Shown here: piece after piece, positions 1 to 43,003 of the stretch
How positions within the stretch are numbered: the first letter of the stretch is position 1
Layout of the letters: every line of letters begins with the position of its first letter
Assembly (NCBI GenBank): GCA_964440225.1
Contig: CAYTRM010000001.1
Span: 1 to 43,003 of the forward strand
Reading direction: 5' to 3'
Length of the DNA: 43,003 nucleotides
DNA from: an uncultured Thermoleophilia bacterium
Lineage (GTDB): Bacteria > Actinomycetota > Thermoleophilia > UBA2241
Translations under genes and position numbers: made by a program
Notes under the pieces: generated by a model
What the model saw: the letters and a program-made list of their open reading frames with translations, nothing else
The model's database searches: none
What the model was told of the DNA's origin: nothing

Positions 1-942
1 CCCGCTGCGCGCGGGGTCGGCGATCGCCCCCGGGAGATCGGACGTGCGCCGGGGAGCCCACCAGCGCAGCGCCTCCTGCAGAAAGCCGATCGCCGGGCCG
101 GGCGAACCATGATGCGGACGGGAATGACACCAGGGACCGATGAGTGCCTTGATCGGGCCCTCGTAGTGCTCGAGCATGCGAAGGATGGCGTCGCGGTAGC
201 CGTCGGCCCAGCCGCCGACCATGTAGACGGCGCAGTCCAGGGCGCCGTAGTCCTCGCAGACCGAGCCGTGCCGCCAGTACTCGTCGCGCCGCTGATGGGA
301 GATCCAGGTGGGCAGCGCCGGGGTGGCGGTATCGAGACGCTCCTGCCACATCTCCCGCCAGCGTTCGCCGACGACGGCCGGATCGGGCGCATGGGTCGCA
401 TAGCCTAACAGCATCGTCGCGTATGACTGCATCTCGGGTCCCATCAGGCAGCCACCGACATAGTGCTCGTCGTTGGCGTAGCGGTCGTCGCTCGAACACA
501 TCGAGATGACCGCCTTGAGCGCCGGTGGCCTGCGCGCGGCGACCTGCAGGCCGTTGAAGCCGCCCCAGGAGATGCCGATCATGCCGACGTTGCCGTTCGA
601 CCACGGCTGCGCGGCCAGCCAGGCGATGACTTCGACCCCGTCGTCCTGCTCCTGCGTCGTGTACTCGTCCCAGAGAAGCCCCTCCGCGTCGCCGGTGCCT
701 CTGATATCGACGCGGACGCCGGCGTACCCGTGACCGGCGAAGTAGGCGTGCTGACCAGCGTCCAACGGCAGGGAGCCGTCGCTCTTGCGGTAGGGGAGGT
801 ACTCGAGGATCGCCGGCACCGGATTGGTCTCGGCGTCATCGGGGAGCCAGATCTTGGCGGAGAGCCGACGCCCGTCTGAGAGAGTGATCCAGACCGCCTC
901 GAGCAGGCAAACCGTGCGGGGGTAATCGGTCCTGATGTTCAT
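1..942 (-). CDS. CocE/NonD family alpha/beta hydrolase (S15 X-Pro dipeptidyl-peptidase-like), 5' portion; continues to or is broken near the window edge
   Basis: No stop inside the window, so it is absent from the ORF track. Reverse-strand translation from the ATG (complement of 940-942) reads MNIRTDYPRTVCLLEAVWITLSDGRRLSAKIWLPDDAETNPVPAILEYLPYRKSDG... and stays open to nt 1. It is collinear with and very similar to the first ~295 aa of the 11076..13106 protein, including the GISWGG (GxSxG) nucleophile elbow. Similarity stops near nt 57. Confidence 0.8.
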   Translation of the reverse strand, partial: MNIRTDYPRTVCLLEAVWITLSDGRRLSAKIWLPDDAETNPVPAILEYLPYRKSDGSLPLDAGQHAYFAGHGYAGVRVDIRGTGDAEGLLWDEYTTQEQDDGVEVIAWLAAQPWSNGNVGMIGISWGGFNGLQVAARRPPALKAVISMCSSDDRYANDEHYVGGCLMGPEMQSYATMLLGYATHAPDPAVVGERWREMWQERLDTATPALPTWISHQRRDEYWRHGSVCEDYGALDCAVYMVGGWADGYRDAILRMLEHYEGPIKALIGPWCHSRPHHGSPGPAIGFLQEALRWWAPRRTSDLPGAIADPARSG

Positions 943-1476
943 CTGCGCGCCGTACCTGCCCCTGCCGTGGTCGCATCGCTCATGTGCGGTTCACCAGTTC
1001 GCTCGCGTGGGCCGAGTCACCCCCACCGTATCGGCTCGCCGGTCAGCGCTGCAACCGGCGGGTCGTGTTGTTCGGGAGAGAGGTCTGCCGAACGATTGCG
1101 CCACACGCCGGCGAGGGCGGGGCCCCGGGTCGTGGGCATCTGCGGGCTCTTGTATGCTGCTGCGATGGGCTGGCTGGCGCTGGTCGTTGCGTGGAGTCCG
1201 CACCGGGGGACCTCGGACGGGAGGCACGGGATGGCGGACGTGCAGGCGGCCCTGGGGGGCATCAAGCGATTCATCGAGGACCGCCTGCCGCGTTCCGACG
1301 CGCCCGGAGTGGTCGTCGCGCTGACCGACCGGGAGCGGTTCTTGGGCGGCGTCGCCGTCGGCCTCGCCGACGTCGCCGCCGGGCGGCCGGTGGAGCTCGA
1401 CGACCGCTTCCAGATCGGCTCCATCAGTAAGTCCTTCGCGGCCATCATCGCCGTGCAGGAGGTCGAGGCCGGGCGG
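57..1476. repeat. Paralogous copy of block 12221..13522 (5' halves of a divergent CocE/NonD hydrolase / serine hydrolase gene pair)
   Basis: Aligned by eye. The hydrolase-coding part matches at roughly nine of ten positions (e.g. 541-700 vs 12706-12865). The serine-hydrolase 5' part is less similar. The intergenic spacers (288 vs 170 nt) are mostly unalignable. Both ends of the copy are abrupt (nt ~57 and ~1476). Confidence 0.8.
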
Positions 1477-1731
1477 GGAGACCGTGGAGCGCGGCGAAAC
1501 CGTCGTTTTTTCTGGGTGAGCAGCGGACCGCCCCAGGTGGACGTCCCCGACGTCGTTGGGCTCTCCCAGGGCGATGCCTCGGCCGTTCTGGAGGAGGCCG
1601 GGTTCATCGTGAGCACCGACTACGTGGCCGGCTGGGGAGAGTTCCCCGGCACGGTGACGGCGCAGGACCCCGTCGCCGGCGTGCGCGGCAGATCCGGCGA
1701 CGAGGTGATCATCCAGGTCGCCGTGTTCTGA
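1231..1731 (+). CDS. Chimeric ORF: first 82 aa of a beta-lactamase-family serine hydrolase (SxxK retained) fused to a PASTA-like C-terminal domain; probable rearrangement product or pseudogene
   Basis: GGGAGG RBS 6 nt before ATG 1231. MADVQAALGGIKRFIEDRLPRSDAPG...FQIGSISKSFAAIIAVQEVEAGR parallels the N-terminus of the 13277..14956 protein, then breaks at nt ~1477. It continues as ...VDVPDVVGLSQGDASAVLEEAGFIVSTDYVAGWGEFPGTVTAQDPVAGVRGRSGDEVIIQVAVF, the pattern of a terminal PASTA repeat of PknB/PBP proteins. Confidence 0.6.
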   Translation: MADVQAALGGIKRFIEDRLPRSDAPGVVVALTDRERFLGGVAVGLADVAAGRPVELDDRFQIGSISKSFAAIIAVQEVEAGRGDRGARRNRRFFWVSSGPPQVDVPDVVGLSQGDASAVLEEAGFIVSTDYVAGWGEFPGTVTAQDPVAGVRGRSGDEVIIQVAVF

Positions 1732-2866
1732 CCCCTGCCCGTCCCTGGCTCTCGTCACCGCGGTCGACAAGATCATCCAGCGGCACGCCCACCTGCTCGG
1801 CCGCGAAGGCCAGCAAGAGTTCGCTCACGCGTTTCACGCGCATGCTCGAGTAACCGACCGCCGAGCGGAACGCGAGCCCATCGGACAGGGCGACCAGGCG
1901 CTGGACGATCAGCGCCGGCGGCACGACCGGATGGAACACGCCGGCCTTGCTCCCCTCCTCGATGACCTCTTCGAGGAAGACCGCCCAGCGCTCGGACATC
2001 GCCACGCACTCGGCAAGCAGGTGGGGGTGGAACCGCACGCGGGCCCAGGTCTCGATCCAGAGCAGGTACTCGTCGTGCAGCACGCCCTCGGACGGGACGG
2101 CCATCTCGAGAGCCGCCCGCAGAAGCTGGAAAGGGTCGGTCACGCGCTTGCGCAGCTGTTCCCACCGGTGGACCGTCTGCTCGTCCGCCCACTGCAGGGC
2201 CGCGAGGAGCACCTCGTCCTTGGACTTGAAGTAGTAGTGGATGATCGCACTCGATACGCCGGCCTCGCGGGCGATGTCGGCGATGCGCGTCGCTGACTGA
2301 CCACGTGCCGCGAAGGTGCGGCAGGCTGCGGCGCGGATGTTGTCTCGAGCCCGGGACGGATTGTCGTGGACTCGCCCCGACTCCACCGTGACCGCGCCCG
2401 TCTCCGTCGCGCTGAGCCAGAGCTTCTCGAGCAGGGCGGCGTCCGCTCCGCCGCCTGCCGACGCTCCCTCGAGCTTGCGCTTGACTCGCGCTGCCGTCGT
2501 GTAGCTGACTCCGAGCTCGTCGGCCAGCGCTCTCGGCGTGACCCTCTCCACGCTGCCCTTCATCAGCGCCGCTGCGCTGAACCAGGTGACGATGCTGAGC
2601 CTGGAGTCCTGCATGAACGTCCCCGCGGTCGGATAGACCTGCGTGCCGCAACTGTCGCAAGCGTAGGCGCGGCGACGCGTGACGCGGTGGAAACGCCGCA
2701 AGGTGCGGCAACGCCTGCAGACGGCGCTGGAGCCGTCGGGCGCGTGGAGCGTTGTCCAGAGCCAGTGCAGGCATTCGGCATCGCCTCCGATGGGGGCGAA
2801 GCGCCGTGCATCGGACGGTTGTGCTGTCGTGTCGCTCACATGCCCCCCGGTTCGGCTACTTGGCAC
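1709..2866 (-). CDS. TetR/AcrR-family transcriptional regulator with an N-terminal IS1595-type transposase zinc-ribbon plus HTH module
   Basis: 385-aa ORF. The N-terminal part has CRRC...YACDSCGTQVYPTAGTFMQDSRLSIVTWF then LADELGVSYTTAARVKRKL (zinc ribbon/HTH as in IS1595 transposase N-termini). The C-terminal ~215 aa has the classic TetR HTH IADIAREAGVSSAIIHYYFKSKDEVL and a helical ligand domain. Start uncertain (GTG 2866 or an internal GTG). Confidence 0.8.
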   Translation of the reverse strand: MPSSRTGGHVSDTTAQPSDARRFAPIGGDAECLHWLWTTLHAPDGSSAVCRRCRTLRRFHRVTRRRAYACDSCGTQVYPTAGTFMQDSRLSIVTWFSAAALMKGSVERVTPRALADELGVSYTTAARVKRKLEGASAGGGADAALLEKLWLSATETGAVTVESGRVHDNPSRARDNIRAAACRTFAARGQSATRIADIAREAGVSSAIIHYYFKSKDEVLLAALQWADEQTVHRWEQLRKRVTDPFQLLRAALEMAVPSEGVLHDEYLLWIETWARVRFHPHLLAECVAMSERWAVFLEEVIEEGSKAGVFHPVVPPALIVQRLVALSDGLAFRSAVGYSSMRVKRVSELLLAFAAEQVGVPLDDLVDRGDESQGRAGVRTRRPG

Positions 2867-3045
2867 ATACTACGCACCTTGGGAATACTTGTCTAATCTT
2901 TGATTCTAAATACGTGCTTGACAGTAGTAGACAGGCTAGTTGTAGAGTGACTCACGAGTAAGTAGGAGTCCTGTTCTTCGACGGCCGACCTCTTCTCCCG
3001 CCGAGGTGTGGTCGGTCGGGCGTTCCGGTCGAGAGGAGTCATCAC
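2867..3045. promoter_or_regulatory. Divergent, locally AT-richer control region between the TetR-fusion gene and MttB paralog A
   Basis: TTGACA at 2918-2923 and TAGAGT at 2943-2948 (19-nt spacer, longer than ideal). Imperfect inverted repeat CTTGTCTA (2888-2895) / TAGACAGG (2928-2935). GAGAGGAG RBS before ATG 3046. Confidence 0.35.
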
Positions 3046-4491
3046 ATGCAGCAGGCGTCACTCACTGTCTGGGATGCCGAGGCCTGTGCACGCGTGCATC
3101 GGGCTTCGCTCGAGCTTCTCGGGCGCACGGGTGTCGAGGTCAAGCACACGCGGGCGCGCGAGCTGTGCGCCTCCGCCGGCGCAAGTGTGGAGGGGAGTCG
3201 TGTACAGCTGCCGGCCGTCCTCGTGGAGCAAGCGCTGGCGAGCGCCCCGCGAACCTGGACGCTGCCGCCGCGCGGCGGCGGTTCGGCGCCGCTGGAATTG
3301 CGCGACGGCGCCGGCTACTTCGGCAGCGGCCCCGACTGCCTCTACGTGTCCGACCCCGAGACAGGCCGGCGCCGCCGGGCGCGTCTCGCCGACGTCGAGA
3401 CGGCGGCGCGCATCGCCGAGGTGCTGCCCAACATCGACTTCGTCATGAGCATGGCGCTGCCGGAGGACGCTCCCAGCGAGACCGTCGACCTCGCCCAGTT
3501 CGCCGCCATGCTCGCCGGCACGCGCAAGCCGATCGTCGTCTCCAGCCCGTTCGGCGGCGAGACGTTGCCGGTGATGCGCGAGATGGCGGCCGCCTGCGGA
3601 GAGGCGGCGAGCTTCGCCTGCCTGGCCATGAGCTCGCCGCCACTCATGCTCGACGACGTCTGCTGTTCCAAGACGCTTGCCTGCGCCGAGTTGGACATTC
3701 CGCTCGTACTGGCGCCCTCCGTCTCGGCAGGGGTGCAAGGCCCGGCGTCGCTGGCCGCCTGCGCCGCGGTGGCCAATGCCGAACTGCTGGCGGGCCTCGT
3801 CGTGCATCAGCTGGGCAAGCCCGGAGCGCCGTTCGTCATGGGGGTCGGCATCGGGACCATGAACATGCAGTACGCCGTTGAGGCCTACAACGCGCCCGGG
3901 GTGCTCGTCGGCAACCAGGCGCAACTCGACCTGGTGCGCAGCTACGGCCTCCCCAGCTGGCACTACGCCGGCCACACCGACAGCAAGCTGCTGGATGAGC
4001 AGTGGGCGCTCGAACTCGGCGTTGCCACCGTCATGGGCGCCCTCTCTCGCGCCACTCTGCTGCACGATGTCGGTTACCTCGAGAGCGGCCTGCAGAGCGC
4101 TCTCGAGGGCCTCGTGCTCGGCGATGAGCTCGCCGGCTACGCCCGCGCTCTGTTGAGGCCCGTATCGGTTGACGATGAGGCGCTGGCGCTCGCCGAAGTA
4201 GAGGCAGTGGGCCCCGGTGGCAACCACCTGGGGACGAGGATGACGCGTCACCACTTCCGCGACTTCTGGCGGCCCAGCCTGATCGATCAGAGTCCGTATG
4301 AGCACTGGGCCGCCGCCGGCGGCCGCACGCTGCTCGAGCGGGCACGTGAGCGGGTCGGGGAACTGCTCGCCGCGGAACCCGCGTTCGCGCTGGACGCCGC
4401 GACCCGGCAGCGGCTCGAGGAGCTCGCATCGGGAGGCGCTTCGGAGCAACGGGCCGGCCAGACTGCCGCGTCCGGCCGGGGAGCTTCCTGA
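3046..4491 (+). CDS. MttB-superfamily (trimethylamine methyltransferase-like, non-pyrrolysine) protein, paralog A
   Basis: 481-aa ORF with no in-frame TAG. Family-typical N-terminus (..VHRASLELLGRTGVEV..), PNIDFVMSMALPEDAP, RKPIVVSS, LLHDVGYLESGL, and VGPGGNHLG near the C-terminus. Closest to paralog C. Confidence 0.85.
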   Translation: MQQASLTVWDAEACARVHRASLELLGRTGVEVKHTRARELCASAGASVEGSRVQLPAVLVEQALASAPRTWTLPPRGGGSAPLELRDGAGYFGSGPDCLYVSDPETGRRRRARLADVETAARIAEVLPNIDFVMSMALPEDAPSETVDLAQFAAMLAGTRKPIVVSSPFGGETLPVMREMAAACGEAASFACLAMSSPPLMLDDVCCSKTLACAELDIPLVLAPSVSAGVQGPASLAACAAVANAELLAGLVVHQLGKPGAPFVMGVGIGTMNMQYAVEAYNAPGVLVGNQAQLDLVRSYGLPSWHYAGHTDSKLLDEQWALELGVATVMGALSRATLLHDVGYLESGLQSALEGLVLGDELAGYARALLRPVSVDDEALALAEVEAVGPGGNHLGTRMTRHHFRDFWRPSLIDQSPYEHWAAAGGRTLLERARERVGELLAAEPAFALDAATRQRLEELASGGASEQRAGQTAASGRGAS

Positions 4492-4492
4492 G

Positions 4493-5884
4493 ATGCCTCA
4501 TCACGCGGTGCCTCGCTTCGTGGCTTCCACGACCTGGGATCAGCTGCCCGACGATGTCCGGGAGCGCGCCAGGCTCTGTACGCTGGACAACCTCGGGGCC
4601 ATGCTCTCCGGGCTGGCGGCGCCGTCGGCAGCCATCGCCGCAGGCACCGCAGGCCGGCTGTGGGGCGGCGACGAGGCCACGGTCGTCAAGAGCGGCGTTC
4701 GCGCAAGCGTGGCAGGCGCGGCGTTCGCGAACGCCGTGGCGGCGAACGGGACCGACATCGACGACTGCGGTGTCTACACGCTCGGGCATCCCGGGGCGCA
4801 GATCCTGCCGGCCGCGCTCGCCCTGGCCGAGCACGGCTCGCTGCCGGGGCACGCCCTGCTGCGCGCCACCGTCGTCGGCTACGAGGTGGCCTTTCTCGCC
4901 GGCCGCTGCGTCCACGACTCCGAGACCTACTACTACCGCTCCTGCGGATCGTGGGGGTCGCTCGCCTGCGCTGCCGTCGCCGCCAACCTGATGGGGCTCG
5001 ACACGGAGGCGACGGCACACGCACTGGGCATCGCCGAGTATCACTCGCCGTACGCGCCCATGTTCCGCGACGTCGACGCGCCGGCGATGGTCAAGCATGC
5101 CTGTGGCTGGGGCGCGGCGACGGGCGTGACCGCCGCCGTCCTTGCGGCACAAGGGTTCACCGGCTGCCCCAGCATCCTCGAGGACGAGAAGTACCGCGGC
5201 TGGGTCGACGACGTCGGCAGACCCTTCCTGATCACCACCGGCATCATGTGGAAGAAGCACTCCTGCTGCGCGTGGACTCATCCGGCGCTCGATGCTCTCG
5301 AGGAGATCCTGCGACGGCAGCCGGTCGCGGCGGACGACGTGCGCCGCATCCGCGCGGTGGTCTACCGCGATGCCGTGCGGCTGGGCCTCAGACAGCCGGA
5401 GACGACCGAGGAGGCGCAGTTCAACCTCGCCTGGCCGCTCGCCGTGCGCCTCGTCGACGGCGAGGTCTCCCCGGCGCAGGTGCTCGAGCCGCGGCTCGGC
5501 GATCCACGCGTGCGCGCTCTCGCGGCGCGCGTGGAGATGGAGGAGTCGGAGGAGTTCACGTGGCTGTACGACCTCAGCTGCGACGAGGACCCCGAGGGCG
5601 CCGACATGGCACGAGTGGTCCTGGAACTCAGGGACGGCACGGTGCTCGACTCGGGACCGGTGCACTCGGATGTCTATCCCGACCATCCCTGGGGTCGCGG
5701 CGAGCTTGCCCGTAAGTTCCGCTGGCTGGCGCGGCCGCTGCTTCCCGGGGCGACCGTGGAGCAACTCATCGAGATGGTCCTGCGCCTCGACGAGGTCGAG
5801 GACTCACGCGAACTCCTCCGCGTCATCAAGGCCGGCCTGAGGCCGGAACAGGCTGAGCGGCATCACACCAAGGGGGACACATGA
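4493..5884 (+). CDS. MmgE/PrpD family protein, paralog 1
   Basis: ATG 1 nt after the MttB-A stop. MPHHAVPRFVASTTWDQLPDDVRERARLCTLDNLG..., NGTDIDDCGVYTLGHPGAQ, TTEEAQFNLAWP. Collinear with the 16793..18181 protein over its full length. Confidence 0.85.
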   Translation: MPHHAVPRFVASTTWDQLPDDVRERARLCTLDNLGAMLSGLAAPSAAIAAGTAGRLWGGDEATVVKSGVRASVAGAAFANAVAANGTDIDDCGVYTLGHPGAQILPAALALAEHGSLPGHALLRATVVGYEVAFLAGRCVHDSETYYYRSCGSWGSLACAAVAANLMGLDTEATAHALGIAEYHSPYAPMFRDVDAPAMVKHACGWGAATGVTAAVLAAQGFTGCPSILEDEKYRGWVDDVGRPFLITTGIMWKKHSCCAWTHPALDALEEILRRQPVAADDVRRIRAVVYRDAVRLGLRQPETTEEAQFNLAWPLAVRLVDGEVSPAQVLEPRLGDPRVRALAARVEMEESEEFTWLYDLSCDEDPEGADMARVVLELRDGTVLDSGPVHSDVYPDHPWGRGELARKFRWLARPLLPGATVEQLIEMVLRLDEVEDSRELLRVIKAGLRPEQAERHHTKGDT

Positions 5885-6336
5885 GAGCGACGATCCACGC
5901 CGATCCGCCCCACGGCGTCGCGGCTCTTGACGCGCTCGAACGACCGGGCGTCGACCCCCGCCGCGTGGCGATCGCCCACACGGACGCCGAGATCGACGTG
6001 ACCTATCAGACGGCGTTGGCCGAGCGAGGAGCCTTCGTCGAGTGCGATTGCATCGGCTGGGAGGGGGCGGCGCGGACCGGGGCCGACCAGGGAACGTCCG
6101 CGGATCACATGCGGGTGGAGGTCGTGGCATCCCTGCTGGCCGCGGGGTTCGGCGACCAACTCCTGCTCTCGCAGGACGTCGTCACGCGCATCCAGCTCAC
6201 GGCCCACGGCGGGGGAGGCTACGCGTACTTGCTGCGCGACCTGCCTCCGCTCTTCGAGGAACACGGAATCCCGCGACACCTGCTGCACCGGCTCGTGACC
6301 GACGGGCCCGCCCGCTGGCTGGCTTGGGGCCACTGA
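5881..6336 (+). CDS. Phosphotriesterase-related (PTE/Php, amidohydrolase superfamily) protein, C-terminal half only (truncated or remnant)
   Basis: 151-aa ORF starting with an ATGA overlap on the PrpD-1 stop. ATIHADPP..GVDPRRVAIAHTD...LLLSQDV...GGGGYAYLL matches only the second half of ~300-aa PTE-family proteins. The N-terminal HxH metal site region is absent. Confidence 0.55.
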   Translation: MRATIHADPPHGVAALDALERPGVDPRRVAIAHTDAEIDVTYQTALAERGAFVECDCIGWEGAARTGADQGTSADHMRVEVVASLLAAGFGDQLLLSQDVVTRIQLTAHGGGGYAYLLRDLPPLFEEHGIPRHLLHRLVTDGPARWLAWGH

Positions 6337-6477
6337 GATGCGGTGGTCTCCGAGCTTCGCATTGCCCGCATACCTCCGCAGCCTGCCCGGCATCGATCGA
6401 CCCACCGGGGCGTGCCCTCTGGACAGATCGAGGGCCGAGCGCGACCATTCGACTCACCGACCAGCGAAGGAGCCAGC

Positions 6478-8337
6478 ATGAATCGTCCCAGAGCGGCTTG
6501 GATCAGGACATCCACCATGGCCTTTGCGATTGCGCTGTCGGCGGCGCTGCTGACGCTCGCTCTGAGCGGCGCCGCGCTCGCCGGCTCGCCGTCGCCCGCC
6601 ACCGCTTCCTCGCCGGCCGCCGCGTCGCCGTCGAGCGGCCCGCTCACCTATCGCATCGGGATCGCCCAGGACGTCGTCGACGGCATGAATCCGTTCAGCT
6701 CCCAGAGCGGGATCGCGTGGGAGAGCTTCCGCCTCGGCTACAACTTCCTCACCTGGTACGACGCCGACTACAAGCCCGTGCCCGACGCCGCCGAGAGCTG
6801 GGAGGTCAGCCCGGACGGCCTGCGCTGCACCTTCCACCTGCGCCCGGGCCTCATGTGGAGCGACGGCCGGCCGCTGACCGCGCGCGACGTCGCCTTCACC
6901 TACAACCTGATCCTGAAGACGGAGCACTGGATGTACATCCAGTACCTGGTGGGCGTGACCAGCGTGACGGCGCCCGACGACGCGACCGTCGTGATCGTCT
7001 CGAAGAAGCCAAGCCCCGGCATGCTGGCGCTGTACATCCCGATCCTGCCCGAGCACGTCTGGAGCAAGGTCGATCCCGACAAGCTCGACTACTTCAAGAA
7101 CCTGCCCATGGTGTGCTCCGGCCCGTTCCGCGTGACCGAGGTCAAGAAGAGCCACTGGGCGACACTCGAGGCCAATCCGGACTACACCGAGGCGCTCGGC
7201 GGGCCGCCCCGCGTCCAGACCGTGCGCTTCGAGATCTACCAGACCCCCGAGACCATGGTCGCCGACTACAAGGCCGGCAACCTCGACTCCATCAGTTCGT
7301 TCACGGCCCTCGACTACAAGACGCTCAAGGGCATGCCGGGTACGACCGTCGACGCAGGGCCGTCGATCGGCTTCCACCAGCTCAGCTTCAACTGCTGGGA
7401 CTCGCCCAAGTCCAACGGCAACCCGCTGACGCGTGACGTCAGCGTCCGCCAGGCGGTCGCGTGGGCGATCGACAGGGAGAAGATCAATTCGATCTCCATG
7501 GGCGGGCTCTCCACGACGGGTGCGGCGATGTTCGGGCCGGCCCAGCCCTACTGGCAGTGGACGCCGCCGGCCGGCGAGGCCTACGCGTACGACCCCGAGA
7601 AGGCCAGGCAGATCCTCGATGCCGCCGGCTACGTCGACGGCGACGGGGACGGCGTGCGCGAGGCGCCGGACGGCGAGCCGCTCATCCTCCGCCTCGTCGC
7701 CCTGAACGAGTACCCGGAGGACGTGAGCGCCGCCAAGATGATCGTGGCGTGGTGCCGAGACGTCGGCATCAAGCTGAAGCTCGACCTGATGGACGAGGGC
7801 GCCTTCACCGACCAGTTCTACGACAACGCCGACTACGACCTGTTCATCTGGAGCTGGGGCGGCGACATCGACCCTGGGTTCATGCTCTCCACCTACACCA
7901 CCACGCAGATCATGAACAACAGCATGAACCAGTACTCCAACCCGGAGTACGACGCCCTGTTCGACGAGCAGGCCCAGGCTCTCGACGCTCTCAGCCCGGA
8001 CGACAGGAGCAAGCGGCAGGCCATCGTCTTCGAGATGCAGAGGATCATTCACCGCGATTGCCCGGATATCGTGCTCTGGTACAACGTCAACCTGGCGGCC
8101 TACCGGACCGACCGATGGACGGGGTACGTGAGGGCGCCCGGGCCGGAAGGCGCTCCCTTCTGGAACATGATCCGTGCGACCTACCAGGACGTGCAGCCGA
8201 ACGTGGCGACCGAGGACGCCGCGGTCGCCGGCTCGTCGGCGACGGTGTGGATCGTCGCCGGCGTCGCCGTCGTGATCGCCGTCACCGCCGTCGTCCTGCT
8301 GCTCCGGCGGCGTCCGCATGCGGTGGAGGACGAATGA
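6478..8337 (+). CDS. ABC-transporter substrate-binding protein, family 5 (peptide/opine/nickel type), signal peptide plus C-terminal TM anchor (SBP1)
   Basis: GAAGGAG RBS before ATG 6478. N-terminal signal peptide (..LALSGAALAGS..) without a lipobox Cys. Family-5 core (WSDGRPLTARDVAFTYN, ILPEHVW, GSGPF). C-terminus SSATVWIVAGVAVVIAVTAVVLLLRRRPHAVEDE. Confidence 0.85.
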   Translation: MNRPRAAWIRTSTMAFAIALSAALLTLALSGAALAGSPSPATASSPAAASPSSGPLTYRIGIAQDVVDGMNPFSSQSGIAWESFRLGYNFLTWYDADYKPVPDAAESWEVSPDGLRCTFHLRPGLMWSDGRPLTARDVAFTYNLILKTEHWMYIQYLVGVTSVTAPDDATVVIVSKKPSPGMLALYIPILPEHVWSKVDPDKLDYFKNLPMVCSGPFRVTEVKKSHWATLEANPDYTEALGGPPRVQTVRFEIYQTPETMVADYKAGNLDSISSFTALDYKTLKGMPGTTVDAGPSIGFHQLSFNCWDSPKSNGNPLTRDVSVRQAVAWAIDREKINSISMGGLSTTGAAMFGPAQPYWQWTPPAGEAYAYDPEKARQILDAAGYVDGDGDGVREAPDGEPLILRLVALNEYPEDVSAAKMIVAWCRDVGIKLKLDLMDEGAFTDQFYDNADYDLFIWSWGGDIDPGFMLSTYTTTQIMNNSMNQYSNPEYDALFDEQAQALDALSPDDRSKRQAIVFEMQRIIHRDCPDIVLWYNVNLAAYRTDRWTGYVRAPGPEGAPFWNMIRATYQDVQPNVATEDAAVAGSSATVWIVAGVAVVIAVTAVVLLLRRRPHAVEDE

Positions 8338-9671
8338 GCCGGGCGGGCAGTGCTCAGACGTCGCCCGGCCCCGCGATCGGCGACGGCTTCGAACTGCTTG
8401 CGGCCGGAGACCTGATCTCTTCGCGCCCGCTCGCGTCCAGGCTCGCGCGCGACCCCGCCTTCTCCGACGTCGCGCGTCTGCTCGGCGAGGCGTCGCTGGC
8501 GGTCGGCAACATGGAGACGTCGATCCTCGACCTGCGCGCGTTCGGCGGTCACCCGCGCACCGTCGACGACTGGTGCATGGCCGCCCTCCCCGCCGTCGCC
8601 GGGGACCTCGCCGGTCTGGGCTTCCGGCTCGTCTCGCGCGCCAACAACCACTGCTGCGACTGGGGCATCGAGGGGATGCGCGAGACCGGCCGGCATCTCG
8701 ACGCGGCCGGGATCGTCCATGCGGGGACCGGAGAGACGCTGGCACACGCCCGCGCGCCGCGCTACGTGGAGACGGAGCACGGGCGTGTCGGGCTCGTCTC
8801 CGCCTATGCGGCGCAGAAGTGGGACAACGACGCCGCGCTCGACCAGTTCGGCGAGGCGCCGGCGCGTCCGGGCGTGAGCGCCCTTCGCATCGCCCTCACG
8901 GCGACGGCCCCGAAGCCCGTGGTCGACGGCCTGCGAGACGTCTACCGCAAGGCCTATCCGGGCTCGGCCGACCCCGGCGACGGCGCGCTCACCATCTTCG
9001 ACACGACGTTCATCGATGGCGAGGCGACCGCCGTGCGCTGGGCGCCGGACCCCGCCGACGTCGCCGAGGTGCTGCGCAGCGTACGCCTCGGCGCCCAGCA
9101 CTCCGACCTGCTCGTCGTCTCCCTGCACGTGCACGAGGAGGAAGGGAGCGCCGCGCAGCCGCCGGCCTTCCTCGTCGACCTGGCGCACGCCGCCGTCGAG
9201 GCCGGCGCCGGCGCGGTCTTCTGCCACGGCTCGCACGTGCTTGGACCCGTCGAGATCCGCCGCGGTCGGCCGATCTGCTACGGCCTCGGCAACTTCTTCT
9301 GGTCGGACATCCAGGAGTGCCTCCACGGGGCGCTCCATGCGGCCGCCCGGGCGCGGTTCGGCGACGCGCTCGGCGACCCGGCGATGGTGACCGACGCCGA
9401 CGTCAACCGGGCGTTCAACGCGAGCGAGTTCGCGGACTCCCGCTACTTCGAGTCGGTGCTCGTGGAACTCACGTACGCAGGCGGCGACCCCGCCGTGCGT
9501 CTGCTGCCCGTCGACCTGCGCTACGGCACACCGCTCACCGAGAGCGGCACGCCGCGGTTCGCCGCCGAGAGCACCGCGCGGGCGATCGTGGAGCGGCTCG
9601 ACCGCATGTCGCGGCCTTTCGGCACGGCGGTCGAGCTGCGGGACGGAGTCGGTCGTGTCTTGTCGGCCTGA
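8334..9671 (+). CDS. CapA family protein (PGA_cap, metallophosphatase-like), paralog 1
   Basis: ATGA overlap with the SBP1 stop. GNMETSI and SRANNHCCDWGIEGMRETGRHLDAAGIVHAGTGE fit the CapA pattern. Highly similar to 15429..16796. Confidence 0.85.
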   Translation: MSRAGSAQTSPGPAIGDGFELLAAGDLISSRPLASRLARDPAFSDVARLLGEASLAVGNMETSILDLRAFGGHPRTVDDWCMAALPAVAGDLAGLGFRLVSRANNHCCDWGIEGMRETGRHLDAAGIVHAGTGETLAHARAPRYVETEHGRVGLVSAYAAQKWDNDAALDQFGEAPARPGVSALRIALTATAPKPVVDGLRDVYRKAYPGSADPGDGALTIFDTTFIDGEATAVRWAPDPADVAEVLRSVRLGAQHSDLLVVSLHVHEEEGSAAQPPAFLVDLAHAAVEAGAGAVFCHGSHVLGPVEIRRGRPICYGLGNFFWSDIQECLHGALHAAARARFGDALGDPAMVTDADVNRAFNASEFADSRYFESVLVELTYAGGDPAVRLLPVDLRYGTPLTESGTPRFAAESTARAIVERLDRMSRPFGTAVELRDGVGRVLSA

Positions 9672-9746
9672 GGCTGCGGGGCGCCACCCCGAGATGAGTT
9701 CCCCGTCCGAGGGAGTGGCCCGCCGTATCGCACTCGAGGAGGGTGC

Positions 9747-11015
9747 GTGAGCATGGGGGGGTTCCGCAGCAAGTCCGTGGTGCTCGTCGTGGTGCCGGTG
9801 ATCCTGCTCTTCGCCGGGCTGCTTCTGGGGCTGGTGGGCACGGGCTGCGCCAGGCAGGCCGGCCCGCCGCAGGCCCCGCCGGTGCAGGCCACACCCGTGG
9901 CCACGCTCTCTCCGGCCGTCCCGTCGACGATCGACGACGTGTCGCCGGCCGGCCTCGACGCCTACATCAAGGCCAAGATGAAGGTCGCGCACGTGCCGGG
10001 CCTGGCCGCGTGCGTCGTCTCTGACGGCGAGATCGTCTGGGCCAAGGGCTACGGTTGGGCCAATGTCGAGAAGCGCCGTCCCGTCACGCCCGATACCGGC
10101 TTCATGCTCGCCTCGATCTCCAAGACCCTCGTCGCTACGGCGGTGATGCAGCAGGTCGAGGCCGGCACCCTGTCGCTCGACGCGGACGTCAACACCTACC
10201 TGCCGTTCCCGGTGCGCAATTCCAAGCATCCCGACGATTCGGTCACGCTCCGTCAGCTGCTCACCCACACCTCGAGCGTCCGCGACCACTCCCCGGTCTG
10301 GGACGGCCTCTACACGTACGGGGAAGACTCACCGGTCCCGCTCGACGACTTCCTCGAGGGTTATCTCACGTCCGGCGGGAGCTACTGGGACGAGAAGGAC
10401 TACTCCCGCTTCGCGCCCGGCGAGAACTACGAGTACTCGAACGTCGGCGCCGACCTGGCGGCCTACGTCGTCGAGTCCGCCACAGACATGCCCTTCGACC
10501 AGTACTGCGCCACGCAGGTCTTCGCGCCGTTGGGCATGAACGCCACGTCATGCAAGCTCGAGGGTCTCGACCGCAGCGCTCTTGCCATGCCGTACCGGTA
10601 CGCCTCCGGCTCCGGAAAGTACCGTGCCTACGGACACTACAGCTACCCCGACTACCCTTGCGGTCAGGCACGTTCGAGCGTCTCCGAGCTCGGGCGCTTC
10701 CTTGCTTCGTACACGAGTGACGGGACCTACCAGGGCGTGCAGCTTCTCAAGCCCGAGTCGGTGGCCGAGATCCTGCGCCCGCAGACCTCTCTGTACAAGG
10801 GGCAGGGTCTGGCCTGGTACCGCGAGAAGGTCGGCGGGCCGAAGGTGCTCGGGCACCAGGGCGGCGACCAGGGCGTCTGTACGTTCATGTTCTTCGACGA
10901 GAAGACCGGCGACGGCGCAATCGTGCTGACCAACAGCGACGTGTCGACGTGGAAGGAGTGGTACGCGGTCGAGGACGTGTTCGCGAGGCTGATCGCCGAG
11001 GCGCCACGACTCTGA
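9747..11015 (+). CDS. Serine hydrolase (beta-lactamase family) with N-terminal membrane/secretion signal
   Basis: GAGGAGGG RBS. Start at GTG 9747 or ATG 9753. Hydrophobic N-terminus VVLVVVPVILLFAGLLLGLVGTGC. SxxK motif ASISKT. Confidence 0.85.
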   Translation: MSMGGFRSKSVVLVVVPVILLFAGLLLGLVGTGCARQAGPPQAPPVQATPVATLSPAVPSTIDDVSPAGLDAYIKAKMKVAHVPGLAACVVSDGEIVWAKGYGWANVEKRRPVTPDTGFMLASISKTLVATAVMQQVEAGTLSLDADVNTYLPFPVRNSKHPDDSVTLRQLLTHTSSVRDHSPVWDGLYTYGEDSPVPLDDFLEGYLTSGGSYWDEKDYSRFAPGENYEYSNVGADLAAYVVESATDMPFDQYCATQVFAPLGMNATSCKLEGLDRSALAMPYRYASGSGKYRAYGHYSYPDYPCGQARSSVSELGRFLASYTSDGTYQGVQLLKPESVAEILRPQTSLYKGQGLAWYREKVGGPKVLGHQGGDQGVCTFMFFDEKTGDGAIVLTNSDVSTWKEWYAVEDVFARLIAEAPRL

Positions 11016-11075
11016 AGACTCCTCGTACGTGCGCGGTTTGAAGAGCGTGGTTCGCGAGGCTCTGATCAGGGAAGC

Positions 11076-13106
11076 CTAGCAGCCGTCCCGCGGGATGGTG
11101 GTCTCCCACATCCGGGTCGCCACCCGTTCGTCGTCTTGGTAGGCGTCGAGGCTGCAGGTCACGTGAAAGTCAGACTCGTCCGAGGTCAGCCGGCTCTTCG
11201 CCTCGACCCTGGCCCGCCAGTCGCCTCTCTCGCTCGCGAACGCCCACGACGAGGTCGCCTCGGCCGACAACGGATCGCCCTCGACGATCGCGTAGGTGTC
11301 GCGTCCGCGATACTCATGGACAAGTCCGTCCGCCAGGCGGAAGCGGCCCGATTCGTCCCACACCGATTCGATCCGTCCGCTGGCGGGATCGTGTGCGATG
11401 ACGATCTCACTGATGTCCTCCTCAAGCTGCTCGTAGCCGGGGAGGGGAGCCTCTTCGGGCTCGAGGAAGGCCGGCGGCGCTACGTCGCCCGCTGCCGAGC
11501 GCTCCGGCAGTTCCAGCCGGCTCTCGCCAGAAAGAAGCGTCATCGTCACGGGGTGCGGAGATGGCCATGCGAGTGGCCACAGGCTCGTCGAGAGTGCCAG
11601 CCGCAGGCGGTGCCCCGGTGGGAAGGAGTAGGCGGCGGCTGCCAGCGGCACTGCGACGCGGTAGCGTGTGCCGGGCGCGAGCGGTCGTGGCGCTGCGTGG
11701 CTCACGCGGTGCGTGAGGTTGAGGACGCCGCGGGCGACCAGCGTCGAGGCGCCCGCCTCGTCGACGTCGCAGAGCCGCGCCGCAATGAGCGCCTGAGGCT
11801 GGTCGCAAGCGACGTCGAGTATCGCTTTCGCCTGCCCCAGGATCTCGAGGCGCTCGGCGAGCGGCGGCGAGTCGAAGACCTGGGAGCGTTCGTCGTCGGG
11901 GCGCTGGTCGCCGGGCGAGTCGTCGTCGCACGACCACGAGATCCAGCAGCCTCCCTCGATGCCGGTCGTCTGCGGGCTCCGGAAGGTGACGGCTGACGGT
12001 ACTGTCGGCCGTTCGTCGAGCCCGATCGGCCCCGCGCCGAGCCCGTCCTGCCCAATCGTGAAGGCGCGGACCGTGACGTTCGCTGAGGGCCAGGAGTCCT
12101 CTGTGAGCCACCTGCCCGTCTTGTCGTTCCAATCCTGGTCGCGCGTGTAGGCGTCCTGCATCCAGAAGGTCGCGGCGGGTTCGTCCATGATCCCCGTATC
12201 GATGCCCTTCAACCAGTGGTCCCACCAGCGCAGCGCTTCTTGCAGGAACCCGATCGGCGGCCCGGGATGGCCGCTCTGCGGCCGGGAGTGACACCAGGGA
12301 CCGACGAGCGCCTTGATGGGCCCGCGGTAGTGTTCGAGCATGCGCAGGACGGCGTCGCGATAGCCGTCGGCCCAGCCGCCGACCATGTAGACGGCGCAGT
12401 CCAGAGCGGCGTAGTCCTCGCAGACCGAGGCGTGCCGCCAGTAGTCGTCGCGGCGCTGATGGGAGACCCAGGTCGGTAGCGCGGGGGTAGCGGCGTCGAG
12501 GCGCTCCCGCCACATCTCCTTCCAGCGCTCGCCGACTATGGCCGGATCGGGCGCATGGGTCGCGTAGCCGAACAGCATCGTCGCGTACGACTGCATCTCG
12601 GGCCCCATCAGGCAGCCGCCGATGTAGTGCTCGTCGTTGGCGTAACGGTCGTCGGTCGAGCACATCGAGACGACCGCCTTGAGCGCCGGAGGTCTGCGAG
12701 CGGCGACCTGTAGGCCGTTGAAGCCGCCCCAGGAGATGCCGATCATGCCGACGTTGCCGTTCGACCACGGCTGCCCGGCCAGCCAGGCGATCACTTCGAC
12801 GCCGTCGTCCTGCTCCTGCCTGGTGTACTCGTCCCAGAGGAGCCCCTCGGAGTCGCCGGTACCCCTGATGTCGACACGCACGCCGGCGTATCCGTGCCCG
12901 GCGAAGTACGCGTGCTGACCGGCATCCAGCGGCAGGGAACCGTCGCTCTTGCGATAGGGGAGGTACTCGAGGATCGCCGGCACCGGGTCCGTCTCTGCGT
13001 CTTCGGGGAGCCAGATCTTCGCCGAGAGCCGGCAGCCGTCGGAGAGGGGGATCCAGACGTGGTCGAGCAATCTCACGCTGCGAGAAAAGTCAGTCCTGAT
13101 GTTCAT
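11076..13106 (-). CDS. CocE/NonD family alpha/beta hydrolase (S15 peptidase-like), full length
   Basis: 694-aa ORF. The better start is the internal ATG at 13106 (MNIRTDFS..) preceded by GGAAAGGA. GISWGG nucleophile elbow. C-terminal beta-sandwich-length extension typical of the family. Confidence 0.85.
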   Translation of the reverse strand: MNIRTDFSRSVRLLDHVWIPLSDGCRLSAKIWLPEDAETDPVPAILEYLPYRKSDGSLPLDAGQHAYFAGHGYAGVRVDIRGTGDSEGLLWDEYTRQEQDDGVEVIAWLAGQPWSNGNVGMIGISWGGFNGLQVAARRPPALKAVVSMCSTDDRYANDEHYIGGCLMGPEMQSYATMLFGYATHAPDPAIVGERWKEMWRERLDAATPALPTWVSHQRRDDYWRHASVCEDYAALDCAVYMVGGWADGYRDAVLRMLEHYRGPIKALVGPWCHSRPQSGHPGPPIGFLQEALRWWDHWLKGIDTGIMDEPAATFWMQDAYTRDQDWNDKTGRWLTEDSWPSANVTVRAFTIGQDGLGAGPIGLDERPTVPSAVTFRSPQTTGIEGGCWISWSCDDDSPGDQRPDDERSQVFDSPPLAERLEILGQAKAILDVACDQPQALIAARLCDVDEAGASTLVARGVLNLTHRVSHAAPRPLAPGTRYRVAVPLAAAAYSFPPGHRLRLALSTSLWPLAWPSPHPVTMTLLSGESRLELPERSAAGDVAPPAFLEPEEAPLPGYEQLEEDISEIVIAHDPASGRIESVWDESGRFRLADGLVHEYRGRDTYAIVEGDPLSAEATSSWAFASERGDWRARVEAKSRLTSDESDFHVTCSLDAYQDDERVATRMWETTIPRDGC

Positions 13107-13522
13107 CGGGTCCTTTCCCCCCATTTCACGGGTCGTGCCCGCAGGATATCCCATGGCCATGTCCGGTAGACTCCTTTCGGGCGTCAGGCGGTCACGAGGT
13201 CAGCGTCCCATGAGGCGCGGTGCACCTTCCGCAAGCTCGCCTTTCGCGTTGTTGGAGACCAGGCAGGAGGCATGTGATGGTTGATTTCCGGGCAGCGCTT
13301 GAGGGCATCGAACGCTTCCTCGACGAGCGCCTGCCGCGCTCCGACGCGCCCGGCGCGGTCGTGGCACTGACCGATCGCGAGCAGTTCCTGGGCGCCACCG
13401 CGGTGGGGGTCGCCGACATGGCCGCCGAGCGGCCGATGCAGGTCGACGACCGCTTCCAGATCGGTTCGATCAGCAAGTCGTTCGCGGCCATCATCGCGAT
13501 GCAGGAAGTAGAGGCCGGTCGT
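12221..13522. repeat. Master copy of the block duplicated at 57..1476
   Basis: See the 57..1476 feature. Here both genes continue to full length. Confidence 0.8.
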
Positions 13523-14956
13523 CTCGACCTGCAGGCTCCGGTGACCGACTACGTGCCTTGGTTCGAGGTGTGCTCGCGCTTCGCGCCGATCACCACGCAT
13601 CACCTGCTGACCCACACCGCCGGCCTCATCATGGGTACCGACTTCAGCCTCAGCGGTGTGCATCAGGTCTGGGCCCTGCGCGAGACCGAGTGCGTGTACG
13701 CGCCCGGCGAGCGCTTCTATTACTCAAACGACGGCTACAAGCTCGTCGGTCTGATCCTTGAGGCGACCACCGGCAAGCCCTTTGCCGAGTTGCTTGCCGA
13801 GCGCATCCTGGCGCCGCTGGGCATGAACGACAGCGATTCCGTGATCACGCTGGCGACGCAGGCGACGGTCGCCCTGCCGCATCAGCGCATCTTCGACGAT
13901 CGTCCAAGCCACCCGGGACAGCCCTGGATGGTCAGCCCCTGGTACGAGACGGACACCGCCGACGGCGGCATCGTTTCGACGGCCTCCGACATGTGCGCCT
14001 ACGCGCGGTTGCTGCTGGCGCGCGGCGACGCACCGGCGGGACGCGTGTTCTCGGAAGAGAGCTGGGAGCGGTTCACGCAGCGCGCCATCGAAGACACCGA
14101 CGAGCCCGGCGCCTGGTACGGCTACGGCCTGATCACGCGTGAGAAGGACGGCCGCACGTTGATCGGTCACTCGGGGTCGATGGCCGGCTACAGCTCGTAT
14201 CTGATGACGGACCCGGAGGCGGGGCTGGCCGTGGTCGTGCTGATGAACGGCATCGAAGACCGGACTGAGCTCGTGCAGTACGCGCTCGAGGCGGGGCGGG
14301 CGGCGCACGCGGCGGCACCCGTGCCCCCGCCCTCGCCGCCCGCCGACCCCGCCGTCATCGACGACGCCGAGCAGTACGCCGGCACGTATAGTCTCTGCGG
14401 CGGCGGTCCCGGAGGTGGCCCCAGCGGCGGTTCCGGCGGCCCGTCGGGCGGCGAGCTGACGCTCGCCTCCTCCTCCGGCCGCCTTCTCCTGCGCGCCGGC
14501 GGCATCGAGGTGGCTCTCGAGCGCCGCGAGCCAGATATCTTCGTCGTGCCGCATGCCGACTGGGATCGCTTCTATCTGCGCGCCGGTCGCGACACGGCCG
14601 GCGCGGTCGCCGAGCTCTTCCACGGTCCCGACTGGCACGTCAACGATCGCTACTCCGGGCCGCGCGAGTCCGCCCCCCGGCCCGAGTGGCAGCCGTTCGT
14701 CGGTCACTACCGCTCATGGAGCGTCTGGCACCCTGATCTGCGCGTCATCGATCGGAAAGGAAAGCTGTTGCTCAGCGCCCCGTGGGTCGGGGCGCCGGCA
14801 TGCGAACTCGAACTCGTGCCGCTCGGCGAGGCGCTCTTCCGCGTCGGCGTCGACGAGTGGCGACCCGACCGCCTGAGGTTCGACGCTGTCATCGACGGCC
14901 GCGCCACGAGCGTGTTCTACAACCAGGCTCCCCTGTACCGCGCGTTCACTCCGTAG
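13277..14956 (+). CDS. Serine hydrolase (beta-lactamase family) with Gly-rich linker and C-terminal extension domain
   Basis: AGGAGG RBS 6 nt before ATG 13277. SxxK motif GSISKSF and YSNDGY (YxN-like). Confidence 0.85.
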   Translation: MVDFRAALEGIERFLDERLPRSDAPGAVVALTDREQFLGATAVGVADMAAERPMQVDDRFQIGSISKSFAAIIAMQEVEAGRLDLQAPVTDYVPWFEVCSRFAPITTHHLLTHTAGLIMGTDFSLSGVHQVWALRETECVYAPGERFYYSNDGYKLVGLILEATTGKPFAELLAERILAPLGMNDSDSVITLATQATVALPHQRIFDDRPSHPGQPWMVSPWYETDTADGGIVSTASDMCAYARLLLARGDAPAGRVFSEESWERFTQRAIEDTDEPGAWYGYGLITREKDGRTLIGHSGSMAGYSSYLMTDPEAGLAVVVLMNGIEDRTELVQYALEAGRAAHAAAPVPPPSPPADPAVIDDAEQYAGTYSLCGGGPGGGPSGGSGGPSGGELTLASSSGRLLLRAGGIEVALERREPDIFVVPHADWDRFYLRAGRDTAGAVAELFHGPDWHVNDRYSGPRESAPRPEWQPFVGHYRSWSVWHPDLRVIDRKGKLLLSAPWVGAPACELELVPLGEALFRVGVDEWRPDRLRFDAVIDGRATSVFYNQAPLYRAFTP

Positions 14957-15408
14957 GCCGCCTGTGGCGCTACTCCCTGCCGGCCGGCTTCGGTCTCCAG
15001 GTCGTGGCGCCCACCCAGCCGTCGGATGCATCGGCCGGCAGTCGAACCCGGGTATGCAGGGCTTGCTATGCAGCAGCGGCGTACCGTCGAGCATGTCGAT
15101 GCCTGAGACGACGAGGATCCGGTCTTCCCGACTCAGCAGGCGGACGACCGACAGGCCGATCCTGTTGGGGCGGTAGGGATAGCGTGAGGCGCAGATGCCG
15201 TGCATCTCGTCATCAAGGAACATTGGGCGCACGAGCTCGATGTCGCTTGCCCTGTCGAACGGGTACAGCAGATCGGCGAACACCTCCGCCCGCCCTGTCG
15301 GGGAAGACCAGACAGCCGGTCAGCTCGGTGCAAGGGGGCCGCCTCCCTGGGGGCGGCGCCGTCCCGATAAGGGGGCCGTGCGAGAGGGGCCGTGCTAGAC
15401 TGCCTCAC
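14714..15408 (-). pseudogene. TrmO/TsaA-like (YaeB/UPF0066) domain gene, apparently frameshifted
   Basis: The main ORF (to 15283) has ICASRYPYRPNRIGLSVVRLLSREDRILVVSGIDMLDGTPLLHSKPCIPGFD, cf. the family core RPNPIGLS...LDGTP(V/L)LDIKPY. Upstream N-terminal-type motifs (RPPYRDGAAPRE, LPRQGG) lie in a different frame, with the shift inside CAGGGCGGGCGG (~15290-15300). The 3' tail overlaps the convergent hydrolase gene by ~240 nt. Confidence 0.45.
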
Positions 15409-15428
15409 CCGCGAAGCCTGGAGACTCC

Positions 15429-16796
15429 ATGTGCGCCAGTGAGGGATCCGAATCTGACCACCCTGCACAACGCATGGTCCAGCCGGGCATCGACGACGGC
15501 TTCACGATCGTCCTGGTCGGAGACCTCATCTCGTCGCGCCCGCTGGCGCCCAAGCTTGCGCGCGACGCCGGCTTTGCCGACGTCGCGCGTCTGCTGCGCG
15601 AGGCGTCGCTGACGATCGGCAACATGGAGACGTCGATCGTCGACATGCGCACCTTCAGTGGCCATCCGCGTACGGTAGAAGACTGGTGTCTGGCCGCTCT
15701 ACCTGACGTCGCCCCAGACCTCGCCGAGCTTGGATTTCGCCTCGTCTCGCGCGCCAACAACCATTGTTGCGACTGGGGTATCGAGGGCATGCGAGAGACT
15801 GGTCGTCACCTTGACGATGCCGGCATCATGCACGCGGGCGCCGGCGAGACACTCGCCCACGCCCGCGCGCCGCGTTACGCCGAGACCGGGCACGGCCGCG
15901 TCGGTCTCGTGTCCGCCTACGCGGCGCCGAAATGGGACAACGACGCGGCGCTCGATCAGTTCGGCGAGGTGCCGCCGCGCCCCGGACTCAGCGCCTTGCG
16001 CATCGCGCTCACAGTGACGAGCCCGAAGCCCGTGGTCGATGGCCTGCGCGACGCCTACCGCAAGGTCAACCCGGGTTCGGCCGATCCGGGGGACGGCGAC
16101 CTCACCGTCTTCGACACGACCTTCGTCGAAGGCGAGACGACCGCCGTGCGCTGGACGCCCGACCTCGGCGACGTCACCGAGGTGCTGCGCAGCATTCGTC
16201 TCGGCGCCCTGCACTCCGACCTGCTGGTCGTCTCGCTGCACGTCCACGAAGAGGAGGGCAGCGCGGCTCAGCCGCCGGCCTTCCTCGTCGATCTGGCGCA
16301 CGCTGCCATCGACGCCGGCGCCGGCGTCGTCTTCGGGCACGGTTCGCACGTGCTGGGCCCGGTCGAGATCTACAAGGGCCGGCCGATCTGCTACGGCCTT
16401 GGCAGCTTCTTCTGGTCCGACATCCGGGAGTTCTTGCACGGCTCCGTCCGTGCTGCCGCCCGCGCCCGGTTCGCGGACCAGCTTGGCGATGCCGTGATGG
16501 TCACCGACGCCGACGTCAACAGGGTCTTCAACGCAAGCGGGTTTGCCGATTCCCGCGTCTTCGAGTCCGTGCTCGTCAAGCTCACCTACTCCGACGGCAA
16601 GCCCATCGTACGCCTGCTGCCGATCGACCCGCGCTACGGCACGCCGCTCAGCGAGAGCGGCGTTCCGCGCTTCGCCGGCCCCGACATGGCGCCAGCGATC
16701 CTCGACCGTATCGACGCGATGTCGCGACAGTTCGGCACGGCCGTCGAGATCCGTGACGGGATCGGCTACGTCGTCCCCGCTGAGGACGCGCGATGA
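15429..16796 (+). CDS. CapA family protein (PGA_cap), paralog 2
   Basis: GGAGA RBS. GNMETSI and SRANNHCCDWGIEGMRETGRHLDDAGIMHAGAGE. Collinear with 8334..9671. Confidence 0.85.
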   Translation: MCASEGSESDHPAQRMVQPGIDDGFTIVLVGDLISSRPLAPKLARDAGFADVARLLREASLTIGNMETSIVDMRTFSGHPRTVEDWCLAALPDVAPDLAELGFRLVSRANNHCCDWGIEGMRETGRHLDDAGIMHAGAGETLAHARAPRYAETGHGRVGLVSAYAAPKWDNDAALDQFGEVPPRPGLSALRIALTVTSPKPVVDGLRDAYRKVNPGSADPGDGDLTVFDTTFVEGETTAVRWTPDLGDVTEVLRSIRLGALHSDLLVVSLHVHEEEGSAAQPPAFLVDLAHAAIDAGAGVVFGHGSHVLGPVEIYKGRPICYGLGSFFWSDIREFLHGSVRAAARARFADQLGDAVMVTDADVNRVFNASGFADSRVFESVLVKLTYSDGKPIVRLLPIDPRYGTPLSESGVPRFAGPDMAPAILDRIDAMSRQFGTAVEIRDGIGYVVPAEDAR

Positions 16797-18181
16797 GCCG
16801 CCCAGTCTCGGAGATCGTCGCCGGCTTCATCACCGGTTGCCGCTGGACAGACCTTCCGGATGAGGTGAAGGCCAAGGCGCGCTTCTGCCTGCTGGACAAC
16901 CTGGCGGCGACACTCACGGGTGCACAGACGAAGATCGCGCAGATCGCCGACGCCTACGCCACGGAGACGTGGCCCGGCCGGGGCGCGACGGTCTTGGCAA
17001 CGGGTCGCGACACGTCGCCAACCGGGGCGGCCTTCGTCAATGCAGTGGCCGCCAACGGCACCGACATCGACGACTGCGGCATCTACACGTACGGTCACCC
17101 GGGTGCCCAGCTGTTTCCGGCGGCGCTGGCGCTGGCCGAAGCCCGGCGCGCATCGGGCGCGGCGTTCATGTCGGCGCAGGTCGTCGGCTACGAGGTCGCG
17201 TTCAGGACCGGCCGCTGCATGCACGATCGCGAGATCAGCCCGGAGGAAGGCGGCTTTCGCTCCTGCGGCTCGTGGGGCTCGGTGGCCTGCGCCGGCGTCG
17301 CTGCTCACCTCATGGATCTGCCTCGCGAGCAGACGCTGCAGGCGCTCGGGATCGCCGAGTACCACTCGCCCGACGTTCCCATGGAGCGCGACATCGAGGC
17401 TCCCACCATGGTCAAGCACGGTATCGGGATCGGCGCCATGACGGGGATCATGTCCGCCCGCTTGGCCGAGCTCGGCTTCACGGGCGTGCCGAGCATCCTT
17501 ACCTTCGACGAGTACGCGGGCTGGGTCGGGGACATCGGGACCGACTACCTGCTGCCGACCGGGATCATGTGGAAGGAATACTCCTGCTGCGGCTATTCGC
17601 ATCCGGCCATCAACGCGCTGAAGACCATCATGGACGCCACGCCGATCCCCATTGATCGGGTCGAGCGGATCGTCCTTGAGGTTTACGGGTACGCGGCCGA
17701 TCTCGGCGCGCGGCTGCCCGGGACGACCGAGGAGGCGCAGTTCAACCTCGCCTGGCCGGTCGCCTGCTTCCTGGCCTACGGCGAGGTGGCGCCCGAGCAC
17801 GTGCTCGAGCCCCACCTCGGCAATGAGGCGGTACGCGCGCTGGCGAGCAAGGTCGAGATCGTCGTCTCCGACGAGTTCACAAGGCTCTACGCGCTCGATG
17901 AGGCCGGCGACCCGCAGGGCATGGAGGTCGCCGACGTGACCGTCGAGCTCGGAGACGGCCGTGTCTTGAGGTCGGGAGTGCAGCCCTCGCCGGTCTACGG
18001 CGACTGGCCGCCAGGGAAGATGGAGGCCAAGTTCCGCTGGCTGGCGCGCGGTCTGATCGGCGATGAGGCGACCGTGCGGCTGATCGAGATGTGCTGGCAC
18101 TGCGACGAGCTCGACGACGTGCGCGAACTGACCGCACTGATCAGCGCGGCCCGGACTAGCCGCCAGGCCGTCCAGACGTAG
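16793..18181 (+). CDS. MmgE/PrpD family protein, paralog 2
   Basis: ATGA overlap with the CapA-2 stop. NGTDIDDCGIYTYGHPGAQ and TTEEAQFNLAWP. Collinear with 4493..5884. Confidence 0.85.
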   Translation: MSRPVSEIVAGFITGCRWTDLPDEVKAKARFCLLDNLAATLTGAQTKIAQIADAYATETWPGRGATVLATGRDTSPTGAAFVNAVAANGTDIDDCGIYTYGHPGAQLFPAALALAEARRASGAAFMSAQVVGYEVAFRTGRCMHDREISPEEGGFRSCGSWGSVACAGVAAHLMDLPREQTLQALGIAEYHSPDVPMERDIEAPTMVKHGIGIGAMTGIMSARLAELGFTGVPSILTFDEYAGWVGDIGTDYLLPTGIMWKEYSCCGYSHPAINALKTIMDATPIPIDRVERIVLEVYGYAADLGARLPGTTEEAQFNLAWPVACFLAYGEVAPEHVLEPHLGNEAVRALASKVEIVVSDEFTRLYALDEAGDPQGMEVADVTVELGDGRVLRSGVQPSPVYGDWPPGKMEAKFRWLARGLIGDEATVRLIEMCWHCDELDDVRELTALISAARTSRQAVQT

Positions 18182-18632
18182 GCTGCGGCAGCCCCGCCGG
18201 TTCAGCCGGTACGGCCCGGTCGCGTGCGCGGCTCCACGGCCGGCAGCATCCTGTCGCGTCCGAGCGCCCGCGTGAGGTCGGTGGAGCGTCGCGGTCGAGC
18301 CGCTCCCGCGCCTCACGCGTGGTGGTGTCGCCGATACCGGCGTTGCGGACCGTGGCCGCCATGCCGTGCGCCTTGAGGGCTCCGGGCAGCAGTTCCGGGT
18401 ACATCTCGATTGACTGCCCGGTCCAATCATCGACCGCGGTCGTGGAGTCGCCGAGAGCGACGATCACCAGCGGTGCTGGCTCGCACTTCGCCGTCGATTC
18501 CCTGGGGGGACCGCTCACCCCACGCCCCCCTGCTGGCAGTCTCCCAAGCCGGCCCGGTTCGCTCTCGAGGGGGAGACTGCACAATCGATGGGTCTTCCGC
18601 GAGCGAGGATCTGCCTTCCGCTGGGGGGGCAC
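18156..18632 (-). pseudogene. SGNH/GDSL hydrolase 5' fragment (blocks I-II only)
   Basis: LVIVALGDSTT (block I GDS) and VRNAGIGDTTT (block II) are encoded by ~18288-18473. No block III (GxND) or V (DxxH) appears in any frame. The ORF tail runs into the 3' end of PrpD-2. Confidence 0.45.
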
Positions 18633-18735
18633 GATCTATCTCCCCCATCGGTTGCAGGACCATGTTGCGAGCCAGACTGATGTCGGGGGAGAGGCTGTCC
18701 GACGGGGCATTACAGAATTGCTCAGGAATGTATCT

Positions 18736-18764
18736 CATGAACAGCATGAACAGTATGGTACAAT
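18736..18764 (+). promoter_or_regulatory. Candidate promoter of the MttB-B operon: exact tandem CATGAACAG x2 abutting an extended -10 (TGGTACAAT)
   Basis: CATGAACAG at 18736-18744 and 18745-18753, TG at 18756-18757, TACAAT at 18759-18764, all in a locally AT-richer 245-nt spacer. No good -35. Confidence 0.4.
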
Positions 18765-18822
18765 GCCCGGCATCACTGCCTTCGGGTGCACTGCGGCTCT
18801 GCCGCCTGATTCGCTCGCTGAA

Positions 18823-18844
18823 GGACTGGGGGCGTCCCCGGTCC
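18823..18844 (+). other. Leader hairpin (9-bp stem incl. one G-U, GCGU loop) ~35 nt upstream of the MttB-B start
   Basis: GGACTGGGG-GCGT-CCCCGGTCC. No downstream U-tract, so it is not called as a terminator. Confidence 0.4.
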
Positions 18845-18878
18845 AACTCGAGGCAAAGCAACGACGAAGGGGAGCAGC

Positions 18879-20297
18879 GTGGCCACGGCCAGGATCACCT
18901 ATCTCTCTGAGAGCGAGCGCGCCGATCTGATCGAGCAGACGTTCATCGTGCTCGAGGAGGTCGGCGTGACCTTCCACACGCCCGAGGCGCTCGACCTGCT
19001 GGAGGAGGCCGGCGCGGTCGTCGACCGCGAGACCACGCTTGCGCGCCTGCCGCGCGACCTGGTCGAGCGCTGCCTGGCGCTGGCGCCCAGCCAGGTGCTC
19101 CTCGCCGCTCGCGACCCGCGCAACGACGTGCTGATCGGCGGCGGCGCGCCGCTGTCAGTGAGCAGTAGCGGTACCGCGACCTACATGCTCGACGACCTCA
19201 CCGGCGAGCGCCGCGACGGCACCGCCGCCGACCTGCGCACGATCATGCGCCTCTTCGACGCGCTCCCCGAGTACGACTACGTGTGGCCGACCATCTCGGC
19301 GCGCGACCTCGACCCGCTGACCGCCAACCTCGAGATCGAGGCAATCTCGCTGCGCTCGTGCGCCAAGCACGTGCAGGACGAGGTGCGCTCCATAGAGTAC
19401 GTCGAACCGTTGCTGGACATCTTCGAGGTCGTCGCTGGTGCGCCCATGAGCAAGCGGCCCATCTTCTCGACCATCAACTGCACCATCGCGCCACTGTCGC
19501 ACGACGCGGAGATGACGCCGGCCAGCATCGCCCTGGCGCGCGCCGGCGTGCCGATCGTCATCATGCCGATGCCGCTGATGGGCACCACGGCGCCGCTGAG
19601 CGCCGCCGGCGTGACGGTCATCACCCTGGCCGAGATCGCCTCGGCCGTCGTGCTCTTCCAGCTCGCCGCGCCGGGCTGCCCGCTGATCGCGGGGCCTGAA
19701 CCGGCGCTGGCAGACCTGCGCAGCGGCCTCTACCTGAGCGCCCCGCCGGAGATCGCGTTCGCCGCCCTGGCCTGCATCGACGTGCTCAAGTCGTGGGGTC
19801 TGCCGGTGCAGGGAGGGAGCTTCGGCGGCGACGCCAAGGCGACCGACTTCCAGGACGGGCTCGAAGGCGCCTTCCACGGCCTGCTGGATTCGCTCAGCGG
19901 CGCCGACACGCTCATCGGCCCAGGCGAGTTCGACGGCGCTCAGTCAGTGAGCCTGGGCGCCATCGTGCTGCATGCCGACGCCACCGGCATGCTCAAGAAG
20001 GCGCTCGCCGACACGCCGTTCGACAGCGCCTCGATGCTGATCGACGACATCCGCGCCGTGGGCCCCGGCGGCCACTTCATGGGCCGCCGGTCGACCCGGC
20101 AGCGCGCCCGTGACGCCTGGCAGCCGGCCGTGATGCGGCGCGGCACCTTCGAGTCACACCGCGGCAGCACGCTGATCGAAGACGCCGTGGCGCGGGCCCA
20201 CCACCTGCTGGCCACCCATGAGGTCCTGCCGATCGCCGACGACATCGAGCGCCACATGGACCAAGTCATCGCCGGCTTCGCGACCGCCAACGCCTAG
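18879..20297 (+). CDS. MttB-superfamily (non-pyrrolysine) protein, paralog B
   Basis: GTG start with GAAGGGGAG RBS. 472 aa with no in-frame TAG. IVIMPMPLMGTTAP and VGPGGHFMG. Closest to paralog D. Confidence 0.85.
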   Translation: MATARITYLSESERADLIEQTFIVLEEVGVTFHTPEALDLLEEAGAVVDRETTLARLPRDLVERCLALAPSQVLLAARDPRNDVLIGGGAPLSVSSSGTATYMLDDLTGERRDGTAADLRTIMRLFDALPEYDYVWPTISARDLDPLTANLEIEAISLRSCAKHVQDEVRSIEYVEPLLDIFEVVAGAPMSKRPIFSTINCTIAPLSHDAEMTPASIALARAGVPIVIMPMPLMGTTAPLSAAGVTVITLAEIASAVVLFQLAAPGCPLIAGPEPALADLRSGLYLSAPPEIAFAALACIDVLKSWGLPVQGGSFGGDAKATDFQDGLEGAFHGLLDSLSGADTLIGPGEFDGAQSVSLGAIVLHADATGMLKKALADTPFDSASMLIDDIRAVGPGGHFMGRRSTRQRARDAWQPAVMRRGTFESHRGSTLIEDAVARAHHLLATHEVLPIADDIERHMDQVIAGFATANA

Positions 20298-20329
20298 ACG
20301 ATCGACAGCGACTTACCAAGGAGGTCAGG

Positions 20330-21604
20330 ATGCGAGCCGAGATGACGACCGCCCCCCAAGCGCGACCGAGCTGGGCGCACGCGGGCCTCTCGGTCATCGG
20401 CGGCCATTTGGCGATCGCCGGCCGTGACGCCGAGGCCGTCGCTCTTGAGCACGGCACGCCCCTGTACGCTTTCGATCTTGTCCGCATCACCGAGCAGGTC
20501 GCGGCTCTGCAACGGGCGCTCGCGGGGGTGGGTCTGCGGTACACGACCAGGTTCTCGATGAAGGCGCAGCGGGAGCCCGAGGTGCTCGCCCACCTGCGCA
20601 GCCTCGGTCCGCCTTTGACCCCACAGTGCATCGGCCCCGACATCTGCTCTCCCGTGGAACTGGCCAGCGCGCTGGCCAGCGGGTGGCAGGGCGACGAGAT
20701 CAGCTACACGGGGACCAACGTCTCCGACCGCGACTTCGCGGCCATCTGCGCCCAGCCGATCCGCCTCAACGTCGACGGGCTGTCGCAACTGCGGCGCTTC
20801 GCCCGTCACGCGCCCGGTGGAAGCGTCGGCCTGCGTGTCAACGTGCGCTGTGGCGCGGGGCACGGCGGTCGGTACGCGGGCAGCGACTACGGTAGCGACA
20901 AGCCGTCGAAGTTCGGCTTCTACCAGGAGCAGCTTCCCGAAGCCCTCGTGATCGCGCGTGAGGCCGGGCTGACCATCACCGGCCTGCATTTCCACGCGAG
21001 CACCGCTCTGGCCATGGACGACCTTCCCGCCTTCGCCGAGACGGTGCGGCGTGCCGCAGCGACGGCCGCCTTCCTCCTCGAGGCGGGCTGTCCGCTCGAA
21101 GAGGTCAACGCCGGCGGCGGCCTCGACATCGGCGCGTCCGCCGACCGGCCGGCCCTCGACCTGGACGCGTACGCGACGGTGCTGGCCGAGTATCTCGGGC
21201 CGCTGGGTCCGGTCGTCTCGGTCGAGCCGGGGGAGTTCCTCTTCGGCGACAGCGCCGTCTTGCTGGCCGAAGTGGTGACGGTCGAGGACCGGCTCGGAGT
21301 GCCGTTCGTGGGGCTCGACGCGGGCTGGAACGCCGCCCCGGATCGCTTCATCTACCAGGTGCCGCTCGAGGTCGTGCTCTGTCGCGACGTGCTGCCCGGG
21401 AGCGTGCGAGCGACGACGATCACCGGTCACATCAACGAGGGCGACGACGTCTTCGCCGAGGACTACCCCTTCCCCGAGCCGCGCGAGGGCGACATCGTCG
21501 CCATCCTGTACGCGGGCGGCTACTGGCAGAACATGGTCGCTCCCCACTGCGGACGCCTCAAGCCGCAGGCGGTGTACTTCGCCGACCGTCTCGGGGCCGC
21601 GTAG
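20330..21604 (+). CDS. Fold-type III PLP-dependent decarboxylase (Orn/DAP/Arg decarboxylase family, diaminopimelate decarboxylase-like)
   Basis: AAGGAGG RBS. GTPLYAFD, PLP-lysine context RFSMKAQ, glycine loop NAGGGLDIG, EPGEFL. Confidence 0.8.
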   Translation: MRAEMTTAPQARPSWAHAGLSVIGGHLAIAGRDAEAVALEHGTPLYAFDLVRITEQVAALQRALAGVGLRYTTRFSMKAQREPEVLAHLRSLGPPLTPQCIGPDICSPVELASALASGWQGDEISYTGTNVSDRDFAAICAQPIRLNVDGLSQLRRFARHAPGGSVGLRVNVRCGAGHGGRYAGSDYGSDKPSKFGFYQEQLPEALVIAREAGLTITGLHFHASTALAMDDLPAFAETVRRAAATAAFLLEAGCPLEEVNAGGGLDIGASADRPALDLDAYATVLAEYLGPLGPVVSVEPGEFLFGDSAVLLAEVVTVEDRLGVPFVGLDAGWNAAPDRFIYQVPLEVVLCRDVLPGSVRATTITGHINEGDDVFAEDYPFPEPREGDIVAILYAGGYWQNMVAPHCGRLKPQAVYFADRLGAA

Positions 21605-21632
21605 CAGTGAACGACAATCTGGAGGTTCCTCT

Positions 21633-23057
21633 ATGGAGAGAGTGATCCTGAAGGCCTGGGACGAGGCCGATTGCGCGCGCGGGCATGCCGCGGCCCTGAA
21701 GATCCTCGACCGCGTCGGCGTGGAGGTGCGCGACGAGACGGGGCTGGCGCTGTTCGAGAAGGCGGGCGCGCGCGTCGAACACACTCGTGTGCGCATACCC
21801 GCGGAGCTCGTCGAGCAGGCCCTGTCGACCGCGCCGCGCGCCTTCCCGCTGAAGGGGAGAGACGACGACGGGGCCTTTGACCTCGACGTCCGCGATGGTC
21901 CGGTCTACTTCGGAGCCGGTTCGGACTGCCTCTACATCCTCGACCCTCAGAGCGGCGAACGCCGGCGGGCGGCGGTCGCCGATATCGAGGTCGGCGCGGG
22001 CCTGATCGAGCGGTTGCCCAGCATCGACTTCGTGATGTCGATGTGGTTGCCCGAGGACGCTCCGCAAGAGGTCGTCGAGCTGGTGCAGCTCCAGGCCATG
22101 CTGACCTACACGCGCAAGCCGATCGTGGTGTCCAGCGCTCGCGGCGGCAACGCGATGCACGAGCAGGTCGAGATGGCCGCTGCCTGCGGCGCTCCTGCCG
22201 ACACCCTCGCCTGCCTCAATATGTCGTCGCCGTCACTCGTCTTCGACGCGACTTGTGTCGAGAAGACGTTGTCGTGTGCCCAGCTTGGCGTTCCCATGGT
22301 CCTTGAGACGGGCGTCTCGCTCGGCTCCACCGGGCCGGTCTCGATGCAGACGTCCGTGGCTGCGGCGCACGCCGAGGTCATGGCTGCCCTCGTGCTGCAC
22401 CAGCACATCGAGCCGGGAGCGCCCTTCATCTACGGGACGGGCATCAGCCAACTCAACATGGGCACCTTCGTCGATCTCTACGGGGGGCCCGAAAGCGGGC
22501 TTGCGGGCCACTTGCAGCTCAACCTCGCCCAATCGTTGTCGCTGCCCACGTTCGACTACGCAGGGTACTCCGATGCGAAGAGCCATGACGAGCAGGCCGT
22601 CGCCGAGATCATGTCGACCTGTATCGGCGGGGCCAACTGTGGGGGGACCCTGCTGCACGACGTCGGCTACCTCGAGTCGGGGCTGCTGAGTTCCTTCGAG
22701 GCGTTGGTCATGGGCGACGAGTTCGCCGGCTTCGCGCGCGCCGGCATGGGGATAGTGCCCTCCGACGACGCGGTGTTCCTGATCGACGAGGTCGCCGACG
22801 TGGGACCGGGAGGCAGCTATCTCGGCAAGTCCACGACGCGCAAGGCGATCCGCGAGTGGTGGCGCCCGCGGCTGCTCGACGGGTCGAACGCCCGCCAGTG
22901 GCAGGAGAGCGGCTCGCTTTCATTGGGCGATCGTCTTCGTGCTCTGACCGCGGAGCTGCTGGCGCCGGCTCCCGAGCCGGTGATTGACTCGCAGGCGGTG
23001 TCCGACCTTGCCTCTCTCGTCGAGCAGGCACGCGGGCGGGTGGCGGACGGGGAGTGA
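21633..23057 (+). CDS. MttB-superfamily (non-pyrrolysine) protein, paralog C
   Basis: GGAGG RBS. 474 aa with no in-frame TAG. PSIDFVMSMWLPEDAP, RKPIVVSS, LLHDVGYLESGL, VGPGGSYLG. Confidence 0.85.
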   Translation: MERVILKAWDEADCARGHAAALKILDRVGVEVRDETGLALFEKAGARVEHTRVRIPAELVEQALSTAPRAFPLKGRDDDGAFDLDVRDGPVYFGAGSDCLYILDPQSGERRRAAVADIEVGAGLIERLPSIDFVMSMWLPEDAPQEVVELVQLQAMLTYTRKPIVVSSARGGNAMHEQVEMAAACGAPADTLACLNMSSPSLVFDATCVEKTLSCAQLGVPMVLETGVSLGSTGPVSMQTSVAAAHAEVMAALVLHQHIEPGAPFIYGTGISQLNMGTFVDLYGGPESGLAGHLQLNLAQSLSLPTFDYAGYSDAKSHDEQAVAEIMSTCIGGANCGGTLLHDVGYLESGLLSSFEALVMGDEFAGFARAGMGIVPSDDAVFLIDEVADVGPGGSYLGKSTTRKAIREWWRPRLLDGSNARQWQESGSLSLGDRLRALTAELLAPAPEPVIDSQAVSDLASLVEQARGRVADGE

Positions 23058-23094
23058 CAGGGGTCATAGGGAGTCAGCGGAGAAAGGATCAAGC

Positions 23095-24906
23095 ATGGAC
23101 GTCACGAGAAAGCTGTCGACCTGCCTGTTGCTCGCGGCTGCGCTGCTCGCGGCGGGTTCGATCTGGGGACCAGCGGTGTCGTTCGCTCAGAGCTCGCCGC
23201 CGGCGAGCACCGGCAAGGTCGTGCTGAAGCTCGGCCTTCCGGCCGACGCCGACTCGCTCAATCCGTGGATCGGCTACTTCGGCCTCTGCTACGAGGTCTG
23301 GAGCCTCAACTACGACTTCCTGGTCAACCATGATCCTGAGGGCAACCCGGCCCCCGGCCTGGCCGAAAGCTGGTCGACGTCACCCGATGGCCTCACCTGG
23401 ACGTTCAAGATCCGCCAGGGAGCCAAGTGGCACGACGGTCGGCCGGTGACGGCCAGCGACGTGGCGTTCACCTACAACCTCATCATCCAGAAGGAGATCG
23501 ACTCGTACACGCCCTACGTCAAGAACATCGAAGAGGCCGTGGCGGTCGACGACTCCACGGTCGAGATCCACTGCTCCGCGCCCAAGGCGAACATGCTCGA
23601 CCTCTGGATCTACATCCTTCCCGAGCACATCTGGAGCAGGATCGACGATCCCGTCAACCACAAGATGACCTATCCGATCATCGGGTCGGGCCCCTTCCAG
23701 TGCGTCGAGTGGAAGAAGGGGAGCCACATCAAGATGGTCAAGGTGCCCGGCTACTGGGGCGGCGAGCCGACCCTCGACGAAGTCTCCTACGAGATCTACA
23801 CCAACACCGACACGATGGTGATGGACCTCAAGTCCGGGATCATCGACGGCGCCGAGGACGTCCCGCCGGCGCAGTACGCGTCGCTCTCCGAGACCGAGGG
23901 CTTCACCGCCACCGGCCTGAACATGTACACGTTCGAGTACCTGAGCCTCAACTGCTACGGGGAGCCCACCTCGCTGGGCCACCCCGCCCTCAGAGACGTG
24001 AGGTTCCGCCAGGCGCTTCACTGGGCCGTCGACAAGCAGAAGCTCGTCGACCTCGGCCTGGCCGGCCACGGACGTCCCGGGACGACGATCTGCCCGCCCG
24101 ATGAGTGGCCGCCCGGGCGTGACCCGCACTACGAGCCCACCGCCGAAGAGGCCTACGGCTTCGACATCGCCAAGGCCAACCAGCTGCTCGATGCGGCCGG
24201 CTACGCCGACTCCGATGGCAACGGCATCCGCGAGTACAAGGGCAACGACATCGAGCTGCGCCTCTGGAGTCGCAGCGAGTCGCAGTCCAGCCAGATGGAG
24301 GGCAAGCTGATCGCCGGCTGGTTCAAGGAGTGCGGCCTGAGGATCGACTACTCGGTCGTCGACGAAGGCGTCTTCAACGATGCGGTCTGGAACTACAAGG
24401 GCGACGACTACGCGCCCGACTACGACATGCTGCTGTGGGATTGGCCGGGCTACCTCGATGCCGGTGACACGCTCTCCTGCCTCACGACAAGCCAGATCGA
24501 GTGGTGGAACGACTGCTGCTGGTCGAACGCCGAGTTCGACGAGCTCAGCGACCAGCAGTACGGCGAGATGGACGTGCCGACCCGTATGGACATGCTCAAG
24601 CGCATGCAGCAGATCATCTACGTCGAGTCGCCCTACATCGTGCTCACCTATCCCGACGCGTTGGAGGTCAACAACACCGCCAAGTGGGAGGGCTGGGTCC
24701 TGTACCAGGGCAAGGGCCTGCCCTGGTTCAACTCCCTCAACATGGACACCTACCTGAAGCTCAAGCCCGTAGCCGCCGTCGAGGGCGAATCGGGCGGGAC
24801 CAGCACCACCACCTGGATCATCATCGGCGTGGTCGCCGCCCTCCTGGCGATCGTCGTGATCGTCCTTCTCGCCCGCCGCGGCAGGGGCATGGCGGTCGAG
24901 GAGTGA
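23095..24906 (+). CDS. ABC-transporter substrate-binding protein, family 5, signal peptide plus C-terminal TM anchor (SBP2)
   Basis: GGAGAAAGGA RBS before ATG 23095. Signal peptide ..GPAVSFAQS. WHDGRPVTASDVAFTYN, ILPEHIW, GSGPF. C-terminus GGTSTTTWIIIGVVAALLAIVVIVLLARRGRGMAVEE. Confidence 0.85.
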   Translation: MDVTRKLSTCLLLAAALLAAGSIWGPAVSFAQSSPPASTGKVVLKLGLPADADSLNPWIGYFGLCYEVWSLNYDFLVNHDPEGNPAPGLAESWSTSPDGLTWTFKIRQGAKWHDGRPVTASDVAFTYNLIIQKEIDSYTPYVKNIEEAVAVDDSTVEIHCSAPKANMLDLWIYILPEHIWSRIDDPVNHKMTYPIIGSGPFQCVEWKKGSHIKMVKVPGYWGGEPTLDEVSYEIYTNTDTMVMDLKSGIIDGAEDVPPAQYASLSETEGFTATGLNMYTFEYLSLNCYGEPTSLGHPALRDVRFRQALHWAVDKQKLVDLGLAGHGRPGTTICPPDEWPPGRDPHYEPTAEEAYGFDIAKANQLLDAAGYADSDGNGIREYKGNDIELRLWSRSESQSSQMEGKLIAGWFKECGLRIDYSVVDEGVFNDAVWNYKGDDYAPDYDMLLWDWPGYLDAGDTLSCLTTSQIEWWNDCCWSNAEFDELSDQQYGEMDVPTRMDMLKRMQQIIYVESPYIVLTYPDALEVNNTAKWEGWVLYQGKGLPWFNSLNMDTYLKLKPVAAVEGESGGTSTTTWIIIGVVAALLAIVVIVLLARRGRGMAVEE

Positions 24907-26345
24907 AGACGCGGATCGAGGTCCTGGCACCCGACGAGCGGGCGCAGGTGCACGAGCGTTCGTTGCACGTGCTCGAGAAGGTGGGTATGCGCGTCGACAC
25001 GGCCGTCGGCCGCCGCATCCTGGAGAACGTGGGAGCCCTCGTCGATGAGTCGACACGCATCGTGCGCTTCCCCCACGCGCTGGTCGAAGAGCTTCTGGCG
25101 CTGGCGCCGCGACGATTCTCGCTGGGCGGGCGGCGGCCCGGCTGGGAGTTCCCGCTCAACGCCGGTGAGTCGACCATGTGCCTCGACGGCGGTCCCACGA
25201 TGGTCCTCGACCGGCACTCGGGAGAACGCCGGCCCAGCACGCGCGCCGATTGGCTCGAGGCGATCCGGCTCAGCGACGCCGTCGACGAGATCGGCGTGCT
25301 CTGGTCGCCGGTCTCGGGCTGGCTCCCCGACAAGAGCAGGACCTCCTTCGTCGACTACGCGGCCGGCATGCAGCGGGCCTTCTCCAAACATGTGCAGGAC
25401 TCGTTCGATGATCCCGTCGAAGCGCGCTGGCAACTCGAGGTCCTCGAGATCGTCTTCGGCGGACGCGACGAAGTCCGCCGTCTGCACCCGTACTCGTTCC
25501 TGACAACGCCGGTCTCGCCGCTGGTCATCGAGAAGGCGGGCACTGAAGCCTGGCTGGCGCTGCGCGGCTACGACATCCCGCTGGCGATCATGCCCATGCC
25601 GCTGATGGGGGCGACCGCCCCGGGCAGCATGCTGGGCACCACGCTGCTGGCCAATTGCGAAGTCCTGGGCGTCATCTGTCTGGCGCAGGCCGCCGAGCCG
25701 GGCACACCGATCATCCATGCGCCGACTCTGGCGACCATTGACCCGCGCAGCGGACGCCTGGCCGACAACGCACCCCAGGCCGCTCTCAACATCGCCGGCG
25801 TGGAGATGGCACGCTACTACGGCCTGCCGGCCATGGGGTCGGGAGGCGGCACCGACGCCTTCGCGCCCGGTATCCAGTCCGGGTACGAGGGGACGTTCGG
25901 TACCGTGCTCGGGGCGCTGGCCTGGCCCGACGTCATGGTCGGCCCCGGCGGGCTGGCAGGGTCGACCATCTTCAGTTTCGAGCAGACCCTGGTCGACGTC
26001 GAGATCTGGCGCCTGTGCCGCAAGGCCCACGCCGGCATCGAGGTCGCCGATGACCGCTGGCTCACCGAGGCGCTGGAGCGCGTCGGCCCCGGCGGCCAGT
26101 TTCTCTCCGAGAAGTCGACGCGCGTCAACGCGCGCTCCGGCGAATGGCACTTCTCGCAGCTGGGCTGGCACGATTCCTGCGACGCCTGGACGGCGGCCGG
26201 CTGCCCCGATGCCCTCGATGGGGCGCGAGAGAAGGTCGACGCGATCCTGGCGGCCCATCAGCCGCTGCCGCTCGGCGAGGACGTCGAAGGCGCGCTGGCC
26301 GAGCTCCGCGACCGAGCCCTGCGTCACGACGGGGGTTCGTCTTGA
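24903..26345 (+). CDS. MttB-superfamily (non-pyrrolysine) protein, paralog D
   Basis: GTG start overlapping the SBP2 stop (GTGA). VKTRIEVLAPDERAQVHERSLHVLEKVGMRV aligns with the N-termini of the other paralogs. LAIMPMPLMGATAP and VGPGGQFLS. Confidence 0.8.
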   Translation: MKTRIEVLAPDERAQVHERSLHVLEKVGMRVDTAVGRRILENVGALVDESTRIVRFPHALVEELLALAPRRFSLGGRRPGWEFPLNAGESTMCLDGGPTMVLDRHSGERRPSTRADWLEAIRLSDAVDEIGVLWSPVSGWLPDKSRTSFVDYAAGMQRAFSKHVQDSFDDPVEARWQLEVLEIVFGGRDEVRRLHPYSFLTTPVSPLVIEKAGTEAWLALRGYDIPLAIMPMPLMGATAPGSMLGTTLLANCEVLGVICLAQAAEPGTPIIHAPTLATIDPRSGRLADNAPQAALNIAGVEMARYYGLPAMGSGGGTDAFAPGIQSGYEGTFGTVLGALAWPDVMVGPGGLAGSTIFSFEQTLVDVEIWRLCRKAHAGIEVADDRWLTEALERVGPGGQFLSEKSTRVNARSGEWHFSQLGWHDSCDAWTAAGCPDALDGAREKVDAILAAHQPLPLGEDVEGALAELRDRALRHDGGSS

Positions 26346-26385
26346 GTCCGGTCGGCCATGAACATGCCGAGAGGCAGGTGAGTCC

Positions 26386-27282
26386 GTGAGCGAGACGCGA
26401 TCCGACACGAGTCCCAGTGTCGCCCTCAAGCTGCGCGAAGCCATGCCGTCGCTGACGCCCAGCGAGCGCAAGGTCGCCCGCGCGCTTCTGGCCAACTACC
26501 CGGTCGCCGGTCTGGGCACCGTCGCGGAACTGGCCAGGCTGTCGAACGTGAGTCACCCTACCGTGCTGCGCCTCCTGGGGCGCATCGGATTCCCGAGCTA
26601 CGGTGATTTCCAGCGTGCGCTGCGTGGCGAGCTCGACGAGCGCCTCGCCTCGGTCTCGGCGGACTTCCTTCCCGACGCCGGGGGGGCCGGCGACAGCGTC
26701 AGCGCGACGCTGCACGCGGCGATGGCCAATCTCAGCGCAGACGCGGAGTCGATCACAGCGGGTGAGATCGAGGCCGTCGCTCACGCCCTCGCCCGGGCCC
26801 GCCGCGTCTTCTTGACCGGCGGCGTGACATCGCACGCCGTCGCCTACTACCTCCACCTGCAGCTCGAACTCGTCCGCTCGGGCTGTCGGTTCGTCGGGCC
26901 CGCGGCATCGCCGACGTGGACGGACCTCGCCGACCTGGGACGACGCGATGTGATGGTCCTCTTCGACTACCGTGGCTACGAGGCGAACACGCTCGAGATC
27001 GCGCGCTGGGCCCAGTCCCGCGGCGCGCGCATCGTTCTGTTCACCGACCCCTGGCTGTCACCGATCACCGGCCTTGCGACGCATCTCCTTGTCACACGGT
27101 GCGAGTCGGTGACACCGTTCGACACGCTCGTCCCGGCCGTAGCGCTTGCGGAGGCGGTCGCGTCCGAGGCCGCCCGGCAGCTGGGCGACAAGGTCCAGGC
27201 GCGTCTGGCGTTGATGGAGAGACTGCTCGCCGCTCCCACCTGCCGTCTCGTCGAGGGCGCACCAGAAGACCGGCAAACGTAG
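26386..27282 (+). CDS. MurR/RpiR-family transcriptional regulator (HTH + SIS domain)
   Basis: LTPSERKVARALLANYP..GTVAELARLSNVSHPTVLRLLGRIGFPSYGDFQ (RpiR-type HTH), followed by a SIS-like region RRVFLTGGVTSHAVAYYL. Confidence 0.85.
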   Translation: MSETRSDTSPSVALKLREAMPSLTPSERKVARALLANYPVAGLGTVAELARLSNVSHPTVLRLLGRIGFPSYGDFQRALRGELDERLASVSADFLPDAGGAGDSVSATLHAAMANLSADAESITAGEIEAVAHALARARRVFLTGGVTSHAVAYYLHLQLELVRSGCRFVGPAASPTWTDLADLGRRDVMVLFDYRGYEANTLEIARWAQSRGARIVLFTDPWLSPITGLATHLLVTRCESVTPFDTLVPAVALAEAVASEAARQLGDKVQARLALMERLLAAPTCRLVEGAPEDRQT

Positions 27283-27336
27283 GACGGTACCCGCCGTCGA
27301 AGCCGGCGGTGGCCGGACCCCGCTTCACTGGAGGCC

Positions 27337-27705
27337 TCATGGACGCCAACGCATGGCGCCCGACCACCGGATCTCACGACCTCGATCCCGCATGGTCTCA
27401 GCGCGCTCTCGAAGACATCTCGCCGCCGACTCCGTTCTGGCTCGACTCACCACGGGCGTCCGCGGCCAGCCGCCGCTCACCGGCTCGGTGACATGCGACC
27501 GGACGGTCGTTGGCGCCGGCCACGCAGGCCCGCCGGCCGCCTTGCACGCCTGGTAGAAGCGCACGGCCCCGTACAGCCCCTCGTGGTCGGTGACCGCCAG
27601 CGCCGGCATGCCGAGCTCGGCGGCGCGTGCGACCAGCTCGGGGATGCGGCAGGCGCCGTCCCCGAACGAGAACGTGGTGTGCGTGTGCAGATGGACGAAG
27701 CTCAT
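27337..27705 (-). pseudogene. dnaE2: 5' fragment of an error-prone DNA polymerase III alpha (DnaE2-type) gene; only ~58 codons of the PHP domain retained
   Basis: GGAGG RBS. MSFVHLHTHTTFSFGDGACRIPELVARAAELGMPALAVTDHEGLYGAVRFYQACKAAG is the canonical PHP-domain start of DnaE/DnaE2. Similarity ends near nt 27530 and the rest of the 122-aa ORF is unrelated. Confidence 0.65.
27339..27491 (+). pseudogene. Possible 5' stub of an FAD-dependent amine/amino-acid oxidoreductase-type gene (very tentative)
   Basis: GGAGG 4 nt before ATG 27339. MDANAWRP...ISPPTPFWLDSP resembles the pre-GxGxxG N-termini of DadA/SoxB-like oxidases. It terminates after 50 codons, before any dinucleotide-binding motif. Confidence 0.2.
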
Positions 27706-27783
27706 GGCTCGCCTCCGTGGACGCGCGCCAGCCGGACCTGTAGGCTCGCGCCGGCCGTGGGCGACGAGTCTGGAGGTACCGGC

Positions 27784-27876
27784 GTGCGCATCGGCTGGGT
27801 GGAGCTGCTCATCATCGTGATCGTGATCCTCGTGCTGGTGCTCGCCGTCGTGGTGCGCATGGTGCGCATGAGGTAG
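27784..27876 (+). CDS. Candidate 30-aa hydrophobic small protein (VRIGWVELLIIVIVILVLVLAVVVRMVRMR)
   Basis: GGAGG (27772-27776) 7 nt before GTG 27784. All 30 sense codons end in G or C, matching the coding bias of this genome. Single TM helix with an Arg-rich tail. Lies antisense between the ImuB-C-like gene and the dnaE2 stub. Confidence 0.4.
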   Translation: MRIGWVELLIIVIVILVLVLAVVVRMVRMR

Positions 27877-27888
27877 GGGCGCGGCCGC

Positions 27889-28218
27889 TCAACTGAGCAC
27901 CCGCTCCAGCGCCCACGTCTTGCCCAGGCGGTCGTAGCGCAGGTCGACCACGCGGCCGCCGGCGCGCACCCGCCAGTACGAGCGGCTGACGTGCCCGCCC
28001 TCCTTCCACCAGCCGGTCTCGATGACCCAGGTCTCGAGCACGCGCTCGACGCGGTACGTGCGGCGGCGCCAGACGAAGGCGACCGGACGCCGTGCCCGCT
28101 CGTCCCAGCTGACGGCGACCGGCACCGCCTCGCCGTTGCCCGGGCGGCCGGCGCGGGCCCGGGCGGCGCCGGCGTGGGGCTCGGGTCTGTCGCCGGAGGT
28201 GGCTCCGCCGTGGGACAT
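27889..28218 (-). CDS. Small SOS-box-preceded protein resembling the C-terminal region of ImuB
   Basis: AGGAG RBS before ATG 28218. RVERVLETWVIETGWWKEGGHVSRSYWRVRAGGRVVDLRYDRLGKTWALERV follows the ERI..(E/G)WW...R(D/S)Y.RV...G....L......W.L pattern of ImuB C-termini. Positioned directly upstream of dnaE2, as imuB is. Confidence 0.5.
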   Translation of the reverse strand: MSHGGATSGDRPEPHAGAARARAGRPGNGEAVPVAVSWDERARRPVAFVWRRRTYRVERVLETWVIETGWWKEGGHVSRSYWRVRAGGRVVDLRYDRLGKTWALERVLS

Positions 28219-28265
28219 GGAGTGCTCCTGGCAAAGGGGTGCTGCTGGGGCCTTGGAGTGTCGCA

Positions 28266-28279
28266 CGAACATATGTTCG
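28266..28279. promoter_or_regulatory. LexA (SOS/Cheo) box CGAACATATGTTCG
   Basis: Perfect palindrome matching the Gram-positive/actinobacterial consensus CGAAC-N4-GTTCG. Lies 48 nt upstream of the 28218 start and 127 nt upstream of hsdM. Confidence 0.7.
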
Positions 28280-28405
28280 CGTCAACGTCGGACGGAAGAT
28301 GAGACGGTACGTCCGACCCCGGTGGTAGGCTCCGCCCGTTTGAGCCCCACACTGTAGGATGGCCTCGTCCAGAGGCCCGGTTCCCAGGGGGGGAGGCGCA
28401 CCGAC

Positions 28406-29974
28406 ATGGCTCCAAGCACCAAGGAAGCGCAACGCGCCGAACTCCACAAGACGATCTGGCGCATCGCGAACGATCTTCGCGGGTCCGTGGACGGGTGGGA
28501 CTTCAAGACCTACGTGCTCGGCATCCTCTTCTACCGGTTCATCTCCGAGAACCTCACCGCCTACCTGAACGCACAAGAGCGTGAGGCGGGGCGCCCCGAT
28601 TTCGACTATGCCAGGCTCTCCGACGCCGATGCGGAGTTCGGCCGCGCCGAGACGGTGGCCGAGAAGGGCTTCTACATCCTGCCCAGCGAGCTGTTCGAGA
28701 GCGTCCGTGGGCGCGCGGGCTATGACGAGAACCTCAACGAGACGCTCGAGTGCGTGTTCCGCAACATCGAGGGCTCCGCCATCGGCGCCGACAGCGAGGA
28801 CGACCTCAAAGGCCTCTTCGACGACCTCGACGTGAACAGCGCCAAGCTCGGCAACACGGTCGCCAAGCGCAACGAGAAGCTGGTCAAGCTGCTCGATGCG
28901 ATCGGCGATCTCGGCCTGGGCAACTTCGAGGACCACACCATCGACGCGTTCGGCGACGCGTACGAGTACCTCATGCAGATGTACGCGTCGAGCGCGGGCA
29001 AGTCCGGCGGGGAGTTCTACACGCCGCAGGAGGTGAGCGAGCTGCTCGCGCGCATCACCGTGGTGGGCAGGACCGAGGTGAACAAGGTCTACGACCCCGC
29101 GTGCGGATCGGGCTCGCTGCTGCTCAAGTTCGCGAAGGTGCTGGGCAGAGAGAACGTCCGCCAGGGCTTCTTCGGCCAGGAGATCAACCTGACCACGTAC
29201 AACCTCGCGCGCATCAACATGTTCCTGCACGACGTGAACTACGAGCAGTTCGACCTCGCGCATGGGGATACGCTGACCGACCCGGCGCACTGGGACGACG
29301 AGCCGTTCGAGGCGATCGTCTCGAACCCGCCGTACTCGATCAACTGGGACGGCGACGCGAACCCGCTGCTCATCAACGATCCGCGGTTTGCACCGGCCGG
29401 CGTGCTCGCGCCCAAGTCGAGAGCCGATCTCGCCTTCACCATGCACATCCTGAGCTGGCTCGCGGTCGACGGCACCGCGGCGATCGTCGAGTTCCCCGGC
29501 GTGCTCTACCGTGGCGGCGCGGAGCGCAAGATCCGCAAGTACCTCGTCGACAACAACTACGTCGATACGGTCATCCAGCTCCCGCCGGACCTGTTCTTCG
29601 GCACCACCATCGCGACCTGCGTGATCGTGCTCAAGAAGTCGAAGACCGACAACGCGGTGCTCTTCATCGATGCGTCGGCGGAGTTCGTCCGGGGCGGCAA
29701 CAAGAACAAGCTGACCGAGGCGAACCGGCAGAAGATCCTCGATGCCTTCACCGCTCGTGAGGACGCCGAGTACTTCGCCCGCCTCGTCCCCAGCGCCGAG
29801 ATCGCCGGGAACGACTACAACATCGCCGTCTCGTCGTACGTCGAGCAGGAGGACACGACGGAGGCCGTCGATATCGTGGCGCTCAACGCCGAGATCGCCG
29901 GCATTGTCGCGCGACAGACGGAGCTGCGCACCCAGATCGACGCGATCGTCACGGACCTGGAGGGCAGGGCGTGA
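28406..29974 (+). CDS. hsdM: Type I restriction-modification system methyltransferase subunit HsdM (N6-adenine)
   Basis: HsdM N-terminal domain (LHKTIWRIANDLRGSVDGWDFKTYVLGILFYRFISENL), AdoMet motif VYDPACGSGSLLL, catalytic SNPPYS. Confidence 0.95.
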   Translation: MAPSTKEAQRAELHKTIWRIANDLRGSVDGWDFKTYVLGILFYRFISENLTAYLNAQEREAGRPDFDYARLSDADAEFGRAETVAEKGFYILPSELFESVRGRAGYDENLNETLECVFRNIEGSAIGADSEDDLKGLFDDLDVNSAKLGNTVAKRNEKLVKLLDAIGDLGLGNFEDHTIDAFGDAYEYLMQMYASSAGKSGGEFYTPQEVSELLARITVVGRTEVNKVYDPACGSGSLLLKFAKVLGRENVRQGFFGQEINLTTYNLARINMFLHDVNYEQFDLAHGDTLTDPAHWDDEPFEAIVSNPPYSINWDGDANPLLINDPRFAPAGVLAPKSRADLAFTMHILSWLAVDGTAAIVEFPGVLYRGGAERKIRKYLVDNNYVDTVIQLPPDLFFGTTIATCVIVLKKSKTDNAVLFIDASAEFVRGGNKNKLTEANRQKILDAFTAREDAEYFARLVPSAEIAGNDYNIAVSSYVEQEDTTEAVDIVALNAEIAGIVARQTELRTQIDAIVTDLEGRA

Positions 29975-30018
29975 GCCGCATCGACGCGATCATGGCGAAC
30001 TCGGAGCGTGGGTCGTGA
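29971..30018 (+). pseudogene. 15-codon stub derived from an hsdS 5' end (VSRIDAIMANSERGS*)
   Basis: Starts with the same GTGA overlap on the hsdM stop. GTGAGCCGCATCGACG matches the real hsdS start at 32250 (GTGAGCCGCATTGACG) at 15 of the first 16 nt. Its stop overlaps the next gene's GTG (GTGA). Confidence 0.5.
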
Positions 30019-30500
30019 ACGAGCAGGCGCCCGGAGAAATCATCCTGTATTCGCGCGAAGACGGAGCGCCTGCCATCGAGGTGCACCTTGATGCAGACAC
30101 GGTGTGGCTGACTCAACAGCAGCTTGCTGAGCTCTTCCAGACCTCACGAACAAACGTCGTCGAGCACATCCAGCACATCTATGAAGAGGGCGAGCTCAAG
30201 CAGGACGCAACCTGTCGGGATTTCCGACAGGTCGACGCCGCGGAATTCCGGGCACAGAGCCACGAGCCCACGTACATGAAGGACTGGCTCGCGCATCTCG
30301 ACCGTCTGATCGCCGCTATGGAAGCGCCGACACTCAACGGCCCCGGCTCCATAAGCCATCAGCAGGCGATGGAGAAGGCAGAGGGCGAGTACGAGAAGTA
30401 CCGGGCGTTGGCCGACTCGCCTGCTTCGGACGTCGAGCGCGCATATCTCGACGCGGTGAAGCGCGCTCAGCACCGGCTTGAAGAGGGGGAATCGTCGTGA
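30015..30500 (+). CDS. RhuM-family-like protein lacking the central region (N-terminal and C-terminal RhuM segments only)
   Basis: IILYSREDGAPAIEVHLDADTVWLTQQQLAELFQTSRTNVVEHIQHIYEEGEL is the RhuM N-terminus. MKDWLAHLDRLI...GSISHQQAMEKAEGEYEKY is the RhuM C-terminus. They are joined at about 30234-30270 with the long middle part missing. Confidence 0.6.
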   Translation: MNEQAPGEIILYSREDGAPAIEVHLDADTVWLTQQQLAELFQTSRTNVVEHIQHIYEEGELKQDATCRDFRQVDAAEFRAQSHEPTYMKDWLAHLDRLIAAMEAPTLNGPGSISHQQAMEKAEGEYEKYRALADSPASDVERAYLDAVKRAQHRLEEGESS

Positions 30501-31324
30501 GCGCGAGGCCGACAGCGCTGAGCGAGCCGCCGGAGGGCTACGCGGAATGGCTGGTGGGCCTGAAGGACCGCATCCACTCGGCCCAGCAGCGCGCCGCGCT
30601 CGCGGTCAACACCGAGCTGCTCCAGCTGTATTGGGAGATCGGCAACGACATCCTCCAGCGCCAGGCAGAGCGGGGTTGGGGCACCAAGGTCGTCGAGCGT
30701 CTCGCCCACGACCTGCGCAGCGCCTTCCCCGACATGCGAGGGTTCTCCCGAGCGAACCTGTGGTACATGCGCGCCTTCGCGGAGGCGTGGGCCGAGAGCG
30801 AAATCGTCCAACAGCCTGTTGGACGATTGCCGTGGGGGCACAACATCGTGCTCCTCACGAAGCTCAAGGTGTCCGAGGAGCGACTGGCCTACGCCCATGC
30901 GGCCGTCCGGCACGGATGGTCACGCAACGTCCTGGTGATGCAGATCGAGACCCGGCAGCTTGAGCGTCAGGGACGGGCGATCACCAGCTTCGCGCAGGCG
31001 CTTCCGGCGCCACAATCCGACCTCGCCCGTGAATCCCTGAAGGACCCGTACCGGTTCGACTTCCTGGGGATCGGCGATGAGGCCCTTGGTTTCTACCTGA
31101 CCGCCGTCGATGAGCGCATCAAGGACGAACGGGACGAGCCGACCATCGGCCTGCTGCTCTGCAAGAGCAAGAACAAGGTTGTCGCGGAGTACGCCCTTCG
31201 CGACAACAGCCGGCCTCTCGGCATCGCCGAATACCAACTCGTTGAGGCGTTGCCCGAGCCGCTTCAGGCGAGCCTGCCGACTATCGAGCAGATCGAGCGG
31301 GAGCTGGAAGGGGAGTCGTCGTGA
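30497..31324 (+). CDS. YhcG/DUF1016-family protein with the PD-(D/E)xK nuclease core deleted in frame
   Basis: YAEWLVGLKDRIHSAQQRAALAVNTELLQLYWEIGNDILQRQ...LKDPYRFDFLGIGDEA jumps directly to FYLTAVDERIKDERDEPTIGLLLCKSKNKVVAEYAL...IAEYQL. At 275 aa it is ~85 aa shorter than typical members. Junction near nt 31085. Confidence 0.7.
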   Translation: MSARPTALSEPPEGYAEWLVGLKDRIHSAQQRAALAVNTELLQLYWEIGNDILQRQAERGWGTKVVERLAHDLRSAFPDMRGFSRANLWYMRAFAEAWAESEIVQQPVGRLPWGHNIVLLTKLKVSEERLAYAHAAVRHGWSRNVLVMQIETRQLERQGRAITSFAQALPAPQSDLARESLKDPYRFDFLGIGDEALGFYLTAVDERIKDERDEPTIGLLLCKSKNKVVAEYALRDNSRPLGIAEYQLVEALPEPLQASLPTIEQIERELEGESS

Positions 31325-32253
31325 GCGAGCAGGACATCGTCATCTACACCGCTCCAGGCGTGGAGCTCTCCCTGCCGCTCGACCGAGAGCACGAGACCGT
31401 ATGGGCATCCCAACCGCAAATCGCCGAGCTCTTTGCGATCGACAGGACCGGCGCGACCCGGCACATCAACAACGTCTTCAGGGGAGCGGAGGTGGATCGG
31501 GAAAGCAATGTGCAAAAAGTGCACATTGCTGGCTCAGACCGGCCGGTGACGCTGTACAGCCTCGATGTCATCCTCGCCGTCGGGTACCGGGCAAACTCCG
31601 CACGAGCGATGGAGTTCCGTCGCTGGGCGAGTGGCGTTCTGAAACAGTACCTCGTCAAAGGTGCTGCGCTCAACGAGCGTCGTCTGCGCGAAATCGGACA
31701 GGTAGTCCAAGTTCTCAGCCGATCCACCGATGAGCTGGTCGCTGGTGTTGCCGACGTCCTCGCCGGATATCTCCCGGGCCTAAGGCTGCTACGAGACTAC
31801 GATGACGGGCGAATCGAGGCGGCACCCGGTGCAACGCCGGGCTGGGAACTCACCCTCGATGAGGCGCGGGCGGTGATCGGCCATGTGGCTGAGGAGTTCC
31901 CGACGGATGGGCTCATCGGCAAGGAGCGCGGCGACGCCCTGGACGGCGTCGTCGGGGCGATCTACCAGAGCTTTGGTGGGCAGGATCTGTACCCAACCGC
32001 CGAGGAGAAGGCGGCCAACCTGCTGTACCTCGTAGTGAAAGACCACCCGCTGGCCGATGGAAACAAGCGTAGTGCCGCCGCGCTCTTCGTAACCTTCTTG
32101 GCCCGCAACGGCATCCTGGAAGGCGCTGATGGCCGCCTGTGTATCTCGAGCAACGCGCTCGCGGCACTTACGTTGATGGTCGCGATGAGCGCACCTGAGG
32201 AAAAGGGACTCATGGTCGCGCTTCTTGTGCGAATGATCTCGGGAGAAGCGTGA
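31321..32253 (+). CDS. RhuM N-terminal domain fused to a Fic/Doc-family domain
   Basis: N-terminus ETVWASQPQIAELFAIDRTGATRHINNVF...YSLDVILAVGYRANSARAMEFRRWASGVLKQYLVKG (RhuM-like). C-terminus has the Doc-type motif HPLADGNKRSAA (HxFx[DN][AG]NKR with F to L). Confidence 0.8.
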   Translation: MSEQDIVIYTAPGVELSLPLDREHETVWASQPQIAELFAIDRTGATRHINNVFRGAEVDRESNVQKVHIAGSDRPVTLYSLDVILAVGYRANSARAMEFRRWASGVLKQYLVKGAALNERRLREIGQVVQVLSRSTDELVAGVADVLAGYLPGLRLLRDYDDGRIEAAPGATPGWELTLDEARAVIGHVAEEFPTDGLIGKERGDALDGVVGAIYQSFGGQDLYPTAEEKAANLLYLVVKDHPLADGNKRSAAALFVTFLARNGILEGADGRLCISSNALAALTLMVAMSAPEEKGLMVALLVRMISGEA

Positions 32254-33476
32254 GCCGCATTGACGAGCTGATCGCCAGGCTGTGCCCAGATGGGGCGCCT
32301 CGCCGGACGCTGGGCGAGATTGGCCAGTTCCAGCGGGGTCGACGCTTCACGAAGGCGGACGTCGTCGAGGACGGTATCCCAAGCATTCACTATGGAGAGA
32401 TCTATACGCACTACGGTGTTGCCGCCGCCGAAACGGTGTCCCATGTTCGTGCCGACTTGGCCACGCAGCTTCGCTTCGCGAGCCCAGGCGATGTGGTGAT
32501 TGCCGGAGTTGGCGAAACCGTGGAAGACGTGGGTAAGGCGGTCGCCTGGCTTGGCGCAGCGGATGCCGCAATCCATGACGACTGCTTCCGATACCATCAT
32601 TCGATGGATCCCAAGTACGTTTCGTACTACCTACAGACCGAAGCCTTCCATTCGCAGAAGCGTAGGCATGTCGCCCGAGCGAAGGTGAAGCGGCTCTCCG
32701 CCGAAGCTCTCGCCAGCATCGTCATTCCGGTGCCGCCCCTCGAAGTGCAGCGGGAGATCGTGCGGGTGCTCGACACGTTCGCGGCGCTCGAAGCGGAGCT
32801 GGAAGCGGAGCTGGCGGCCCGGCGGCGCCAGTACGCTCATTACCGAGACTCACTCCTGACCTTCCCCGAGGGGGGGGTCCGGCGGGTTCCGATGGGTGAG
32901 GTCGCGAGCATTGTCAGAGGGGCCTCGCCTCGCCCGATTCAGGCCTTCCTCGCTCACGACGAGCGTGGCGTCCCTTGGATTAAGATTGGTGATATCGCGG
33001 CGAGCGGCAAGTACATCACAGGCACCGCGGAGCGGGTCACGGCTGACGGTGCCTCCAAGTCCCGGCGAGTCCATCCGGGTGACTTCGTGCTGTCGAACTC
33101 CATGAGCTTCGGACGCCCGTACATCGTGGGAATCGAGGGCTGCATCCATGACGGCTGGCTTGCCATCAGCGACTTCAACGCATCGTTCGTTCCTGACTTC
33201 CTGTACCACCTCCTGCGTTCGGCTCCAGTTCAGGCTGAGTTCGCGCGGCGTGCCGGTGGTGGGACCGTACAGAACCTCAACGCCGATATCGTGAAAGCGG
33301 TTGTCCTTCCCATTCCGCACCTTGAGGAGCAGGCCCGCATCGTCGCCATCCTCGACGCGTTCGACGCGCTCGTGAACGACCTGTCGAGCGGCCTTCCTGC
33401 CGAGCTTGCCGCGCGCCGCAAGCAGTACGAGTACTACCGCGACCGCTTGCTGACCTTCAAGGAGGCGGCCGCATGA
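32250..33476 (+). CDS. hsdS: Type I R-M specificity subunit HsdS (two target-recognition domains)
   Basis: Two TRD halves, each followed by a conserved helix (LEAELEAELAARRRQYAHYRDSLLTF and LPAELAARRKQYEYYRDRLLTF). GTGA overlap with the upstream gene. Confidence 0.9.
   Translation: MSRIDELIARLCPDGAPRRTLGEIGQFQRGRRFTKADVVEDGIPSIHYGEIYTHYGVAAAETVSHVRADLATQLRFASPGDVVIAGVGETVEDVGKAVAWLGAADAAIHDDCFRYHHSMDPKYVSYYLQTEAFHSQKRRHVARAKVKRLSAEALASIVIPVPPLEVQREIVRVLDTFAALEAELEAELAARRRQYAHYRDSLLTFPEGGVRRVPMGEVASIVRGASPRPIQAFLAHDERGVPWIKIGDIAASGKYITGTAERVTADGASKSRRVHPGDFVLSNSMSFGRPYIVGIEGCIHDGWLAISDFNASFVPDFLYHLLRSAPVQAEFARRAGGGTVQNLNADIVKAVVLPIPHLEEQARIVAILDAFDALVNDLSSGLPAELAARRKQYEYYRDRLLTFKEAAA
32790..32813 (+). 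repeat. Exact 12-bp tandem repeat GAAGCGGAGCTG x2 in the central conserved region of hsdS
   Basis: Read directly. Encodes (EAEL)x2. Confidence 0.9.
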
Positions 33477-34369
33477 CGGGCAAGCACATCGAGCTGTTCC
33501 TCGTAGCGGGCGTCCCGGGCGGTATCACCACTGCGGAGATCGCCGGCTGGGCCGGTCACGTTCTCGCCGGGCCACGCTCTGACCTCGGCGATGTGCTGAG
33601 GCGCCCGGAGGCGAAGCGCAACGGCGCGTACTTCCTGCTCGGCGACGACGAGGAGGCGGTGGGTGGCGTTCGCTGCTACATCGGGCGCACGGAGAACTTC
33701 ATCGCCCGGTTCCGCGACCACTCGGCGAAGAAGGAGTTCTGGGATCGCGTGGTCCTCATCACGTCGAAGGACGACTCGTTCACCGAGGGCCACTGGGGCT
33801 ACCTCGAGTGGCGGCTCGTGGAGCTCGCGAAGCAGGCCGCGCGTGTCACGCTGGCCAACGGCAACGATCCGCAAGGCCGCAGGCTCTCGGAGGCGCAGGC
33901 CTCGGACATGGAGGCGTTCCTGGAGCAACTGCAGATCGTCTTGCCGGTACTCGGCGTGAACGCGATCCGGGTTCGACCGCAGGCGGCGCCGGCGCAAGCA
34001 TCGAAGGATGCCTCTCCGGTCTGCAGCCTGACGAACGCGAAGCTCAAGGTGGAGGCGACCGCGCAGCAGTTGGGCGACGAGTTCACCATGCTGAGAGGTT
34101 CGCGGATCGTCGGCATGTGGTCGGCGATCGGCAAGGCGGAAAGTACACAGCGCTCGTATGCCGCGTATCGGGCTCAACACGAGCGACTGGTGGCGGACGG
34201 CTCGATCGCGGTGGAGGGCGGCGTCGGTGTGCTCACGCGGGACGTGCCGTTCGGCTCGCCGTCCTCGGCGGGGGCCATCGCCCTGGGTCGCTCGTGCAAC
34301 GGTCGCATCGAGTGGAAGACGCCTGACGGGGGCTCGTACGGCGACTGGGAGAACCGTGGGGTGGAGTGA
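33473..34369 (+). CDS. GIY-YIG nuclease-family protein with DUF4357-like C-terminal domain
   Basis: ATGA overlap with the hsdS stop. GAYFLLG...CYIGRTENFIARFRDH (GIY...YIG...R). C-terminal TMLRGSRIV...RSYAAYRAQHERLVADGSI...LTRDVPFGSPSSAGAIALGRSCNG fits DUF4357. Confidence 0.7.
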   Translation: MTGKHIELFLVAGVPGGITTAEIAGWAGHVLAGPRSDLGDVLRRPEAKRNGAYFLLGDDEEAVGGVRCYIGRTENFIARFRDHSAKKEFWDRVVLITSKDDSFTEGHWGYLEWRLVELAKQAARVTLANGNDPQGRRLSEAQASDMEAFLEQLQIVLPVLGVNAIRVRPQAAPAQASKDASPVCSLTNAKLKVEATAQQLGDEFTMLRGSRIVGMWSAIGKAESTQRSYAAYRAQHERLVADGSIAVEGGVGVLTRDVPFGSPSSAGAIALGRSCNGRIEWKTPDGGSYGDWENRGVE

Positions 34370-34491
34370 GGCGGCGACTGCTCCGAATGACATCGTGAGC
34401 CAATAACGATATCAACTGGCTCATTCATGATGCATTTCGTGCCTGGCGCGAGTGCCTCTGGGACGAGTCGTGCTTATCTGTCGTCGCTCGC

Positions 34492-34519
34492 GCCATTTTC
34501 GGTGCGCACCGAAAATGGC
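34492..34519. other. Perfect 28-nt palindrome GCCATTTTCGGTGCGCACCGAAAATGGC (operon-end hairpin or protein-binding site), with a third GAAAATGG half-site at 34528-34535
   Basis: Read directly. Located in the 283-nt AT-richer spacer between the GIY-YIG gene and abiEi. No U-tract. Confidence 0.6.
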
Positions 34520-34585
34520 CCCAGAGTGAAAATGGGCGCAGGACGAATCTGTCGTTGTTGAGTTGCTCAGGGCCGGCGATGACAA

Positions 34586-34646
34586 ACTCGGGAGTGCGAT
34601 AAAAACCTCGGGTAATGTTGACAACTTCCGAGTAATCTATCACACT
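34586..34646 (+). promoter_or_regulatory. Candidate abiE promoter/operator: TTGACA (34618-34623), 17 nt, CACACT (34641-34646); repeated ACTCGGGAGT-type motifs
   Basis: ACTCGGGAGT (34586-34595), CCTCGGGTA (34606-34614) and inverted ACTTCCGAGT (34624-34633) bracket the -35. The -10 ends 6 nt before ATG 34653, compatible with a leaderless transcript. Confidence 0.35.
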
Positions 34647-34652
34647 GCGCCC

Positions 34653-35270
34653 ATGGGACGGGAACCGTCAGGGAGTGCCGTGCGTGCCGCAGAGGAGATC
34701 TTCCGTGCCGCGGGAGGTACTCTCCGCACCCGCGAAGCTGCCGCACGCGGCATTCACTATTCGACCCTCTATGGGATGCGGGATGACGGCCTTCTCGAGC
34801 GACTTTCACGGGGAGTCTATCGCCTTGCAGAGCTCCCAGCGCCGGGCAAGTACGATGTTGTGACCGTGGCCGAGCGTGTTCCTGACGCGGTGCTCTGCCT
34901 CATCAGCGCACTCGACTTCCACGAGATCGGCACGCAGATACCCGCATGGGTGAACATCGCGATAGGACCCAAAGCCTGGCATCCGCGGTTCGACTACCCG
35001 CCCGTCCGCGTGTATCGGATGTCGGGCGAGGCCCTCACGGCGGGCGTGGAAGAGCACACGATCGATGGCACGCCGGTCATGGTGTTCAGTCCGGCGAAGA
35101 CAGTCGCCGACTGCTTCAAGTTCCGGAGCAAGGTGGGGCTGGACGTCGCGCTCGAAGCGCTCCGGGAGACGCTTCGGAGCCATAGGGCGACGCGTGGCGA
35201 GATCATGCACTTTGCCGCCATCGACCGAGTCACGAAGATCGTTCGCCCGTATCTGGAGGCGACGGAATGA
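34653..35270 (+). CDS. abiEi: Type IV toxin-antitoxin system AbiEi-family antitoxin/transcriptional regulator
   Basis: LRTREAAARGIHYSTLYGMRDDGLLERLSRGVYRL (winged-helix N-domain) and CLISALDFHEIGTQIP...VFSPAKTVADCFKFR, typical of AbiEi. Confidence 0.85.
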   Translation: MGREPSGSAVRAAEEIFRAAGGTLRTREAAARGIHYSTLYGMRDDGLLERLSRGVYRLAELPAPGKYDVVTVAERVPDAVLCLISALDFHEIGTQIPAWVNIAIGPKAWHPRFDYPPVRVYRMSGEALTAGVEEHTIDGTPVMVFSPAKTVADCFKFRSKVGLDVALEALRETLRSHRATRGEIMHFAAIDRVTKIVRPYLEATE

Positions 35271-36178
35271 GTCAGCGCGTAGTGAGCAACATACCTGCCT
35301 CAGTCCGTGCACGCCTCCTCAACGAAGCCAGGGCAAGCGGCGACTCGTTCGACCAAGTGCTCCAGTATTTCGCCATCGAACGCTTCCTCTATCGGCTGTC
35401 CAAGACCGAGTGGAGTGGGCGCTTCATAGTTAAGGGCGCGATCATGCTGAGGGCCTGGGACTCATCGCTCGGTCGGCCGACACGAGACATCGACTTTCTG
35501 GGTCGGGTCGACAACTCCCCCGAGGCCCTTGTGGAAGTCGTACGCGAGTGTCTCGCCGTCGCGTATCTCGACGATGGAATAGTGTTCGACCGTGAGATCG
35601 AGGCGACCGCGATCAACGCCGAGCGGGACTACCCTGGAGCAAGGGTGGTGCTTCGCGGCAACCTTGACGGAGCCACGTTCAAGCTGCAGCTCGACGTCGC
35701 GATCGATGACGCGGTCGTACCGGATCCCGCATGGATCGACTACCCGACGCTTCTGGATCTCGACGCGCCACGCATCCTGGCCTACCAGCCCGTGACGGCG
35801 CTCGCGGAGAAGTACGAGACGATCGTACGCAGGGACGTTGAGAACAGCCGTCTGCGAGATTACTACGACATCTGGCTCGTCTCGAGGTCCCGATCGGTTC
35901 TCGGTTCTGAGCTGGCGGCTGCCATCGCCGCGACGTTCGGGCATCGCGGGACGCCTCTGATCGCCGCGATCCCGCCGGGCCTCTCCGAGACCTTCTACGA
36001 GAGCCCAGAAGCACGGAGTTGGTGGCGGTCGTTCCTGCTGACCAAACGAGTCGATGCGCCCGACGACCTTGCGGTCGTGTGCGCGATGATCACCGCGTTC
36101 ATCCTGCCGCCCGCGATCGCAGTCGCTTCGGGAACGCCGTTTGCTCCGAAATGGAATCCGTCGACAGGATGGTCATGA
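35267..36178 (+). CDS. abiEii: AbiEii/AbiGii-family nucleotidyltransferase toxin
   Basis: ATGA overlap with abiEi. FIVKGAIMLRAW...RPTRDIDFLG and LAEKYETIV...NSRLRDYYDIW match the family pattern. Confidence 0.85.
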   Translation: MSQRVVSNIPASVRARLLNEARASGDSFDQVLQYFAIERFLYRLSKTEWSGRFIVKGAIMLRAWDSSLGRPTRDIDFLGRVDNSPEALVEVVRECLAVAYLDDGIVFDREIEATAINAERDYPGARVVLRGNLDGATFKLQLDVAIDDAVVPDPAWIDYPTLLDLDAPRILAYQPVTALAEKYETIVRRDVENSRLRDYYDIWLVSRSRSVLGSELAAAIAATFGHRGTPLIAAIPPGLSETFYESPEARSWWRSFLLTKRVDAPDDLAVVCAMITAFILPPAIAVASGTPFAPKWNPSTGWS

Positions 36179-39100
36179 CCGACGCCAGAACCGCACACTA
36201 CGACCCGATCGTCGTGAGCGCGGAGAGCACGGTCGTGGCCGAGTACTTCTCGGAGTCCGCGGACGAGGCGGCATATCAGTCTGAGGCCGCTCTGGAGCGG
36301 GGGTTCATCAGCGTCCTGCAGTCTCAGGCCTGCGAGTACCTGCCGCTCACGAGCGAGGCCGAGCTCATCGCGAACCTCCGCGTGCAGCTCGAGGCACTCA
36401 ACGGGATCACGTTCAGCGATGGCGAATGGGAGCGGTTCTTCCGGGAGAAGATCGCCGGCGCCAACGAAGGCGCCGTCGAGAAGACGGTGCGCATCCAGGA
36501 GGACCACGTCCAGATCCTGAAGCGCGACGACGGCTCGACCAAGAACGTCGCGCTCATCGACAAGACGAACATCCACAACAACCGTCTTCAGGTCATCAAC
36601 CAGTATGAGGTCGAGCAGCGTGAAGGCGGCACGGCGCGGTCGAATCGCTACGACGTGACGGTGCTGGTGAACGGCCTGCCGATGGTGCACGTCGAGCTCA
36701 AGCGTCGCGGTGTGGACATCCGCGAAGCGTTCAACCAGATCGACCGCTACCAGCGCGACAGCTTCTGGGCAGGCTCCGGCCTGTTCGACTACGTGCAGCT
36801 CTTCGTGGTCAGTAACGGCACGCTCACCAAGTACTACTCCAACACGACCCGCCGACGGCACGTGAGCGAGAGGGCGGGCTCGAAGCGGGTGCGCAAGACC
36901 TCGAGCTCGTTCGAGTTCACCTCCTGGTGGGCGGACGCGACGAACCGACCCATCCAGGATCTCACCGCGTTCGCCAAGACGTTCTTCGCCAGGCACACGC
37001 TGCTCAACATCCTGTGCAAGTACTGCGTGCTCACCGCGGACAGGGCGCTTCTGGTGATGCGACCGTACCAGATCGTCGCCACCGAGCGGATCCTCCAGCG
37101 GATCGAGATCTCCACCAACTACAAGCAGCTCGGCAAAGTCGGCGCGGGCGGCTACGTCTGGCACACGACCGGCTCAGGCAAGACGCTCACGAGCTTCAAG
37201 ACCGCGCAGCTCGCGACCAGGCTGCCCGGCGTCGACAAGGTGCTCTTCGTCGTCGACCGCAAGGACCTCGACTACCAGACCATGCGCGAGTACGACCGGT
37301 TCGAGAAGGGCGCCGCGAACTCCAACACGTCGACGGCGGTGCTGAAGAAGCAGCTCGAGGATCCCGCGGCGAGCATCATCATCACGACGGTCCAGAAGCT
37401 CTCGACCTTCGTCGCGGCGAACAAGGGCCACCGCATCTACGACGGTCACATCGTCATCATCTTCGACGAGTGCCACCGGTCGCAGTTCGGTGAGATGCAC
37501 ACCGCGATCACCAGGGCGTTCAAGCGCTACCACCTCTTCGGCTTCACGGGCACGCCGATCTTCTCGGTCAACGCGGGAAGTGGAGGCAACCCCCAGCTCC
37601 GGACCACAGAGCAGGCCTTCGGCGACAAGCTGCACACCTACACCATCGTCGATGCGATCACCGACAAGAACGTGCTGCCGTTCCGAATCGACTACGTCAA
37701 CACGATCAAGTTGCCGGAGGGCGTCGCCGACGAGCAGGTCTCGGCGATCGACACGGAGAGGGCGCTCCTCGCTCCCGAGCGCATCCGTCAGATCGTCGGC
37801 TACACCCTGGAGCATTTCGACCAGAAGACCCGACGGGCAGAGCGGTACTCGCTGTCCGGCAAGCGCGTTCACGGTTTCAACGCGCTCTTCGCCACGGCCT
37901 CGATCGAGGCCGCGAAGCGCTACTACCTTGAGTTCAAGGAGCAGCAGAAGGATCTGCCGCCCGATCGCAGGCTCAAGGTCGGGATCATCTTCTCGTATGC
38001 ACCGAACGAGACGGTGGACGACTACCTGGACGAGGAGGGCTTCGAGACCGGCGCTCTCGACCAATCCTCACGCGACTTCCTGGGCGACGCGATCCGGGAC
38101 TACAACGCGCTGTTCGGCACGAGCTTCGACACCTCGGCCGACAGGTTCCAGAACTACTACAAGGACCTCTCGCTGCGCCTGAAGCGCCGCGAGATCGACC
38201 TGGTCGTCGTCGTGAACATGTTCCTCACGGGGTTCGACTCGACGACCCTGAACACGCTGTTCGCCGACAAGAACCTGCGCGCGCACGGGCTCGTTCAGGC
38301 CTACTCGCGCACGAACCGCATCCTCAACTCCGTGAAGACCTACGGCAACATCGTCTCGTTCCGCGATCTGGAGCAGGAGACCAACGACGCGATCGCGATC
38401 TTCGGCAACAAGGATGCTCGCGGGATCGTGCTGCTCAAGCCGTACGGCGACTACTACTCCGCGTACGCCGCGAAGGTCGCGTTGCTGCTCTTTCAGTACC
38501 CACCGGGGACGCGGATCGTGGGGGAGTCGGAGCAGAAGGAGTTCATCGCGCTCTTCGGGGCCATCCTGCGCCTGCAGAACATCCTCACCTCGTTCGACGA
38601 CTTCGCCGGCAACGAGATCCTCACGGAGCGCCAGGCGCAGGACTATCGCAGCGTGTACCTCGACCTCTACGCCGAACTGCGCGGCAAGGCGGATGCCGAC
38701 AAGGCGCCGATCAACGACGACATCGTCTTCGAGATCGAGCTCATCAAGCAGGTCGAGATCAACGTCGACTACATCCTGATGCTCGTCCAGAAGTGGCGCG
38801 ACGCCCACGGTGACGGCTCCGACGTGGAGATCCGCGCGTCGATCAGCCGCGCCGTCGACGCCAGCCCCAGCCTGCGCAACAAGAAGGACCTGATCGAAGC
38901 CTTCGTCGATTCCGTCTCGGTCGACGGAAAGATTGACGAGGAGTGGCGGGCGTTCGTGCGTGCGAGGCGTGAGGCCGAGCTTGACGCGATCATCGCAGCG
39001 GAGGGGCTCCGTCCGGACGCGACTCGTGCGTTCATCGACACAGCCTTCCGCGATGGCGCCGTGCAGACGACGGGTACGGCAATCACCAGGGTGCTGCCGC

Positions 39101-39207
39101 CGGTGTCGCGATTCTCGCCCGACGGGGAGCACGGAGAGAAGAAGCAGCGCGTGCTGGCGAAGCTCGGTGAGTTCTTCGAGCGGTTCTTCGGGCTCGGCAC
39201 GAGCTGA
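36169..39207 (+). CDS. hsdR: Type I restriction endonuclease subunit HsdR (type IC-like length)
   Basis: Nuclease region YDVTVLVNGLPMVHVELKRRG, helicase motif I WHTTGSGKTLTSF, motif II IIFDECHRSQ. Start at ATG 36169 (alternatives 36151 or 36175) overlaps the abiEii stop at 36176-36178. Confidence 0.92.
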   Translation: MVMTDARTAHYDPIVVSAESTVVAEYFSESADEAAYQSEAALERGFISVLQSQACEYLPLTSEAELIANLRVQLEALNGITFSDGEWERFFREKIAGANEGAVEKTVRIQEDHVQILKRDDGSTKNVALIDKTNIHNNRLQVINQYEVEQREGGTARSNRYDVTVLVNGLPMVHVELKRRGVDIREAFNQIDRYQRDSFWAGSGLFDYVQLFVVSNGTLTKYYSNTTRRRHVSERAGSKRVRKTSSSFEFTSWWADATNRPIQDLTAFAKTFFARHTLLNILCKYCVLTADRALLVMRPYQIVATERILQRIEISTNYKQLGKVGAGGYVWHTTGSGKTLTSFKTAQLATRLPGVDKVLFVVDRKDLDYQTMREYDRFEKGAANSNTSTAVLKKQLEDPAASIIITTVQKLSTFVAANKGHRIYDGHIVIIFDECHRSQFGEMHTAITRAFKRYHLFGFTGTPIFSVNAGSGGNPQLRTTEQAFGDKLHTYTIVDAITDKNVLPFRIDYVNTIKLPEGVADEQVSAIDTERALLAPERIRQIVGYTLEHFDQKTRRAERYSLSGKRVHGFNALFATASIEAAKRYYLEFKEQQKDLPPDRRLKVGIIFSYAPNETVDDYLDEEGFETGALDQSSRDFLGDAIRDYNALFGTSFDTSADRFQNYYKDLSLRLKRREIDLVVVVNMFLTGFDSTTLNTLFADKNLRAHGLVQAYSRTNRILNSVKTYGNIVSFRDLEQETNDAIAIFGNKDARGIVLLKPYGDYYSAYAAKVALLLFQYPPGTRIVGESEQKEFIALFGAILRLQNILTSFDDFAGNEILTERQAQDYRSVYLDLYAELRGKADADKAPINDDIVFEIELIKQVEINVDYILMLVQKWRDAHGDGSDVEIRASISRAVDASPSLRNKKDLIEAFVDSVSVDGKIDEEWRAFVRARREAELDAIIAAEGLRPDATRAFIDTAFRDGAVQTTGTAITRVLPPVSRFSPDGEHGEKKQRVLAKLGEFFERFFGLGTS

Positions 39208-39210
39208 GGC

Positions 39211-39993
39211 TCAGGCGGTGACGCCCACCTCGGCGAGGTCGTCCACGACCACGTCGGCGCCGGCTGCGGCGAGCTCCGCAGCCTGGCCCAGCCGGTCCAC
39301 CCCGATCACGAGGCCGAACCCGCCGCGGCGTCCGGCCTCGACGCCGGAGAGGGCGTCCTCGACCACCACGGAGCGCGCCGCGTCCACGCCCATGCGGCGC
39401 GCCGCCTCCAGGTACATCGCCGGGTCCGGCTTGCCCGGCAGCCCGACCTCCGCCGCGACGACGCCGTCCACGCGCACCTCGAAGAGGTCTGTCGTGCCGG
39501 TCACGTCGAGCACCATGGCGGTGTTCTTGCTCGACGACATGAGGCCGGTCCGGATGCCGGCCGCGTGCAACTGCCCGATGAGCTCGACCGTGGTGGGGAA
39601 CGTCTTGACGCCGTGCTCGCGCACCTCGGCGTTGAAGAAGGCGTTCTTGCCGTTGCCGAGCCCGCACACCGTCGTGCGCTCCGGCGGGTCGGAGGGGTCG
39701 CCCCACGGCAGCTCGATGCCGCGTGAGGCGAGGAAGTCGCGTACGCCGTCGTAGCGCGGCTTGCCGTCCACGTAGCGGGCGTAGTCGGCGTCGAGGTCGA
39801 AGGGCCGGAGGGCGGGATCGGGCGTGGCGCCCGGGCTTGCGCCCGCCCGGGCGGCGCGCTCGGCGAGGTACGCGTCGAAGAGCCGCTTCCACGCCGCCGC
39901 GTGCACGGCGGCCGACTGGGTGACGACGCCGTCCAGGTCGAAGATGACGGCGTCGAACCTGCCCCTGTCGATGGTCACGCGCTCGTCGTCCAC
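39211..39993 (-). CDS. HAD-superfamily hydrolase, beta-phosphoglucomutase-like
   Basis: Motif I AVIFDLDGVVT, motif II MSSSKN, GKPDPAMY, motif III VVVEDALSGVEAG. Preferred start is GTG 39993, preceded by GGGAGG-N6. The ORF track's upstream ATG at 40134 is possible. Confidence 0.8.
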   Translation of the reverse strand: MDDERVTIDRGRFDAVIFDLDGVVTQSAAVHAAAWKRLFDAYLAERAARAGASPGATPDPALRPFDLDADYARYVDGKPRYDGVRDFLASRGIELPWGDPSDPPERTTVCGLGNGKNAFFNAEVREHGVKTFPTTVELIGQLHAAGIRTGLMSSSKNTAMVLDVTGTTDLFEVRVDGVVAAEVGLPGKPDPAMYLEAARRMGVDAARSVVVEDALSGVEAGRRGGFGLVIGVDRLGQAAELAAAGADVVVDDLAEVGVTA

Positions 39994-40300
39994 GATCCGC
40001 CTCCCGTCCTGGTGATCCCGGAGATGGTACCCGCTTTCGCGCGACCGCGAGCCGGCATCATCGCCGGGTCGGACGGAGTCGCTGCAGAGCGCCGTATTCG
40101 TGGCTGAACCCGCCGTGTCTGTGCGACGTCTCATCCTTCAGCGAGCGGATGCGACGTTTTTCGCATCAGGCTGCGTCCAATCAGCAAGGCCACAGGCTTG
40201 GTACCCCGGGGCCGATGTGAGACCATAGGCCCTGGCCGTCGCCGAGCTTTTGGGGAAATCGTCGGCGCCATCGGGCATCAACGATCAAAAGGGGGGGATC

Positions 40301-42160
40301 GTGACCCATTCACGACGCGTTCATCCGTTACTCATCCTGCTCGTCGTCGCGGCGGTGGCCGTGTTAGGTCTTGTGTGGGCCATGGACGCGGCCGGGTCGG
40401 AGGAGGCCTCGCCGGCCGCGGCCGACACCGGCAAGGTCGTCTACAAGGTCGGGTGGAACGGCGATCCCGACAACATCAACCCGCTCATCGGCTACACGTC
40501 GCCGGCGTTCGAGATCTGGTACCTCACCTACGACTCGCTCGTCGGGTACGACCCGGCCACGCTCGCCCCGATGAAGGGTGAGGAGTCCACCGGCCTCGCC
40601 ACCGAATGGTCGGTGAGCGACGACGGGCTCACGTGGACCTTCACCATCCGCGAGGGCGCCACCTGGCACGACGGTGTGCCGCTCACCGCCAAGGACGTGG
40701 CGTTCACCTACAGCTACATCATCGACAACGAGATGGAGAACTGGACCGCGTACACCAACCTCATCGAGACGGCGACGGCGGTCGACGACACCACCGTGGT
40801 GTTCGAGTGCTCGAAGCCCAAGCCGGACATGACGCGCCACTACGTGCCGATCCTGCCGGAGCACGTCTGGTCCAAGATCGACCCGAAGAAGGCGGTACGC
40901 GGCTACTCGAACGACCCGCCCTACATCGGCTCCGGGCCGTTCAAGGCCATGGAGTGGAAGAAGGACTCGCACGTCAAGCTGGTCGCCAACCCCGACTACT
41001 GGGGCGGCGCGCCCAAGATCGACGAGCTCTACTGGATGTTCTTCACCAACGTCGACACCATGCTGCAGGACCTCAAGTCCGGCAACATCGACGGCTGCGT
41101 GGATCTGCTCGCCGGCCAGCTCAAGCAGCTCGAGAACGAGCCCGGCATCGAGGCCAGCGCCATCGCCATGGACGGGTTCAACGAGCTGGGCTTCAACTGT
41201 TACAAGGACGGCCCCAGCAAGGGCCACCCGGCGCTCAAGGACTGGAAGTTCCGCCAGGCGCTCAACTGGGCGGTCGATCTGCAGAAGGCGGTCGACGTGG
41301 TGTGGCTCGGCTACACGGCGCCGGGCTCGACGATCATCCCGCCGGACTACTACAGCGACCCCGACTGGCACTGGGAGCCGCCGGCCGACGTCAAGTACAG
41401 CTACGATCCGGAGAAGGCAGGCGCGGCTTTGGACGCGGCGGGCTACCCGGACTCGGACGGTGACGGCGCGCGTGAGTACAAGGGCAAGCCGATCGAGCTC
41501 GGGCTGATCTCCCGCTCCGAGTCGCCGGAGAGCCAGCAGACGGCCAAGCTCATCGCCGGCTGGTTCCAGGATGTGGGCATCAAGGTCAACGTCGAGGTCA
41601 TGGACGAGGCCACGCTCACCGACAACCACCTGCTCAACTACGACGGCGACACCTTCACGCCCGACTACGACATGTTCCTGTGGGGCTGGTACCTCGACTT
41701 CGACCCGGGCTCGATGCTGAGCTACTTCACCAAGGCCCAGATCGAGAACTGGAGCGACTGCGCCTGGTGGGATCCGGAGTACGAGGAACTGTACGTCAAG
41801 CAGGGCGAGGAGCTCGATCCGGTCACGCGCAAGGAGTACATCGACCGGATGCAGCAGATCCTCTACGAGCAGACGCCCTACATCGTCACCGACTACGGCC
41901 CGGACTTCGAGGCCTACAACACCGAGAAGTGGGAGGGCTACATCGCCATCCCCGACCCGAACGGCAACCGGCTCATGCCGCCGTTCGGCAACTGCGGCAA
42001 CGCCAACTTCCTGAGCATCGGTCCGAAGACCGCGGTCGCGGCCGAGGAGAGCAGCGGCGGCAACACGACGCTGTGGGTGGTCATCGGCGTCGCGGTCGCC
42101 ATCGTGGTGATAGTGGCCGTGCTGCTCCTGCGCCGCCGGCCGCGCGCGACGGAGGAGTGA
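40301..42160 (+). CDS. ABC-transporter substrate-binding protein, family 5, N-terminal signal/anchor plus C-terminal TM anchor (SBP3)
   Basis: AAAGGGGGGGA RBS before GTG 40301. WHDGVPLTAKDVAFTYS, ILPEHVW, GSGPF. C-terminus SSGGNTTLWVVIGVAVAIVVIVAVLLLRRRPRATEE. Confidence 0.85.
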   Translation: MTHSRRVHPLLILLVVAAVAVLGLVWAMDAAGSEEASPAAADTGKVVYKVGWNGDPDNINPLIGYTSPAFEIWYLTYDSLVGYDPATLAPMKGEESTGLATEWSVSDDGLTWTFTIREGATWHDGVPLTAKDVAFTYSYIIDNEMENWTAYTNLIETATAVDDTTVVFECSKPKPDMTRHYVPILPEHVWSKIDPKKAVRGYSNDPPYIGSGPFKAMEWKKDSHVKLVANPDYWGGAPKIDELYWMFFTNVDTMLQDLKSGNIDGCVDLLAGQLKQLENEPGIEASAIAMDGFNELGFNCYKDGPSKGHPALKDWKFRQALNWAVDLQKAVDVVWLGYTAPGSTIIPPDYYSDPDWHWEPPADVKYSYDPEKAGAALDAAGYPDSDGDGAREYKGKPIELGLISRSESPESQQTAKLIAGWFQDVGIKVNVEVMDEATLTDNHLLNYDGDTFTPDYDMFLWGWYLDFDPGSMLSYFTKAQIENWSDCAWWDPEYEELYVKQGEELDPVTRKEYIDRMQQILYEQTPYIVTDYGPDFEAYNTEKWEGYIAIPDPNGNRLMPPFGNCGNANFLSIGPKTAVAAEESSGGNTTLWVVIGVAVAIVVIVAVLLLRRRPRATEE

Positions 42161-42224
42161 CCCCCGGTGGGTCGCGCGGCCTGACTGGTCGCGGGACCTG
42201 ACGGGCGCAGCCCCCGAGGGATGA

Positions 42225-42264
42225 CGGGGCGGGCGGGAGGCGTAAGAGCCTCCCGCCCGCCCCG
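42225..42264 (+). terminator. Strong GC hairpin (17-bp perfect stem, 6-nt loop) downstream of SBP3
   Basis: CGGGGCGGGCGGGAGGC-GTAAGA-GCCTCCCGCCCGCCCCG. No U-tract, as is common for high-GC actinobacterial terminators. Confidence 0.6.
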
Positions 42265-42359
42265 CCTCACGTTCACTCCCCGGCCGCCGCTGCCGATACA
42301 GTCGCTGAGCGGCGCGGGCGCCGGTGTCCGCGCTGGACGGCGGGCGGGGAGGAGAGCAC

Positions 42360-42965
42360 GTGAGCGAGCGGGACCGCATGGTGGACGACTCGGTACGGCT
42401 GTACCGGCTGCTCCGCTGGGGGCTGGTCGTCGAGATCCCGATCGTCGCGATCACCGCGACGAGCGCGGTGCTCTTGAGTTCCGCGGCACTCGTCGCCCTG
42501 GCCGCTCAGTCGGGCATCGCGCTCGTCATCAACGCGTTCGCCGTGTACGCGATGCGCCAGGTGCTCAAGCACAACGTGTACAGCCACCCGTACGGGGCCG
42601 GCAAGCTGGAGAACTTCTCCGCCTTCCTCTGCGGCGTGCTCTACGTCCCGTCCGGCCTGTACGTACTCTTCGAGTCGATCGAGCGGCTCATCCACGCCCC
42701 CGAGGTGGGGTATATCCTGGGCCTGATCCCGGTGTCGCTCACCTTCACGACCGGGGTCGTGTTCTTCACTCTGTCACGGCGCCTCATGCGGCGCACGACG
42801 GACCCGTCGCCGCTGCTCGTCGCCTACAAGGCCGACTACTTCATCGGCATGATGACCGACGGCGGGGTGCTGGTCGCCTTCATCGCCGGCACCGCGCTCG
42901 CCGGCAGCAGCCTGGGCACGGTGGCCCATAGCGTCGACCCCGCCGTAACTCTCGTCATGGCCTGA
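42360..42965 (+). CDS. Cation diffusion facilitator (CDF) family transporter, membrane domain; ends at an in-frame TGA after which CDF-like sequence continues
   Basis: GGAGGAG RBS before GTG 42360. SHPYGAGKLENFSAF is a CDF TM2-3 signature. After the TGA at 42963-42965 the same frame reads YILWVGVDLVRT to the window end. Confidence 0.7.
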   Translation: MSERDRMVDDSVRLYRLLRWGLVVEIPIVAITATSAVLLSSAALVALAAQSGIALVINAFAVYAMRQVLKHNVYSHPYGAGKLENFSAFLCGVLYVPSGLYVLFESIERLIHAPEVGYILGLIPVSLTFTTGVVFFTLSRRLMRRTTDPSPLLVAYKADYFIGMMTDGGVLVAFIAGTALAGSSLGTVAHSVDPAVTLVMA

Positions 42966-43003
42966 TACATTCTGTGGGTGGGCGTGGACCTCGTGAGAAC
43001 CAA

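Follow-up and report, generated by a model that had tools for sequence, protein, structure and literature searches.

Four non-pyrrolysine MttB-superfamily genes in a rearranged Thermoleophilia island, probable substrate-specific parts of a corrinoid-dependent system with core partners encoded elsewhere

The window analysed here is a 43,003-nt stretch of DNA from an uncultured Thermoleophilia bacterium (GCA_964440225.1 CAYTRM010000001.1:1-43003). Four MttB-superfamily genes, designated A to D, lie in it among the regulators, binding proteins, enzymes and gene remnants of Table 1. A first-pass annotation, made from the sequence alone, had reported four ~475-aa non-pyrrolysine members of the superfamily in two subtypes, and each of these points held. 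All four match the Pfam model PF06253 (MTTB; COG5598) nearly end to end, with 209-246 bits against a cut-off of 25 over profile positions ~30-494 of 500. In-frame TAG codons are absent because the ORFs are open from start to stop, uninterrupted and full length, and an ordinary residue occupies the position of Pyl334 in each. The start of D is the ATG at 24903, within a longer ORF (24501-26345). The motif VGPGG-x-(H/F/Y)-(L/M) is present in all four. A and C (49% identical) share IDFVMSM.LPEDAP, RKPIVVSS and LLHDVGYLESGL, and B and D, each 26-29% identical to A, share IMPMPLMG(T/A)TAP. Residues 13-458 of A align to the solved structures of MtgB (9yce/2qne, E 2e-45) and MttB (7xcm, E 9e-38); sequence alignment to both was also obtained for B-D.

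Table 1. Annotated features of the window, with coordinates, strand and supporting evidence
Feature	Coordinates	Strand	Evidence and remarks
TetR-family regulator	1709..2866	-	N-terminal Zn-ribbon, BetI-type C-terminal domain; divergent from MttB-A
MttB-superfamily paralog A	3046..4491	+	481 aa, non-Pyl, His310 at pyrrolysine position; PF06253 1.7e-71
MmgE/PrpD-family protein 1 (PrpD1)	4493..5884	+	MmgE_PrpD_N 3.2e-46, MmgE_PrpD_C 1.7e-31; begins 2 nt past A; gene call in L001
Phosphotriesterase (PTE)-family C-terminal fragment, gene remnant	5881..6336	+	Pfam PTE positions 164-297/298 only
SBP_bac_5 protein 1	6475..8337	+	Pfam 1.8e-84; signal peptide, C-terminal TM anchor, RRRP tail
CapA/PGA_cap-family protein 1 (CapA1), MslH-epimerase-like	8334..9671	+	PGA_cap 1.1e-48; NCBIfam MslH 7.4e-53, below cut-off
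CapA/PGA_cap-family protein 2 (CapA2)	15429..16796	+	Pfam 4.8e-51; PDB 8gq9 E 6e-39
MmgE/PrpD-family protein 2 (PrpD2)	16793..18181	+	Pfam; nearest solved relatives IRG1/cis-aconitate decarboxylase, IDS epimerase
GDSL lipase gene remnant, ~107 N-terminal codons	18285..18599	-	tblastn with L089 GDSL: 66% identity, E 5e-35
MttB-superfamily paralog B	18879..20297	+	472 aa; Gly316 at pyrrolysine position; PF06253 4.1e-69
Fold-III PLP decarboxylase, diaminopimelate (DAP)-decarboxylase-like	20330..21604	+	Orn_Arg_deC_N 1.3e-26
MttB-superfamily paralog C	21633..23057	+	474 aa; Tyr312 at pyrrolysine position; PF06253 6.6e-73
SBP_bac_5 protein 2	23095..24906	+	Pfam 8.1e-84; signal peptide, C-terminal TM anchor
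MttB-superfamily paralog D	24903..26345	+	480 aa; Gly316 at pyrrolysine position; PF06253 1e-61
RpiR/SIS regulator	26386..27282	+	Pfam HTH_6, SIS; conserved last gene of B-C-D operon
N-terminal DAO (FAD-dependent oxidoreductase) remnant	27393..27550	+	tblastn with L105 DAO, E 6e-10; R-M island truncates gene

All neighbours named in the first-pass annotation were found by Pfam: two MmgE/PrpD proteins (54.5% identical to each other), two CapA proteins (78%), anchored family-5 binding proteins (SBP5), a fold-III PLP decarboxylase, and TetR and RpiR regulators. The TetR protein matches TetR_N (1.1e-14), TetR_C_6 (6.3e-12) and, weakly, Zn_ribbon_IS1595; its BetI-type C-terminal domain, encoded beside A, would fit a betaine- or choline-like effector. 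Three SBP_bac_5 proteins are encoded, all with a signal peptide at the N-terminus and a transmembrane anchor at the C-terminus. The exact sequence of the third (SBP5_3) has no database record, and that of A was found only on short metagenome contigs, which reach ~220 nt left of the window. The decarboxylase scores 176.8 bits against the NCBIfam model lysA (cut-off 297.9) and matches DAP decarboxylases of the PDB at ~1e-20. Matches in the NCBIfam search were all sub-threshold (trimeth_pyl, lysA, PrpD and MslH), and for PrpD2, CapA2 and the decarboxylase the closest solved structures give hints at the family level only. Beyond the first-pass list, the window also has two peptidases of family S15, a type I restriction-modification (R-M) island, and three genes or gene fragments of the beta-lactamase family.

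The island has been rearranged. Positions 57-943 match 12221-13107 at 87.7% nucleotide identity, a local segmental duplication, and four truncated genes (beta-lactamase-family, PTE, GDSL and DAO) mark the joints, with the R-M island inserted in the DAO gene. Related loci, which we number with the prefix L, hold intact counterparts: DAO is whole in L089 and L105, DAO-homologous ORFs directly follow RpiR in L088, L090 and L094, and L089 has the whole GDSL lipase gene, which in relatives is found upstream of B. The GDSL remnant before B is a rearrangement scar, and duplication with rearrangement has partly produced the odd composition of the island.

Tight packing and a common direction of the genes, down to the 2-nt gap between A and PrpD1, could suggest one coherent novel pathway needing all four MttB proteins, both PrpD and both CapA proteins, the S15 and beta-lactamase-family enzymes, SBP5 and the decarboxylase. 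Part of this set does recur elsewhere: PrpD2-like ORFs adjoin C in 6 of 19 C-type loci (L090, L091, L092, L098, L099 and L102), and conservation extends to the decarboxylase, SBP5 and RpiR. The remainder does not, however, since homologs of the CapA, S15 and beta-lactamase-family genes were found next to MttB in 0 of 97 related loci outside this organism, and only on its own contigs L001-L004. Moreover, the doubling of genes reflects the local duplication, truncated genes sit at the joints, and a separate set for the use of peptides is the simpler reading of the MslH-like CapA proteins, S15 peptidases and serine hydrolases. We regard a single pathway of this breadth as improbable. Conservation of the association of PrpD, CapA and binding proteins proposed at first pass is mixed: it extends to SBP5, along with the decarboxylase and RpiR, in part to PrpD, and not to CapA.

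Might the module instead be decaying, its partners lost in the rearrangements and its four MttB genes becoming pseudogenes? The four gene remnants and the R-M insertion in DAO would agree with this, as would the position of the TetR gene, which normally abuts corrinoid genes and here abuts a truncated beta-lactamase-family gene. The MttB genes themselves argue otherwise: they are intact and under purifying selection. A-D are full length, GC3 is 0.83-0.92 in three of the four ORFs, and dN/dS against orthologs is ~0.2 for A, 0.21-0.28 for B and ~0.2-0.46 for A-D overall, in a comparison that included orthologs from loci likewise without an embedded corrinoid gene. Other samples also contain near-identical operon segments, with C orthologs 98-99% identical in L087 and L088. 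Decay of the MttB set is thus very unlikely, although part of the pathway may be impaired in this genome, the island being rearranged and its downstream DAO gene truncated.

No corrinoid protein, methylcorrinoid transferase or activase had been seen in the window at first pass, and profile-HMM, phmmer and tblastn searches agree. Pfam scans of all plausible ORFs in the 43 kb returned no B12-binding, URO-D, pterin-binding or RACo/RamA gene. The MetH B12 domain found no match by phmmer among six-frame ORFs of at least 70 aa, even at E<=10, and the corrinoid, RACo, CooC-like, pterin-binding and URO-D proteins of relatives reached at best E~0.5 in tblastn against the window. Partner genes and remnants of them are absent from these 43 kb. 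The window likewise holds no cobalamin riboswitch or other Rfam family and no tRNA integration site.

In relatives the partners are at hand. The set B-decarboxylase-C-(PrpD)-SBP5-D-RpiR is kept in other metagenomes, among them L105, whose syntenic operon is 87% (B), 79% (C), 86% (D) and 84% (RpiR) identical to that of the window. Its order is CdhD/FeS - RACo - CooC-like - Pterin_bind ... B - corrinoid protein - decarboxylase - C - SBP5 - D - SBP5 - RpiR - DAO, with the corrinoid-protein gene directly after the B ortholog and before the decarboxylase. C orthologs (73%) in L097 and L106 are directly followed by a protein with B12-binding_2 and B12-binding domains; in L097 the two ORFs overlap by a few nucleotides. 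The context of both is GCV_T, creatinase and AsnC genes, with a formate-THF ligase also in L097. D orthologs reach 86-91% identity (L093, L094, L096 and L105). The decarboxylase adjoins C in at least 12 of the 19 C-type loci; SBP5 adjoins MTTB in ~25 of 79 genome loci and in 7 C-type loci, lying between C and D also in L088, L090, L094, L096 and L105; and RpiR orthologs follow D or C in seven loci (L088-L090, L093, L094, L096 and L105). The close B-C-D relatives L087, L089 and L096 have no embedded corrinoid gene, and none is within reach in the 18-21 kb contexts of L089 and L093.

Linkage for A is seen at the level of paralogs only, its true orthologs (63-79% identity in Thermoleophilia MAGs) being lone genes or paired with SBP5. 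The fullest loci of its sister clade (~56-57% identical; e.g. L067, L081, L049 and L051) read [corrinoid][URO-D][URO-D][aminotransferase][corrinoid] <Zn-ribbon TetR> [MTTB], often continuing [SBP5][arginase], and parts of this module recur in ~12 loci. In L040/L067 a TetR gene separates the corrinoid genes from MTTB, and its product shares 66-68% identity with the TetR protein of the window. In at least six MAGs a lone A ortholog coexists with an MttB cluster linked to corrinoid genes, as with L011 and L082 on one 2.0-Mb contig. More widely, a corrinoid protein lies beside sister paralogs in ~21 Thermoleophilia loci, and ~10 loci are MttB arrays (~4-8 MttB-matching ORFs per 20 kb) with embedded corrinoid genes. 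RACo domains in L105 and homologs (E ~1e-90) in 19 further MttB-bearing loci bring the activase to 20 loci. Candidates for the second methyltransferase (MT2) are Pterin_bind upstream of the L105 operon and URO-D-family proteins in L040, L049, L051, L056, L067 and L081. Co-conserved partner genes, named at first pass as grounds for refutation, are thus largely present in relatives, where genes for corrinoid protein, MT2 candidates and activase flank the orthologs of B, C and D and a sister clade of A.

These neighbourhoods bear on the proposal, also raised at first pass, that the MttB fold is used here independently of a corrinoid protein, by direct methyl transfer to another acceptor or in a non-methyltransferase reaction with PrpD and the decarboxylase. 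The proposal can draw on the missing partners and remnants in the window, on the operons of L087, L089 and L096 without an embedded corrinoid gene, and on the loss of the MtgB substrate residues described below. It has to contend with 73-87% identical orthologs in operons that include a corrinoid protein, with activase and pterin-binding methyltransferase genes upstream, in a lineage rich in corrinoid and RACo genes. The MttB members described in the literature examined are all corrinoid-dependent, and none is known to function without a corrinoid. Unlinked partners, furthermore, are the published norm in organisms with several paralogs. The first-pass view that characterised non-pyrrolysine enzymes are encoded beside their cognate corrinoid protein is mistaken for MtcB and MtyB, which are described next to a transporter and a regulator. 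Eubacterium limosum has 42 MttB homologs, and its genes for quaternary-amine methyltransferases, that for MtpB among them, lie in clusters separate from mtqC and mtqA/ramQ (PMC8604678), and in Ruegeria pomeroyi MtgB, MtgC and MtgD are separate ORFs with non-adjacent locus tags, with up to 7 pfam06253 ORFs per genome (PMC12478193). Paralog-rich organisms thus keep one shared corrinoid/MT2/activase core elsewhere, so an MttB gene without a corrinoid neighbour is no evidence for B12-independent chemistry. Nothing points to corrinoid-independent use here, and we hold it to be highly improbable.

Two known specificities were tried and rejected. As trimethylamine methyltransferases, A-D score 252-307 bits against the equivalog model TIGR02369, whose cut-off is 525. 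The glycine-betaine-binding residues of MtgB are Y97, R312, H348 and F356 (PMC13080624). In A-D, Y97 is replaced by Pro/Ser/Gly (at a position of uncertain alignment), R312 by Trp/Phe/Gln/Met and F356 by Gly/Gly/Ala/Ser, and H348 is retained in A and C only; with the arginine and both aromatics replaced in all four, identity as MtgB is rejected too. The substrate is hence not trimethylamine and probably not glycine betaine; these residues exclude a pocket of the glycine-betaine type and support no further substrate call. The first-pass description of paralogs of unassigned specificity, in a catabolic gene set for some methylated nitrogen compound, fits these results.

We consider it likely that A-D are the substrate-specific MT1 parts of a conventional corrinoid-dependent methyltransferase system with its core partners outside the window. 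As members of a known system, the genes most likely form an ordinary B12-dependent demethylation module, because the same genes adjoin the carrier, the activase and a folate-type methyltransferase in relatives. We infer the direction and acceptor of transfer: each MT1 would demethylate a nitrogen compound, probably a quaternary one, and load the methyl group onto a small corrinoid protein in its Co(I) form, from which a second methyltransferase of pterin-binding or URO-D type would hand it to tetrahydrofolate, and a RACo/RamA-type activase would repair oxidised cofactor. Supply in trans we can only infer, since the partners are absent from the 43 kb and are likewise not embedded in L087, L089 and L096; they would be kept elsewhere in this genome and be common to many MttB paralogs. 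Two substrate modules may be distinguished, TetR with A-PrpD1...SBP5, and B-decarboxylase-C-SBP5-D-RpiR with PrpD2 upstream. Capture of the substrate would fall to the membrane-anchored SBP5 proteins, and processing of its carbon skeleton to the DAP-decarboxylase-like and PrpD-family enzymes.

A more specific and rather doubtful proposal is that a methylated nitrogen compound beyond the characterised MttB range is handled by the conserved operon B - DAP-decarboxylase-like - C - (PrpD) - SBP5 - D - RpiR - DAO, with B, C and D (26-49% identical) acting on successive methylation states, or different methyls, of one amino-acid-derived substrate. If true, it would mean stepwise N-demethylation within the MttB fold without pyrrolysine, with the methyl groups entering a common corrinoid core, in Thermoleophilia of soil and freshwater.

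Among the closest known systems are those of E. limosum (MtpB, MtcB and MtyB), with many non-pyrrolysine MttB paralogs per genome, MT1 genes beside a transporter or binding protein and a regulator, and common MtqC, MtqA and RamQ in separate clusters (PMC8604678; PMC12155760). That organism is a Firmicute acetogen with MFS transporters and RocR-type regulators, whereas the present host belongs to the Actinomycetota and has anchored SBP_bac_5 proteins, a DAP-decarboxylase-like enzyme and PrpD-family proteins. Sequence identity was computed against Desulfitobacterium hafniense MtgB, the one solved quaternary-amine member, and is only 26-29%. The MtgB-MtgC-MtgA system of that species has the fold, the superfamily and the VGPGG motif in common with the window; unlike there, the betaine-binding residues are lost and partner genes are not adjacent. 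In the aerobic glycine-betaine demethylation of R. pomeroyi, MtgB paralogs, the corrinoid subunit and the pterin-binding subunit are likewise unlinked (PMC12478193), and MtgB/C/D have a core in common with split methionine synthase; compared with its pterin-binding subunit, relatives of the window hold MT2 candidates of both URO-D and pterin-binding type. Methanosarcina barkeri MttB, of the MttB-MttC system, belongs to the same Pfam family; unlike it, A-D have no amber codon, and the Pyl334 position is His in A, Tyr in C and Gly in B and D.

The analysis delimits a conserved operon, open to testing, that combines three MttB clades with a decarboxylase, a PrpD-family enzyme and an anchored binding protein. 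Few substrates of the MttB family have been established; identifying the one used here would add to them and to what is known of the demand for cobalamin in these habitats. A literature search for Thermoleophilia together with MttB returned incidental mentions only. In uncultured Thermoleophilia of soils, sediments and lakes the MttB family is markedly expanded, in arrays that come with corrinoid, URO-D or pterin-binding, and RACo genes of their own, which fits reports that permafrost-mire Actinobacteriota express genes for methylated-amine demethylation (PMC10805028).

Because the G+C content of the window is ~68 %, genes were selected via third-position GC, and the selected ORFs were scanned against Pfam. 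The four MttB-superfamily paralogs proposed in the first-pass annotation (A to D; table) all match PF06253 (MTTB) along nearly the whole profile, no stop codon interrupts any of the four ORFs, and every motif quoted for them was found as described. A and C are 49 % identical; B and D share 26-29 % identity with A.

Coordinates of window features discussed in the text
Feature	Position	Remarks
Beta-lactamase/PASTA fragment	967-1731	left duplicate copy, beta-lactamase-family remnant fused to PASTA domain
Zn-ribbon TetR	1709-2866	
A	3046-4491	PF06253, 1.7e-71
Phosphotriesterase C-terminal fragment	5881-6336	
SBP_bac_5	6475-8337	signal peptide, C-terminal transmembrane helix, Arg-rich RRR(P) tail
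CapA1	8334-9671	
CapA2	15429-16796	
GDSL lipase remnant	18285-18599	minus strand; first ~107 codons
B	18879-20297	PF06253, 4.1e-69
C	21633-23057	PF06253, 6.6e-73
SBP_bac_5	23095-24906	as for 6475-8337
D	24903-26345	PF06253, 1e-61
DAO N-terminus remnant	27393-27550	
Type I R-M island	27700-39207	27.7-39.2 kb
HsdM	28406-29974	
HsdS	32250-33476	
HsdR	36019-39207	
SBP_bac_5	40250-42160	as for 6475-8337

Identification as true TMA methyltransferases was rejected, with scores of 252-307 bits against a 525-bit cut-off. In an alignment with MtgB and with MttB sequences from PDB matches, the pyrrolysine position is His in A, Tyr in C and Gly in B and D. MtgB binds betaine through Y97, R312, H348 and F356 (PMC13080624), of which the alignment retains the His alone, in A and C only. 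These low scores and lost residues set the substrates apart from TMA and probably from glycine betaine. An N-methylated amino-acid-derived compound is tentatively suggested by four features: the TetR domain of BetI type, the decarboxylase resembling DAP decarboxylase, the IRG1/IDS-epimerase-like PrpD and the peptide/opine-type binding proteins.

The claim that no partner genes lie within these 43 kb was borne out: Pfam scans of window ORFs detected none of the B12-binding, URO-D, pterin-binding and RACo domains; phmmer with the B12 domain of E. coli MetH (query checked against PDB 1BMT) matched none of the six-frame window ORFs even at E<=10; and tblastn with the partner proteins of relatives showed no remnants. 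The window also lacks a cobalamin riboswitch.

The partners are present in relatives. With C as metagenome query, 17 loci were recovered at 66-99 % identity and one farther locus at 44 %, among which the set B, decarboxylase, C, PrpD2-like, SBP5, D and RpiR recurs, partly reshuffled. In locus L097 the reading frames of the C ortholog (73 %) and of a protein with B12-binding_2 and B12-binding domains overlap by a few nucleotides. Alongside two GCV_T genes and a creatinase-like gene, the L097 contig encodes an amine oxidase, formate-THF ligase and an ABC transporter; the same C-corrinoid pair is found in L106. Locus L105, on a 634-kb contig, is orthologous and syntenic to the window operon, in the order B (87 %), corrinoid protein (L105 8039-8689), decarboxylase, C (79 %), SBP5, D (86 %), SBP5, RpiR (84 %), DAO. 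These three loci appear to settle the corrinoid question for the operon, and corrinoid-independent function of A to D is highly unlikely. In the window only 33 nt separate B from the decarboxylase gene, and this corrinoid-less form is shared with L087, L089 and L096, so the corrinoid gene is variably embedded. Gene decay is a very improbable explanation; pairwise dN/dS against orthologs is 0.19-0.46 for A to D, decarboxylase and RpiR, which places these genes under purifying selection, also in lineages without the embedded corrinoid gene.

Upstream of the L105 operon (L105 1-4481) lie CdhD/FeS, RACo activase, CooC-like ATPase and pterin-binding methyltransferase genes, a set resembling part of the Wood-Ljungdahl acs cluster, which suggests that some of these Thermoleophilia feed MttB-derived methyl groups into the acetyl-CoA pathway. 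Between L087 (336-5122) and the window (18879-23057), the C orthologs are 99 % identical and the adjoining B orthologs only 87 %, a difference that would indicate recombination within the operon between strains.

The exact A protein was found on short metagenome contigs only, and the organism is present in samples ENA ERZ27248920 and ERZ27248962 and JGI 3300028191. Its nearest genomes, at up to 78 % identity, are MAGs of uncultured Thermoleophilia (Actinomycetota) from Danish soil and sediment and boreal-lake surveys. The MetH B12-domain search matched ~21 of 79 fetched Thermoleophilia loci, and a Pfam-confirmed corrinoid module recurs whole or in part in ~12. At its fullest (e.g. L067, L081) it comprises corrinoid protein, two URO-D genes, aminotransferase, a second corrinoid protein, a divergent Zn-ribbon TetR, MTTB, SBP_bac_5 and an arginase-family gene. 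Its MTTB is ~56 % identical to A, and its TetR and the window TetR are built alike and 66-68 % identical. In other loci MttB-matching ORFs form arrays (~4-8 per 20 kb) in which a corrinoid gene is embedded, and RACo/RamA-type activase homologs occur in 20 loci. True A orthologs (63-79 %) stand alone or have SBP_bac_5 behind them, and at least six MAGs combine a lone A ortholog with a corrinoid-linked cluster; L011 and L082, for example, share a single 2.0-Mb contig.

The MTTB, SBP_bac_5 and arginase-family trio is conserved downstream of the corrinoid/URO-D/aminotransferase cluster in L037, L041-L043, L061, L067 and L081 (about 11400-14500 each), and the module substrate may be a methylated guanidino or amino compound. 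The TetR (also L040 8766-9929 and L067 8692-10098) has an unusual architecture, with an IS1595-type Zn-ribbon-like N-terminus, TetR_N and a BetI-type C-domain, and is kept as a divergent neighbour of MTTB genes in ~12 loci.

The first-pass premise that characterised enzymes adjoin their corrinoid protein fails for many-paralog organisms (PMC8604678, PMC12478193). In Eubacterium limosum MtyB and MtcB are encoded beside a transporter and a regulator, and one MtqC serves MtpB, MtcB and MtyB (PMC8604678; PMC12155760). In Ruegeria pomeroyi separate ORFs encode MtgB (SPO2108, SPO2134), MtgC (SPO2160) and MtgD (SPO1863), their locus tags are not adjacent, and up to seven pfam06253 ORFs have the core in common (PMC12478193). 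We consider it likely that the window holds two substrate-specific MT1 (substrate:corrinoid methyltransferase) modules of a conventional corrinoid-dependent network, whose shared corrinoid protein, MT2 (methylcorrinoid:THF methyltransferase) and activase would be encoded in trans outside it; we infer this location from relatives, the analysis of this genome having covered the window. On this reading A to D are uncharacterised members of an already known type of methyltransferase system, and the points that keep their value are which substrate the conserved three-MttB operon serves and how large the MttB expansion in Thermoleophilia is. Expression of methylated-amine demethylation genes has been reported for permafrost-mire Actinobacteriota, where the genus Bog-752 is named as one of the most active bacterial methylotrophs (PMC10805028); the related locus L079 is from a MAG named bog_752.

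The neighbour genes listed earlier are present as given; the proposed PrpD/CapA/SBP association held in part. SBP5, decarboxylase, RpiR and TetR, with PrpD in six loci, can be taken as genuine recurrent MttB partners (MTTB-SBP5 adjacency occurs in ~25 of 79 Thermoleophilia loci). A single pathway that includes the CapA, S15 and beta-lactamase-family genes is very improbable, as their homologs accompany MttB in none of 97 loci from other organisms. Both CapA proteins match best to MslH, which epimerises the C-terminal Trp of lasso peptides (NCBIfam score 165-180 bits, under the cut-off; PDB 8gq9 at E 6e-39), a likeness suggesting that CapA, S15 peptidases and beta-lactamase-fold hydrolases may form a separate set for utilising D-amino-acid-containing peptides, unrelated to MttB. 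The three anchored SBP_bac_5 proteins are seemingly orphan binding proteins: the 43 kb encode neither a permease nor an ATPase of an ABC transporter.

Local history largely accounts for the doubled neighbour genes. Positions 57-943 and 12221-13107 are 87.7 % identical in nucleotides, and 1220-1475 and 13266-13521 are 80.9 % identical, within a duplicated divergent pair of S15-peptidase and beta-lactamase-family genes (regions 1-1731 and 11076-14956). Identity is 78 % between CapA1 and CapA2 and 54.5 % between PrpD1 and PrpD2. Missing from the earlier list were two peptidases of family S15, three genes or fragments of the beta-lactamase family and the type I restriction-modification (R-M) island.

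Four truncated genes (beta-lactamase/PASTA, phosphotriesterase, GDSL and DAO) mark rearrangement joints. L089 has the whole GDSL gene upstream of B. DAO is complete behind RpiR in both L089 and L105, and the 98 % relative L088 has a full-length homologous ORF at that place. In the window DAO is cut by the R-M island, which appears to have inserted into it. The island has a G+C of 0.63-0.66 versus ~0.69 elsewhere, DUF6504 at its left edge, and accessory genes interleaved in the operon (RhuM-like, DUF1016/YhcG nuclease, Fic/RhuM, DUF4357, AbiEi/AbiEii). L001 and L002, metagenome contigs of the same organism, both stop just left of the window, and the S15/beta-lactamase repeat may be the cause.

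Follow-up and report, generated by a model that had tools for sequence, protein, structure and literature searches.

The repeated MttB, PrpD and CapA neighbourhood of a Thermoleophilia contig is probably a juxtaposition of separately conserved gene pairs

Gene content of the locus

Genes for MttB-superfamily methyltransferases, MmgE/PrpD-superfamily enzymes and CapA-like proteins lie together twice on a contig of a Thermoleophilia metagenome-assembled genome (MAG; 3.18 Mb, 612 contigs, 79% completeness, 2.35% contamination), which raises the question whether the three families form one duplicated functional unit. An earlier note on this DNA had proposed such a co-duplication. The window, i.e. 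the whole stretch of 43,003 nucleotides analysed, was searched with Pfam, and the MttB, PrpD, CapA, PTE and SBP genes named in that note were all confirmed. The first 27 kb contain the following features.

1..942, reverse strand: S15_1, S15-family hydrolase gene, X-Pro dipeptidyl-peptidase/CocE-like, 5' part, running off the window (Peptidase_S15, 6.7e-65)
1192..1491, forward: Blac remnant, beta-lactamase-fold gene of the Blac_2 type, 5' end (tblastn)
1709..2866, reverse: TetR-family regulator, divergent from MttB_A (TetR_N, TetR_C_6)
3046..4491, forward: MttB_A, non-pyrrolysine MttB-superfamily methyltransferase (MTTB, 1.7e-71)
4493..5884, forward: PrpD_1, MmgE/PrpD-superfamily enzyme (MmgE_PrpD_N, MmgE_PrpD_C)
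5881..6336, forward: remnant, C-terminal half-gene of the phosphotriesterase (PTE) family (PTE profile positions 164-297 of 298 only)
6343..8337, forward: SBP_1, family-5 solute-binding protein, peptide/opine type (SBP_bac_5, 1.8e-84)
8334..9671, forward: CapA_1, PGA_cap/calcineurin-fold protein, full-length MslH-like (PGA_cap, 3.2e-49)
9747..11015, forward: Blac_1, beta-lactamase-fold serine hydrolase (Beta-lactamase, 2.7e-63)
11076..13160, reverse: S15_2, full-length S15-family hydrolase (Peptidase_S15, PepX_C)
13220..14956, forward: Blac_2, 578-aa beta-lactamase-fold hydrolase, D-aminopeptidase/esterase-like (Beta-lactamase, 2.2e-64)
15040..15283, reverse: TrmO_N remnant (TrmO_N profile positions 39-116 of 116 only)
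15429..16796, forward: CapA_2, paralogue of CapA_1 (PGA_cap, 4.8e-51)
16793..18181, forward: PrpD_2, ATGA-coupled to CapA_2 (MmgE_PrpD_N, MmgE_PrpD_C)
18879..20297, forward: MttB_B, MttB superfamily, in a clade other than that of MttB_A (MTTB, 4.1e-69)
20330..21604, forward: ODC, fold-III PLP decarboxylase, LysA-like (Orn_Arg_deC_N, Orn_DAP_Arg_deC)
21633..23057, forward: MttB_C, the real paralogue of MttB_A (MTTB, 6.6e-73)
22984..24906, forward: SBP_2, family-5 solute-binding protein (SBP_bac_5, 8.1e-84)
24882..26345, forward: MttB_D, fourth MttB-superfamily gene (MTTB, 6.1e-62)

The tight junctions reported earlier are real. PrpD_1 starts 1 nt past the stop of MttB_A (TGAgATG at 4489-4495), and ATGA overlaps join SBP_1 to CapA_1 (8334-8337) and CapA_2 to PrpD_2 (16793-16796). 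MttB_B opens an operon MttB_B-ODC-MttB_C-SBP_2-MttB_D. Gene remnants were found at joints: the PTE remnant sits between MttB_A-PrpD_1 and SBP_1-CapA_1, with no second PTE copy in the source genome, and the TrmO_N remnant marks the left joint of CapA_2-PrpD_2. Four MttB genes are located inside 23 kb. The source genome has at least 54 MttB matches, so that proximity to an MttB gene is cheap. PrpD_1 and PrpD_2 were the only genes of their type found in the 79%-complete genome. ODC scored 177 bits with TIGR01048, under the cut-off of 298, and the NCBIfam matches of Blac_2 (AcmB, AmpH, D-aminopeptidase) were every one under cut-off.

Relative age of the duplicated genes

As the earlier note had observed, CapA_1 and CapA_2 (78% aa identity over 439 aa) and PrpD_1 and PrpD_2 (54.5% over 453 aa) are collinear. 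Its pairing of MttB_A with MttB_B as matched copies was not borne out: the two share 27% aa identity, are no recent paralogues and fall in opposite halves of the tree, MttB_C (49%) being the paralogue of MttB_A. MttB_D and MttB_B are 33% identical. At the nucleotide level, the CapA, S15 and Blac remnant copies are 82-88% identical, the PrpD pair and MttB_A/C 67-68%. Third-codon-position identity was 0.66 for CapA, 0.49 for PrpD and 0.48 for MttB_A/C, with 0.47 for the unrelated MttB_A/B pair. Synonymous sites are saturated in the PrpD and MttB_A/C pairs and unsaturated in CapA (dS = 0.59) and the co-duplicated S15 peptidase. Judged from these divergences, the CapA, PrpD and MttB pairs are greatly unequal in age.

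In the trees, PrpD_1 and PrpD_2 occupy separate supported clades and are no sister paralogues; the PrpD genes found in ODC-PrpD-MttB_C operons form the sister group of PrpD_2. CapA_1 (clade support 95/92) and CapA_2 (97/93) are placed as lineage-specific paralogues, each with its own orthologue clade.

A further duplication, missed by the earlier note, links positions 57-1475 to 12221-13521 at 81-88% nt identity (S15 and the Blac 5' end). S15_1 is 89% identical at aa and 87.7% at nt level to 12221-13107 and is a young duplicate of S15_2. The Blac remnant, duplicated along with it, has 80.9% nt identity with 13266-13521; tblastn aligns it with residues 12-106 of Blac_2 (70% identity, 100 aa).

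Gene pairs in related genomes

The comparison loci are mostly short metagenome contigs, mutually non-independent and without given taxonomy. Across them MttB lay within 3 kb of PrpD at 55 of 88 loci, the two genes sharing a strand in 54 of the 55 and lying within 600 bp of each other in 42. Of the 30 PrpD loci flanked by 3 kb or more in each direction, 18 had an MttB that close. The background of an MttB gene near a locus is about 6% in the source genome, and PrpD-MttB adjacency is about ten-fold higher. The pairing of PrpD-like genes with A/C-clade MttB genes is widespread and conserved: 28 of 32 PrpD-adjacent MttBs group with MttB_A and MttB_C in one clade of 100% support, MttB_B and MttB_D falling outside. 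MttB_A belongs to a 72-row PrpD-linked clade, and all seven other members of the MttB_C clade are PrpD-adjacent. The order TetR(-)/MttB(+)/PrpD(+) is repeated on the contig of P0002 (81% identical to PrpD_1), where CapA is absent, and relative G064 has ODC-PrpD-MttB_C-SBP_2-MttB_D.

SBP_1-CapA_1 is kept as a pair, at 87-90% nt identity, in L008/G016, L009/G064 and L162, in three different surroundings; some relatives have the pair without PrpD or MttB_A. Relative L162 (about 86% nt identity) carries SBP-CapA_1 and the MttB_B/ODC/MttB_C operon, with neither PrpD gene within the 21 kb examined. Its synteny with window positions 18672-23852 (85% nt) places the operon there without CapA_2-PrpD_2. 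Despite the lack of PrpD, CapA_1 lies only about 5 kb from this operon, and a CapA and MttB neighbourhood is therefore common to at least two relatives. S15_2 (87% nt) and Blac_2 are also syntenic in L162, the latter in L009 as well; Blac_1 follows CapA_1 in L009/G064 (83% aa) and is missing at that position in L162.

CapA_2-PrpD_2 was found on four contigs (window, L097, L161 and L106), and PrpD is downstream in every CapA_2-clade member of known context. Window positions 15482-18132 match L161 10054-12731 at 81.8% nt identity with differing flanks. Downstream flanks are of three kinds, that of the window, an M28 peptidase (L097), and S15 and DUF885 (L161); L106 stops just past the PrpD gene. 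Across other species, PrpD or MttB was near full-length CapA at none of 61 loci (flanks up to 10 kb), and no CapA was found beside PrpD in other species of the genus (36 and 47 species searched; 53 for PrpD). In G064 both genes are present, on separate short contigs. Together with L162, these results match a refuting observation named in the earlier note, a triad missing from relatives that retain the MttB genes.

Origin of the arrangement

The look of a triad occurring twice is probably the juxtaposition of three gene pairs, each conserved alone, within a reshuffled island. The first 27 kb would then be a recombination-scarred catabolic island in a host whose MttB family is hugely expanded. 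An A/C-clade MttB with a PrpD-like gene would be the first unit, old, widespread, usually on one strand and often touching, represented here by TetR/MttB_A-PrpD_1 and, in loosened form, by PrpD_2 ... MttB_C. SBP5 with CapA_1, travelling with S15 and beta-lactamase-fold hydrolases, would be the second. The third would be the 2.65-kb CapA_2-PrpD_2 cassette, restricted to close relatives, which probably formed after CapA duplication within the lineage and, in the window, sits ahead of a pre-existing MttB_B-ODC-MttB_C operon.

The reading of the earlier note, one three-enzyme pathway module that was block-duplicated, later rearranged and kept together by selection, is improbable. It draws on the co-occurrence of both families twice within 17 kb in a genome where only two such PrpD genes were found, on the coupled junctions, on the CapA_2-PrpD_2 adjacency kept in four contigs and on the widespread PrpD-MttB adjacency. 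The age and phylogeny data largely refute it, however: the divergences are incompatible with a single event, MttB_A and MttB_B sit in separate clades and the PrpD copies are non-sister. Moreover, each pair occurs without the third gene in relatives, PrpD or MttB was near CapA at 0 of 61 loci elsewhere, and CapA_1 is coupled to SBP_1 and not to PrpD_1, with a remnant between the units. The three families do co-locate twice, but not by copying as one block, and the weaker proposal of a functional link gains support pairwise (PrpD-MttB widely, CapA_2-PrpD_2 on four contigs).

The opposite reading, in which every adjacency, CapA_2-PrpD_2 included, is accidental and uninformative on function, is unlikely, if slightly less so. 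The MttB density, the many remnants and the three contexts of SBP_1-CapA_1 fit it, as does the confinement of CapA-PrpD pairing to close relatives, which could therefore be mere recent common descent. Against it stand the ten-fold excess and common strand of PrpD-MttB, the involvement of a single MttB clade that has a distinct pocket signature, and the CapA_2-PrpD_2 start and stop codons, which overlap or nearly so across contigs at about 80% nt identity while both flanks vary. A chimeric contig joining pieces from two related strains is the least credible source, and a very improbable one. The MAG is fragmented, with 79% completeness and 2.35% contamination, and several joints (5884/6343, 14961/15482, 18132/18672) are unique to the window, supported by one MAG contig; but the copies, 54-89% identical at protein level, are far too diverged for strain variants, and long stretches over several joints are collinear with the independent assemblies L162, G016, G064 and L161. 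Under the preferred reading of three pairs, a real three-way functional link within the lineage is possible, since CapA_2-PrpD_2 is conserved and coupled and PrpD is linked to MttB.

Predicted functions of the encoded proteins

All four MttBs are full-length PF06253 proteins without in-frame TAG, as in corrinoid-dependent quaternary-amine methyltransferase systems of the MtgB/MtgC/MtgA type (non-pyrrolysine MttB superfamily: MtgB, MtpB, MtcB, MtyB). The top PDB match of MttB_A is MtgB of D. hafniense (9YCE/2QNE, 2e-45); its TIGR02369 score was 269 bits, under the cut-off of 525. The window is without genes for a corrinoid protein, a methyl acceptor transferase or an activase; corrinoid-binding proteins, as in MtgB-type systems, are encoded elsewhere in the source genome. 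Arg312, which binds carboxylate, is conserved in characterised members acting on acidic substrates (PMC13080624). In contrast, the PrpD-linked A/C clade has F, W or M instead and lacks the Tyr97/Phe356 aromatic pair, His348 alone being kept (S/W/H/G at the MtgB substrate positions in MttB_A). Glycine betaine was rejected as a likely A/C-clade substrate because the pocket is without the carboxylate-binding arginine. Instead, these enzymes may take a methyl group from another imported methylated amine and load it onto a corrinoid protein whose gene lies elsewhere in the genome. The literature searched held no mention of a PrpD-family partner of any characterised MtgB-type system and no paper describing an MttB-PrpD pairing.

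In PDB profile searches PrpD_1 matched iminodisuccinate (IDS) epimerase (2HP0, 6e-37) and cis-aconitate decarboxylase (CAD; 6R6U, about 1e-34) ahead of E. coli PrpD (3e-8), and by these scores resembles the former two and not true PrpD. Assignment as 2-methylcitrate dehydratase was rejected: NF042438, the NCBIfam model of true PrpD with a cut-off of 950 bits, gave 42-46 bits (PrpD_1, 42). Like IDS epimerase and CAD/IRG1, the proteins have the two-domain MmgE_PrpD_N/C architecture. CAD, IDS epimerase and methylcitrate dehydratase have a common core of Asp93, His103, Lys207 and Lys272 (PMC6789909), kept as D88, H99, K201 and K254, which are invariant in 90 subfamily members. The subfamily differs in having Gln or Arg for hCAD His159 (IDS His150), Cys for CAD Thr97, no conserved Tyr318, and its own invariants C151 and C259. 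Its gene context is MttB and SBP5, and not prp, itaconate or IDS genes. With this core and these cysteines, the enzyme would most likely catalyse cofactor-free proton transfer, we infer, as an epimerisation, isomerisation or decarboxylation of the carbon skeleton of the MttB substrate.

The CapA proteins score above gathering with PGA_cap, as does CapA/PgsA of poly-gamma-glutamate synthesis, but carry an extra C-terminal region in common with MslH. No CapC/PgsC was found in the source genome (79% complete) and no PgsB-type ligase in the window. MslH (8GQ9), a Ca(II)-dependent epimerase of the C-terminal Trp of a lasso peptide (PMC10406935), aligns over the full length with CapA_1 residues 35-441 (3.8e-43). 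Counterparts of its metal ligands (E44, N87, H259, H261) and catalytic residues (H88, D91, H295) are conserved in CapA_1, and a GD motif takes the expected place of D11. The sole NCBIfam match, epimerase_MslH (NF038314), gave 179 bits for CapA_1 and 165 bits, far under the equivalog cut-off of 700. Unlike the setting of MslH, the window is without lasso-peptide biosynthesis genes; the conserved neighbours of CapA, an SBP5/Opp-type importer and hydrolases, point to catabolism and not to a RiPP function. MslH-like CapA, SBP5 and the peptidases may handle a peptide-like form of a substrate, which might be epimerised at its C-terminus or hydrolysed.

Gene content of the window

The G+C content of the window is 68%, because of which mechanical ORF lists are rich in spurious frames. 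The gene map was based on Pfam and NCBIfam scans and on a comparison of the window with itself; copies of a family are distinguished by a suffix.

Genes and gene remnants identified in the window, with coordinates and strand where assigned
1-942, minus: S15_1, S15 hydrolase
1192-1491, plus: 5' remnant (5' 100 codons) of a Blac_2-type gene
1709-2866, minus: TetR
3046-4491, plus: MttB_A
4493-5884, plus: PrpD_1
5881-6336, plus: C-terminal half of a PTE gene
6343-8337, plus: SBP_1
8334-9671, plus: CapA_1
9747-11015, plus: Blac_1, beta-lactamase fold
11076-13160, minus: S15_2
13220-14956, plus: Blac_2
~15040-15283, minus: TrmO remnant (partial TrmO_N)
15429-16796, plus: CapA_2
16793-18181, plus: PrpD_2
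18879-20297, plus: MttB_B
20330-21604, plus: fold-III PLP decarboxylase ("ODC")
21633-23057, plus: MttB_C
22984-24906, plus: SBP_2
~24882-26345, plus: MttB_D
26386-27282, plus: RpiR
27337-27705: PHP head, first 54 positions of the PHP domain
28406-39207: type I restriction-modification / AbiEi-AbiEii / Fic-RhuM defence island, followed by HAD and SBP_3

A 203-aa ORF at 18319-18930 and several small ORFs gave no Pfam match. The earlier note had observed MttB, MmgE/PrpD and CapA genes together twice, and as a literal observation this was correct on the Pfam map. The junctions read in the sequence also agreed, with TGA-g-ATG at 4489-4495 and ATGA overlaps at 8334 and 16793.

Relative ages of the copies

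The divergence of the copies was compared by family. Amino acid identity was 89% for S15_1/S15_2, 78% for CapA_1/CapA_2 and 54.5% for PrpD_1/PrpD_2, and among the MttB proteins 49% for MttB_A/MttB_C, 33% for MttB_B/MttB_D and 27% for MttB_A/MttB_B. Two age classes were seen at the DNA level, one with S15, the Blac remnant and CapA (81-88% identical) and one with PrpD and MttB_A/C (67-68%). Absolute dS values were set aside, since the pronounced GC3 bias of a 68% G+C genome compresses them; third-codon-position identity was used instead, read against the unrelated pair MttB_A/B (0.47) as baseline. This identity was 0.72 for S15, 0.66 for CapA, 0.49 for PrpD and 0.48 for MttB_A/C; synonymous sites are therefore saturated in PrpD and MttB_A/C and unsaturated in CapA and S15. 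Judged by these divergences, the young duplication comprises S15, the start of Blac_2 and, placed separately, CapA, with PrpD and every MttB outside it. The co-duplication of MttB, PrpD and CapA proposed in the earlier note does not fit these values (78%, 54.5% and 27% at the protein level; 0.66, 0.49 and 0.47 at third positions), which are unlike those of one event.

Phylogeny of the three families

The order of CapA_1 and CapA_2 was unresolved in an initial CapA tree in which close relatives were sparsely sampled; dense sampling of close homologues resolved it. CapA_1 belongs to a clade of 11 members (support 95/92), in which SBP_1 lies upstream of the gene in the members of known context (G016 and G064, two related genomes, and the comparison contig L162). 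The CapA_2 clade has six members (97/93), and those of known context (the window and contigs L161 and L106) carry a PrpD gene downstream. Both clades fall within one tight Thermoleophilia-type group, separated by a long stem from the CapA relatives of other phyla (37-48% identical). The CapA copies are therefore lineage-specific paralogues; they predate the species splits inside each clade and are much younger than the PrpD split.

In a 90-sequence PrpD tree ("quick" IQ-TREE search), PrpD_1 grouped with the PrpD of four loci (L081, L082, L118 and L124; support 99), each with MttB and SBP5 beside PrpD. PrpD_2 grouped with L097 and L106 (support 100), and the sister of this group (99) was the PrpD of operons of the type ODC-PrpD-MttB_C-SBP_2-MttB_D, for example in G064. 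Far closer relatives were found elsewhere for PrpD_1 (81-66% identity) than for PrpD_2.

In the MttB tree (101 sequences, FastTree), a single clade of 72 members (support 100) holds 28 of the 32 MttBs that lie less than 600 bp from PrpD. It includes MttB_A, MttB_C and only 9 of the 29 other full-length MttBs of the genome, while MttB_B and MttB_D lie in the opposite half of the tree together with 19 of those 29. In the clade of MttB_C itself, 7 of the 7 other members lie next to a PrpD, so that the historical partner of PrpD_2 is MttB_C and not MttB_B. Thus the copies are not sister paralogues in all three families, MttB_A and MttB_B being in different halves of the tree and PrpD_1 and PrpD_2 in separate clades; for CapA alone the paralogy holds, yet each copy has its own clade of orthologues.

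Co-occurrence in other genomes

The genome contains at least 54 matches to the MttB family (PF06253) and, at 79% completeness, only two PrpD and two CapA genes of the present types, all four in the window. Proximity to an MttB is therefore weak evidence in itself, and it is CapA and PrpD that carry information as anchors.

Around full-length CapA relatives of other phyla and genera (one genome per species, flanks of up to 10 kb), PrpD or MttB was found near CapA in 0 of 61 loci. Beta-lactamase-fold or SBP5 genes were near CapA in a few of them, and one CapA relative, 55% identical, stands after a complete importer of the Opp type. In the class as a whole, CapA relatives at E ≤ 1e-60 were present in 8 of 401 genomes, all of the window's family. 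In the genus, G016 has SBP_1-CapA_1 and no PrpD match at E ≤ 1e-30, and in G064 SBP_1-CapA_1-Blac_1-Blac_2 and ODC-PrpD-MttB_C-SBP_2-MttB_D are on two different contigs. PrpD adjoins or lies near A-clade MttBs in G069, G005, G019 and G035; CapA gave no match in the last three, and all four are absent among the E ≤ 1e-60 CapA matches within the class.

With PrpD as the anchor, MttB was found within 3 kb in 55 of 88 loci (metagenome contigs and assemblies), on the same strand in 54 of the 55 and less than 600 bp away in 42. For PrpD loci whose flanks reached 3 kb or more in both directions the count was 18 of 30; as a background, about 6% of the bases of this MttB-rich genome lie within 3 kb of an MttB match. 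By these counts the pairing with MttB is established for this PrpD subfamily. Most of the comparison loci are short contigs from metagenomes that carry no taxonomy, and they are not phylogenetically independent. Among them, CapA stands beside PrpD only in the orthologues of PrpD_2 (L097, L106 and L161). A phylum-level PrpD search returned only distant members (35-38% identity) without MttB in their 1.5-kb flanks, and adds no named taxa for the pair.

Related genomes with MttB genes do not, then, retain the triad: the CapA-PrpD adjacency is absent from the other species of the genus searched, L162 has an MttB_B/ODC/MttB_C operon and SBP_1-CapA_1 with no PrpD in the 21 kb compared, and CapA and PrpD of G064 are on separate contigs. 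With unequal ages, discordant trees and relatives lacking the triad, its co-duplication is unsupported. The inference is a tempting one, and where a genome has over 50 MttB genes the recurrent co-location of three families is no evidence of a duplicated pathway. What is left is a set of MttB-type loci with a constant PrpD-like partner and a lineage-restricted CapA-PrpD cassette.

Assembly of the island

The conserved units of the window were also found apart from each other. The contig of P0002, whose PrpD is 81% identical to PrpD_1, has the order PASTA / TetR (minus strand) / MttB / PrpD, which is the left unit of module 1 (MttB_A to CapA_1) without SBP_1-CapA_1. On the contig of P0006, another of the nearest PrpD_1 relatives, a partial gene overlapping the SBP stop may be CapA. 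In the sister species G016 (L001, 2495-7550), SBP_1-CapA_1 lies between a DUF6504-like sequence and HAD-SBP_3. The restriction-modification island of the window (28406-39207, with the stretch 27337-28297 before it) occupies exactly this position between a DUF6504-like sequence and the HAD gene, so that the cargo of one slot differs between two closely related genomes.

Contig L162 (~86% nucleotide identity) has the order DnaE ... DUF6504 / SBP_1-CapA_1 / S15 (minus strand) / Blac_2 / DUF6504 / MttB_B-ODC-MttB_C-SBP_2, from which both MttB_A-PrpD_1 and CapA_2-PrpD_2 are absent. Two DUF6504 copies in the same orientation (L162 7447-7745 and 15604-16082) flank its SBP_1-CapA_1-S15-Blac_2 block; they are a possible substrate for recombination moving the block. 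In L161, CapA_2-PrpD_2 is present at 81.8% nucleotide identity over window positions 15482-18132, with an SBP5 fragment on one side and S15 and DUF885, both on the minus strand, on the other. In L097, CapA-PrpD_2 is followed by an M28 peptidase. The PrpD of the ODC/MttB_C operon lies in relatives either between ODC and MttB_C or between MttB_C and SBP_2 (L004, L148, L139, L149). It is missing from both places in the window (20330-23057), where PrpD_2 is found 3.4 kb upstream, behind CapA_2.

On the simplest reading, module 1 would have arisen when TetR-MttB_A-PrpD_1 was brought next to SBP_1-CapA_1, and module 2 (CapA_2, PrpD_2 and MttB_B) when the CapA_2-PrpD_2 cassette came to stand ahead of the MttB_B operon, which is cassette-free in a close relative. 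This cassette may have been inserted in the window or lost from L162. Where conserved units meet, the window has gene remnants (the PTE half, the partial TrmO, the 5' part of Blac_2 and the PHP head); the window-specific joints are those of one MAG contig.

MttB proteins and their pocket

All four MttBs of the window match PF06253 over the full length (210-246 bits, cut-off 25), and corrinoid-dependent methyl transfer is their predicted activity. Identification as pyrrolysine-type trimethylamine MttB was rejected, with TIGR02369 scores of 252-307 bits versus 525 and no internal stop in the four ORFs. The closest solved relative of MttB_A is MtgB (2e-45), which binds its substrate through Y97, R312, H348 and F356; Arg312 is reported to be conserved in the characterised members acting on acidic quaternary amines (PMC13080624). 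The corresponding residues are S/W/H/G in MttB_A and A/F/H/G in MttB_C, and the pattern x-[F/W/M]-H-[G/A] was found in 28 of 32 PrpD-adjacent MttBs (L081-L160). For MttB_B and MttB_D, which are divergent, less reliance can be placed on the multiple alignment. Glycine betaine was rejected as the substrate of MttB_A and MttB_C, since Y97, R312 and F356 are replaced and only H348 is kept. The loss of Arg312 argues against glycine betaine-like substrates bound in the known way. Replacement of Arg312 by F/W/M and of Phe356 by G/A, with His348 kept, could possibly serve as a specificity signature for annotating the PrpD-linked clade.

PrpD-like proteins

Both MmgE/PrpD domains are present in PrpD_1 and PrpD_2 (PF03972, 158 and 156 bits; PF19305, 110 and 81 bits; cut-offs 32). 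The closest solved structures by profile are IDS epimerase (6e-37, profile positions 8-384) and CAD (~1e-34); E. coli PrpD (1SZQ) is distant in the same PDB profile search (3e-8). A true 2-methylcitrate dehydratase was rejected (NF042438, 42-46 bits versus 950; no prpB or prpC in the window).

The active site of CAD consists of D93, T97, H103, H159, K207, K272, H277 and Y318, and a core of Asp93, His103, Lys207 and Lys272 is common to CAD, IDS epimerase and methylcitrate dehydratase; the mechanism of IDS epimerase is described as uncharacterised (PMC6789909). In 90 members of the subfamily this core is invariant as D88, H99, K201 and K254, the alignment of K201 with Lys207 being ambiguous by two residues. 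Unlike CAD, the PrpD-like proteins have Cys for Thr97, Gln or Arg for His159 and no conserved counterpart of H277 and Y318. The function of CAD was rejected on this count, as only D, H, K and K of the eight residues are kept. C151 and C259 are invariants of the subfamily, which as a whole numbers more than 900 members. The PrpD-like proteins would thus be active cofactor-free enzymes that have their own specificity and (de)protonate a carbon in an acidic substrate.

CapA proteins

The PGA_cap domain is present in both copies (PF09587, 168 and 174 bits, cut-off 27). CapC (PF14102) gave no match in the 79%-complete genome, on which basis a poly-gamma-glutamate function was rejected; PgsB/CapB and PgsC/CapC are also absent among the Pfam matches of the window. 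The only solved relative is MslH (8GQ9; 3.8e-43, nearly full length), a Ca(II)-dependent C-terminal peptide epimerase (PMC10406935). In a HMMER alignment with 8GQ9 the counterparts of E44, N87, H88, D91, H259, H261 and H295 are all kept, and so is every mutagenesis-validated MslH residue that the alignment covers; it does not reach D11, and a GD motif is present in CapA. The proteins differ from the MslH equivalog in their scores (NF038314, the sole NCBIfam match, 179 and 165 bits versus 700), and no lasso cyclase, peptidase or precursor genes were found among the window's Pfam matches.

The likeness to MslH, the SBP5/Opp context and the S15, beta-lactamase-fold and M28 hydrolases nearby best suggest that CapA acts on imported peptide-like compounds. 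The genes annotated as "capsule synthesis" would more likely encode MslH-like enzymes tied to peptide import.

The MttB and PrpD-like pair

Non-pyrrolysine MttBs are numerous in genomes and only a handful have known substrates. Missing specificity determinants block their metagenomic annotation, as pointed out in the 2026 paper on the MtgB active site (PMC13080624). The present MttB clade is defined by two traits, the Arg312 to F/W/M pocket and the constant PrpD-like partner, distinct from both methylcitrate dehydratase and CAD; the enzyme pair is testable for substrate discovery. A search of the accessible literature found no link between MttB and MmgE/PrpD, and all the chemistry given here is a proposal read from sequence. 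One speculative scheme, which we think unlikely, would join the Arg312-less MttBs and the cysteine-bearing, IDS-epimerase-like PrpD into an obligate pair of enzymes for a methylated amine. In it, the substrate or the demethylated product would become usable through a cofactor-free epimerisation or isomerisation by the PrpD-like enzyme. The MslH-like CapA would have been recruited to the same pathway in this lineage, through the CapA_2-PrpD_2 cassette, which would open it to N-methylated amino acids that are peptide-bound or D-configured.

Host genome

The window is contig 1 of a MAG of 3.18 Mb in 612 contigs (79% complete), and the records of close relatives are likewise titled "uncultured Thermoleophilia bacterium". 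Six of the MttB matches of the genome have a single in-frame TAG, several of them high-scoring. A PylD gene is present on another contig (TIGR03911, 208 bits, cut-off 150), together with a B12-binding protein. The loci for MttB-TAG, PylD and B12-binding proteins are C249:871-2325, C330:1357-2769, C135:2224-3621, C64:5832-7220, C88:8727-9242 and C89:5067-5852. The organism, a member of the Thermoleophilia, probably uses pyrrolysine and has an exceptionally expanded MttB family. B12-binding_2 has five matches in the genome, all outside the window. A closer paralogue of MttB_A (74% identity) lies on a short contig of the same genome (C109:529-1866).

Follow-up and report, generated by a model that had tools for sequence, protein, structure and literature searches.

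Three genes for family-5 substrate-binding proteins (SBPs), here called SBP1, SBP2 and SBP3, share a C-terminal tail and have no transporter genes beside them, which raises the question of how the proteins are held at the cell and what they serve. They lie in a window of 43,003 nucleotides that is one entire contig (C1) of a fragmented, 79%-complete metagenome-assembled genome (MAG) of 612 contigs, from an uncultured member of the Thermoleophilia. An earlier interpretation, here termed the sequence-only reading, offered two possibilities: C-terminally tethered orphan SBPs serving a distant transporter or a sensor, or substrates of an unrecognized sorting or processing system. The reading preferred here, to which we assign a probability of roughly three in four, is that all three are type-I (N-out, C-in) membrane-anchored SBPs of the Opp/Dpp class, orphans that would feed an Opp-type translocator encoded elsewhere.

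All three reading frames are intact, stop-free and of full length, and end exactly as had been quoted (Table 1). GC3 of the three genes is 0.92–0.95, and SBP1 is preceded by a ribosome-binding site, GAAGGAG, 7 nt upstream of its ATG. Each protein scores above the gathering cut-off of 32.4 bits for SBP_bac_5 (PF00496), and pairwise identity among them is 39–41%. An AlphaFold2 model of SBP1 (mean pLDDT 85.8, pTM 0.80) contains a globular domain with the bilobed periplasmic-binding-protein fold of OppA, DppA and NikA. Its best Foldseek matches are AppA, NikZ and DppA (E 1e-38 to 1e-35), with 1xoc AppA giving E 1.4e-38 and a TM score of 0.84 on the target. The three proteins belong to the Opp/Dpp class (family 5, cluster C). 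Assignment of a ligand from solved homologues was dropped, as the best PDB relatives are just 20–24% identical and differ in what they bind: peptides, chelates of nickel, oligosaccharides of chitin or mannan, or sialic acid.

Table 1. Positions in the window of the SBP genes, their tails and neighbouring genes
Feature	Position	Strand	Description	Evidence
SBP1	6478..8337	+	Family-5 SBP, 619 aa	Translation; PF00496 E 1.4e-84, 284.7 bits
SBP1 signal and domain			Sec-type signal, residues ~1-36; binding domain, residues ~57-574	Inspection and AlphaFold2
SBP1 tail	8200..8334	+	Residues 575-619: Gly/Ser/Thr linker; TM helix ~589-610; cytoplasmic RRRPHAVEDE	Hydropathy; AlphaFold2; tail HMM E 2.7e-13
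capA-1	8334..9671	+	PGA_cap family, no signal peptide	PF09587 E 1e-48
Beta-lactamase-fold hydrolase	9747..11015	+		PF00144 E 2.7e-63
SBP2	23095..24906	+	Family-5 SBP, 603 aa	PF00496 E 6.9e-84, 282.5 bits
SBP2 tail	24787..24903	+	Residues 565-603: ESGGTSTTT; 20-residue TM helix, first residue W; RRGRGMAVEE	Hydropathy; tail HMM E 7.4e-08
mttB-D	24903..26345	+	Non-pyrrolysine MttB-superfamily methyltransferase	PF06253 E 6e-62
SBP3	40301..42160	+	Family-5 SBP, 619 aa, GTG start	PF00496 E 5.2e-88, 296.1 bits
SBP3 tail	42047..42157	+	Residues 583-619: ESSGGNTT; 20-residue TM helix (LW…); RRRPRATEE	Hydropathy; tail HMM E 3e-12
Cation-efflux (CDF) gene	42324-42965			PF01545

Signal-peptide and transmembrane (TM) calls were made from hydropathy, inspection of the sequences and the AlphaFold2 model. 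In all three proteins, a basic n-region, a hydrophobic h-region and an A-x-A-like site can be recognized at the N-terminus. The description of these as Sec-type signals without a lipobox cysteine is upheld: the pattern [LVI][ASTVI][GAS]C is absent from the end of the h-region in all three SBPs, and a Cys at residue 10 of SBP2 is upstream of the h-region.

The tail had been described as tripartite, with a Ser/Thr/Gly patch, a TM helix introduced by Trp and an Arg cluster. The patch, the helix and the Arg cluster are indeed present. Trp is not a fixed part and was rejected as an element of a motif: of the 13 complete tails of the genome, six contain it. GG, present in 8 of the 13, was likewise rejected as a GlyGly-CTERM signature, there being no match to that model. 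Over 19 residues of the tail, mean Kyte–Doolittle hydropathy is 2.9–3.5 in the three SBPs. In the SBP1 model, a linker with pLDDT below 50 (residues 578–591) leads into a helix (589–610), and residues 611–619 are unstructured. N-x-[ST] occurs in 5 of the 13 tails, and the genome encodes PMT-like glycosyltransferases.

Conservation is distributed unevenly along these proteins. Mean pairwise identity is 0.69 in the binding domain, 0.57 in the cytoplasmic end, 0.35 in the linker and 0.32 in the TM segment. The outer patch evolves as fast as a signal peptide, and no position of it exceeds 56% conservation in the wider set; many relatives have a loose G-G-S-(N/S)-T-(T/G) patch upstream of the helix. 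The cytoplasmic end, of 9–11 residues, reads RRRP[RKH]AVE[DE]x here and RRRxxxA[DE][DE]RE in Streptosporangiales and Kribbella, and its length and charge are kept across proteins that are only ~30% identical in the domain. This conservation exceeds what a simple anchor needs and counts against a plain-anchor reading. That the conserved part lies on the cytoplasmic side also argues for retention of the tail.

The tail is restricted to a single protein family. At least 13 paralogues in the genome carry it, all of them family-5 binding proteins, and amongst 27,952 six-frame ORFs of the genome a tail HMM matched only such proteins (E < 0.003). A broader HMM, run on the genome and 85 loci, matched 64 binding proteins, and its 12 weak matches outside the family are all internal TM segments. 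Thirty-six confidently coding ORFs end in a TM segment plus a basic cluster. Fourteen of these are tailed binding proteins, and the acidic end is absent from all the others.

Actinobacterial SBPs had been expected to be lipoproteins as a rule, and the other family-5 SBPs of this genome bear this out. Those without a tail (on contigs C8, C24, C77 and C232) carry lipoboxes in signals of Tat type, and the genome encodes Lgt. Permease genes adjoin the no-tail SBPs on C8, C77 and C232; none was detected on contig C24. Tail and lipobox are mutually exclusive (Fisher p = 6e-7, for sequences that are kin and not independent): 40 homologues have a tail and no lipobox, two have a tail and a lipobox-like string, 26 have a lipobox and no tail, and 24 have neither. 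A lipobox is absent from 40 of the 42 tailed homologues. These counts are approximate, since the automatic classifiers missed some borderline cases, and of the 11 'no-tail' entries within the tail clade most fell short of a threshold or come from truncated frames. The exclusivity points to a membrane-anchoring role for the tail. In addition, a Bacillota homologue placed beside the SBP1 group in the tree carries a lipobox but lacks the tail, suggesting that the two anchors are interchangeable. The tail of the three SBPs most likely serves as a plain anchor in the membrane, taking the place of the usual lipid.

The absence of ABC permease and ATPase genes from the window was reproduced in Pfam scans of ~30 ORFs in it. 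None of the genome-wide matches to PF00528 and PF08352 lies on this contig, and OppB, OppC, OppD and OppF gave no tblastn match to the window at E <= 1e-3. As the window is an entire contig, the DNA immediately outside it is unreadable in the assembly, and the presence there of a cognate permease was therefore tested in relatives. The SBP1 orthologue keeps the SBP–CapA–beta-lactamase gene order and has no ABC gene within 10 kb. In the subclade holding SBP2 and SBP3, no member is permease-adjacent, 20 are clear orphans and 13 have flanks too short to judge. Orthologues of the orphan copies occur at 59–96% identity in congeneric genomes with unchanged neighbours. The orphan status of the window SBPs is real and conserved.

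In a tree built from domain columns only, the tailed proteins form one clade (starred support 99). The tail marks a single actinobacterial binding-protein clade, which includes proteins of cultured Kribbella, Nonomuraea and Streptomyces. Outside the lineage of the MAG, 34 of 34 tailed homologues, in subclades a and b, directly adjoin oppBCDF. The closest paralogue group of SBP1 is found within an oppBCDF–SBP–mttB operon in relatives (L001, L002 and L091). The canonical operon comprises genes for a pterin-binding protein and an S58 peptidase, oppB, oppC, oppD, oppF, the tailed SBP gene, mttB, and genes for AAT and an amidohydrolase; in the MAG it is split over three small contigs (C449, C487 and C295). 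In a 98%-complete congener (G002), just one of six tailed SBPs examined is in an operon, and all four no-tail SBPs adjoin Opp or permease genes.

Binding proteins are in marked surplus over translocators. The MAG has 24 SBP_bac_5 matches against five OppC_N matches, and genomes of the genus (g1) have 7–32 against 4–7; in other families of the class the ratio is near 1:1. A truncated SBP1-like fragment is present on contig C404. SBP1, SBP2 and SBP3 are part of a lineage-specific expansion of orphan copies, which probably feed a transporter encoded elsewhere. The exclusivity of tail and lipobox, the oppBCDF context of tailed homologues and the conserved orphan status together support the proposal of the sequence-only reading that these are C-terminally tethered orphans serving a distant transporter.

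The window SBPs lie amongst genes for enzymes. SBP1 is overlapped by capA-1 (ATG and stop sharing ATGA) and SBP2 by mttB-D (GTG and stop sharing GTGA), as had been noted, and these SBP–enzyme overlaps are conserved. The SBP–CapA–beta-lactamase trio is also present at orthologous loci (L003–L005); the N-terminus of the beta-lactamase-fold hydrolase has a hydrophobic signal and a lipobox-like string, LVGTGC. SBP2 is flanked by mttB-C and mttB-D. SBP3 is followed, after ~160 nt, by the cation-efflux gene at the contig end. Upstream of SBP1, a half-length PTE domain at 5881-6336 is a gene remnant.

These observations can be combined into a putative mechanism. Signal peptidase I would remove the Sec-type signal peptide, and the binding domain would fold outside the cell. 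The C-terminal hydrophobic helix would act as a stop-transfer anchor, with the Arg cluster holding the cytoplasmic side, and the Gly/Ser/Thr patch may form a flexible tether, possibly glycosylated. The tail would thereby do the job of the N-terminal lipid in other Gram-positive binding proteins, and would have been inherited with the domain within one actinobacterial clade. The three window genes are orphan paralogues of a lineage-specific radiation, each placed in, or translationally coupled to, a cytoplasmic catabolic cassette (CapA, MttB, PrpD and others). The substrate of each cassette is most likely captured by its orphan SBP and passed on to an Opp-type translocator whose genes lie elsewhere. 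The best candidate for this translocator is the oppBCDF system whose own SBP, in the nearest paralogue group to SBP1, has the same tail.

The orphan tailed SBPs might instead feed no transporter, and either sense ligands or work together with the co-encoded enzymes, for example by using the TM helix and the conserved cytoplasmic peptide to signal across the membrane, or by recruiting CapA or MttB to it. The lack of nearby ABC genes, conserved through a whole subclade, would fit such a role, as would the stop–start overlaps that tie the SBPs to cytoplasmic enzymes and the conservation of the cytoplasmic decapeptide. However, operon-encoded SBPs beside oppBCDF have the same tail and cytoplasmic motif, so the tail is not specific to orphans. 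Moreover, a peptide of 9–11 residues is short for a signalling domain, and neither sensor kinases nor chemoreceptors adjoin the tailed SBPs with any consistency. The service of one permease by several SBPs is also an established arrangement (PMC11192437 and PMC11139975). A role outside transport is therefore considered unlikely.

A further suggestion, also doubtful, is that the cytoplasmic end and the TM helix dock the SBP laterally on OppBC, on OppDF or on the co-encoded enzyme. If this were the case, many interchangeable helix-tethered receptors could plug into one translocator, in a modular, non-covalent counterpart of ABC importers that have a permease-fused binding domain.

A quite different explanation, which the sequence-only reading had raised, is that the tail is a tripartite sorting signal, and that an unrecognized sortase-, rhombosortase- or archaeosortase-like enzyme cleaves near the patch and attaches the SBP to the wall or to a lipid. 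The layout of patch, TM helix and basic cluster is consistent with this, and the genome encodes one sortase (C370) and two ordinary rhomboids (C286 and C22). When the three tails and those of ten relatives were compared with NCBIfam and Pfam at permissive E values, weak likeness to the GVDTG_CTERM, LAXTG/LAETG and LPXTG_anchor models was found, in sub-threshold matches to the TM-plus-basic regions of many unrelated sorting models. The exceptions were one tie with the LPXTG_anchor cut-off and one relative (L018), whose tail, at 29.3, exceeds the GVDTG_CTERM cut-off of 29 by 0.3 bit. For this model (NF058571) the window tails reach 14.5–19.4 bits (by hmmscan, 19.4 for SBP1, 15.8 for SBP2 and 18.3 for SBP3), and a whole-genome search gave nothing above the cut-off. 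On LPXTG_anchor (TIGR01167) they score 13.9, 15.9 and 14.9 against a very low cut-off of 15.9, and the alignments begin only at model position 6 or 9, beyond the motif; no LPXTG- or LAXTG-type motif precedes the TM helix in the window SBPs. PGF_CTERM gives 10.8 against 24.5 on the window tails, and GlyGly-CTERM and PEP-CTERM are not listed for them even at E <= 10. Only unrelated papers were found in a literature search for GVDTG_CTERM.

Against a sorting signal, the tail is limited to a single protein family, whereas known sorting signals tag many unrelated proteins, and its extracytoplasmic patch is poorly conserved (0.35 identity, and at most 56% at any position in the wider set). The sortase of the genome has a canonical candidate substrate of its own on contig C79, with LAFTG followed by a TM segment and RRRRA. 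No exosortase (Exosortase_EpsH) was found in the 79%-complete MAG, and no sorting enzyme adjoins a tailed SBP gene, the sortase and the rhomboids being on other contigs. The cytoplasmic location of the conserved part argues for a retained tail, and the lipobox exclusivity for a membrane-anchoring role. With one protein family, no fixed extramembrane motif and no curated cut-off passed by the window tails, it is very improbable that these SBPs are substrates of an unrecognized sorting system. Least credible of all is that the orphan copies are functionless, decaying remnants of broken transporter operons, as the half-length PTE domain and the C404 fragment might suggest, but against which stand the full-length frames with GC3 of 0.92–0.95, the congeneric orthologues at 59–96% identity with the same neighbours, the mean domain identity of 0.69 and the confident AlphaFold2 model.

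Under the preferred reading of tethered orphans, the right annotation for these proteins is membrane-anchored ABC SBP, and neither secreted protein nor substrate of a sorting system. Predictors that expect lipoproteins in Actinomycetota would misplace the whole clade. In this soil lineage, for which the closest named relatives amongst the matches are Thermoleophilia MAGs, the tailed clade has radiated into many transporter-less copies, each beside different catabolic enzymes, often MttB-type methyltransferases. The ligand of each orphan SBP should then be the substrate of the neighbouring enzymes, which would provide a handle on the substrates of poorly understood enzymes.

Several known systems can be compared with the window SBPs. 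Like the sorting domains (LPXTG/LAXTG, GlyGly-, PEP- and PGF-CTERM, and GVDTG_CTERM), the tail is a short region with a hydrophobic helix and a basic C-terminal cluster. Unlike them, it has no fixed motif, occurs in one protein family and is best conserved in its cytoplasmic part. The lipoprotein SBPs of Gram-positive bacteria (Lgt/Lsp) are likewise ABC SBPs tethered on the outer side of the cytoplasmic membrane. In the window SBPs, however, the anchor is C-terminal instead of N-terminal and consists of a helix of the protein, not a lipid, and the signals are of Sec type and have an A-x-A-like site, where the lipoproteins have Tat-type signals and a lipobox.

The pneumococcal Ami system (AmiA, AliA and AliB) is similar in that paralogous family-5 SBPs outnumber translocators. 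The genes aliA and aliB are encoded apart from the ami operon, as Alloing et al. are said to have reported in 1994. The one Ami permease is served by several SBPs (PMC11192437 and PMC11139975). Here the scale is larger: the MAG has at least 13 tailed copies, and in a congener family-5 matches number up to 32, compared with 4–7 for OppC. Also unlike Ami, the anchor is a helix and not a lipid, each orphan is within its own enzyme cassette, and the sharing of a translocator is a putative feature.

A lexical search of the open-access literature returned no description of C-terminally anchored bacterial SBPs, an absence that is weak evidence; what it did return on C-terminal anchoring was archaeal reviews and the LocateP 'C-anchored' class. 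The closest parallel is in the Crenarchaeota, where Opp-class SBPs combine a signal for signal peptidase I with a glycosylated stretch of Ser and Thr and a TM segment at the C-terminus (PMC3387779). Examples given there are the sugar and oligopeptide SBPs of Sulfolobus solfataricus and the OppA of Aeropyrum pernix (PMC3387779, citing Elferink 2001, Gogliettino 2010 and Balestrieri 2011). Like these, the window SBPs are of the oligopeptide/dipeptide class and have a cleavable-type N-terminal signal but no lipobox. In both groups a stretch rich in Ser and Thr immediately precedes the single TM segment at the C-terminus, and the part on the cytoplasmic side is short and basic. The window SBPs differ in being bacterial (Actinomycetota), in having a short (~8–15 residues), Gly-rich patch and a cytoplasmic end with a conserved RRR…[DE][DE]x, and, for the window copies, in lacking adjacent transporter genes. 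The one archaeal tailed match found (L082) is placed outside the actinobacterial tail clade in the tree. One actinobacterial clade of Opp-type SBPs would use the anchoring solution described for the Crenarchaeota and, matched by architecture, the window SBPs are bacterial members of a known anchoring type.

The three family-5 substrate-binding protein (SBP) genes in the window are uninterrupted, encoding 619 (SBP1), 603 (SBP2) and 619 (SBP3) residues, and the translations agree exactly with the C-terminal ends quoted in the sequence-only reading. All three match Pfam SBP_bac_5 (E 1e-84 to 5e-88) and, at 39–41% mutual identity, are paralogues. None reaches an NCBIfam equivalog cut-off (top match Opp4A, 175–198 bits against a cut-off of 650), and public records already annotate the proteins as ABC binding proteins. 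SBP1 has a ribosome-binding site, GAAGGAG, 7 nt 5' of its ATG. As claimed earlier, each protein carries a Sec-type signal (basic n-region, hydrophobic core, A-x-A-like site), with a lipobox in none of the three. The AlphaFold2 model of SBP1 (input 52 homologues, mean pLDDT 85.8) comprises a confident bilobed domain (residues ~57–574), a linker with pLDDT <50 (578–591), a helix (589–610) and an unstructured end (611–619). The C-terminal stretches of the three proteins are strongly hydrophobic, with Kyte–Doolittle means of 2.9–3.5 over 19 residues. Foldseek neighbours of the SBP1 domain are AppA, NikZ, NikA and DppA (E 1e-38 to 1e-35), and relatives found by PDB sequence search agree with this set.

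Coordinates of features discussed, on contigs of the metagenome-assembled genome (MAG; C) and at loci in relatives (L)
Feature	Contig or locus	Coordinates	Strand
SBP1	C1 (window)	6478..8337	+
SBP2	C1 (window)	23095..24906	+
SBP3	C1 (window)	40301..42160	+
capA-1	C1 (window)	8334..9671	
mttB-D	C1 (window)	24903..26345	
Beta-lactamase-fold protein	C1 (window)	9747-11015	
MttB–SBP neighbourhood	C1 (window)	3046-26345	
ORF ending in LAFTG, TM helix, RRRRA	C79	5956-6336	
Sortase	C370	809-1198	
SBP1-like fragment	C404	1310-2664	
Lipoprotein SBP	L008	9923-11557	
SBP matching GVDTG_CTERM	L018	9743-11854	
SBP with Arg/Pro-rich end	L006	6734	
SBP with Arg/Pro-rich end	L013	5634	

The MAG contains 24 SBP_bac_5 matches, which were sorted into tailed and no-tail proteins by extending each matched frame. 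At least 13 end in the tail, a Gly/Ser/Thr patch followed by a TM helix and an Arg cluster with an acidic end (C1, three; one each on C2, C10, C34, C44, C52, C83, C87, C125, C152 and C295). These have Sec-type signals and no lipobox. No-tail SBPs on C8, C24, C77 and C232 have twin-arginine-type signals with a lipobox at the signal end (an example from the C8, C24 and C77 proteins is MTRRQLLVRGSVLGLSATALGSLLSACGS). Permease genes adjoin those on C8, C77 and C232; none was detected on C24. The MAG encodes Lgt. Since tailed and lipobox SBPs coexist, both anchoring routes are used by this organism; with Sec-type signals on one and twin-arginine-type signals on the other, their predicted export pathways are different too. 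Among the homologues counted, tail and lipobox exclude one another. A lipobox or lipobox-like string accompanies 2 of the tailed proteins and is lacking in 40, whereas no-tail proteins divide into 26 with and 24 without (Fisher p = 6e-7, the counted proteins including kin and hence being non-independent).

The tail had also been proposed as a sorting or processing signal. This is not borne out. A tail HMM built from 120 homologues matches family-5 SBPs only among 27,952 six-frame ORFs (E < 0.003). A broader HMM (genome plus 85 loci) matched 64 binding proteins, and its 12 weak non-SBP matches are all internal TM segments. Of the ORFs that are confidently coding and have a stop (1,726), 36 have a TM segment and basic cluster as their C-terminus. 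Tailed SBPs account for 14 of the 36; the others mostly have the appearance of the last helix of a polytopic protein, and none has the acidic end. All 13 MAG tails have at least two acidic residues among the last five. GG occurs in eight; the Trp thought to mark the tail occurs in six and is thus not constant.

No curated sorting-domain cut-off was reached by the three window tails in hmmscan. GVDTG_CTERM scored 15.8–19.4 bits (cut-off 29), PGF_CTERM 10.8 (24.5) and LPXTG_anchor 13.9–15.9 (15.9), the last aligned only downstream of the motif positions; GlyGly-CTERM and PEP-CTERM were absent even at E <= 10. A whole-genome search with GVDTG_CTERM gave no match above cut-off, and a literature search on GVDTG returned nothing relevant. 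Of ten relatives' tails, one reached this cut-off, by 0.3 bits (29.3 against 29), in an uncultured member of the Actinomycetota (L018; tail …SSSSSNTGFLIG…RRRATTGDRE). This is a loose resemblance. A loose G-G-S-N-T-G patch is common to many tails of subclade b (below). Exosortase was not found in the MAG (3.18 Mb, 79% complete), which encodes two ordinary rhomboids and one sortase. The 127-aa ORF on C79, another of the 36 ORFs ending in a TM segment and basic cluster, is, from its sequence, a candidate canonical class-E/LAXTG-type substrate of that sortase; its LAFTG-like motif is absent from the SBP tails.

Conservation along the protein also differs from that of a sortase-type signal. Across 115 SBP1 homologues, mean pairwise identity is 0.69 in the binding domain, 0.29 in the signal peptide, 0.35 in the pre-TM patch, 0.32 in the TM helix and 0.57 in the cytoplasmic decapeptide. 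In a wider set of 43 tailed SBPs from other species (domain identity ~30–40%), no outer-patch position exceeds 56% (G or S), and the layout is a ~21-residue helix, RRR (81–98%), three to four small residues and a terminal [DE][DE]R[EA]; the cytoplasmic part is 10–11 residues long in 34. In sortase-type signals it is the outer motif that does not vary, so that conservation is reversed in the SBP tails, whose outer patch is variable. The conserved cytoplasmic length and acidic end are a small feature beyond the needs of a stop-transfer anchor, which requires a basic cluster but neither a fixed length nor an acidic end.

The best 120 database homologues (at least 54% identical, all ~600 residues) have the tail, except two with aberrant ends. 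A one-genome-per-species scan gave 80 loci, or 85 after five assembly look-ups, in which 47 of 94 family-5 SBPs are tailed. Cultured carriers include Kribbella, Nonomuraea, Streptosporangium, Sphaerisporangium, Nocardiopsis, Saccharothrix, Glycomyces and Streptomyces, and Rubrobacter-assigned MAGs also carry it; oppB-oppC-oppD-oppF lies directly downstream of nearly all these tailed SBPs. In a maximum-likelihood tree of domain-only columns, from which the tail had been removed, tailed SBPs form one starred clade (support 99) with 74 rows. Eleven of these were scored as 'no-tail', in most cases because the tail fell below the threshold or the frame is truncated. Four members (L101, L102 of genome G001, and those at L006 and L013) end in unrelated Arg/Pro-rich sequence, probably through 3'-end frameshift or assembly error rather than tail loss. 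One of the 11 is a genuine lipoprotein, the SBP of an Anaerovoracaceae MAG (Bacillota; L008). It branches beside the SBP1 group and has no tail but a lipobox (MAGC), with oppBCDF adjacent, which suggests transfer with an anchor swap.

Permease genes adjoin all members of subclades a (Rubrobacter-like, 4) and b (Streptosporangiales, Kribbella, Streptomyces and Nocardioides, 30). Subclade c1, with SBP1, has three operon copies (L001, L002 and L091), two clear orphans (SBP1 and its orthologue L003) and one member with too short a flank (C152). Subclade c2, with SBP2 and SBP3, has 33 members, none permease-adjacent: 20 clear orphans and 13 with short flanks.

The reported lack of ABC permease or ATPase ORFs in the window holds: Pfam finds none among ~30 ORFs, no genome-wide BPD_transp_1 or oligo_HPY match falls on C1, and OppB/C/D/F give no tblastn match there. 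Pfam assigns S15 peptidases, beta-lactamase-fold hydrolases, TetR and RpiR regulators, four MttB-superfamily, two MmgE/PrpD and two CapA (PGA_cap) genes, an Orn/DAP decarboxylase, a type I R-M system with embedded defence genes, a HAD hydrolase and a CDF transporter. The cytoplasmic enzyme genes noted beside the SBPs do overlap them, capA-1 starting on the SBP1 stop (ATGA; CapA-1 has no signal peptide) and mttB-D on that of SBP2 (GTGA). The beta-lactamase-fold protein downstream of SBP1-CapA, with an N-terminal hydrophobic signal and a lipobox-like LVGTGC, is probably an exported lipoprotein hydrolase, and the trio is kept in orthologous loci L003–L005. On C404, a truncated SBP1-like N-terminus (88% identity, 82 aa) runs into PrpD-C-terminal-like sequence beside an S15 peptidase 83% identical to that of the window; this is either a second, rearranged partial copy of the island or MAG strain heterogeneity.

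Because the window takes up the whole of C1, which is the longest contig in an assembly of 612, wider gene context was read in relatives. Their long contigs carry a tailed SBP, 57–60% identical to SBP1, in a conserved operon with the order pterin-binding protein, S58 peptidase, oppB, oppC, oppD, oppF, tailed SBP, mttB, AAT, amidohydrolase. The same operon is present in congener G002 (98% complete) and, split across contigs, in the MAG: C449 has oppB (84% identity to L002), oppC (69%) and oppD (80%), C487 oppF and an SBP N-terminal part, and C295 an SBP C-terminus with tail, then mttB. The SBP1 orthologue (84% identical) retains the overlapping CapA and the beta-lactamase, with no ABC genes within 10 kb on either side (67–79-kb contigs). 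In G002, one of six tailed SBPs examined is in an operon and five are permease-free for at least 7.5 kb on both sides; all four no-tail SBPs adjoin Opp or permease genes. The absence of transporter genes beside SBP1–SBP3 is evolutionarily conserved. Twelve congeneric genomes have 7–32 SBP_bac_5 against 4–7 OppC_N matches each, compared with 1–7 against 1–6 in other families of the class (eight genomes).

Other MAG orphans neighbour cytoplasmic enzymes from varied families (MttB, S-Me-THD-like, Amidohydro_3, an aldo/keto reductase fused to a ferredoxin domain, a saccharopine dehydrogenase and an alpha/beta hydrolase). Non-pyrrolysine MttB-superfamily genes repeatedly adjoin family-5 SBP genes, tailed and lipoprotein alike (the window; C34, C109, C295, C8, C24, C77; L001, L002, L087, L091, L095). 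A likely reading is that N-methylated amines or peptides are taken up and supplied to MttB-type demethylation.

These results support a helix anchor that stands in for lipidation and has been passed down in a single clade of actinobacterial Opp-type SBPs. The proposal of C-terminally tethered orphans is supported by their conserved orphan status and by the same-tail paralogue in relatives' opp operon. Several tailed proteins probably deliver to one translocator encoded elsewhere, the most economical arrangement given that paralogue and the surplus of SBPs over translocators. For the tailed proteins we infer signal cleavage, tail retention, translocator identity and ligands.

A lexical search of the open-access literature found no bacterial description of such SBPs. 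What is notable here is how large the orphan radiation is, its link to MttB-type enzyme cassettes, and the conservation of the cytoplasmic peptide. TM-anchored Opp-class SBPs are known from Archaea, and translocator-sharing orphan SBPs are also known. Crenarchaeal Opp-class SBPs have the same architecture: their signal is of the SPase I type, and a Ser/Thr stretch, which is glycosylated, accompanies a TM segment at the C-terminus (PMC3387779). LocateP has a generic 'C-anchored' class with corresponding criteria, namely a cleaved signal, C-terminal helix and positive tail without LPxTG (PMC2375117). The pneumococcal Ami/AliA/AliB system, in which several binding proteins serve one permease (PMC11192437, PMC11139975), shows the same arrangement as that proposed for the tailed orphans.

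Follow-up and report, generated by a model that had tools for sequence, protein, structure and literature searches.

A type I restriction-modification operon runs along the forward strand of the window, the 43,003-nt stretch of DNA from an uncultured Thermoleophilia bacterium that was analysed here, with accessory genes between hsdM and hsdS and between hsdS and hsdR (Table 1). Eight 4-nt stop/start overlaps with GGAG-type motifs upstream chain the reading frames together: GTGA at 29971, 30015, 30497, 31321 and 32250, and ATGA at 33473, 35267 and 36175. Read from the sequence, hsdS at 32250 begins VSRIDELIA. The sequences and coordinates quoted in a preliminary description of the locus were all correct.

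Table 1. Coordinates of genes and junction features of the hsd operon in the window
Feature	Coordinates	Strand	Evidence
hsdM, type I methyltransferase subunit (522 aa)	28406..29974	+	Pfam N6_Mtase 1.7e-111 and HsdM_N; NCBIfam TIGR00497 hsdM 3.6e-220
Conserved 3' tail of hsdM (QIDAIVTDLEGRA and stop)	29933-29974	+	Tail weight matrix, 44.5 bits
15-codon stub ORF (VSRIDAIMANSERGS and stop), read as a recombination scar	29971..30018	+	GTG on hsdM stop, TGA on gene 1 start
hsdS-head fragment of the stub, GTGAGCCGCATCGACG	29971..29986	+	24.0 bits against columns 1-16 of the hsdS-head matrix
Second hsdM 3' tail relic in the stub (IDAIMANSERGS and stop)	29980..30018	+	Direct repeat; tail matrix, 20.7 bits
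Gene 1, RhuM family (PADLOC PDC-S05), in-frame internal deletion, 161 aa left	30015..30500	+	Pfam, alignment, PADLOC
Gene 1 tail and junction (GAGGGGGAATCGTCGTGAGCG), copy one of the above-chance junction repeat	30483..30503	+	13/15, P about 5e-4
Gene 2, YhcG/DUF1016 (PADLOC PDC-S02), in-frame 213-nt deletion	30497..31324	+	Pfam, alignment, PADLOC
Gene 2 tail and junction (GAAGGGGAGTCGTCGTGAGCG), copy two of the gene 1/gene 2 repeat	31307..31327	+	Repeat search, tail-pair null
Gene 3, intact, RhuM-type N-terminal domain and Doc-like Fic domain (HPLADGNKR), PADLOC PDC-S23	31321..32253	+	Pfam, PADLOC
hsdS, specificity subunit (408 aa), canonical head GTGAGCCGCATTGACGAGCTGATC	32250..33476	+	Pfam Methylase_S, two stretches; head matrix, 48.7 bits
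Gene 5, DUF4357 protein (PADLOC PDC-S14), in second variable slot (hsdS/hsdR)	33473..34369	+	Pfam, PADLOC; ATGA overlap with hsdS
AbiEi (34653-35270) and AbiEii (35267-36178), embedded between gene 5 and hsdR	34653..36178	+	Pfam, PADLOC
hsdR, restriction subunit (1010 aa), ATG on AbiEii stop	36175..39207	+	Pfam HSDR_N, SWI2_SNF2, T1R_D3-like, EcoR124_C

The locus is of an already known kind, a type I restriction-modification operon with candidate anti-phage genes between hsdM and hsdS. The PADLOC PDC candidates are defined by embedding in such operons (‘guilt by embedding’, Payne et al., bioRxiv 10.1101/2024.01.29.577857); the part of that preprint drawn on here, on candidates embedded in type I restriction-modification, BREX and DISARM systems, is a catalogue of gene families and does not deal with the anatomy of junctions, with scars or with decayed relics kept in frame. 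The window resembles those candidates in the single strand shared by its genes within a type I operon, in the PDC matches of genes 1, 2, 3 and 5 and in the embedded AbiE pair, but differs in that two of its three slot genes are deletion derivatives. The same part of the preprint cites the anticodon nuclease PrrC as an accessory defence gene nested in, and functionally tied to, the EcoprrI hsd locus. The likeness to PrrC lies in the position within a type I operon; the proteins are unrelated, and any restraint of RhuM, YhcG or Doc by the restriction-modification enzyme, like any defence function here, would be putative.

In EcoKI the hsdM end and the start of the following gene overlap, and experiments have shown translational coupling (Roberts et al. 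2012, PMC3510504). The chain of overlaps in the window, by contrast, spans up to five extra reading frames before hsdS, including a scar and two relics. The accessory genes, apparently without promoters of their own, are each linked to their neighbours by such an overlap. Since the upstream gene carries the ribosome-binding site within its final codons, translational coupling to the methylase is the probable route of their expression. Integron cassette arrays likewise hold genes apparently without their own promoter behind one expressed gene, with order and content varying among relatives, but in the window no integrase was found and there is no attC site, because genes abutting by 4-nt overlaps leave no space for one. 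The joins have the look of recombination between operons, by homology or microhomology.

What do related operons carry at this position? The comparison set comprised 80 hsdM-anchored genome loci (78-91% amino-acid identity), and the relatives are mostly metagenome-assembled genomes or short metagenome contigs; the operon family extends across many phyla. Their hsdM-hsdS junction is either an empty site, where an hsdM ending in IDAIVADLEGxx overlaps a start reading MSRIDELI, or is filled by one gene joined at either end through stop/start overlaps; when the slot is occupied, a single gene overlaps both neighbours in 19 of 27 relatives. The empty-site configuration that the preliminary description had proposed seeking in related hsd loci does exist. 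To judge from these sequences the hsdM-hsdS junction is a variable slot for accessory genes, and the hsdS-hsdR junction is a second one. The rlo genes of Campylobacter jejuni, variable and unrelated ORFs at intergenic positions of conserved type I loci, lie between hsd genes in the same way, although they belong to different gene families and a different host lineage. No head/tail scar is known to us from those loci.

Relatives carry different subsets of the genes in the window. L081 and L181 (93% nucleotide identity to the window) have the same stub, the same deleted RhuM and an intact YhcG that abuts hsdS, without gene 3, and L084 shows stub and deleted RhuM as in the window before its sequence ends inside YhcG. 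In L205 an intact YhcG is followed by gene 3 and then hsdS, without evidence of the stub; L082 has a RhuM directly abutting hsdS, and L209 reads hsdM-Doc-hsdS. Mismatches between the window and L081 run at 2-5 per 100 nt and jump to about 24 at 30504, 4 nt past the gene 1 stop. The block with gene 3 begins exactly after GTGAGC, and in L081 a tail identical to that of gene 2 abuts hsdS directly.

The preliminary description had treated the three genes as one cassette, which the subsets in L081/L181, L205 and L082 contradict. It was right to place recombination at a conserved junction, in so far as the slot is variable and breakpoints fall at gene junctions, but not in the form of free-cassette insertion. 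It is very improbable that a single three-gene cassette entered the first codons of hsdS and copied the hsdM/hsdS overlap as a target duplication. Such an event would account for the two hsdS heads that bracket genes 1-3 (29969-29996 and 32248-32275, 82% identity over 28 nt) and agrees with the GTGA overlaps at all junctions, but it is already contradicted by L081, L181 and L205: relatives with the stub lack gene 3, and gene 3 occurs elsewhere without evidence of the stub. Moreover, beyond nt 16 the stub has no hsdS homology and is hsdM tail, and Pfam and repeat searches found no transposase, integrase or terminal repeats at the locus.

The 15-codon ORF after hsdM reads as a scar that joins the first 16 bases of hsdS to the final 32 of a second hsdM. 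Scored with a weight matrix built from 38 canonical hsdS starts of the same operon family, stub nt 1-16 reach 24.0 bits, against 24.4 for the real hsdS start, and rank second among the 85,976 positions of the window. The likeness to hsdS ends after nt 16, with columns 17-40 at -12.1 bits. From ATCGACG on, the stub is a copy of the hsdM 3' tail (20.7 bits, rank 2 of 85,942, next best 7.3), which a direct-repeat search of the window found 74% identical to 29936-29974 at a spacing of 44 (79% in L081). The relic scores higher in L081 and L084 (24.5 bits), whose codon 7 remains GTG, and it retains a GGAG about 10 nt upstream of the gene 1 start. The heptamer ATCGACG (29980-29986) is common to both fragments. 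Only five bases of the stub, GCCGC, are uniquely diagnostic of hsdS, GTGA and ATCGACG being compatible with other readings. The preliminary description had seen a duplicated hsdM/hsdS overlap here, and the stub does hold 16 nt of the hsdS 5' end; the remainder, however, is hsdM tail, a feature it had missed, and the stub is not a simple target duplication. Because two thirds of the stub is a second hsdM tail, the left join would be a product of recombination between two hsd operons and not of free-cassette insertion. With the hsdS match limited to 16 nt and hsdM tail from ATCGACG on, the stub would thus mark the place where an hsdS head and the hsdM tail of another hsd operon crossed over in register. 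At loci where RhuM comes first, an hsdM tail is usually followed by ATGA and the RhuM start, in agreement with the join of stub and gene 1. Neither a donor operon with a matching hsdM tail nor the reciprocal product was found.

Could the stub have arisen in place? A 44-bp tandem duplication by replication slippage, taking in the hsdM tail plus the opening bases of the gene after it and followed by divergence, would need no second operon; the first copy would once have ended GTGAGCGAG and later mutated to GTGAGCCGC. The adjacent direct repeat, with its period of 44 and 74% identity (79% in L081), fits such an origin. However, after the first TGA the GCGAG of a RhuM start would have had to become exactly the GCCGC of an hsdS head, and GCCGC follows TGA in 0 of 37 related loci with a non-hsdS gene first after hsdM. 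The copies also differ by 21-26%, against 1 of 48 nt for the stub between the window and L081, so the duplication would have to be far older than their split. This origin is distinctly unlikely.

Still less credible, to the point of being highly improbable, is the idea that selection keeps the stub as a leader peptide or upstream ORF, relaying translation from hsdM to the accessory genes or tuning it. The same intact ORF, overlapping its neighbours at both ends, does occur in four independent assemblies (the window, L081, L181 and L084; 1 of 48 nt differs between the window and the relatives), with the GGAG before gene 1 kept. But the stub is absent from 80 other hsdM-anchored loci, including those with RhuM directly after hsdM, and is not the conserved independent leader that the preliminary description had named as the alternative to an hsdS origin. 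Two parent sequences account for every one of its bases, an in-register crossover yields the open frame automatically, and the key hsdM-tail residues D, L and G are degraded in the stub.

Two of the three slot genes in the window are in-frame deletion relics; the preliminary description had named their families, RhuM-like and YhcG-like, but not the deletions. Alignment to the full-length RhuM of L010, L043, L044 and L053 places the loss of about 184 aa from gene 1 at a joint at 30231/30232 (FRQV|DAAEF), and its Pfam match spans only positions 188-246 of the 252 in the RhuM profile. The core is still present in L082. The dN/dS of gene 1 is 0.38, from small counts (8 nonsynonymous and 6 synonymous changes). 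Gene 2, aligned to L036 and L055, has lost 213 nt in frame, the 71-aa PD-(D/E)xK nuclease core (YhcG_C profile positions 1-90), at a CTTG microhomology (31085-31088). This deletion was seen in the window only, and L081, L084 and L205 keep the 213 nt. Gene 3 matches RhuM profile positions 13-70 and Fic in Pfam and its PADLOC family at 1.2e-116; its homologs, about 311 aa long, number more than 6,000, and it matches the Doc structure 9vzc weakly.

The near-identity of the gene 1 and gene 2 tails that had been pointed out is borne out: the last 15 nt before the stop match at 13 positions, and 19 of 21 match with the stop and next codon included. Of 1,835 cross-family tail pairs drawn from related loci, one reached 13/15 (P about 5e-4). 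The resemblance of the hsdM 3' end to both tails, also claimed, fails under the same statistics, with 7/15 and 6/15, the mode of the null distribution, and against the hsdM-tail matrix the gene 2 tail reaches 6.4 bits, less than the 7.3 of the best chance match. Among the tails, above-chance likeness is restricted to those of genes 1 and 2. The likeness of LEGESS to hsdM comes mostly from a ribosome-binding site within the coding sequence, whose GGAGG encodes Glu-Gly. GTGA overlaps do lie at all the sites listed earlier as GTGAGC junctions, but the motif is the ordinary family-wide [AG]TGA overlap plus a Met-Ser start and not a repeat specific to this locus. Convergence might then explain every junction likeness, the gene 1 and gene 2 tails included, through the need for a ribosome-binding site and an overlap in a genome of 68% G+C, leaving no trace of recombination. 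In its favour, hsdM, RhuM and YhcG tails elsewhere also end in EG, with the in-frame GGAGG, and neither the hsdM comparisons nor the gene 2 score departs from chance. For the gene 1 and gene 2 tails it is nevertheless unlikely, as cross-family pairs under the same constraints reached 13/15 once, 17 nt of the L082 RhuM tail match that of gene 2, and homologs differ freely in their last 3-4 codons.

Together, these observations suggest, with a probability of roughly 0.7, an hsd operon with slots for accessory genes, in which recombination among related hsd operons assembled the array step by step and left the stub as the scar of one event. An hsdS head (GTGAGCCGC-ATCGACG) would have crossed over at the shared in-frame Ile-Asp heptamer ATCGACG with the hsdM 3' tail of a second operon, in which RhuM directly followed hsdM. 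A crossover in register would leave the chimera open to the old hsdM stop, still overlapping the RhuM start, with the old ribosome-binding site kept. In no set order, and with gene 3 either gained or lost along the way, the RhuM core would have been lost in frame, YhcG and the Doc-type gene would have been joined exactly at gene boundaries, and, in the window alone, the YhcG nuclease core would have been lost in frame between CTTG repeats. Stepwise assembly is seen in the gene subsets of L081/L181, L205, L082 and L209. In L207 the slot reads Doc then RhuM, against RhuM, YhcG, Doc in the window.

Judged by their domains, hsdM, hsdS and hsdR make up a complete type I R-M system: HsdM scores 732 bits against TIGR00497 in a profile search (cut-off 242.75), and the window hsdS aligns full-length with the hsdS of at least 60 related loci. 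The island that carries the operon (28338-39207) has metabolic genes on its flanks, where neither a tRNA nor a recombinase was found. The sequence confirms the layout given in the preliminary description (the hsdM end, a 15-codon ORF, three genes, the hsdS start and the overlaps between them). At each boundary from hsdM through this ORF, here called the stub, and genes 1 to 3 to hsdS, stop and start overlap by 4 nt; the chain reaches gene 5 (33473) and picks up again at AbiEi/AbiEii (35267) and AbiEii/hsdR (36175).

Features of the type I R-M operon and its embedded genes, in window coordinates
Feature	Position	Strand	Assignment
hsdM	ends 29974	+	HsdM_N and N6_Mtase domains, Pfam 1.7e-111
Stub ORF (VSRIDAIMANSERGS, then stop)	29971-30018	+	15 codons
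Gene 1	30015-30500	+	RhuM (PF13310), profile positions 188-246 of 252 alone; PADLOC PDC-S05 3.6e-41, two separate stretches only
Gene 2	30497-31324	+	DUF1016_N, YhcG_C positions 91-157 only; PADLOC PDC-S02 3.1e-112, two stretches
Gene 3	31321-32253	+	RhuM-type N-terminal domain and Doc-like Fic; PADLOC PDC-S23 1.2e-116, full length
hsdS	starts 32250 (VSRIDELIA...)	+	Pfam Methylase_S, two stretches (two target-recognition domains)
Gene 5	from 33473	+	DUF4357 protein; PADLOC PDC-S14 2.2e-108
AbiEi/AbiEii	between gene 5 and hsdR	+	Pfam
hsdR		+	HSDR_N, SWI2_SNF2/ResIII, T1R_D3-like, EcoR124_C (nuclease N-domain, SF2 motor, C-terminal domain)

The hsdM-hsdS junction was surveyed in one genome per species, giving 80 loci from many phyla with HsdM 78-91% identical to that of the window. 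Their commonest operon is hsdM-hsdS-hsdR, in which hsdM ends ...IDAIVADLEGxx and stop, followed by [AG]TGA and an hsdS beginning MSRIDELIxxLCPDGV (GTGAGCCG[GC]ATCGACGAGCTGATC). The slot between the two genes is occupied in 27 loci of this hsdM-anchored set. In 19 of the 27 the occupant is a single gene (RhuM, YhcG, the RhuM-N/Doc type, a ~305-aa protein, or others), its start overlapping the hsdM stop and its stop overlapping the hsdS start. Because empty and singly occupied junctions both occur in related loci, the variable slot proposed at this junction is real, and the empty-site configuration that was to be sought in related genomes exists.

Arrival of the three genes as one cassette, also proposed earlier, is contradicted by relatives, which carry different subsets and orders. 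L081 (GCA_037131205.1) and L181 (L-numbers denote related loci in other genomes or metagenome contigs) match the window at 93% of nucleotides over hsdM-stub-gene 1 and have the same stub (codon 7 GTG, ATG in the window) and the same RhuM deletion; their YhcG is full-length (346 aa) with a tail overlapping hsdS directly, and there is no gene 3. L084 (93.5%) shares the stub and the RhuM deletion, and its RhuM has lost a further 36 nt in frame; its contig stops within YhcG, yet retains the core region absent from the window. Gene 3 stands at 99% amino acid identity behind the same YhcG tail in L204-L206, and L205 keeps the 213 nt absent from window gene 2. L082, 94.5% identical in nucleotides to the 3' part of gene 1, has a RhuM with its core and a tail that abuts an hsdS resembling the window's. 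Doc-type genes at 80% amino acid identity are found as hsdM-Doc-hsdS (L209-L211) and as hsdM-Doc-RhuM(frameshifted)-hsdS-gene 5-AbiE-hsdR (L207). The array was thus assembled or pruned gene by gene.

The stub preserves one step of this history. Two weight matrices were made, one out of 38 canonical hsdS heads and the other out of 74 hsdM tails, all taken in these related loci. Nucleotides 1-16 of the stub (GTGAGCCGCATCGACG) score 24.0 bits as an hsdS head, against 24.4 for the real one, and rank second among 85,976 positions of the window. The 24 nt that follow fall to -12.1 bits, which means that similarity to hsdS ends at nt 16. From ATCGACG on, the stub scores as an hsdM tail (20.7 bits, rank 2 of 85,942, with the runner-up position at 7.3), running ..ATCGACGCGATCGTGGCGGACCTGGAGGG..GGGTCGTGA and then into the RhuM start. 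A repeat search pairs this relic tail (29980-30018) with the resident hsdM tail as direct repeats of 39 nt at a spacing of 44. In RhuM-first operons the hsdM stop overlaps the RhuM start, and the stub-to-gene-1 join has that same structure, with GGAG surviving. From both matrix scores and the structure of this join, the stub is, at the level of sequence, an hsdS head fused with the tail of a second hsdM. In-frame ATC GAC encodes Ile-Asp in the hsdS head and the hsdM tail alike, and a crossover there would create an ORF running on to the old hsdM stop. The stub is therefore read here as a probable scar, left when an empty-type operon and one bearing RhuM crossed over at a microhomology.

Could the stub instead have arisen in place, as a 44-bp tandem duplication? 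This main rival is unlikely: it requires GCGAG to have mutated to exactly GCCGC, and the duplication must far predate the split between the window and L081, whose stubs differ at 1/48 positions while tail and relic differ at 8-10/39. Intermediates in which GTGAGCGAG follows that first stop would favour it. GCCGC follows TGA in 0 of the 37 loci whose first gene 3' of hsdM is other than hsdS. No further head/tail scar of the stub's type was found in ~95 related loci. A metagenome scan with the chimeric joint TGAGCCGNATCGACGCNATC returned at least 119 stretches, nearly all chance SRIDAI-coding matches in unrelated genes; the sole real chimeric joint among the matches listed is that of L181, the same locus as L081.

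Other irregularities occur near such junctions. Mariprofundus erugo (L032:11560-11990) has another kind of hsdS-head duplication, laid out as hsdM, a 36-nt hsdS start, ~350 nt and a complete hsdS, with a palindromic element (CCTGCCTGCCGGCAGGCAGG) once in the hsdM tail and again directly 3' of the 36-nt stub. The last ~270 nt of the window hsdM (29700-29970) are 2-3x more diverged from L081/L084 than the rest of the gene, with 8 mismatches at 29934-29969 and 1/48 in the adjoining stub, which looks like a conversion tract stopping at the junction. At L083:147-330 a 34-codon ORF separates the hsdM stop from the start of gene 1; it holds a YhcG-like AIVQEVVGQW fragment and ends in the relic ...GCGTGGGTCGTGA. 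This 712-nt contig contains an inverted segment, differs upstream of gene 1 and may be misassembled; since it looks rearranged, it is not used as evidence.

Comparison with L081 places further breakpoints at gene boundaries. Identity to the window ends exactly after the GTGAGC 3' of the YhcG tail and returns at 33307, within the conserved 3' part of hsdS, so gene 3 and most of hsdS form one exchanged block. Inside YhcG, mismatches rise from 2-5 to ~24 per 100 nt, in a stretch whose first mismatch lies at 30504, 4 nt past the gene 1 stop, and whose end is near 30805; L084 matches the window throughout it. Such breakpoints would be expected of homologous exchange between operons with unlike neighbours, halting where homology ends. 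For a new gene to be stacked beside an old one, one or more illegitimate joins would still be required. Within the coding sequence of gene 2, positions 30802-30828 read as a perfect 13-nt palindrome around a 1-nt spacer (AATCGTCCAACAG C CTGTTGGACGATT).

The junction tails had been described as alike in hsdM, gene 1 and gene 2, and the likeness survives only for the last two. Their final 15 nt are identical at 13 positions, a level reached by 1 of 1,835 null pairs drawn from different gene families of related loci under the same coding and ribosome-binding-site constraints (P ~5e-4; ~0.008 after 15 within-window comparisons). The RhuM tail of L082 and the gene 2 tail match across 17 nt, and the nearest tails to that of gene 1 are hsdM tails (L039, 13/15). 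The gene 1/gene 2 likeness is consistent with, though no proof of, final codons having been exchanged or copied at the junction. The remaining tail pairs of the window, hsdM against gene 1 or gene 2 included, share an ordinary 4-9/15. The shared ..LEG.. comes from in-frame reading of a GGAGG-type ribosome-binding site, and is also native in YhcG and RhuM homologs elsewhere. Derivation of the gene 2 segment IEQIERELEG from an hsdM tail was dropped, because the segment is native to YhcG homologs; on the hsdM-tail matrix the gene 2 tail scores 6.4 bits, under the best chance match.

Mobile-element explanations were also considered. An integron is rejected: no recombinase (IntI) domain was found in the 9 locus and 10 flanking proteins of 18.9-43 kb, and the gene 3' ends, which are 4-nt overlaps with no intergenic space, have no attC. 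A repeat search found no conserved inverted repeat at gene ends, and an Rfam scan returned a chance microRNA match only. Transposon or IS insertion is likewise rejected, with no transposase in the same 9 + 10 proteins, no terminal inverted repeats and no fixed-length target duplication; what is duplicated consists of 16 hsdS nucleotides with foreign hsdM-tail sequence behind them.

Two of the embedded genes have lost their cores. Gene 1 lacks ~184 aa in alignment with full-length RhuM of L010, L043, L044 and L053 (joint FRQV/DAAEF at 30231/30232), a deletion common to the window, L081, L084 and L181; without whole-profile coverage it is not an intact RhuM (PF13310) member. Gene 2 lacks, in the window only, 71 aa holding the PD-(D/E)xK core (YhcG_C positions ~1-90), deleted between CTTG repeats (31085-31088); these include ...IDLLFYH...VVIELK, present in L036, L055 and L081. 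Each deletion keeps the reading frame and spares the overlaps at both ends of its gene. In the comparison with L081, dN/dS is 0.10 for hsdM and, on 14 changes, 0.38 for gene 1, a value that would suit a neutral relic as well as a constrained mini-protein. In annotation, neither the "RhuM family protein" of 161 aa nor the "DUF1016 protein" of 275 aa should be counted as a defence gene, since both are probably inactive remnants.

Among RhuM database proteins P0004-P0076, at least 14 distinct independent in-frame internal deletions with differing breakpoints were found, by a protein-similarity search that is biased toward in-frame forms. Examples lie at L068:2131-2760, L045:1967-2260 and L212:5001-5474; several deleted RhuM genes occupy the hsdM-hsdS slot with both 4-nt overlaps kept, and the RhuM of L207 is frameshifted. 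This suggests that the RhuM core may have been purged repeatedly while translation through to hsdS was kept.

Gene 3 is the sole embedded gene of the slot with probable activity. Its Fic domain (Pfam Fic 1.6e-9) has a motif, HPLADGNKR, readable in the translation, and the protein matches TIGR01550 and the Doc structure 9vzc weakly; the Doc-type Fic motif is HxFx(D/N)(A/G)NKR. There is no Phd-type antitoxin gene beside it: the upstream neighbour is the YhcG relic, the downstream one hsdS, and since both overlap gene 3 there is no room for a small partner ORF. A classical Phd/Doc module was rejected for lack of this adjacent partner.

In EcoKI, hsdM/hsdS overlap with translational coupling has been shown (PMC3510504). 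The accessory genes here would be co-transcribed with, and translationally coupled to, the methylase, and the scar ORF and the two relics may serve as passive links carrying ribosomes on to gene 3 and hsdS. A promoter/terminator consensus scan, ill-suited to this G+C content, gave zero sites. In their source (Payne et al., bioRxiv 10.1101/2024.01.29.577857) the PDC families are phage defence candidates, a status resting on their embedding in type I R-M, BREX and DISARM operons. Genes 1, 2, 3 and 5 lie on the same strand inside a type I R-M operon, the embedding on which that status is based.

In a more far-reaching model, given a probability of roughly 0.25 as a whole, the hsdM-hsdS slot of this operon family would behave as a cassette array without need of an integrase. 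New accessory defence genes would be stacked via crossovers at the short junction of ribosome-binding site, last codons and [AG]TGA overlap, and the footprints would be the scar of hsdS head and hsdM tail and the 17-nt repeat on either side of YhcG. In older cassettes, inactivation would preferentially take the form of in-frame deletions, because these keep ribosomes flowing to hsdS, and the RhuM core would be especially purged, over and over. Existing catalogues list genes embedded in type I R-M operons, these particular families too; what this locus adds is a resolved scar, a stepwise history and relics deleted in frame. The locus is a base-level record of a defence operon gaining and shedding accessory genes: a single recombination scar, three breakpoints at gene boundaries and two relics deleted in frame, each of them dated against close relatives. 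Embedded type I R-M genes thus appear exchangeable singly, by recombination between related operons, without mobile-element machinery. The locus also raises the idea that embedded genes coupled to hsdS in translation may be limited in how they can decay, with a bias to in-frame deletions.

A second variable slot lies at the hsdS-hsdR junction, where the hsdR start overlaps the hsdS stop in most relatives. In the window it holds gene 5 (PDC-S14) and AbiEi/AbiEii (33473-36178), and the gene 5-AbiE-hsdR arrangement is common to the window and L207. The hsdS of L207 (9842-11060) consists of two overlapping half-genes, one target-recognition domain each, 3' of the frameshifted RhuM. The 67 nt directly 3' of gene 5 (34375-34441) occur in two copies in L181 (reverse-complemented, 8042-10397), flanking ~2.3 kb that stand where the window has its AbiE region; the two copies may be repeats that bound the second slot.

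Follow-up and report, generated by a model that had tools for sequence, protein, structure and literature searches.

An AbiE Toxin–Antitoxin Cassette with Its Own Predicted Promoter between hsdS and hsdR of an Actinobacterial Type IC Restriction–Modification Operon

Introduction

Defence genes are known to nest in restriction operons, and the closest precedents for the locus described here are prrC, an anticodon nuclease gene embedded in the E. coli EcoprrI operon (PMC3874165, PMC12707154), and the toxin–antitoxin DarTG2, which lies between hsdS and hsdR in the RptR-RMS-DarTG2-M48 island of enteropathogenic E. coli (NAR 2025, PMC12255303). The authors of the latter study regard the hsdS–hsdR site as a likely recombination hotspot, and in their island a small repressor binds repeats at its own promoter and controls island transcription (PMC12255303). 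For the AbiE system of S. agalactiae, autorepression by AbiEi was shown by experiment, the inverted repeats covering the −35, the −10 and the +1 position (PMC3985639). On the scale of whole surveys, Payne et al. suggest co-regulation through embedding (10.1101/2024.01.29.577857). The rewiring of host-system expression by an inserted cassette figures in embedding surveys as an idea that was not yet put to the test there.

How the transcription of type I restriction subunits is controlled is poorly understood; the controls known best are post-translational, and the activity of type IC enzymes is thought to depend on the dose of HsdR. Here we analyze a stretch of 43,003 nucleotides from an uncultured Thermoleophilia bacterium, referred to as the window and numbered from its first letter, which holds a conserved example of the nesting habit: an AbiE pair directly upstream of hsdR. 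In a literature search for AbiE or AbiEii beside hsdR, or embedded in a type I operon, we found no paper that describes this arrangement.

Results and Discussion

Composition of the Locus

The genes are arranged in the order hsdM, three accessory genes, hsdS, a DUF4357 gene, a 283-nt spacer, abiEi, abiEii, and hsdR, all on the forward strand. The type IC methylase subunit is encoded by hsdM (28406–29974; Pfam N6_Mtase, E 2e-111, and HsdM_N), whose orthologues in related loci are 87–96% identical. The specificity gene hsdS (32250–33476; two stretches of Pfam Methylase_S) overlaps the gene on either side by 4 nt, on its downstream side the DUF4357 cargo gene that begins at its stop codon (33473–34369; Pfam DUF4357, E 7e-15; PADLOC PDC-S14, E 2e-108). 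The spacer extends from 34370 to 34652; all other junctions between hsdM and hsdR are 4-nt overlaps. An earlier note on this DNA described hsdR as detached from hsdMS: Its start does lie 6.2 kb past the end of hsdM, but the term overstates the separation, as hsdR is co-oriented with hsdMS in one string of genes. The interval between hsdM and hsdS holds a first cargo block of its own (29971–32253), in which Pfam identifies a RhuM fragment, a DUF1016/YhcG gene, and a RhuM-Fic gene; the product of the last matches PADLOC PDC-S23 and PDC-S05, so that, with PDC-S14, three PADLOC candidates are represented among the neighbouring cargo genes. This block is part of the context of the locus and separate from the abiE–hsdR arrangement.

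The restriction subunit is encoded by hsdR (36175–39207), which carries six HsdR Pfam domains, among them the C-terminal domain of the EcoR124I family (EcoR124_C, E 6e-71), and matches the HsdR of EcoR124I (PDB 2w00) over residues 20–821 with E 7e-244. It is the single full-length HsdR found in the assembly. Its kinship to EcoR124I HsdR, the cognate hsdM and hsdS genes, and the M-S-R order, which also occurs in 13 related loci, identify the host operon as type IC.

The inserted pair has the hallmarks of AbiE. The product of abiEi (34653–35270), antitoxin and winged-helix repressor, scores above the cut-off of Pfam AbiEi_4 (E 2e-10), matches PADLOC AbiEi over its full length (E 2e-74) and S. 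agalactiae AbiEi (PDB 6y8q) weakly (E 1e-4), and has the N-terminal winged helix of the AbiEi/COG5340 antitoxin family. The DUF1814 nucleotidyltransferase toxin is encoded by abiEii (35267–36178; Pfam AbiEii, E 2e-35; PDB 9hlo_B, E 3e-29), and its conserved catalytic motifs KG, DxD, EK, and R..D..D (K56-G57, D74/D76, E181-K182, R195/D198/D201) are invariant in 31 homologues. None of AbiEi, AbiEii, and the DUF4357 protein matched a named NCBIfam family. The two genes form a bicistron with the antitoxin first and overlap as ATGA at 35267–35270; abiEi likewise directly precedes abiEii, overlapping it or at most about 25 nt away, in most of about 80 related loci. Judged by these features, the cassette is an intact predicted type IV toxin–antitoxin and abortive-infection system.

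Conservation and Turnover of Cargo at the hsdS–hsdR Junction

The order abiEi–abiEii–hsdR recurs in nine loci, always in the same orientation, with an AbiEii that is 68–83% identical to that of the window and with this AbiE clade lying between hsdS (or the DUF4357 gene, found in six of the nine) and a type IC hsdR. The comparison of synteny proposed in the earlier note thus revealed more than a one-off. The linkage is confined to a single clade; a general link between the AbiE family and hsdR was considered and rejected, as merely three of 80 loci in a GTDB scan have an adjoining hsdR orthologue (L004 and L005 co-oriented, L015 with a different, inverted pair) and most of the others have unrelated neighbours. 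Stand-alone relatives of the window's AbiE are 63–68% identical to it.

Other members of this hsd family fill the same junction differently. It is empty in five loci (L103, L096, L105, L094, L101), holds Fic in L104 and L109, another nucleotidyltransferase pair in L106 and L108, and MazEF together with an inverted AbiE in L102. The window's cassette accordingly belongs to the embedded defence cargo: It is flanked by hsd genes on both sides, points in the same direction as they do, and is exchanged for other content at this junction in orthologous operons. In a tree of HsdR all abiE-bearing loci fall into one weakly supported clade (84/89, the fork drawn as open), which also takes in L104, L106, and L108 from the window's own subclade with their differing cargo. 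This distribution suggests one old AbiE insertion followed by later swaps of cargo.

Translational Coupling at the hsdR Start

Two in-frame ATG codons are available to hsdR, at 36169 and 36175. The second overlaps the abiEii stop codon (36176–36178) as ATGA, is preceded by an AGGA Shine–Dalgarno motif 5 nt upstream, and is the start common to the relative L100. Both overlaps that the earlier note had pointed out, abiEi with abiEii and the hsdR start with the abiEii stop, can thus be read directly in the sequence. Coupling between abiEii and hsdR, either direct or via a short relay mini-ORF, is kept in eight of nine loci, for which a crude estimate of the chance expectation is ~0.004; the gap is at most 69 nt in every abiE-bearing locus, and in each of them hsdR follows abiEii immediately as a closely joined cistron. 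The relay mini-ORFs of the relatives point to a dependence of hsdR on upstream translation. This coupling is nevertheless not peculiar to AbiE: In cargo-free orthologues hsdS and hsdR overlap likewise, as GTGA. Coupling to the preceding gene is, on the evidence of these junctions, an ancestral trait of hsdR, and the cargo slot of this hsd family preserves it whatever the insert.

Promoter, Operator, and Hairpins Upstream of abiEi

A predicted promoter with an operator occupies 34598–34646, directly upstream of abiEi. Its −35 element is TTGACA (34618–34623) and its −10 element CACACT (34641–34646); a 15-bp inverted repeat with the arms GATAAAAACCTCGGG (34598–34612) and CCGAGTAATCTATC (34628–34641) brackets the former and overlaps the latter. 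The abiEi ATG follows 6 nt past the −10, a distance that implies a leaderless abiEi mRNA. The element is nearly invariant in 14 related loci, be the cassette embedded or stand-alone, and where the arms vary they covary symmetrically (CCTCGG/CCGAGG versus CGTCGG/CCGAC), which bears out the site at which the earlier note had placed the abiE promoter. A conserved inverted-repeat operator of this kind matches the experimentally shown autorepression by AbiEi (PMC3985639), and we infer both that AbiEi binds it in the window and that transcription starts without a leader. The window contains a single copy of the full operator, and a search for a second AbiEi operator near hsdM yielded none.

A standard scan of the spacer reported neither promoter nor terminator. 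As it is too strict for a −10 such as CACACT, we used a looser sigma70-like scan of our own on the four closest loci, in which the abiE promoter was the sole site common to three of the four (window, L004, and L005). The same scan found no conserved sigma70-like promoter inside abiEii, which agrees with the earlier claim that hsdR has no independent promoter there; actinobacterial promoters often have no recognizable −35, so that a consensus scan is a limited test for an internal hsdR promoter.

Between the DUF4357 gene and the abiE promoter, the window and most relatives contain two conserved hairpins. The upstream element (34492–34535) consists of a perfect 28-nt palindrome (34492–34519) and a third GAAAATGG half-site (34528–34535). 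L100 and L015 retain the palindrome, with sense-strand changes that are compensatory or give G·U pairs, and in L111 it is degenerate; the element probably folds as an RNA hairpin where the upstream transcript ends. A repeated genomic element was ruled out, as the palindrome is unique in the assembly. The downstream element (34544–34590, TTGTCGTTG...CGATGACAA) has a consensus fold of 17 pairs in five loci, several of them U·G on the sense strand; in L102 this same element sits 15 nt upstream of the hsdR start. Neither hairpin is followed by a U-tract, and no canonical terminator was found upstream of abiE. An Rfam search of 34200–36400 returned just a meaningless miRNA match (E 0.11). In L004 and L005 the spacer measures 67–72 nt and has no hairpins at all.

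How hsdR May Be Expressed

We propose that AbiE entered a type IC operon at the hsdS–hsdR junction, where embedded defence genes are known to settle, and brought its own promoter within a 15-bp inverted-repeat operator of the AbiEi-bound kind. This promoter would start a leaderless abiEi mRNA on which hsdR is the third cistron, its translation coupled to the termination of abiEii as it is to hsdS in cargo-free relatives. From a promoter in front of abiEi and a third-cistron hsdR it follows that HsdR would be made from two kinds of transcript: those of the AbiEi-repressed promoter and read-through transcripts that survive the two spacer hairpins, the passage of which may also be impeded by bound AbiEi. 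The benefit could be a homeostatic low dose of HsdR or a back-up abortive-infection system that is co-inherited with the restriction system. To this explanation as a whole we assign a probability of about 0.6. That AbiEi governs HsdR is plausible within it, and the share of hsdR transcription contributed by each promoter is a matter of inference. Against the proposal counts that autorepressed toxin–antitoxin promoters are usually weak at steady state.

Two expectations of the earlier note require correction here. The abiE promoter had been called the only plausible one for hsdR, and this "only" is too strong: The lack of a canonical terminator before abiE, the short hairpin-free spacers of L004 and L005, and the hsdS/hsdR overlap of cargo-free relatives together lead one to expect read-through from hsdM, which in L004 and L005 likely reaches abiE and hsdR and could dominate there. 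The layout had also been thought capable of delaying restriction relative to modification, which runs contrary to the logic of autorepression, since the promoter would be fully open in a naive cell that contains no AbiEi.

Read-through might even account for most of the hsdR mRNA. The locus would then be one long operon served mainly by the hsdM promoter, the abiE promoter would be kept nearly shut by AbiEi and add little, and the adjacency would reflect only that a self-contained cassette had entered a permissive hotspot and would say nothing about the regulation of hsdR. The observations that lead one to expect read-through speak for this, as do the co-oriented genes with their 4-nt overlaps, the unrelated cargo (Fic, MazEF, another nucleotidyltransferase pair) that close relatives carry in the slot, and the general finding that 96.7% of embedded genes point the same way as their host system (10.1101/2024.01.29.577857). 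However, in the window and most relatives such transcripts would have to pass two conserved, stable hairpins, an operator-bound repressor would stand in the way of the polymerase, and a strongly conserved promoter lies directly upstream; we therefore hold the dominance of read-through to be possible but doubtful. Somewhat less probable still is the converse, in which AbiEi is the effective controller of hsdR, the leaderless, AbiEi-repressed promoter giving most of the hsdR mRNA and AbiEi on its operator stopping polymerases that arrive from hsdM. If it were true, any fall in AbiEi occupancy, be it by infection or by translational shut-off, would raise toxin and HsdR together, and the antitoxin of a toxin–antitoxin system would play the part of a "C protein" for a type I enzyme.

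For EcoR124I-type systems a separate hsdR promoter has been described, and such a promoter in the 3' part of abiEii, or in the short gap of the relatives, would make hsdR independent of both upstream promoters. The different, inverted AbiE pair in the slot of one relative (L102/L015) implies that hsdR can be expressed without standing downstream of abiE, in L102 from sequence just upstream, and promoters of high-GC Actinomycetota are hard to spot by consensus; yet the absence of a shared sigma70-like site in abiEii of the four closest loci, the 4-nt overlap at the window's junction, and the reliance on upstream translation suggested by the relay mini-ORFs render an own promoter improbable. The connection could also lie at the level of the proteins, in the manner of PrrC and EcoprrI: AbiEii or the AbiE pair would sense the restriction complex and fire when a phage inhibits restriction, adjacency and HsdR-matched dosage would serve this partnership, and the transcriptional readings would remain compatible with it. 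In its favour, the linkage is kept across substantial divergence, and three AbiE-type nucleotidyltransferase lineages (the window type, that of L106/L108, and the inverted one of L102) adjoin hsdR in this hsd family; moreover, in other phyla AbiE pairs are found immediately 5' of SF2-helicase defence genes of the TOTE AEP-helicase type, and the PrrC precedent is itself a type IC system (PMC3874165, PMC12707154). We nonetheless give it even less credence than an own hsdR promoter, as AbiE has its own antitoxin and functions by itself in other bacteria (PMC3985639), the window's pair has close relatives that stand alone, and unrelated cargo occupies the same slot.

Under the proposal of two transcript sources, hsdR would in this clade stand permanently behind an autorepressed toxin–antitoxin promoter, coupled to the toxin gene; if there were no regulatory link, the locus would be merely another composite defence islet. 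The abiE–hsdR locus thereby offers a simple, clonable system in which to ask whether an embedded defence cassette rewires the expression of its host system.

Comparison with Known Systems

Like the window, EcoprrI is a type IC system with an abortive-infection toxin gene embedded co-oriented in the hsd operon (PMC3874165, PMC12707154). PrrC, however, consists of one ABC-ATPase/RNase, which the restriction enzyme itself keeps silent until the T4 Stp peptide frees it, whereas the window has a two-gene nucleotidyltransferase toxin–antitoxin with its own antitoxin-repressor and promoter; possession of an own antitoxin argues against a PrrC-like dependence on the R–M complex. The RptR-RMS-DarTG2-M48 island shares with the window a type I system whose hsdS and hsdR genes flank a toxin–antitoxin (PMC12255303). 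Its repressor is a separate first gene that acts on a promoter upstream of hsdM, whereas the candidate repressor in the window is the antitoxin itself, with an operon-internal promoter that precedes hsdR but not the other hsd genes. Systems controlled by C proteins resemble the window solely in the principle that a repressor precedes the restriction gene: The window has no C-protein gene, its candidate regulator being the 205-aa AbiEi antitoxin. The "guilt-by-embedding" loci of type I R–M, BREX, DISARM, and Hma share co-oriented cargo that varies at the same junction; that study is a census, with AbiE promoters and the coupling of hsdR to cargo outside its analysis (Payne et al., 10.1101/2024.01.29.577857). 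Finally, AbiE of S. agalactiae has the same winged-helix antitoxin, DUF1814 toxin, overlapping bicistron, and inverted-repeat operator over the promoter (PMC3985639). There the operator has a 23-3-23 arrangement and the transcript starts 26 nt upstream of the ATG, whereas the window has a single 15-bp inverted repeat around the −35, a predicted leaderless start, and, as an unrelated third cistron, hsdR.

The hsd Island and Its Genes

The ORF map, the sequence and Pfam bear out every layout feature described in the earlier note. On the forward strand, hsdM (28406-29974) is followed by a block of three genes (RhuM, DUF1016 and RhuM-Fic), hsdS (32250-33476), a DUF4357 gene (33473-34369), a 283-nt spacer, abiEi (34653-35270), abiEii (35267-36178) and hsdR, which ends at 39207 and offers two in-frame ATGs (36169 and 36175). 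The abiEi/abiEii junction is an ATGA overlap; the hsdR ATG at 36175, which follows an AGGA and coincides with the start in the closest relative, likewise forms an ATGA overlap with the abiEii TGA. HsdR, by its sequence a type IC enzyme, matches EcoR124I HsdR (PDB 2w00) at E 7e-244 and is the only full HsdR in the source assembly, a MAG of 612 contigs and 79% completeness. For AbiEii, the match is to the solved toxin of S. agalactiae (9hlo_B, E 3e-29), and the conserved motif columns are kept; AbiEi matches PDB 6y8q weakly and the PADLOC AbiEi models at E 2e-74. Among the cargo neighbours, PADLOC lists the DUF4357 protein (PDC-S14) and the RhuM-Fic protein (PDC-S23/PDC-S05) as phage defence candidates.

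The G+C content is 62-65% over the whole hsd island (27500-40500) versus 72-73% in both flanks, and composition does not distinguish the abiE genes from the hsd genes. In the window, as in several relatives of the same genus, hsdR is followed by a HAD hydrolase gene; this and the G+C contrast suggest that the island was acquired horizontally long ago and occupies one fixed position in the chromosome. A LexA-box-like palindrome, CGAACATATGTTCG (28266-28279), already recorded in the earlier note, lies about 130 nt 5′ of hsdM and would matter should the control of hsdM turn out to be separate from that of hsdR.

A Conserved Promoter and Candidate Operator

The final 60 nt 5′ of abiEi are almost invariant in 14 of 14 loci compared, embedded and stand-alone alike, with the consensus GATAnAAACCTCGGA-N-AATGTT(T/G/C)ACAA-NN-TCCGAGGAATCTATCACA(A/C)T-N6-ATG. 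In the window, the inverted-repeat arms of the predicted operator occupy 34598-34612 and 34628-34641, and a −35 element TTGACA (34618-34623) is separated by 17 nt from a −10 element CACACT (34641-34646). Because the abiEi ATG lies 6 nt after the −10 element, its mRNA is predicted to be leaderless. The arms covary (CCTCGG/CCGAGG in some loci, CGTCGG/CCGAC in others), as would be expected of a dimeric repressor site. A large inverted repeat ending at the ATG is likewise present at more distant AbiEi genes. For S. agalactiae AbiEi, autorepression via inverted repeats over −35, −10 and +1 has been shown experimentally (PMC3985639). Given this precedent and the conserved, covarying repeat, the AbiE cassette very probably brings its own AbiEi-repressed promoter into the operon. 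The window contains a single full copy of this operator, and a search revealed none near hsdM.

Recurrence of the abiE-hsdR Order

A GTDB-wide scan with an AbiEii homologue alignment yielded 80 loci (L-numbers denote compared loci in other genomes or metagenomes), of which only the two closest, L004 and L005, have the order hsdM-hsdS-DUF4357-abiEi-abiEii-hsdR; in the related hsd operon of L015, the same site holds another AbiE pair, which is inverted, and the remaining loci have unrelated neighbours. Metagenomic look-ups of closer homologues added L111/L112, L113, L116, L117 and L118, and a same-genus genome added L100. The synteny comparison proposed earlier thus shows the co-oriented order, with abiEi-abiEii directly 5′ of hsdR, to recur, in nine loci in total. 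Identities to the window are 68-83% for AbiEii, 81-93% for AbiEi and 77-90% for HsdR; AbiEii of the stand-alone homologues L114, L119, L120 and L007 is 63-68% identical. Within the nine loci, AbiEii diverges faster than AbiEi, HsdR and HsdM (87-93%). Same-family AbiE pairs in other phyla (L057 3747-6185, L063 6514-9021, L073, L044) lie directly 5′ of large TOTE AEP-primase/SF2-helicase genes; with spacings from −23 to +36 nt, they provide a second instance in which AbiE precedes a ResIII-type helicase defence gene.

Seen from hsdR, a sample of 401 genomes of the same class includes 15 with an orthologue at E ≤ 1e-100, and the upstream content varies among them. The hsdS|hsdR junction is empty in L096, L105 and L094 (overlap as GTGA), in L103 (overlap by tblastn coordinates) and in L101 (short gap); it holds a Fic gene in L104 and L109, DUF4357, Fic and abiE in L100, MazEF and inverted AbiE in L102 (the same locus as L015), and two Fic genes with a distant AbiEii-like nucleotidyltransferase and a 375-aa partner in L106 and L108. 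This second type of nucleotidyltransferase (289 aa; L106 3491-5497, minus strand; Pfam AbiEii-family, 27.5 bits) occupies the same pre-hsdR position; its partner has no match in Pfam, PADLOC or NCBIfam models, and L106 shows apparent frameshifts in hsdM, DUF4357 and hsdR.

In the HsdR tree, one clade of weak support (84/89) takes in all abiE-bearing loci as well as the variants with Fic and the second nucleotidyltransferase, both of which belong to the window's own, well-supported subclade (100/100), and cargo-free operons form outgroups. On the simplest reading, abiE entered the junction once, long ago, and was co-inherited for a long time before other cargo replaced it in some lineages. In L015, 14 nt left over from the DUF4357 3′ end and, after them, a remnant of the window-type abiE operator (9900-9990) persist beside the different, oppositely oriented AbiE pair, a scar of cassette replacement.

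Translation and Transcription of hsdR

The hsdR start, (A/G)TG-ACC-GAC, overlaps the preceding gene by 1-4 nt, be it hsdS, Fic, AbiEii or the other nucleotidyltransferase (window 36175-36183; junctions of L096, L105, L094, L104 and L106). Because the overlap extends to any preceding gene, including hsdS, translational coupling is, as read from these junctions, an ancestral property of hsdR preserved through cargo insertions and swaps and not a feature of AbiE. The abiEii-hsdR gap is −4 nt in the window and L100, 7 nt in L005 and L111, 22 nt in L116, 46 nt in L117 and L118, and 69 nt in L004 and L113. Wherever a gap exists, a relay mini-ORF of 3, 8, 16 or 25 codons begins at an ATG that overlaps the abiEii stop (TGATG), and in six of the seven loci the mini-ORF stop overlaps the hsdR start (L005 2166-2177; L111 6912-6923; L116 6912-6938; L117 6909-6959; L118 4081-4131; L113 6835-6912); the frame in L004 is shortened by a TGG-to-TGA change. 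The open frame is conserved and the peptide sequences are not. Shuffling with randomised frame gave a joint chance of about 0.004 for open relay frames in the four gap classes; the value is crude, and the classes could depend on one another. The TGATG motif is found in stand-alone abiEii genes too, where it reflects tandem stop codons, so its ATG is no special adaptation.

Transcripts could reach hsdR from hsdM, from the abiE promoter or from within abiEii. A scan of the 283-nt spacer found no terminator. In L100 and L015, the window's 28-nt palindrome (34492-34519) is again present, and its compensatory and G·U changes fit a sense-strand RNA hairpin. Together with a third half-site, GAAAATGG (34492-34535; L100, L015, L111), it is conserved 3′ of three different genes (DUF4357, Fic and mazF), where it could act as a U-less terminator or as a stabilising hairpin, or could mark a cassette boundary. 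A second hairpin or inverted repeat of 17 pairs, TTGTCGTTG...CGATGACAA (~34544-34590), recurs in L100, L113, L117 and L118; it lies 5′ of the abiE promoter in five loci and, in L102 (reverse strand), directly before the hsdR ribosome-binding site, and is probably an older element of the hsdS-hsdR junction. Both spacer hairpins, which lack a U-tract and are absent from L004 and L005, may attenuate read-through. In a relaxed sigma70 scan of the closest loci, the abiE promoter was the only shared site (scored in the window, L004 and L005; the L100 −10, CACTCT, fell under the threshold). Because no shared site lies inside abiEii, the scan is weak evidence against an internal hsdR promoter.

We favor, with a probability of roughly 0.6, a mechanism in which hsdR is the third cistron of an abiEi-abiEii-hsdR unit that would start at the cassette's AbiEi-repressed leaderless promoter, read-through from hsdM would supply additional transcript, and translation would depend on termination of abiEii. 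The stronger claim made earlier, which places HsdR under toxin-antitoxin autoregulation and hsdM under separate control, may hold but is unlikely in its full form. The suggested delay of restriction does not follow, because a cell without AbiEi would have an autorepressed promoter of this kind open rather than closed.

Relation to Known Embedded Systems

Our literature searches found no paper describing AbiE ahead of hsdR. The locus is of moderate interest overall; its main value is as a tractable case in which to ask if embedding rewires the expression of the host system. That abortive-infection and toxin-antitoxin genes are embedded in type I operons is established, and the abiE-hsdR arrangement is a well conserved, new case of this. 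In a systematic survey, 96.7% of embedded genes shared the orientation of their host system, and co-regulation was suggested (10.1101/2024.01.29.577857). As in the window, an abortive-infection gene, prrC, is embedded in a type IC locus in EcoprrI (PMC3874165, PMC12707154); DarTG2, likewise a toxin-antitoxin system, lies between hsdS and hsdR at a site termed a likely recombination hotspot, in an island controlled by the repressor RptR (PMC12255303).
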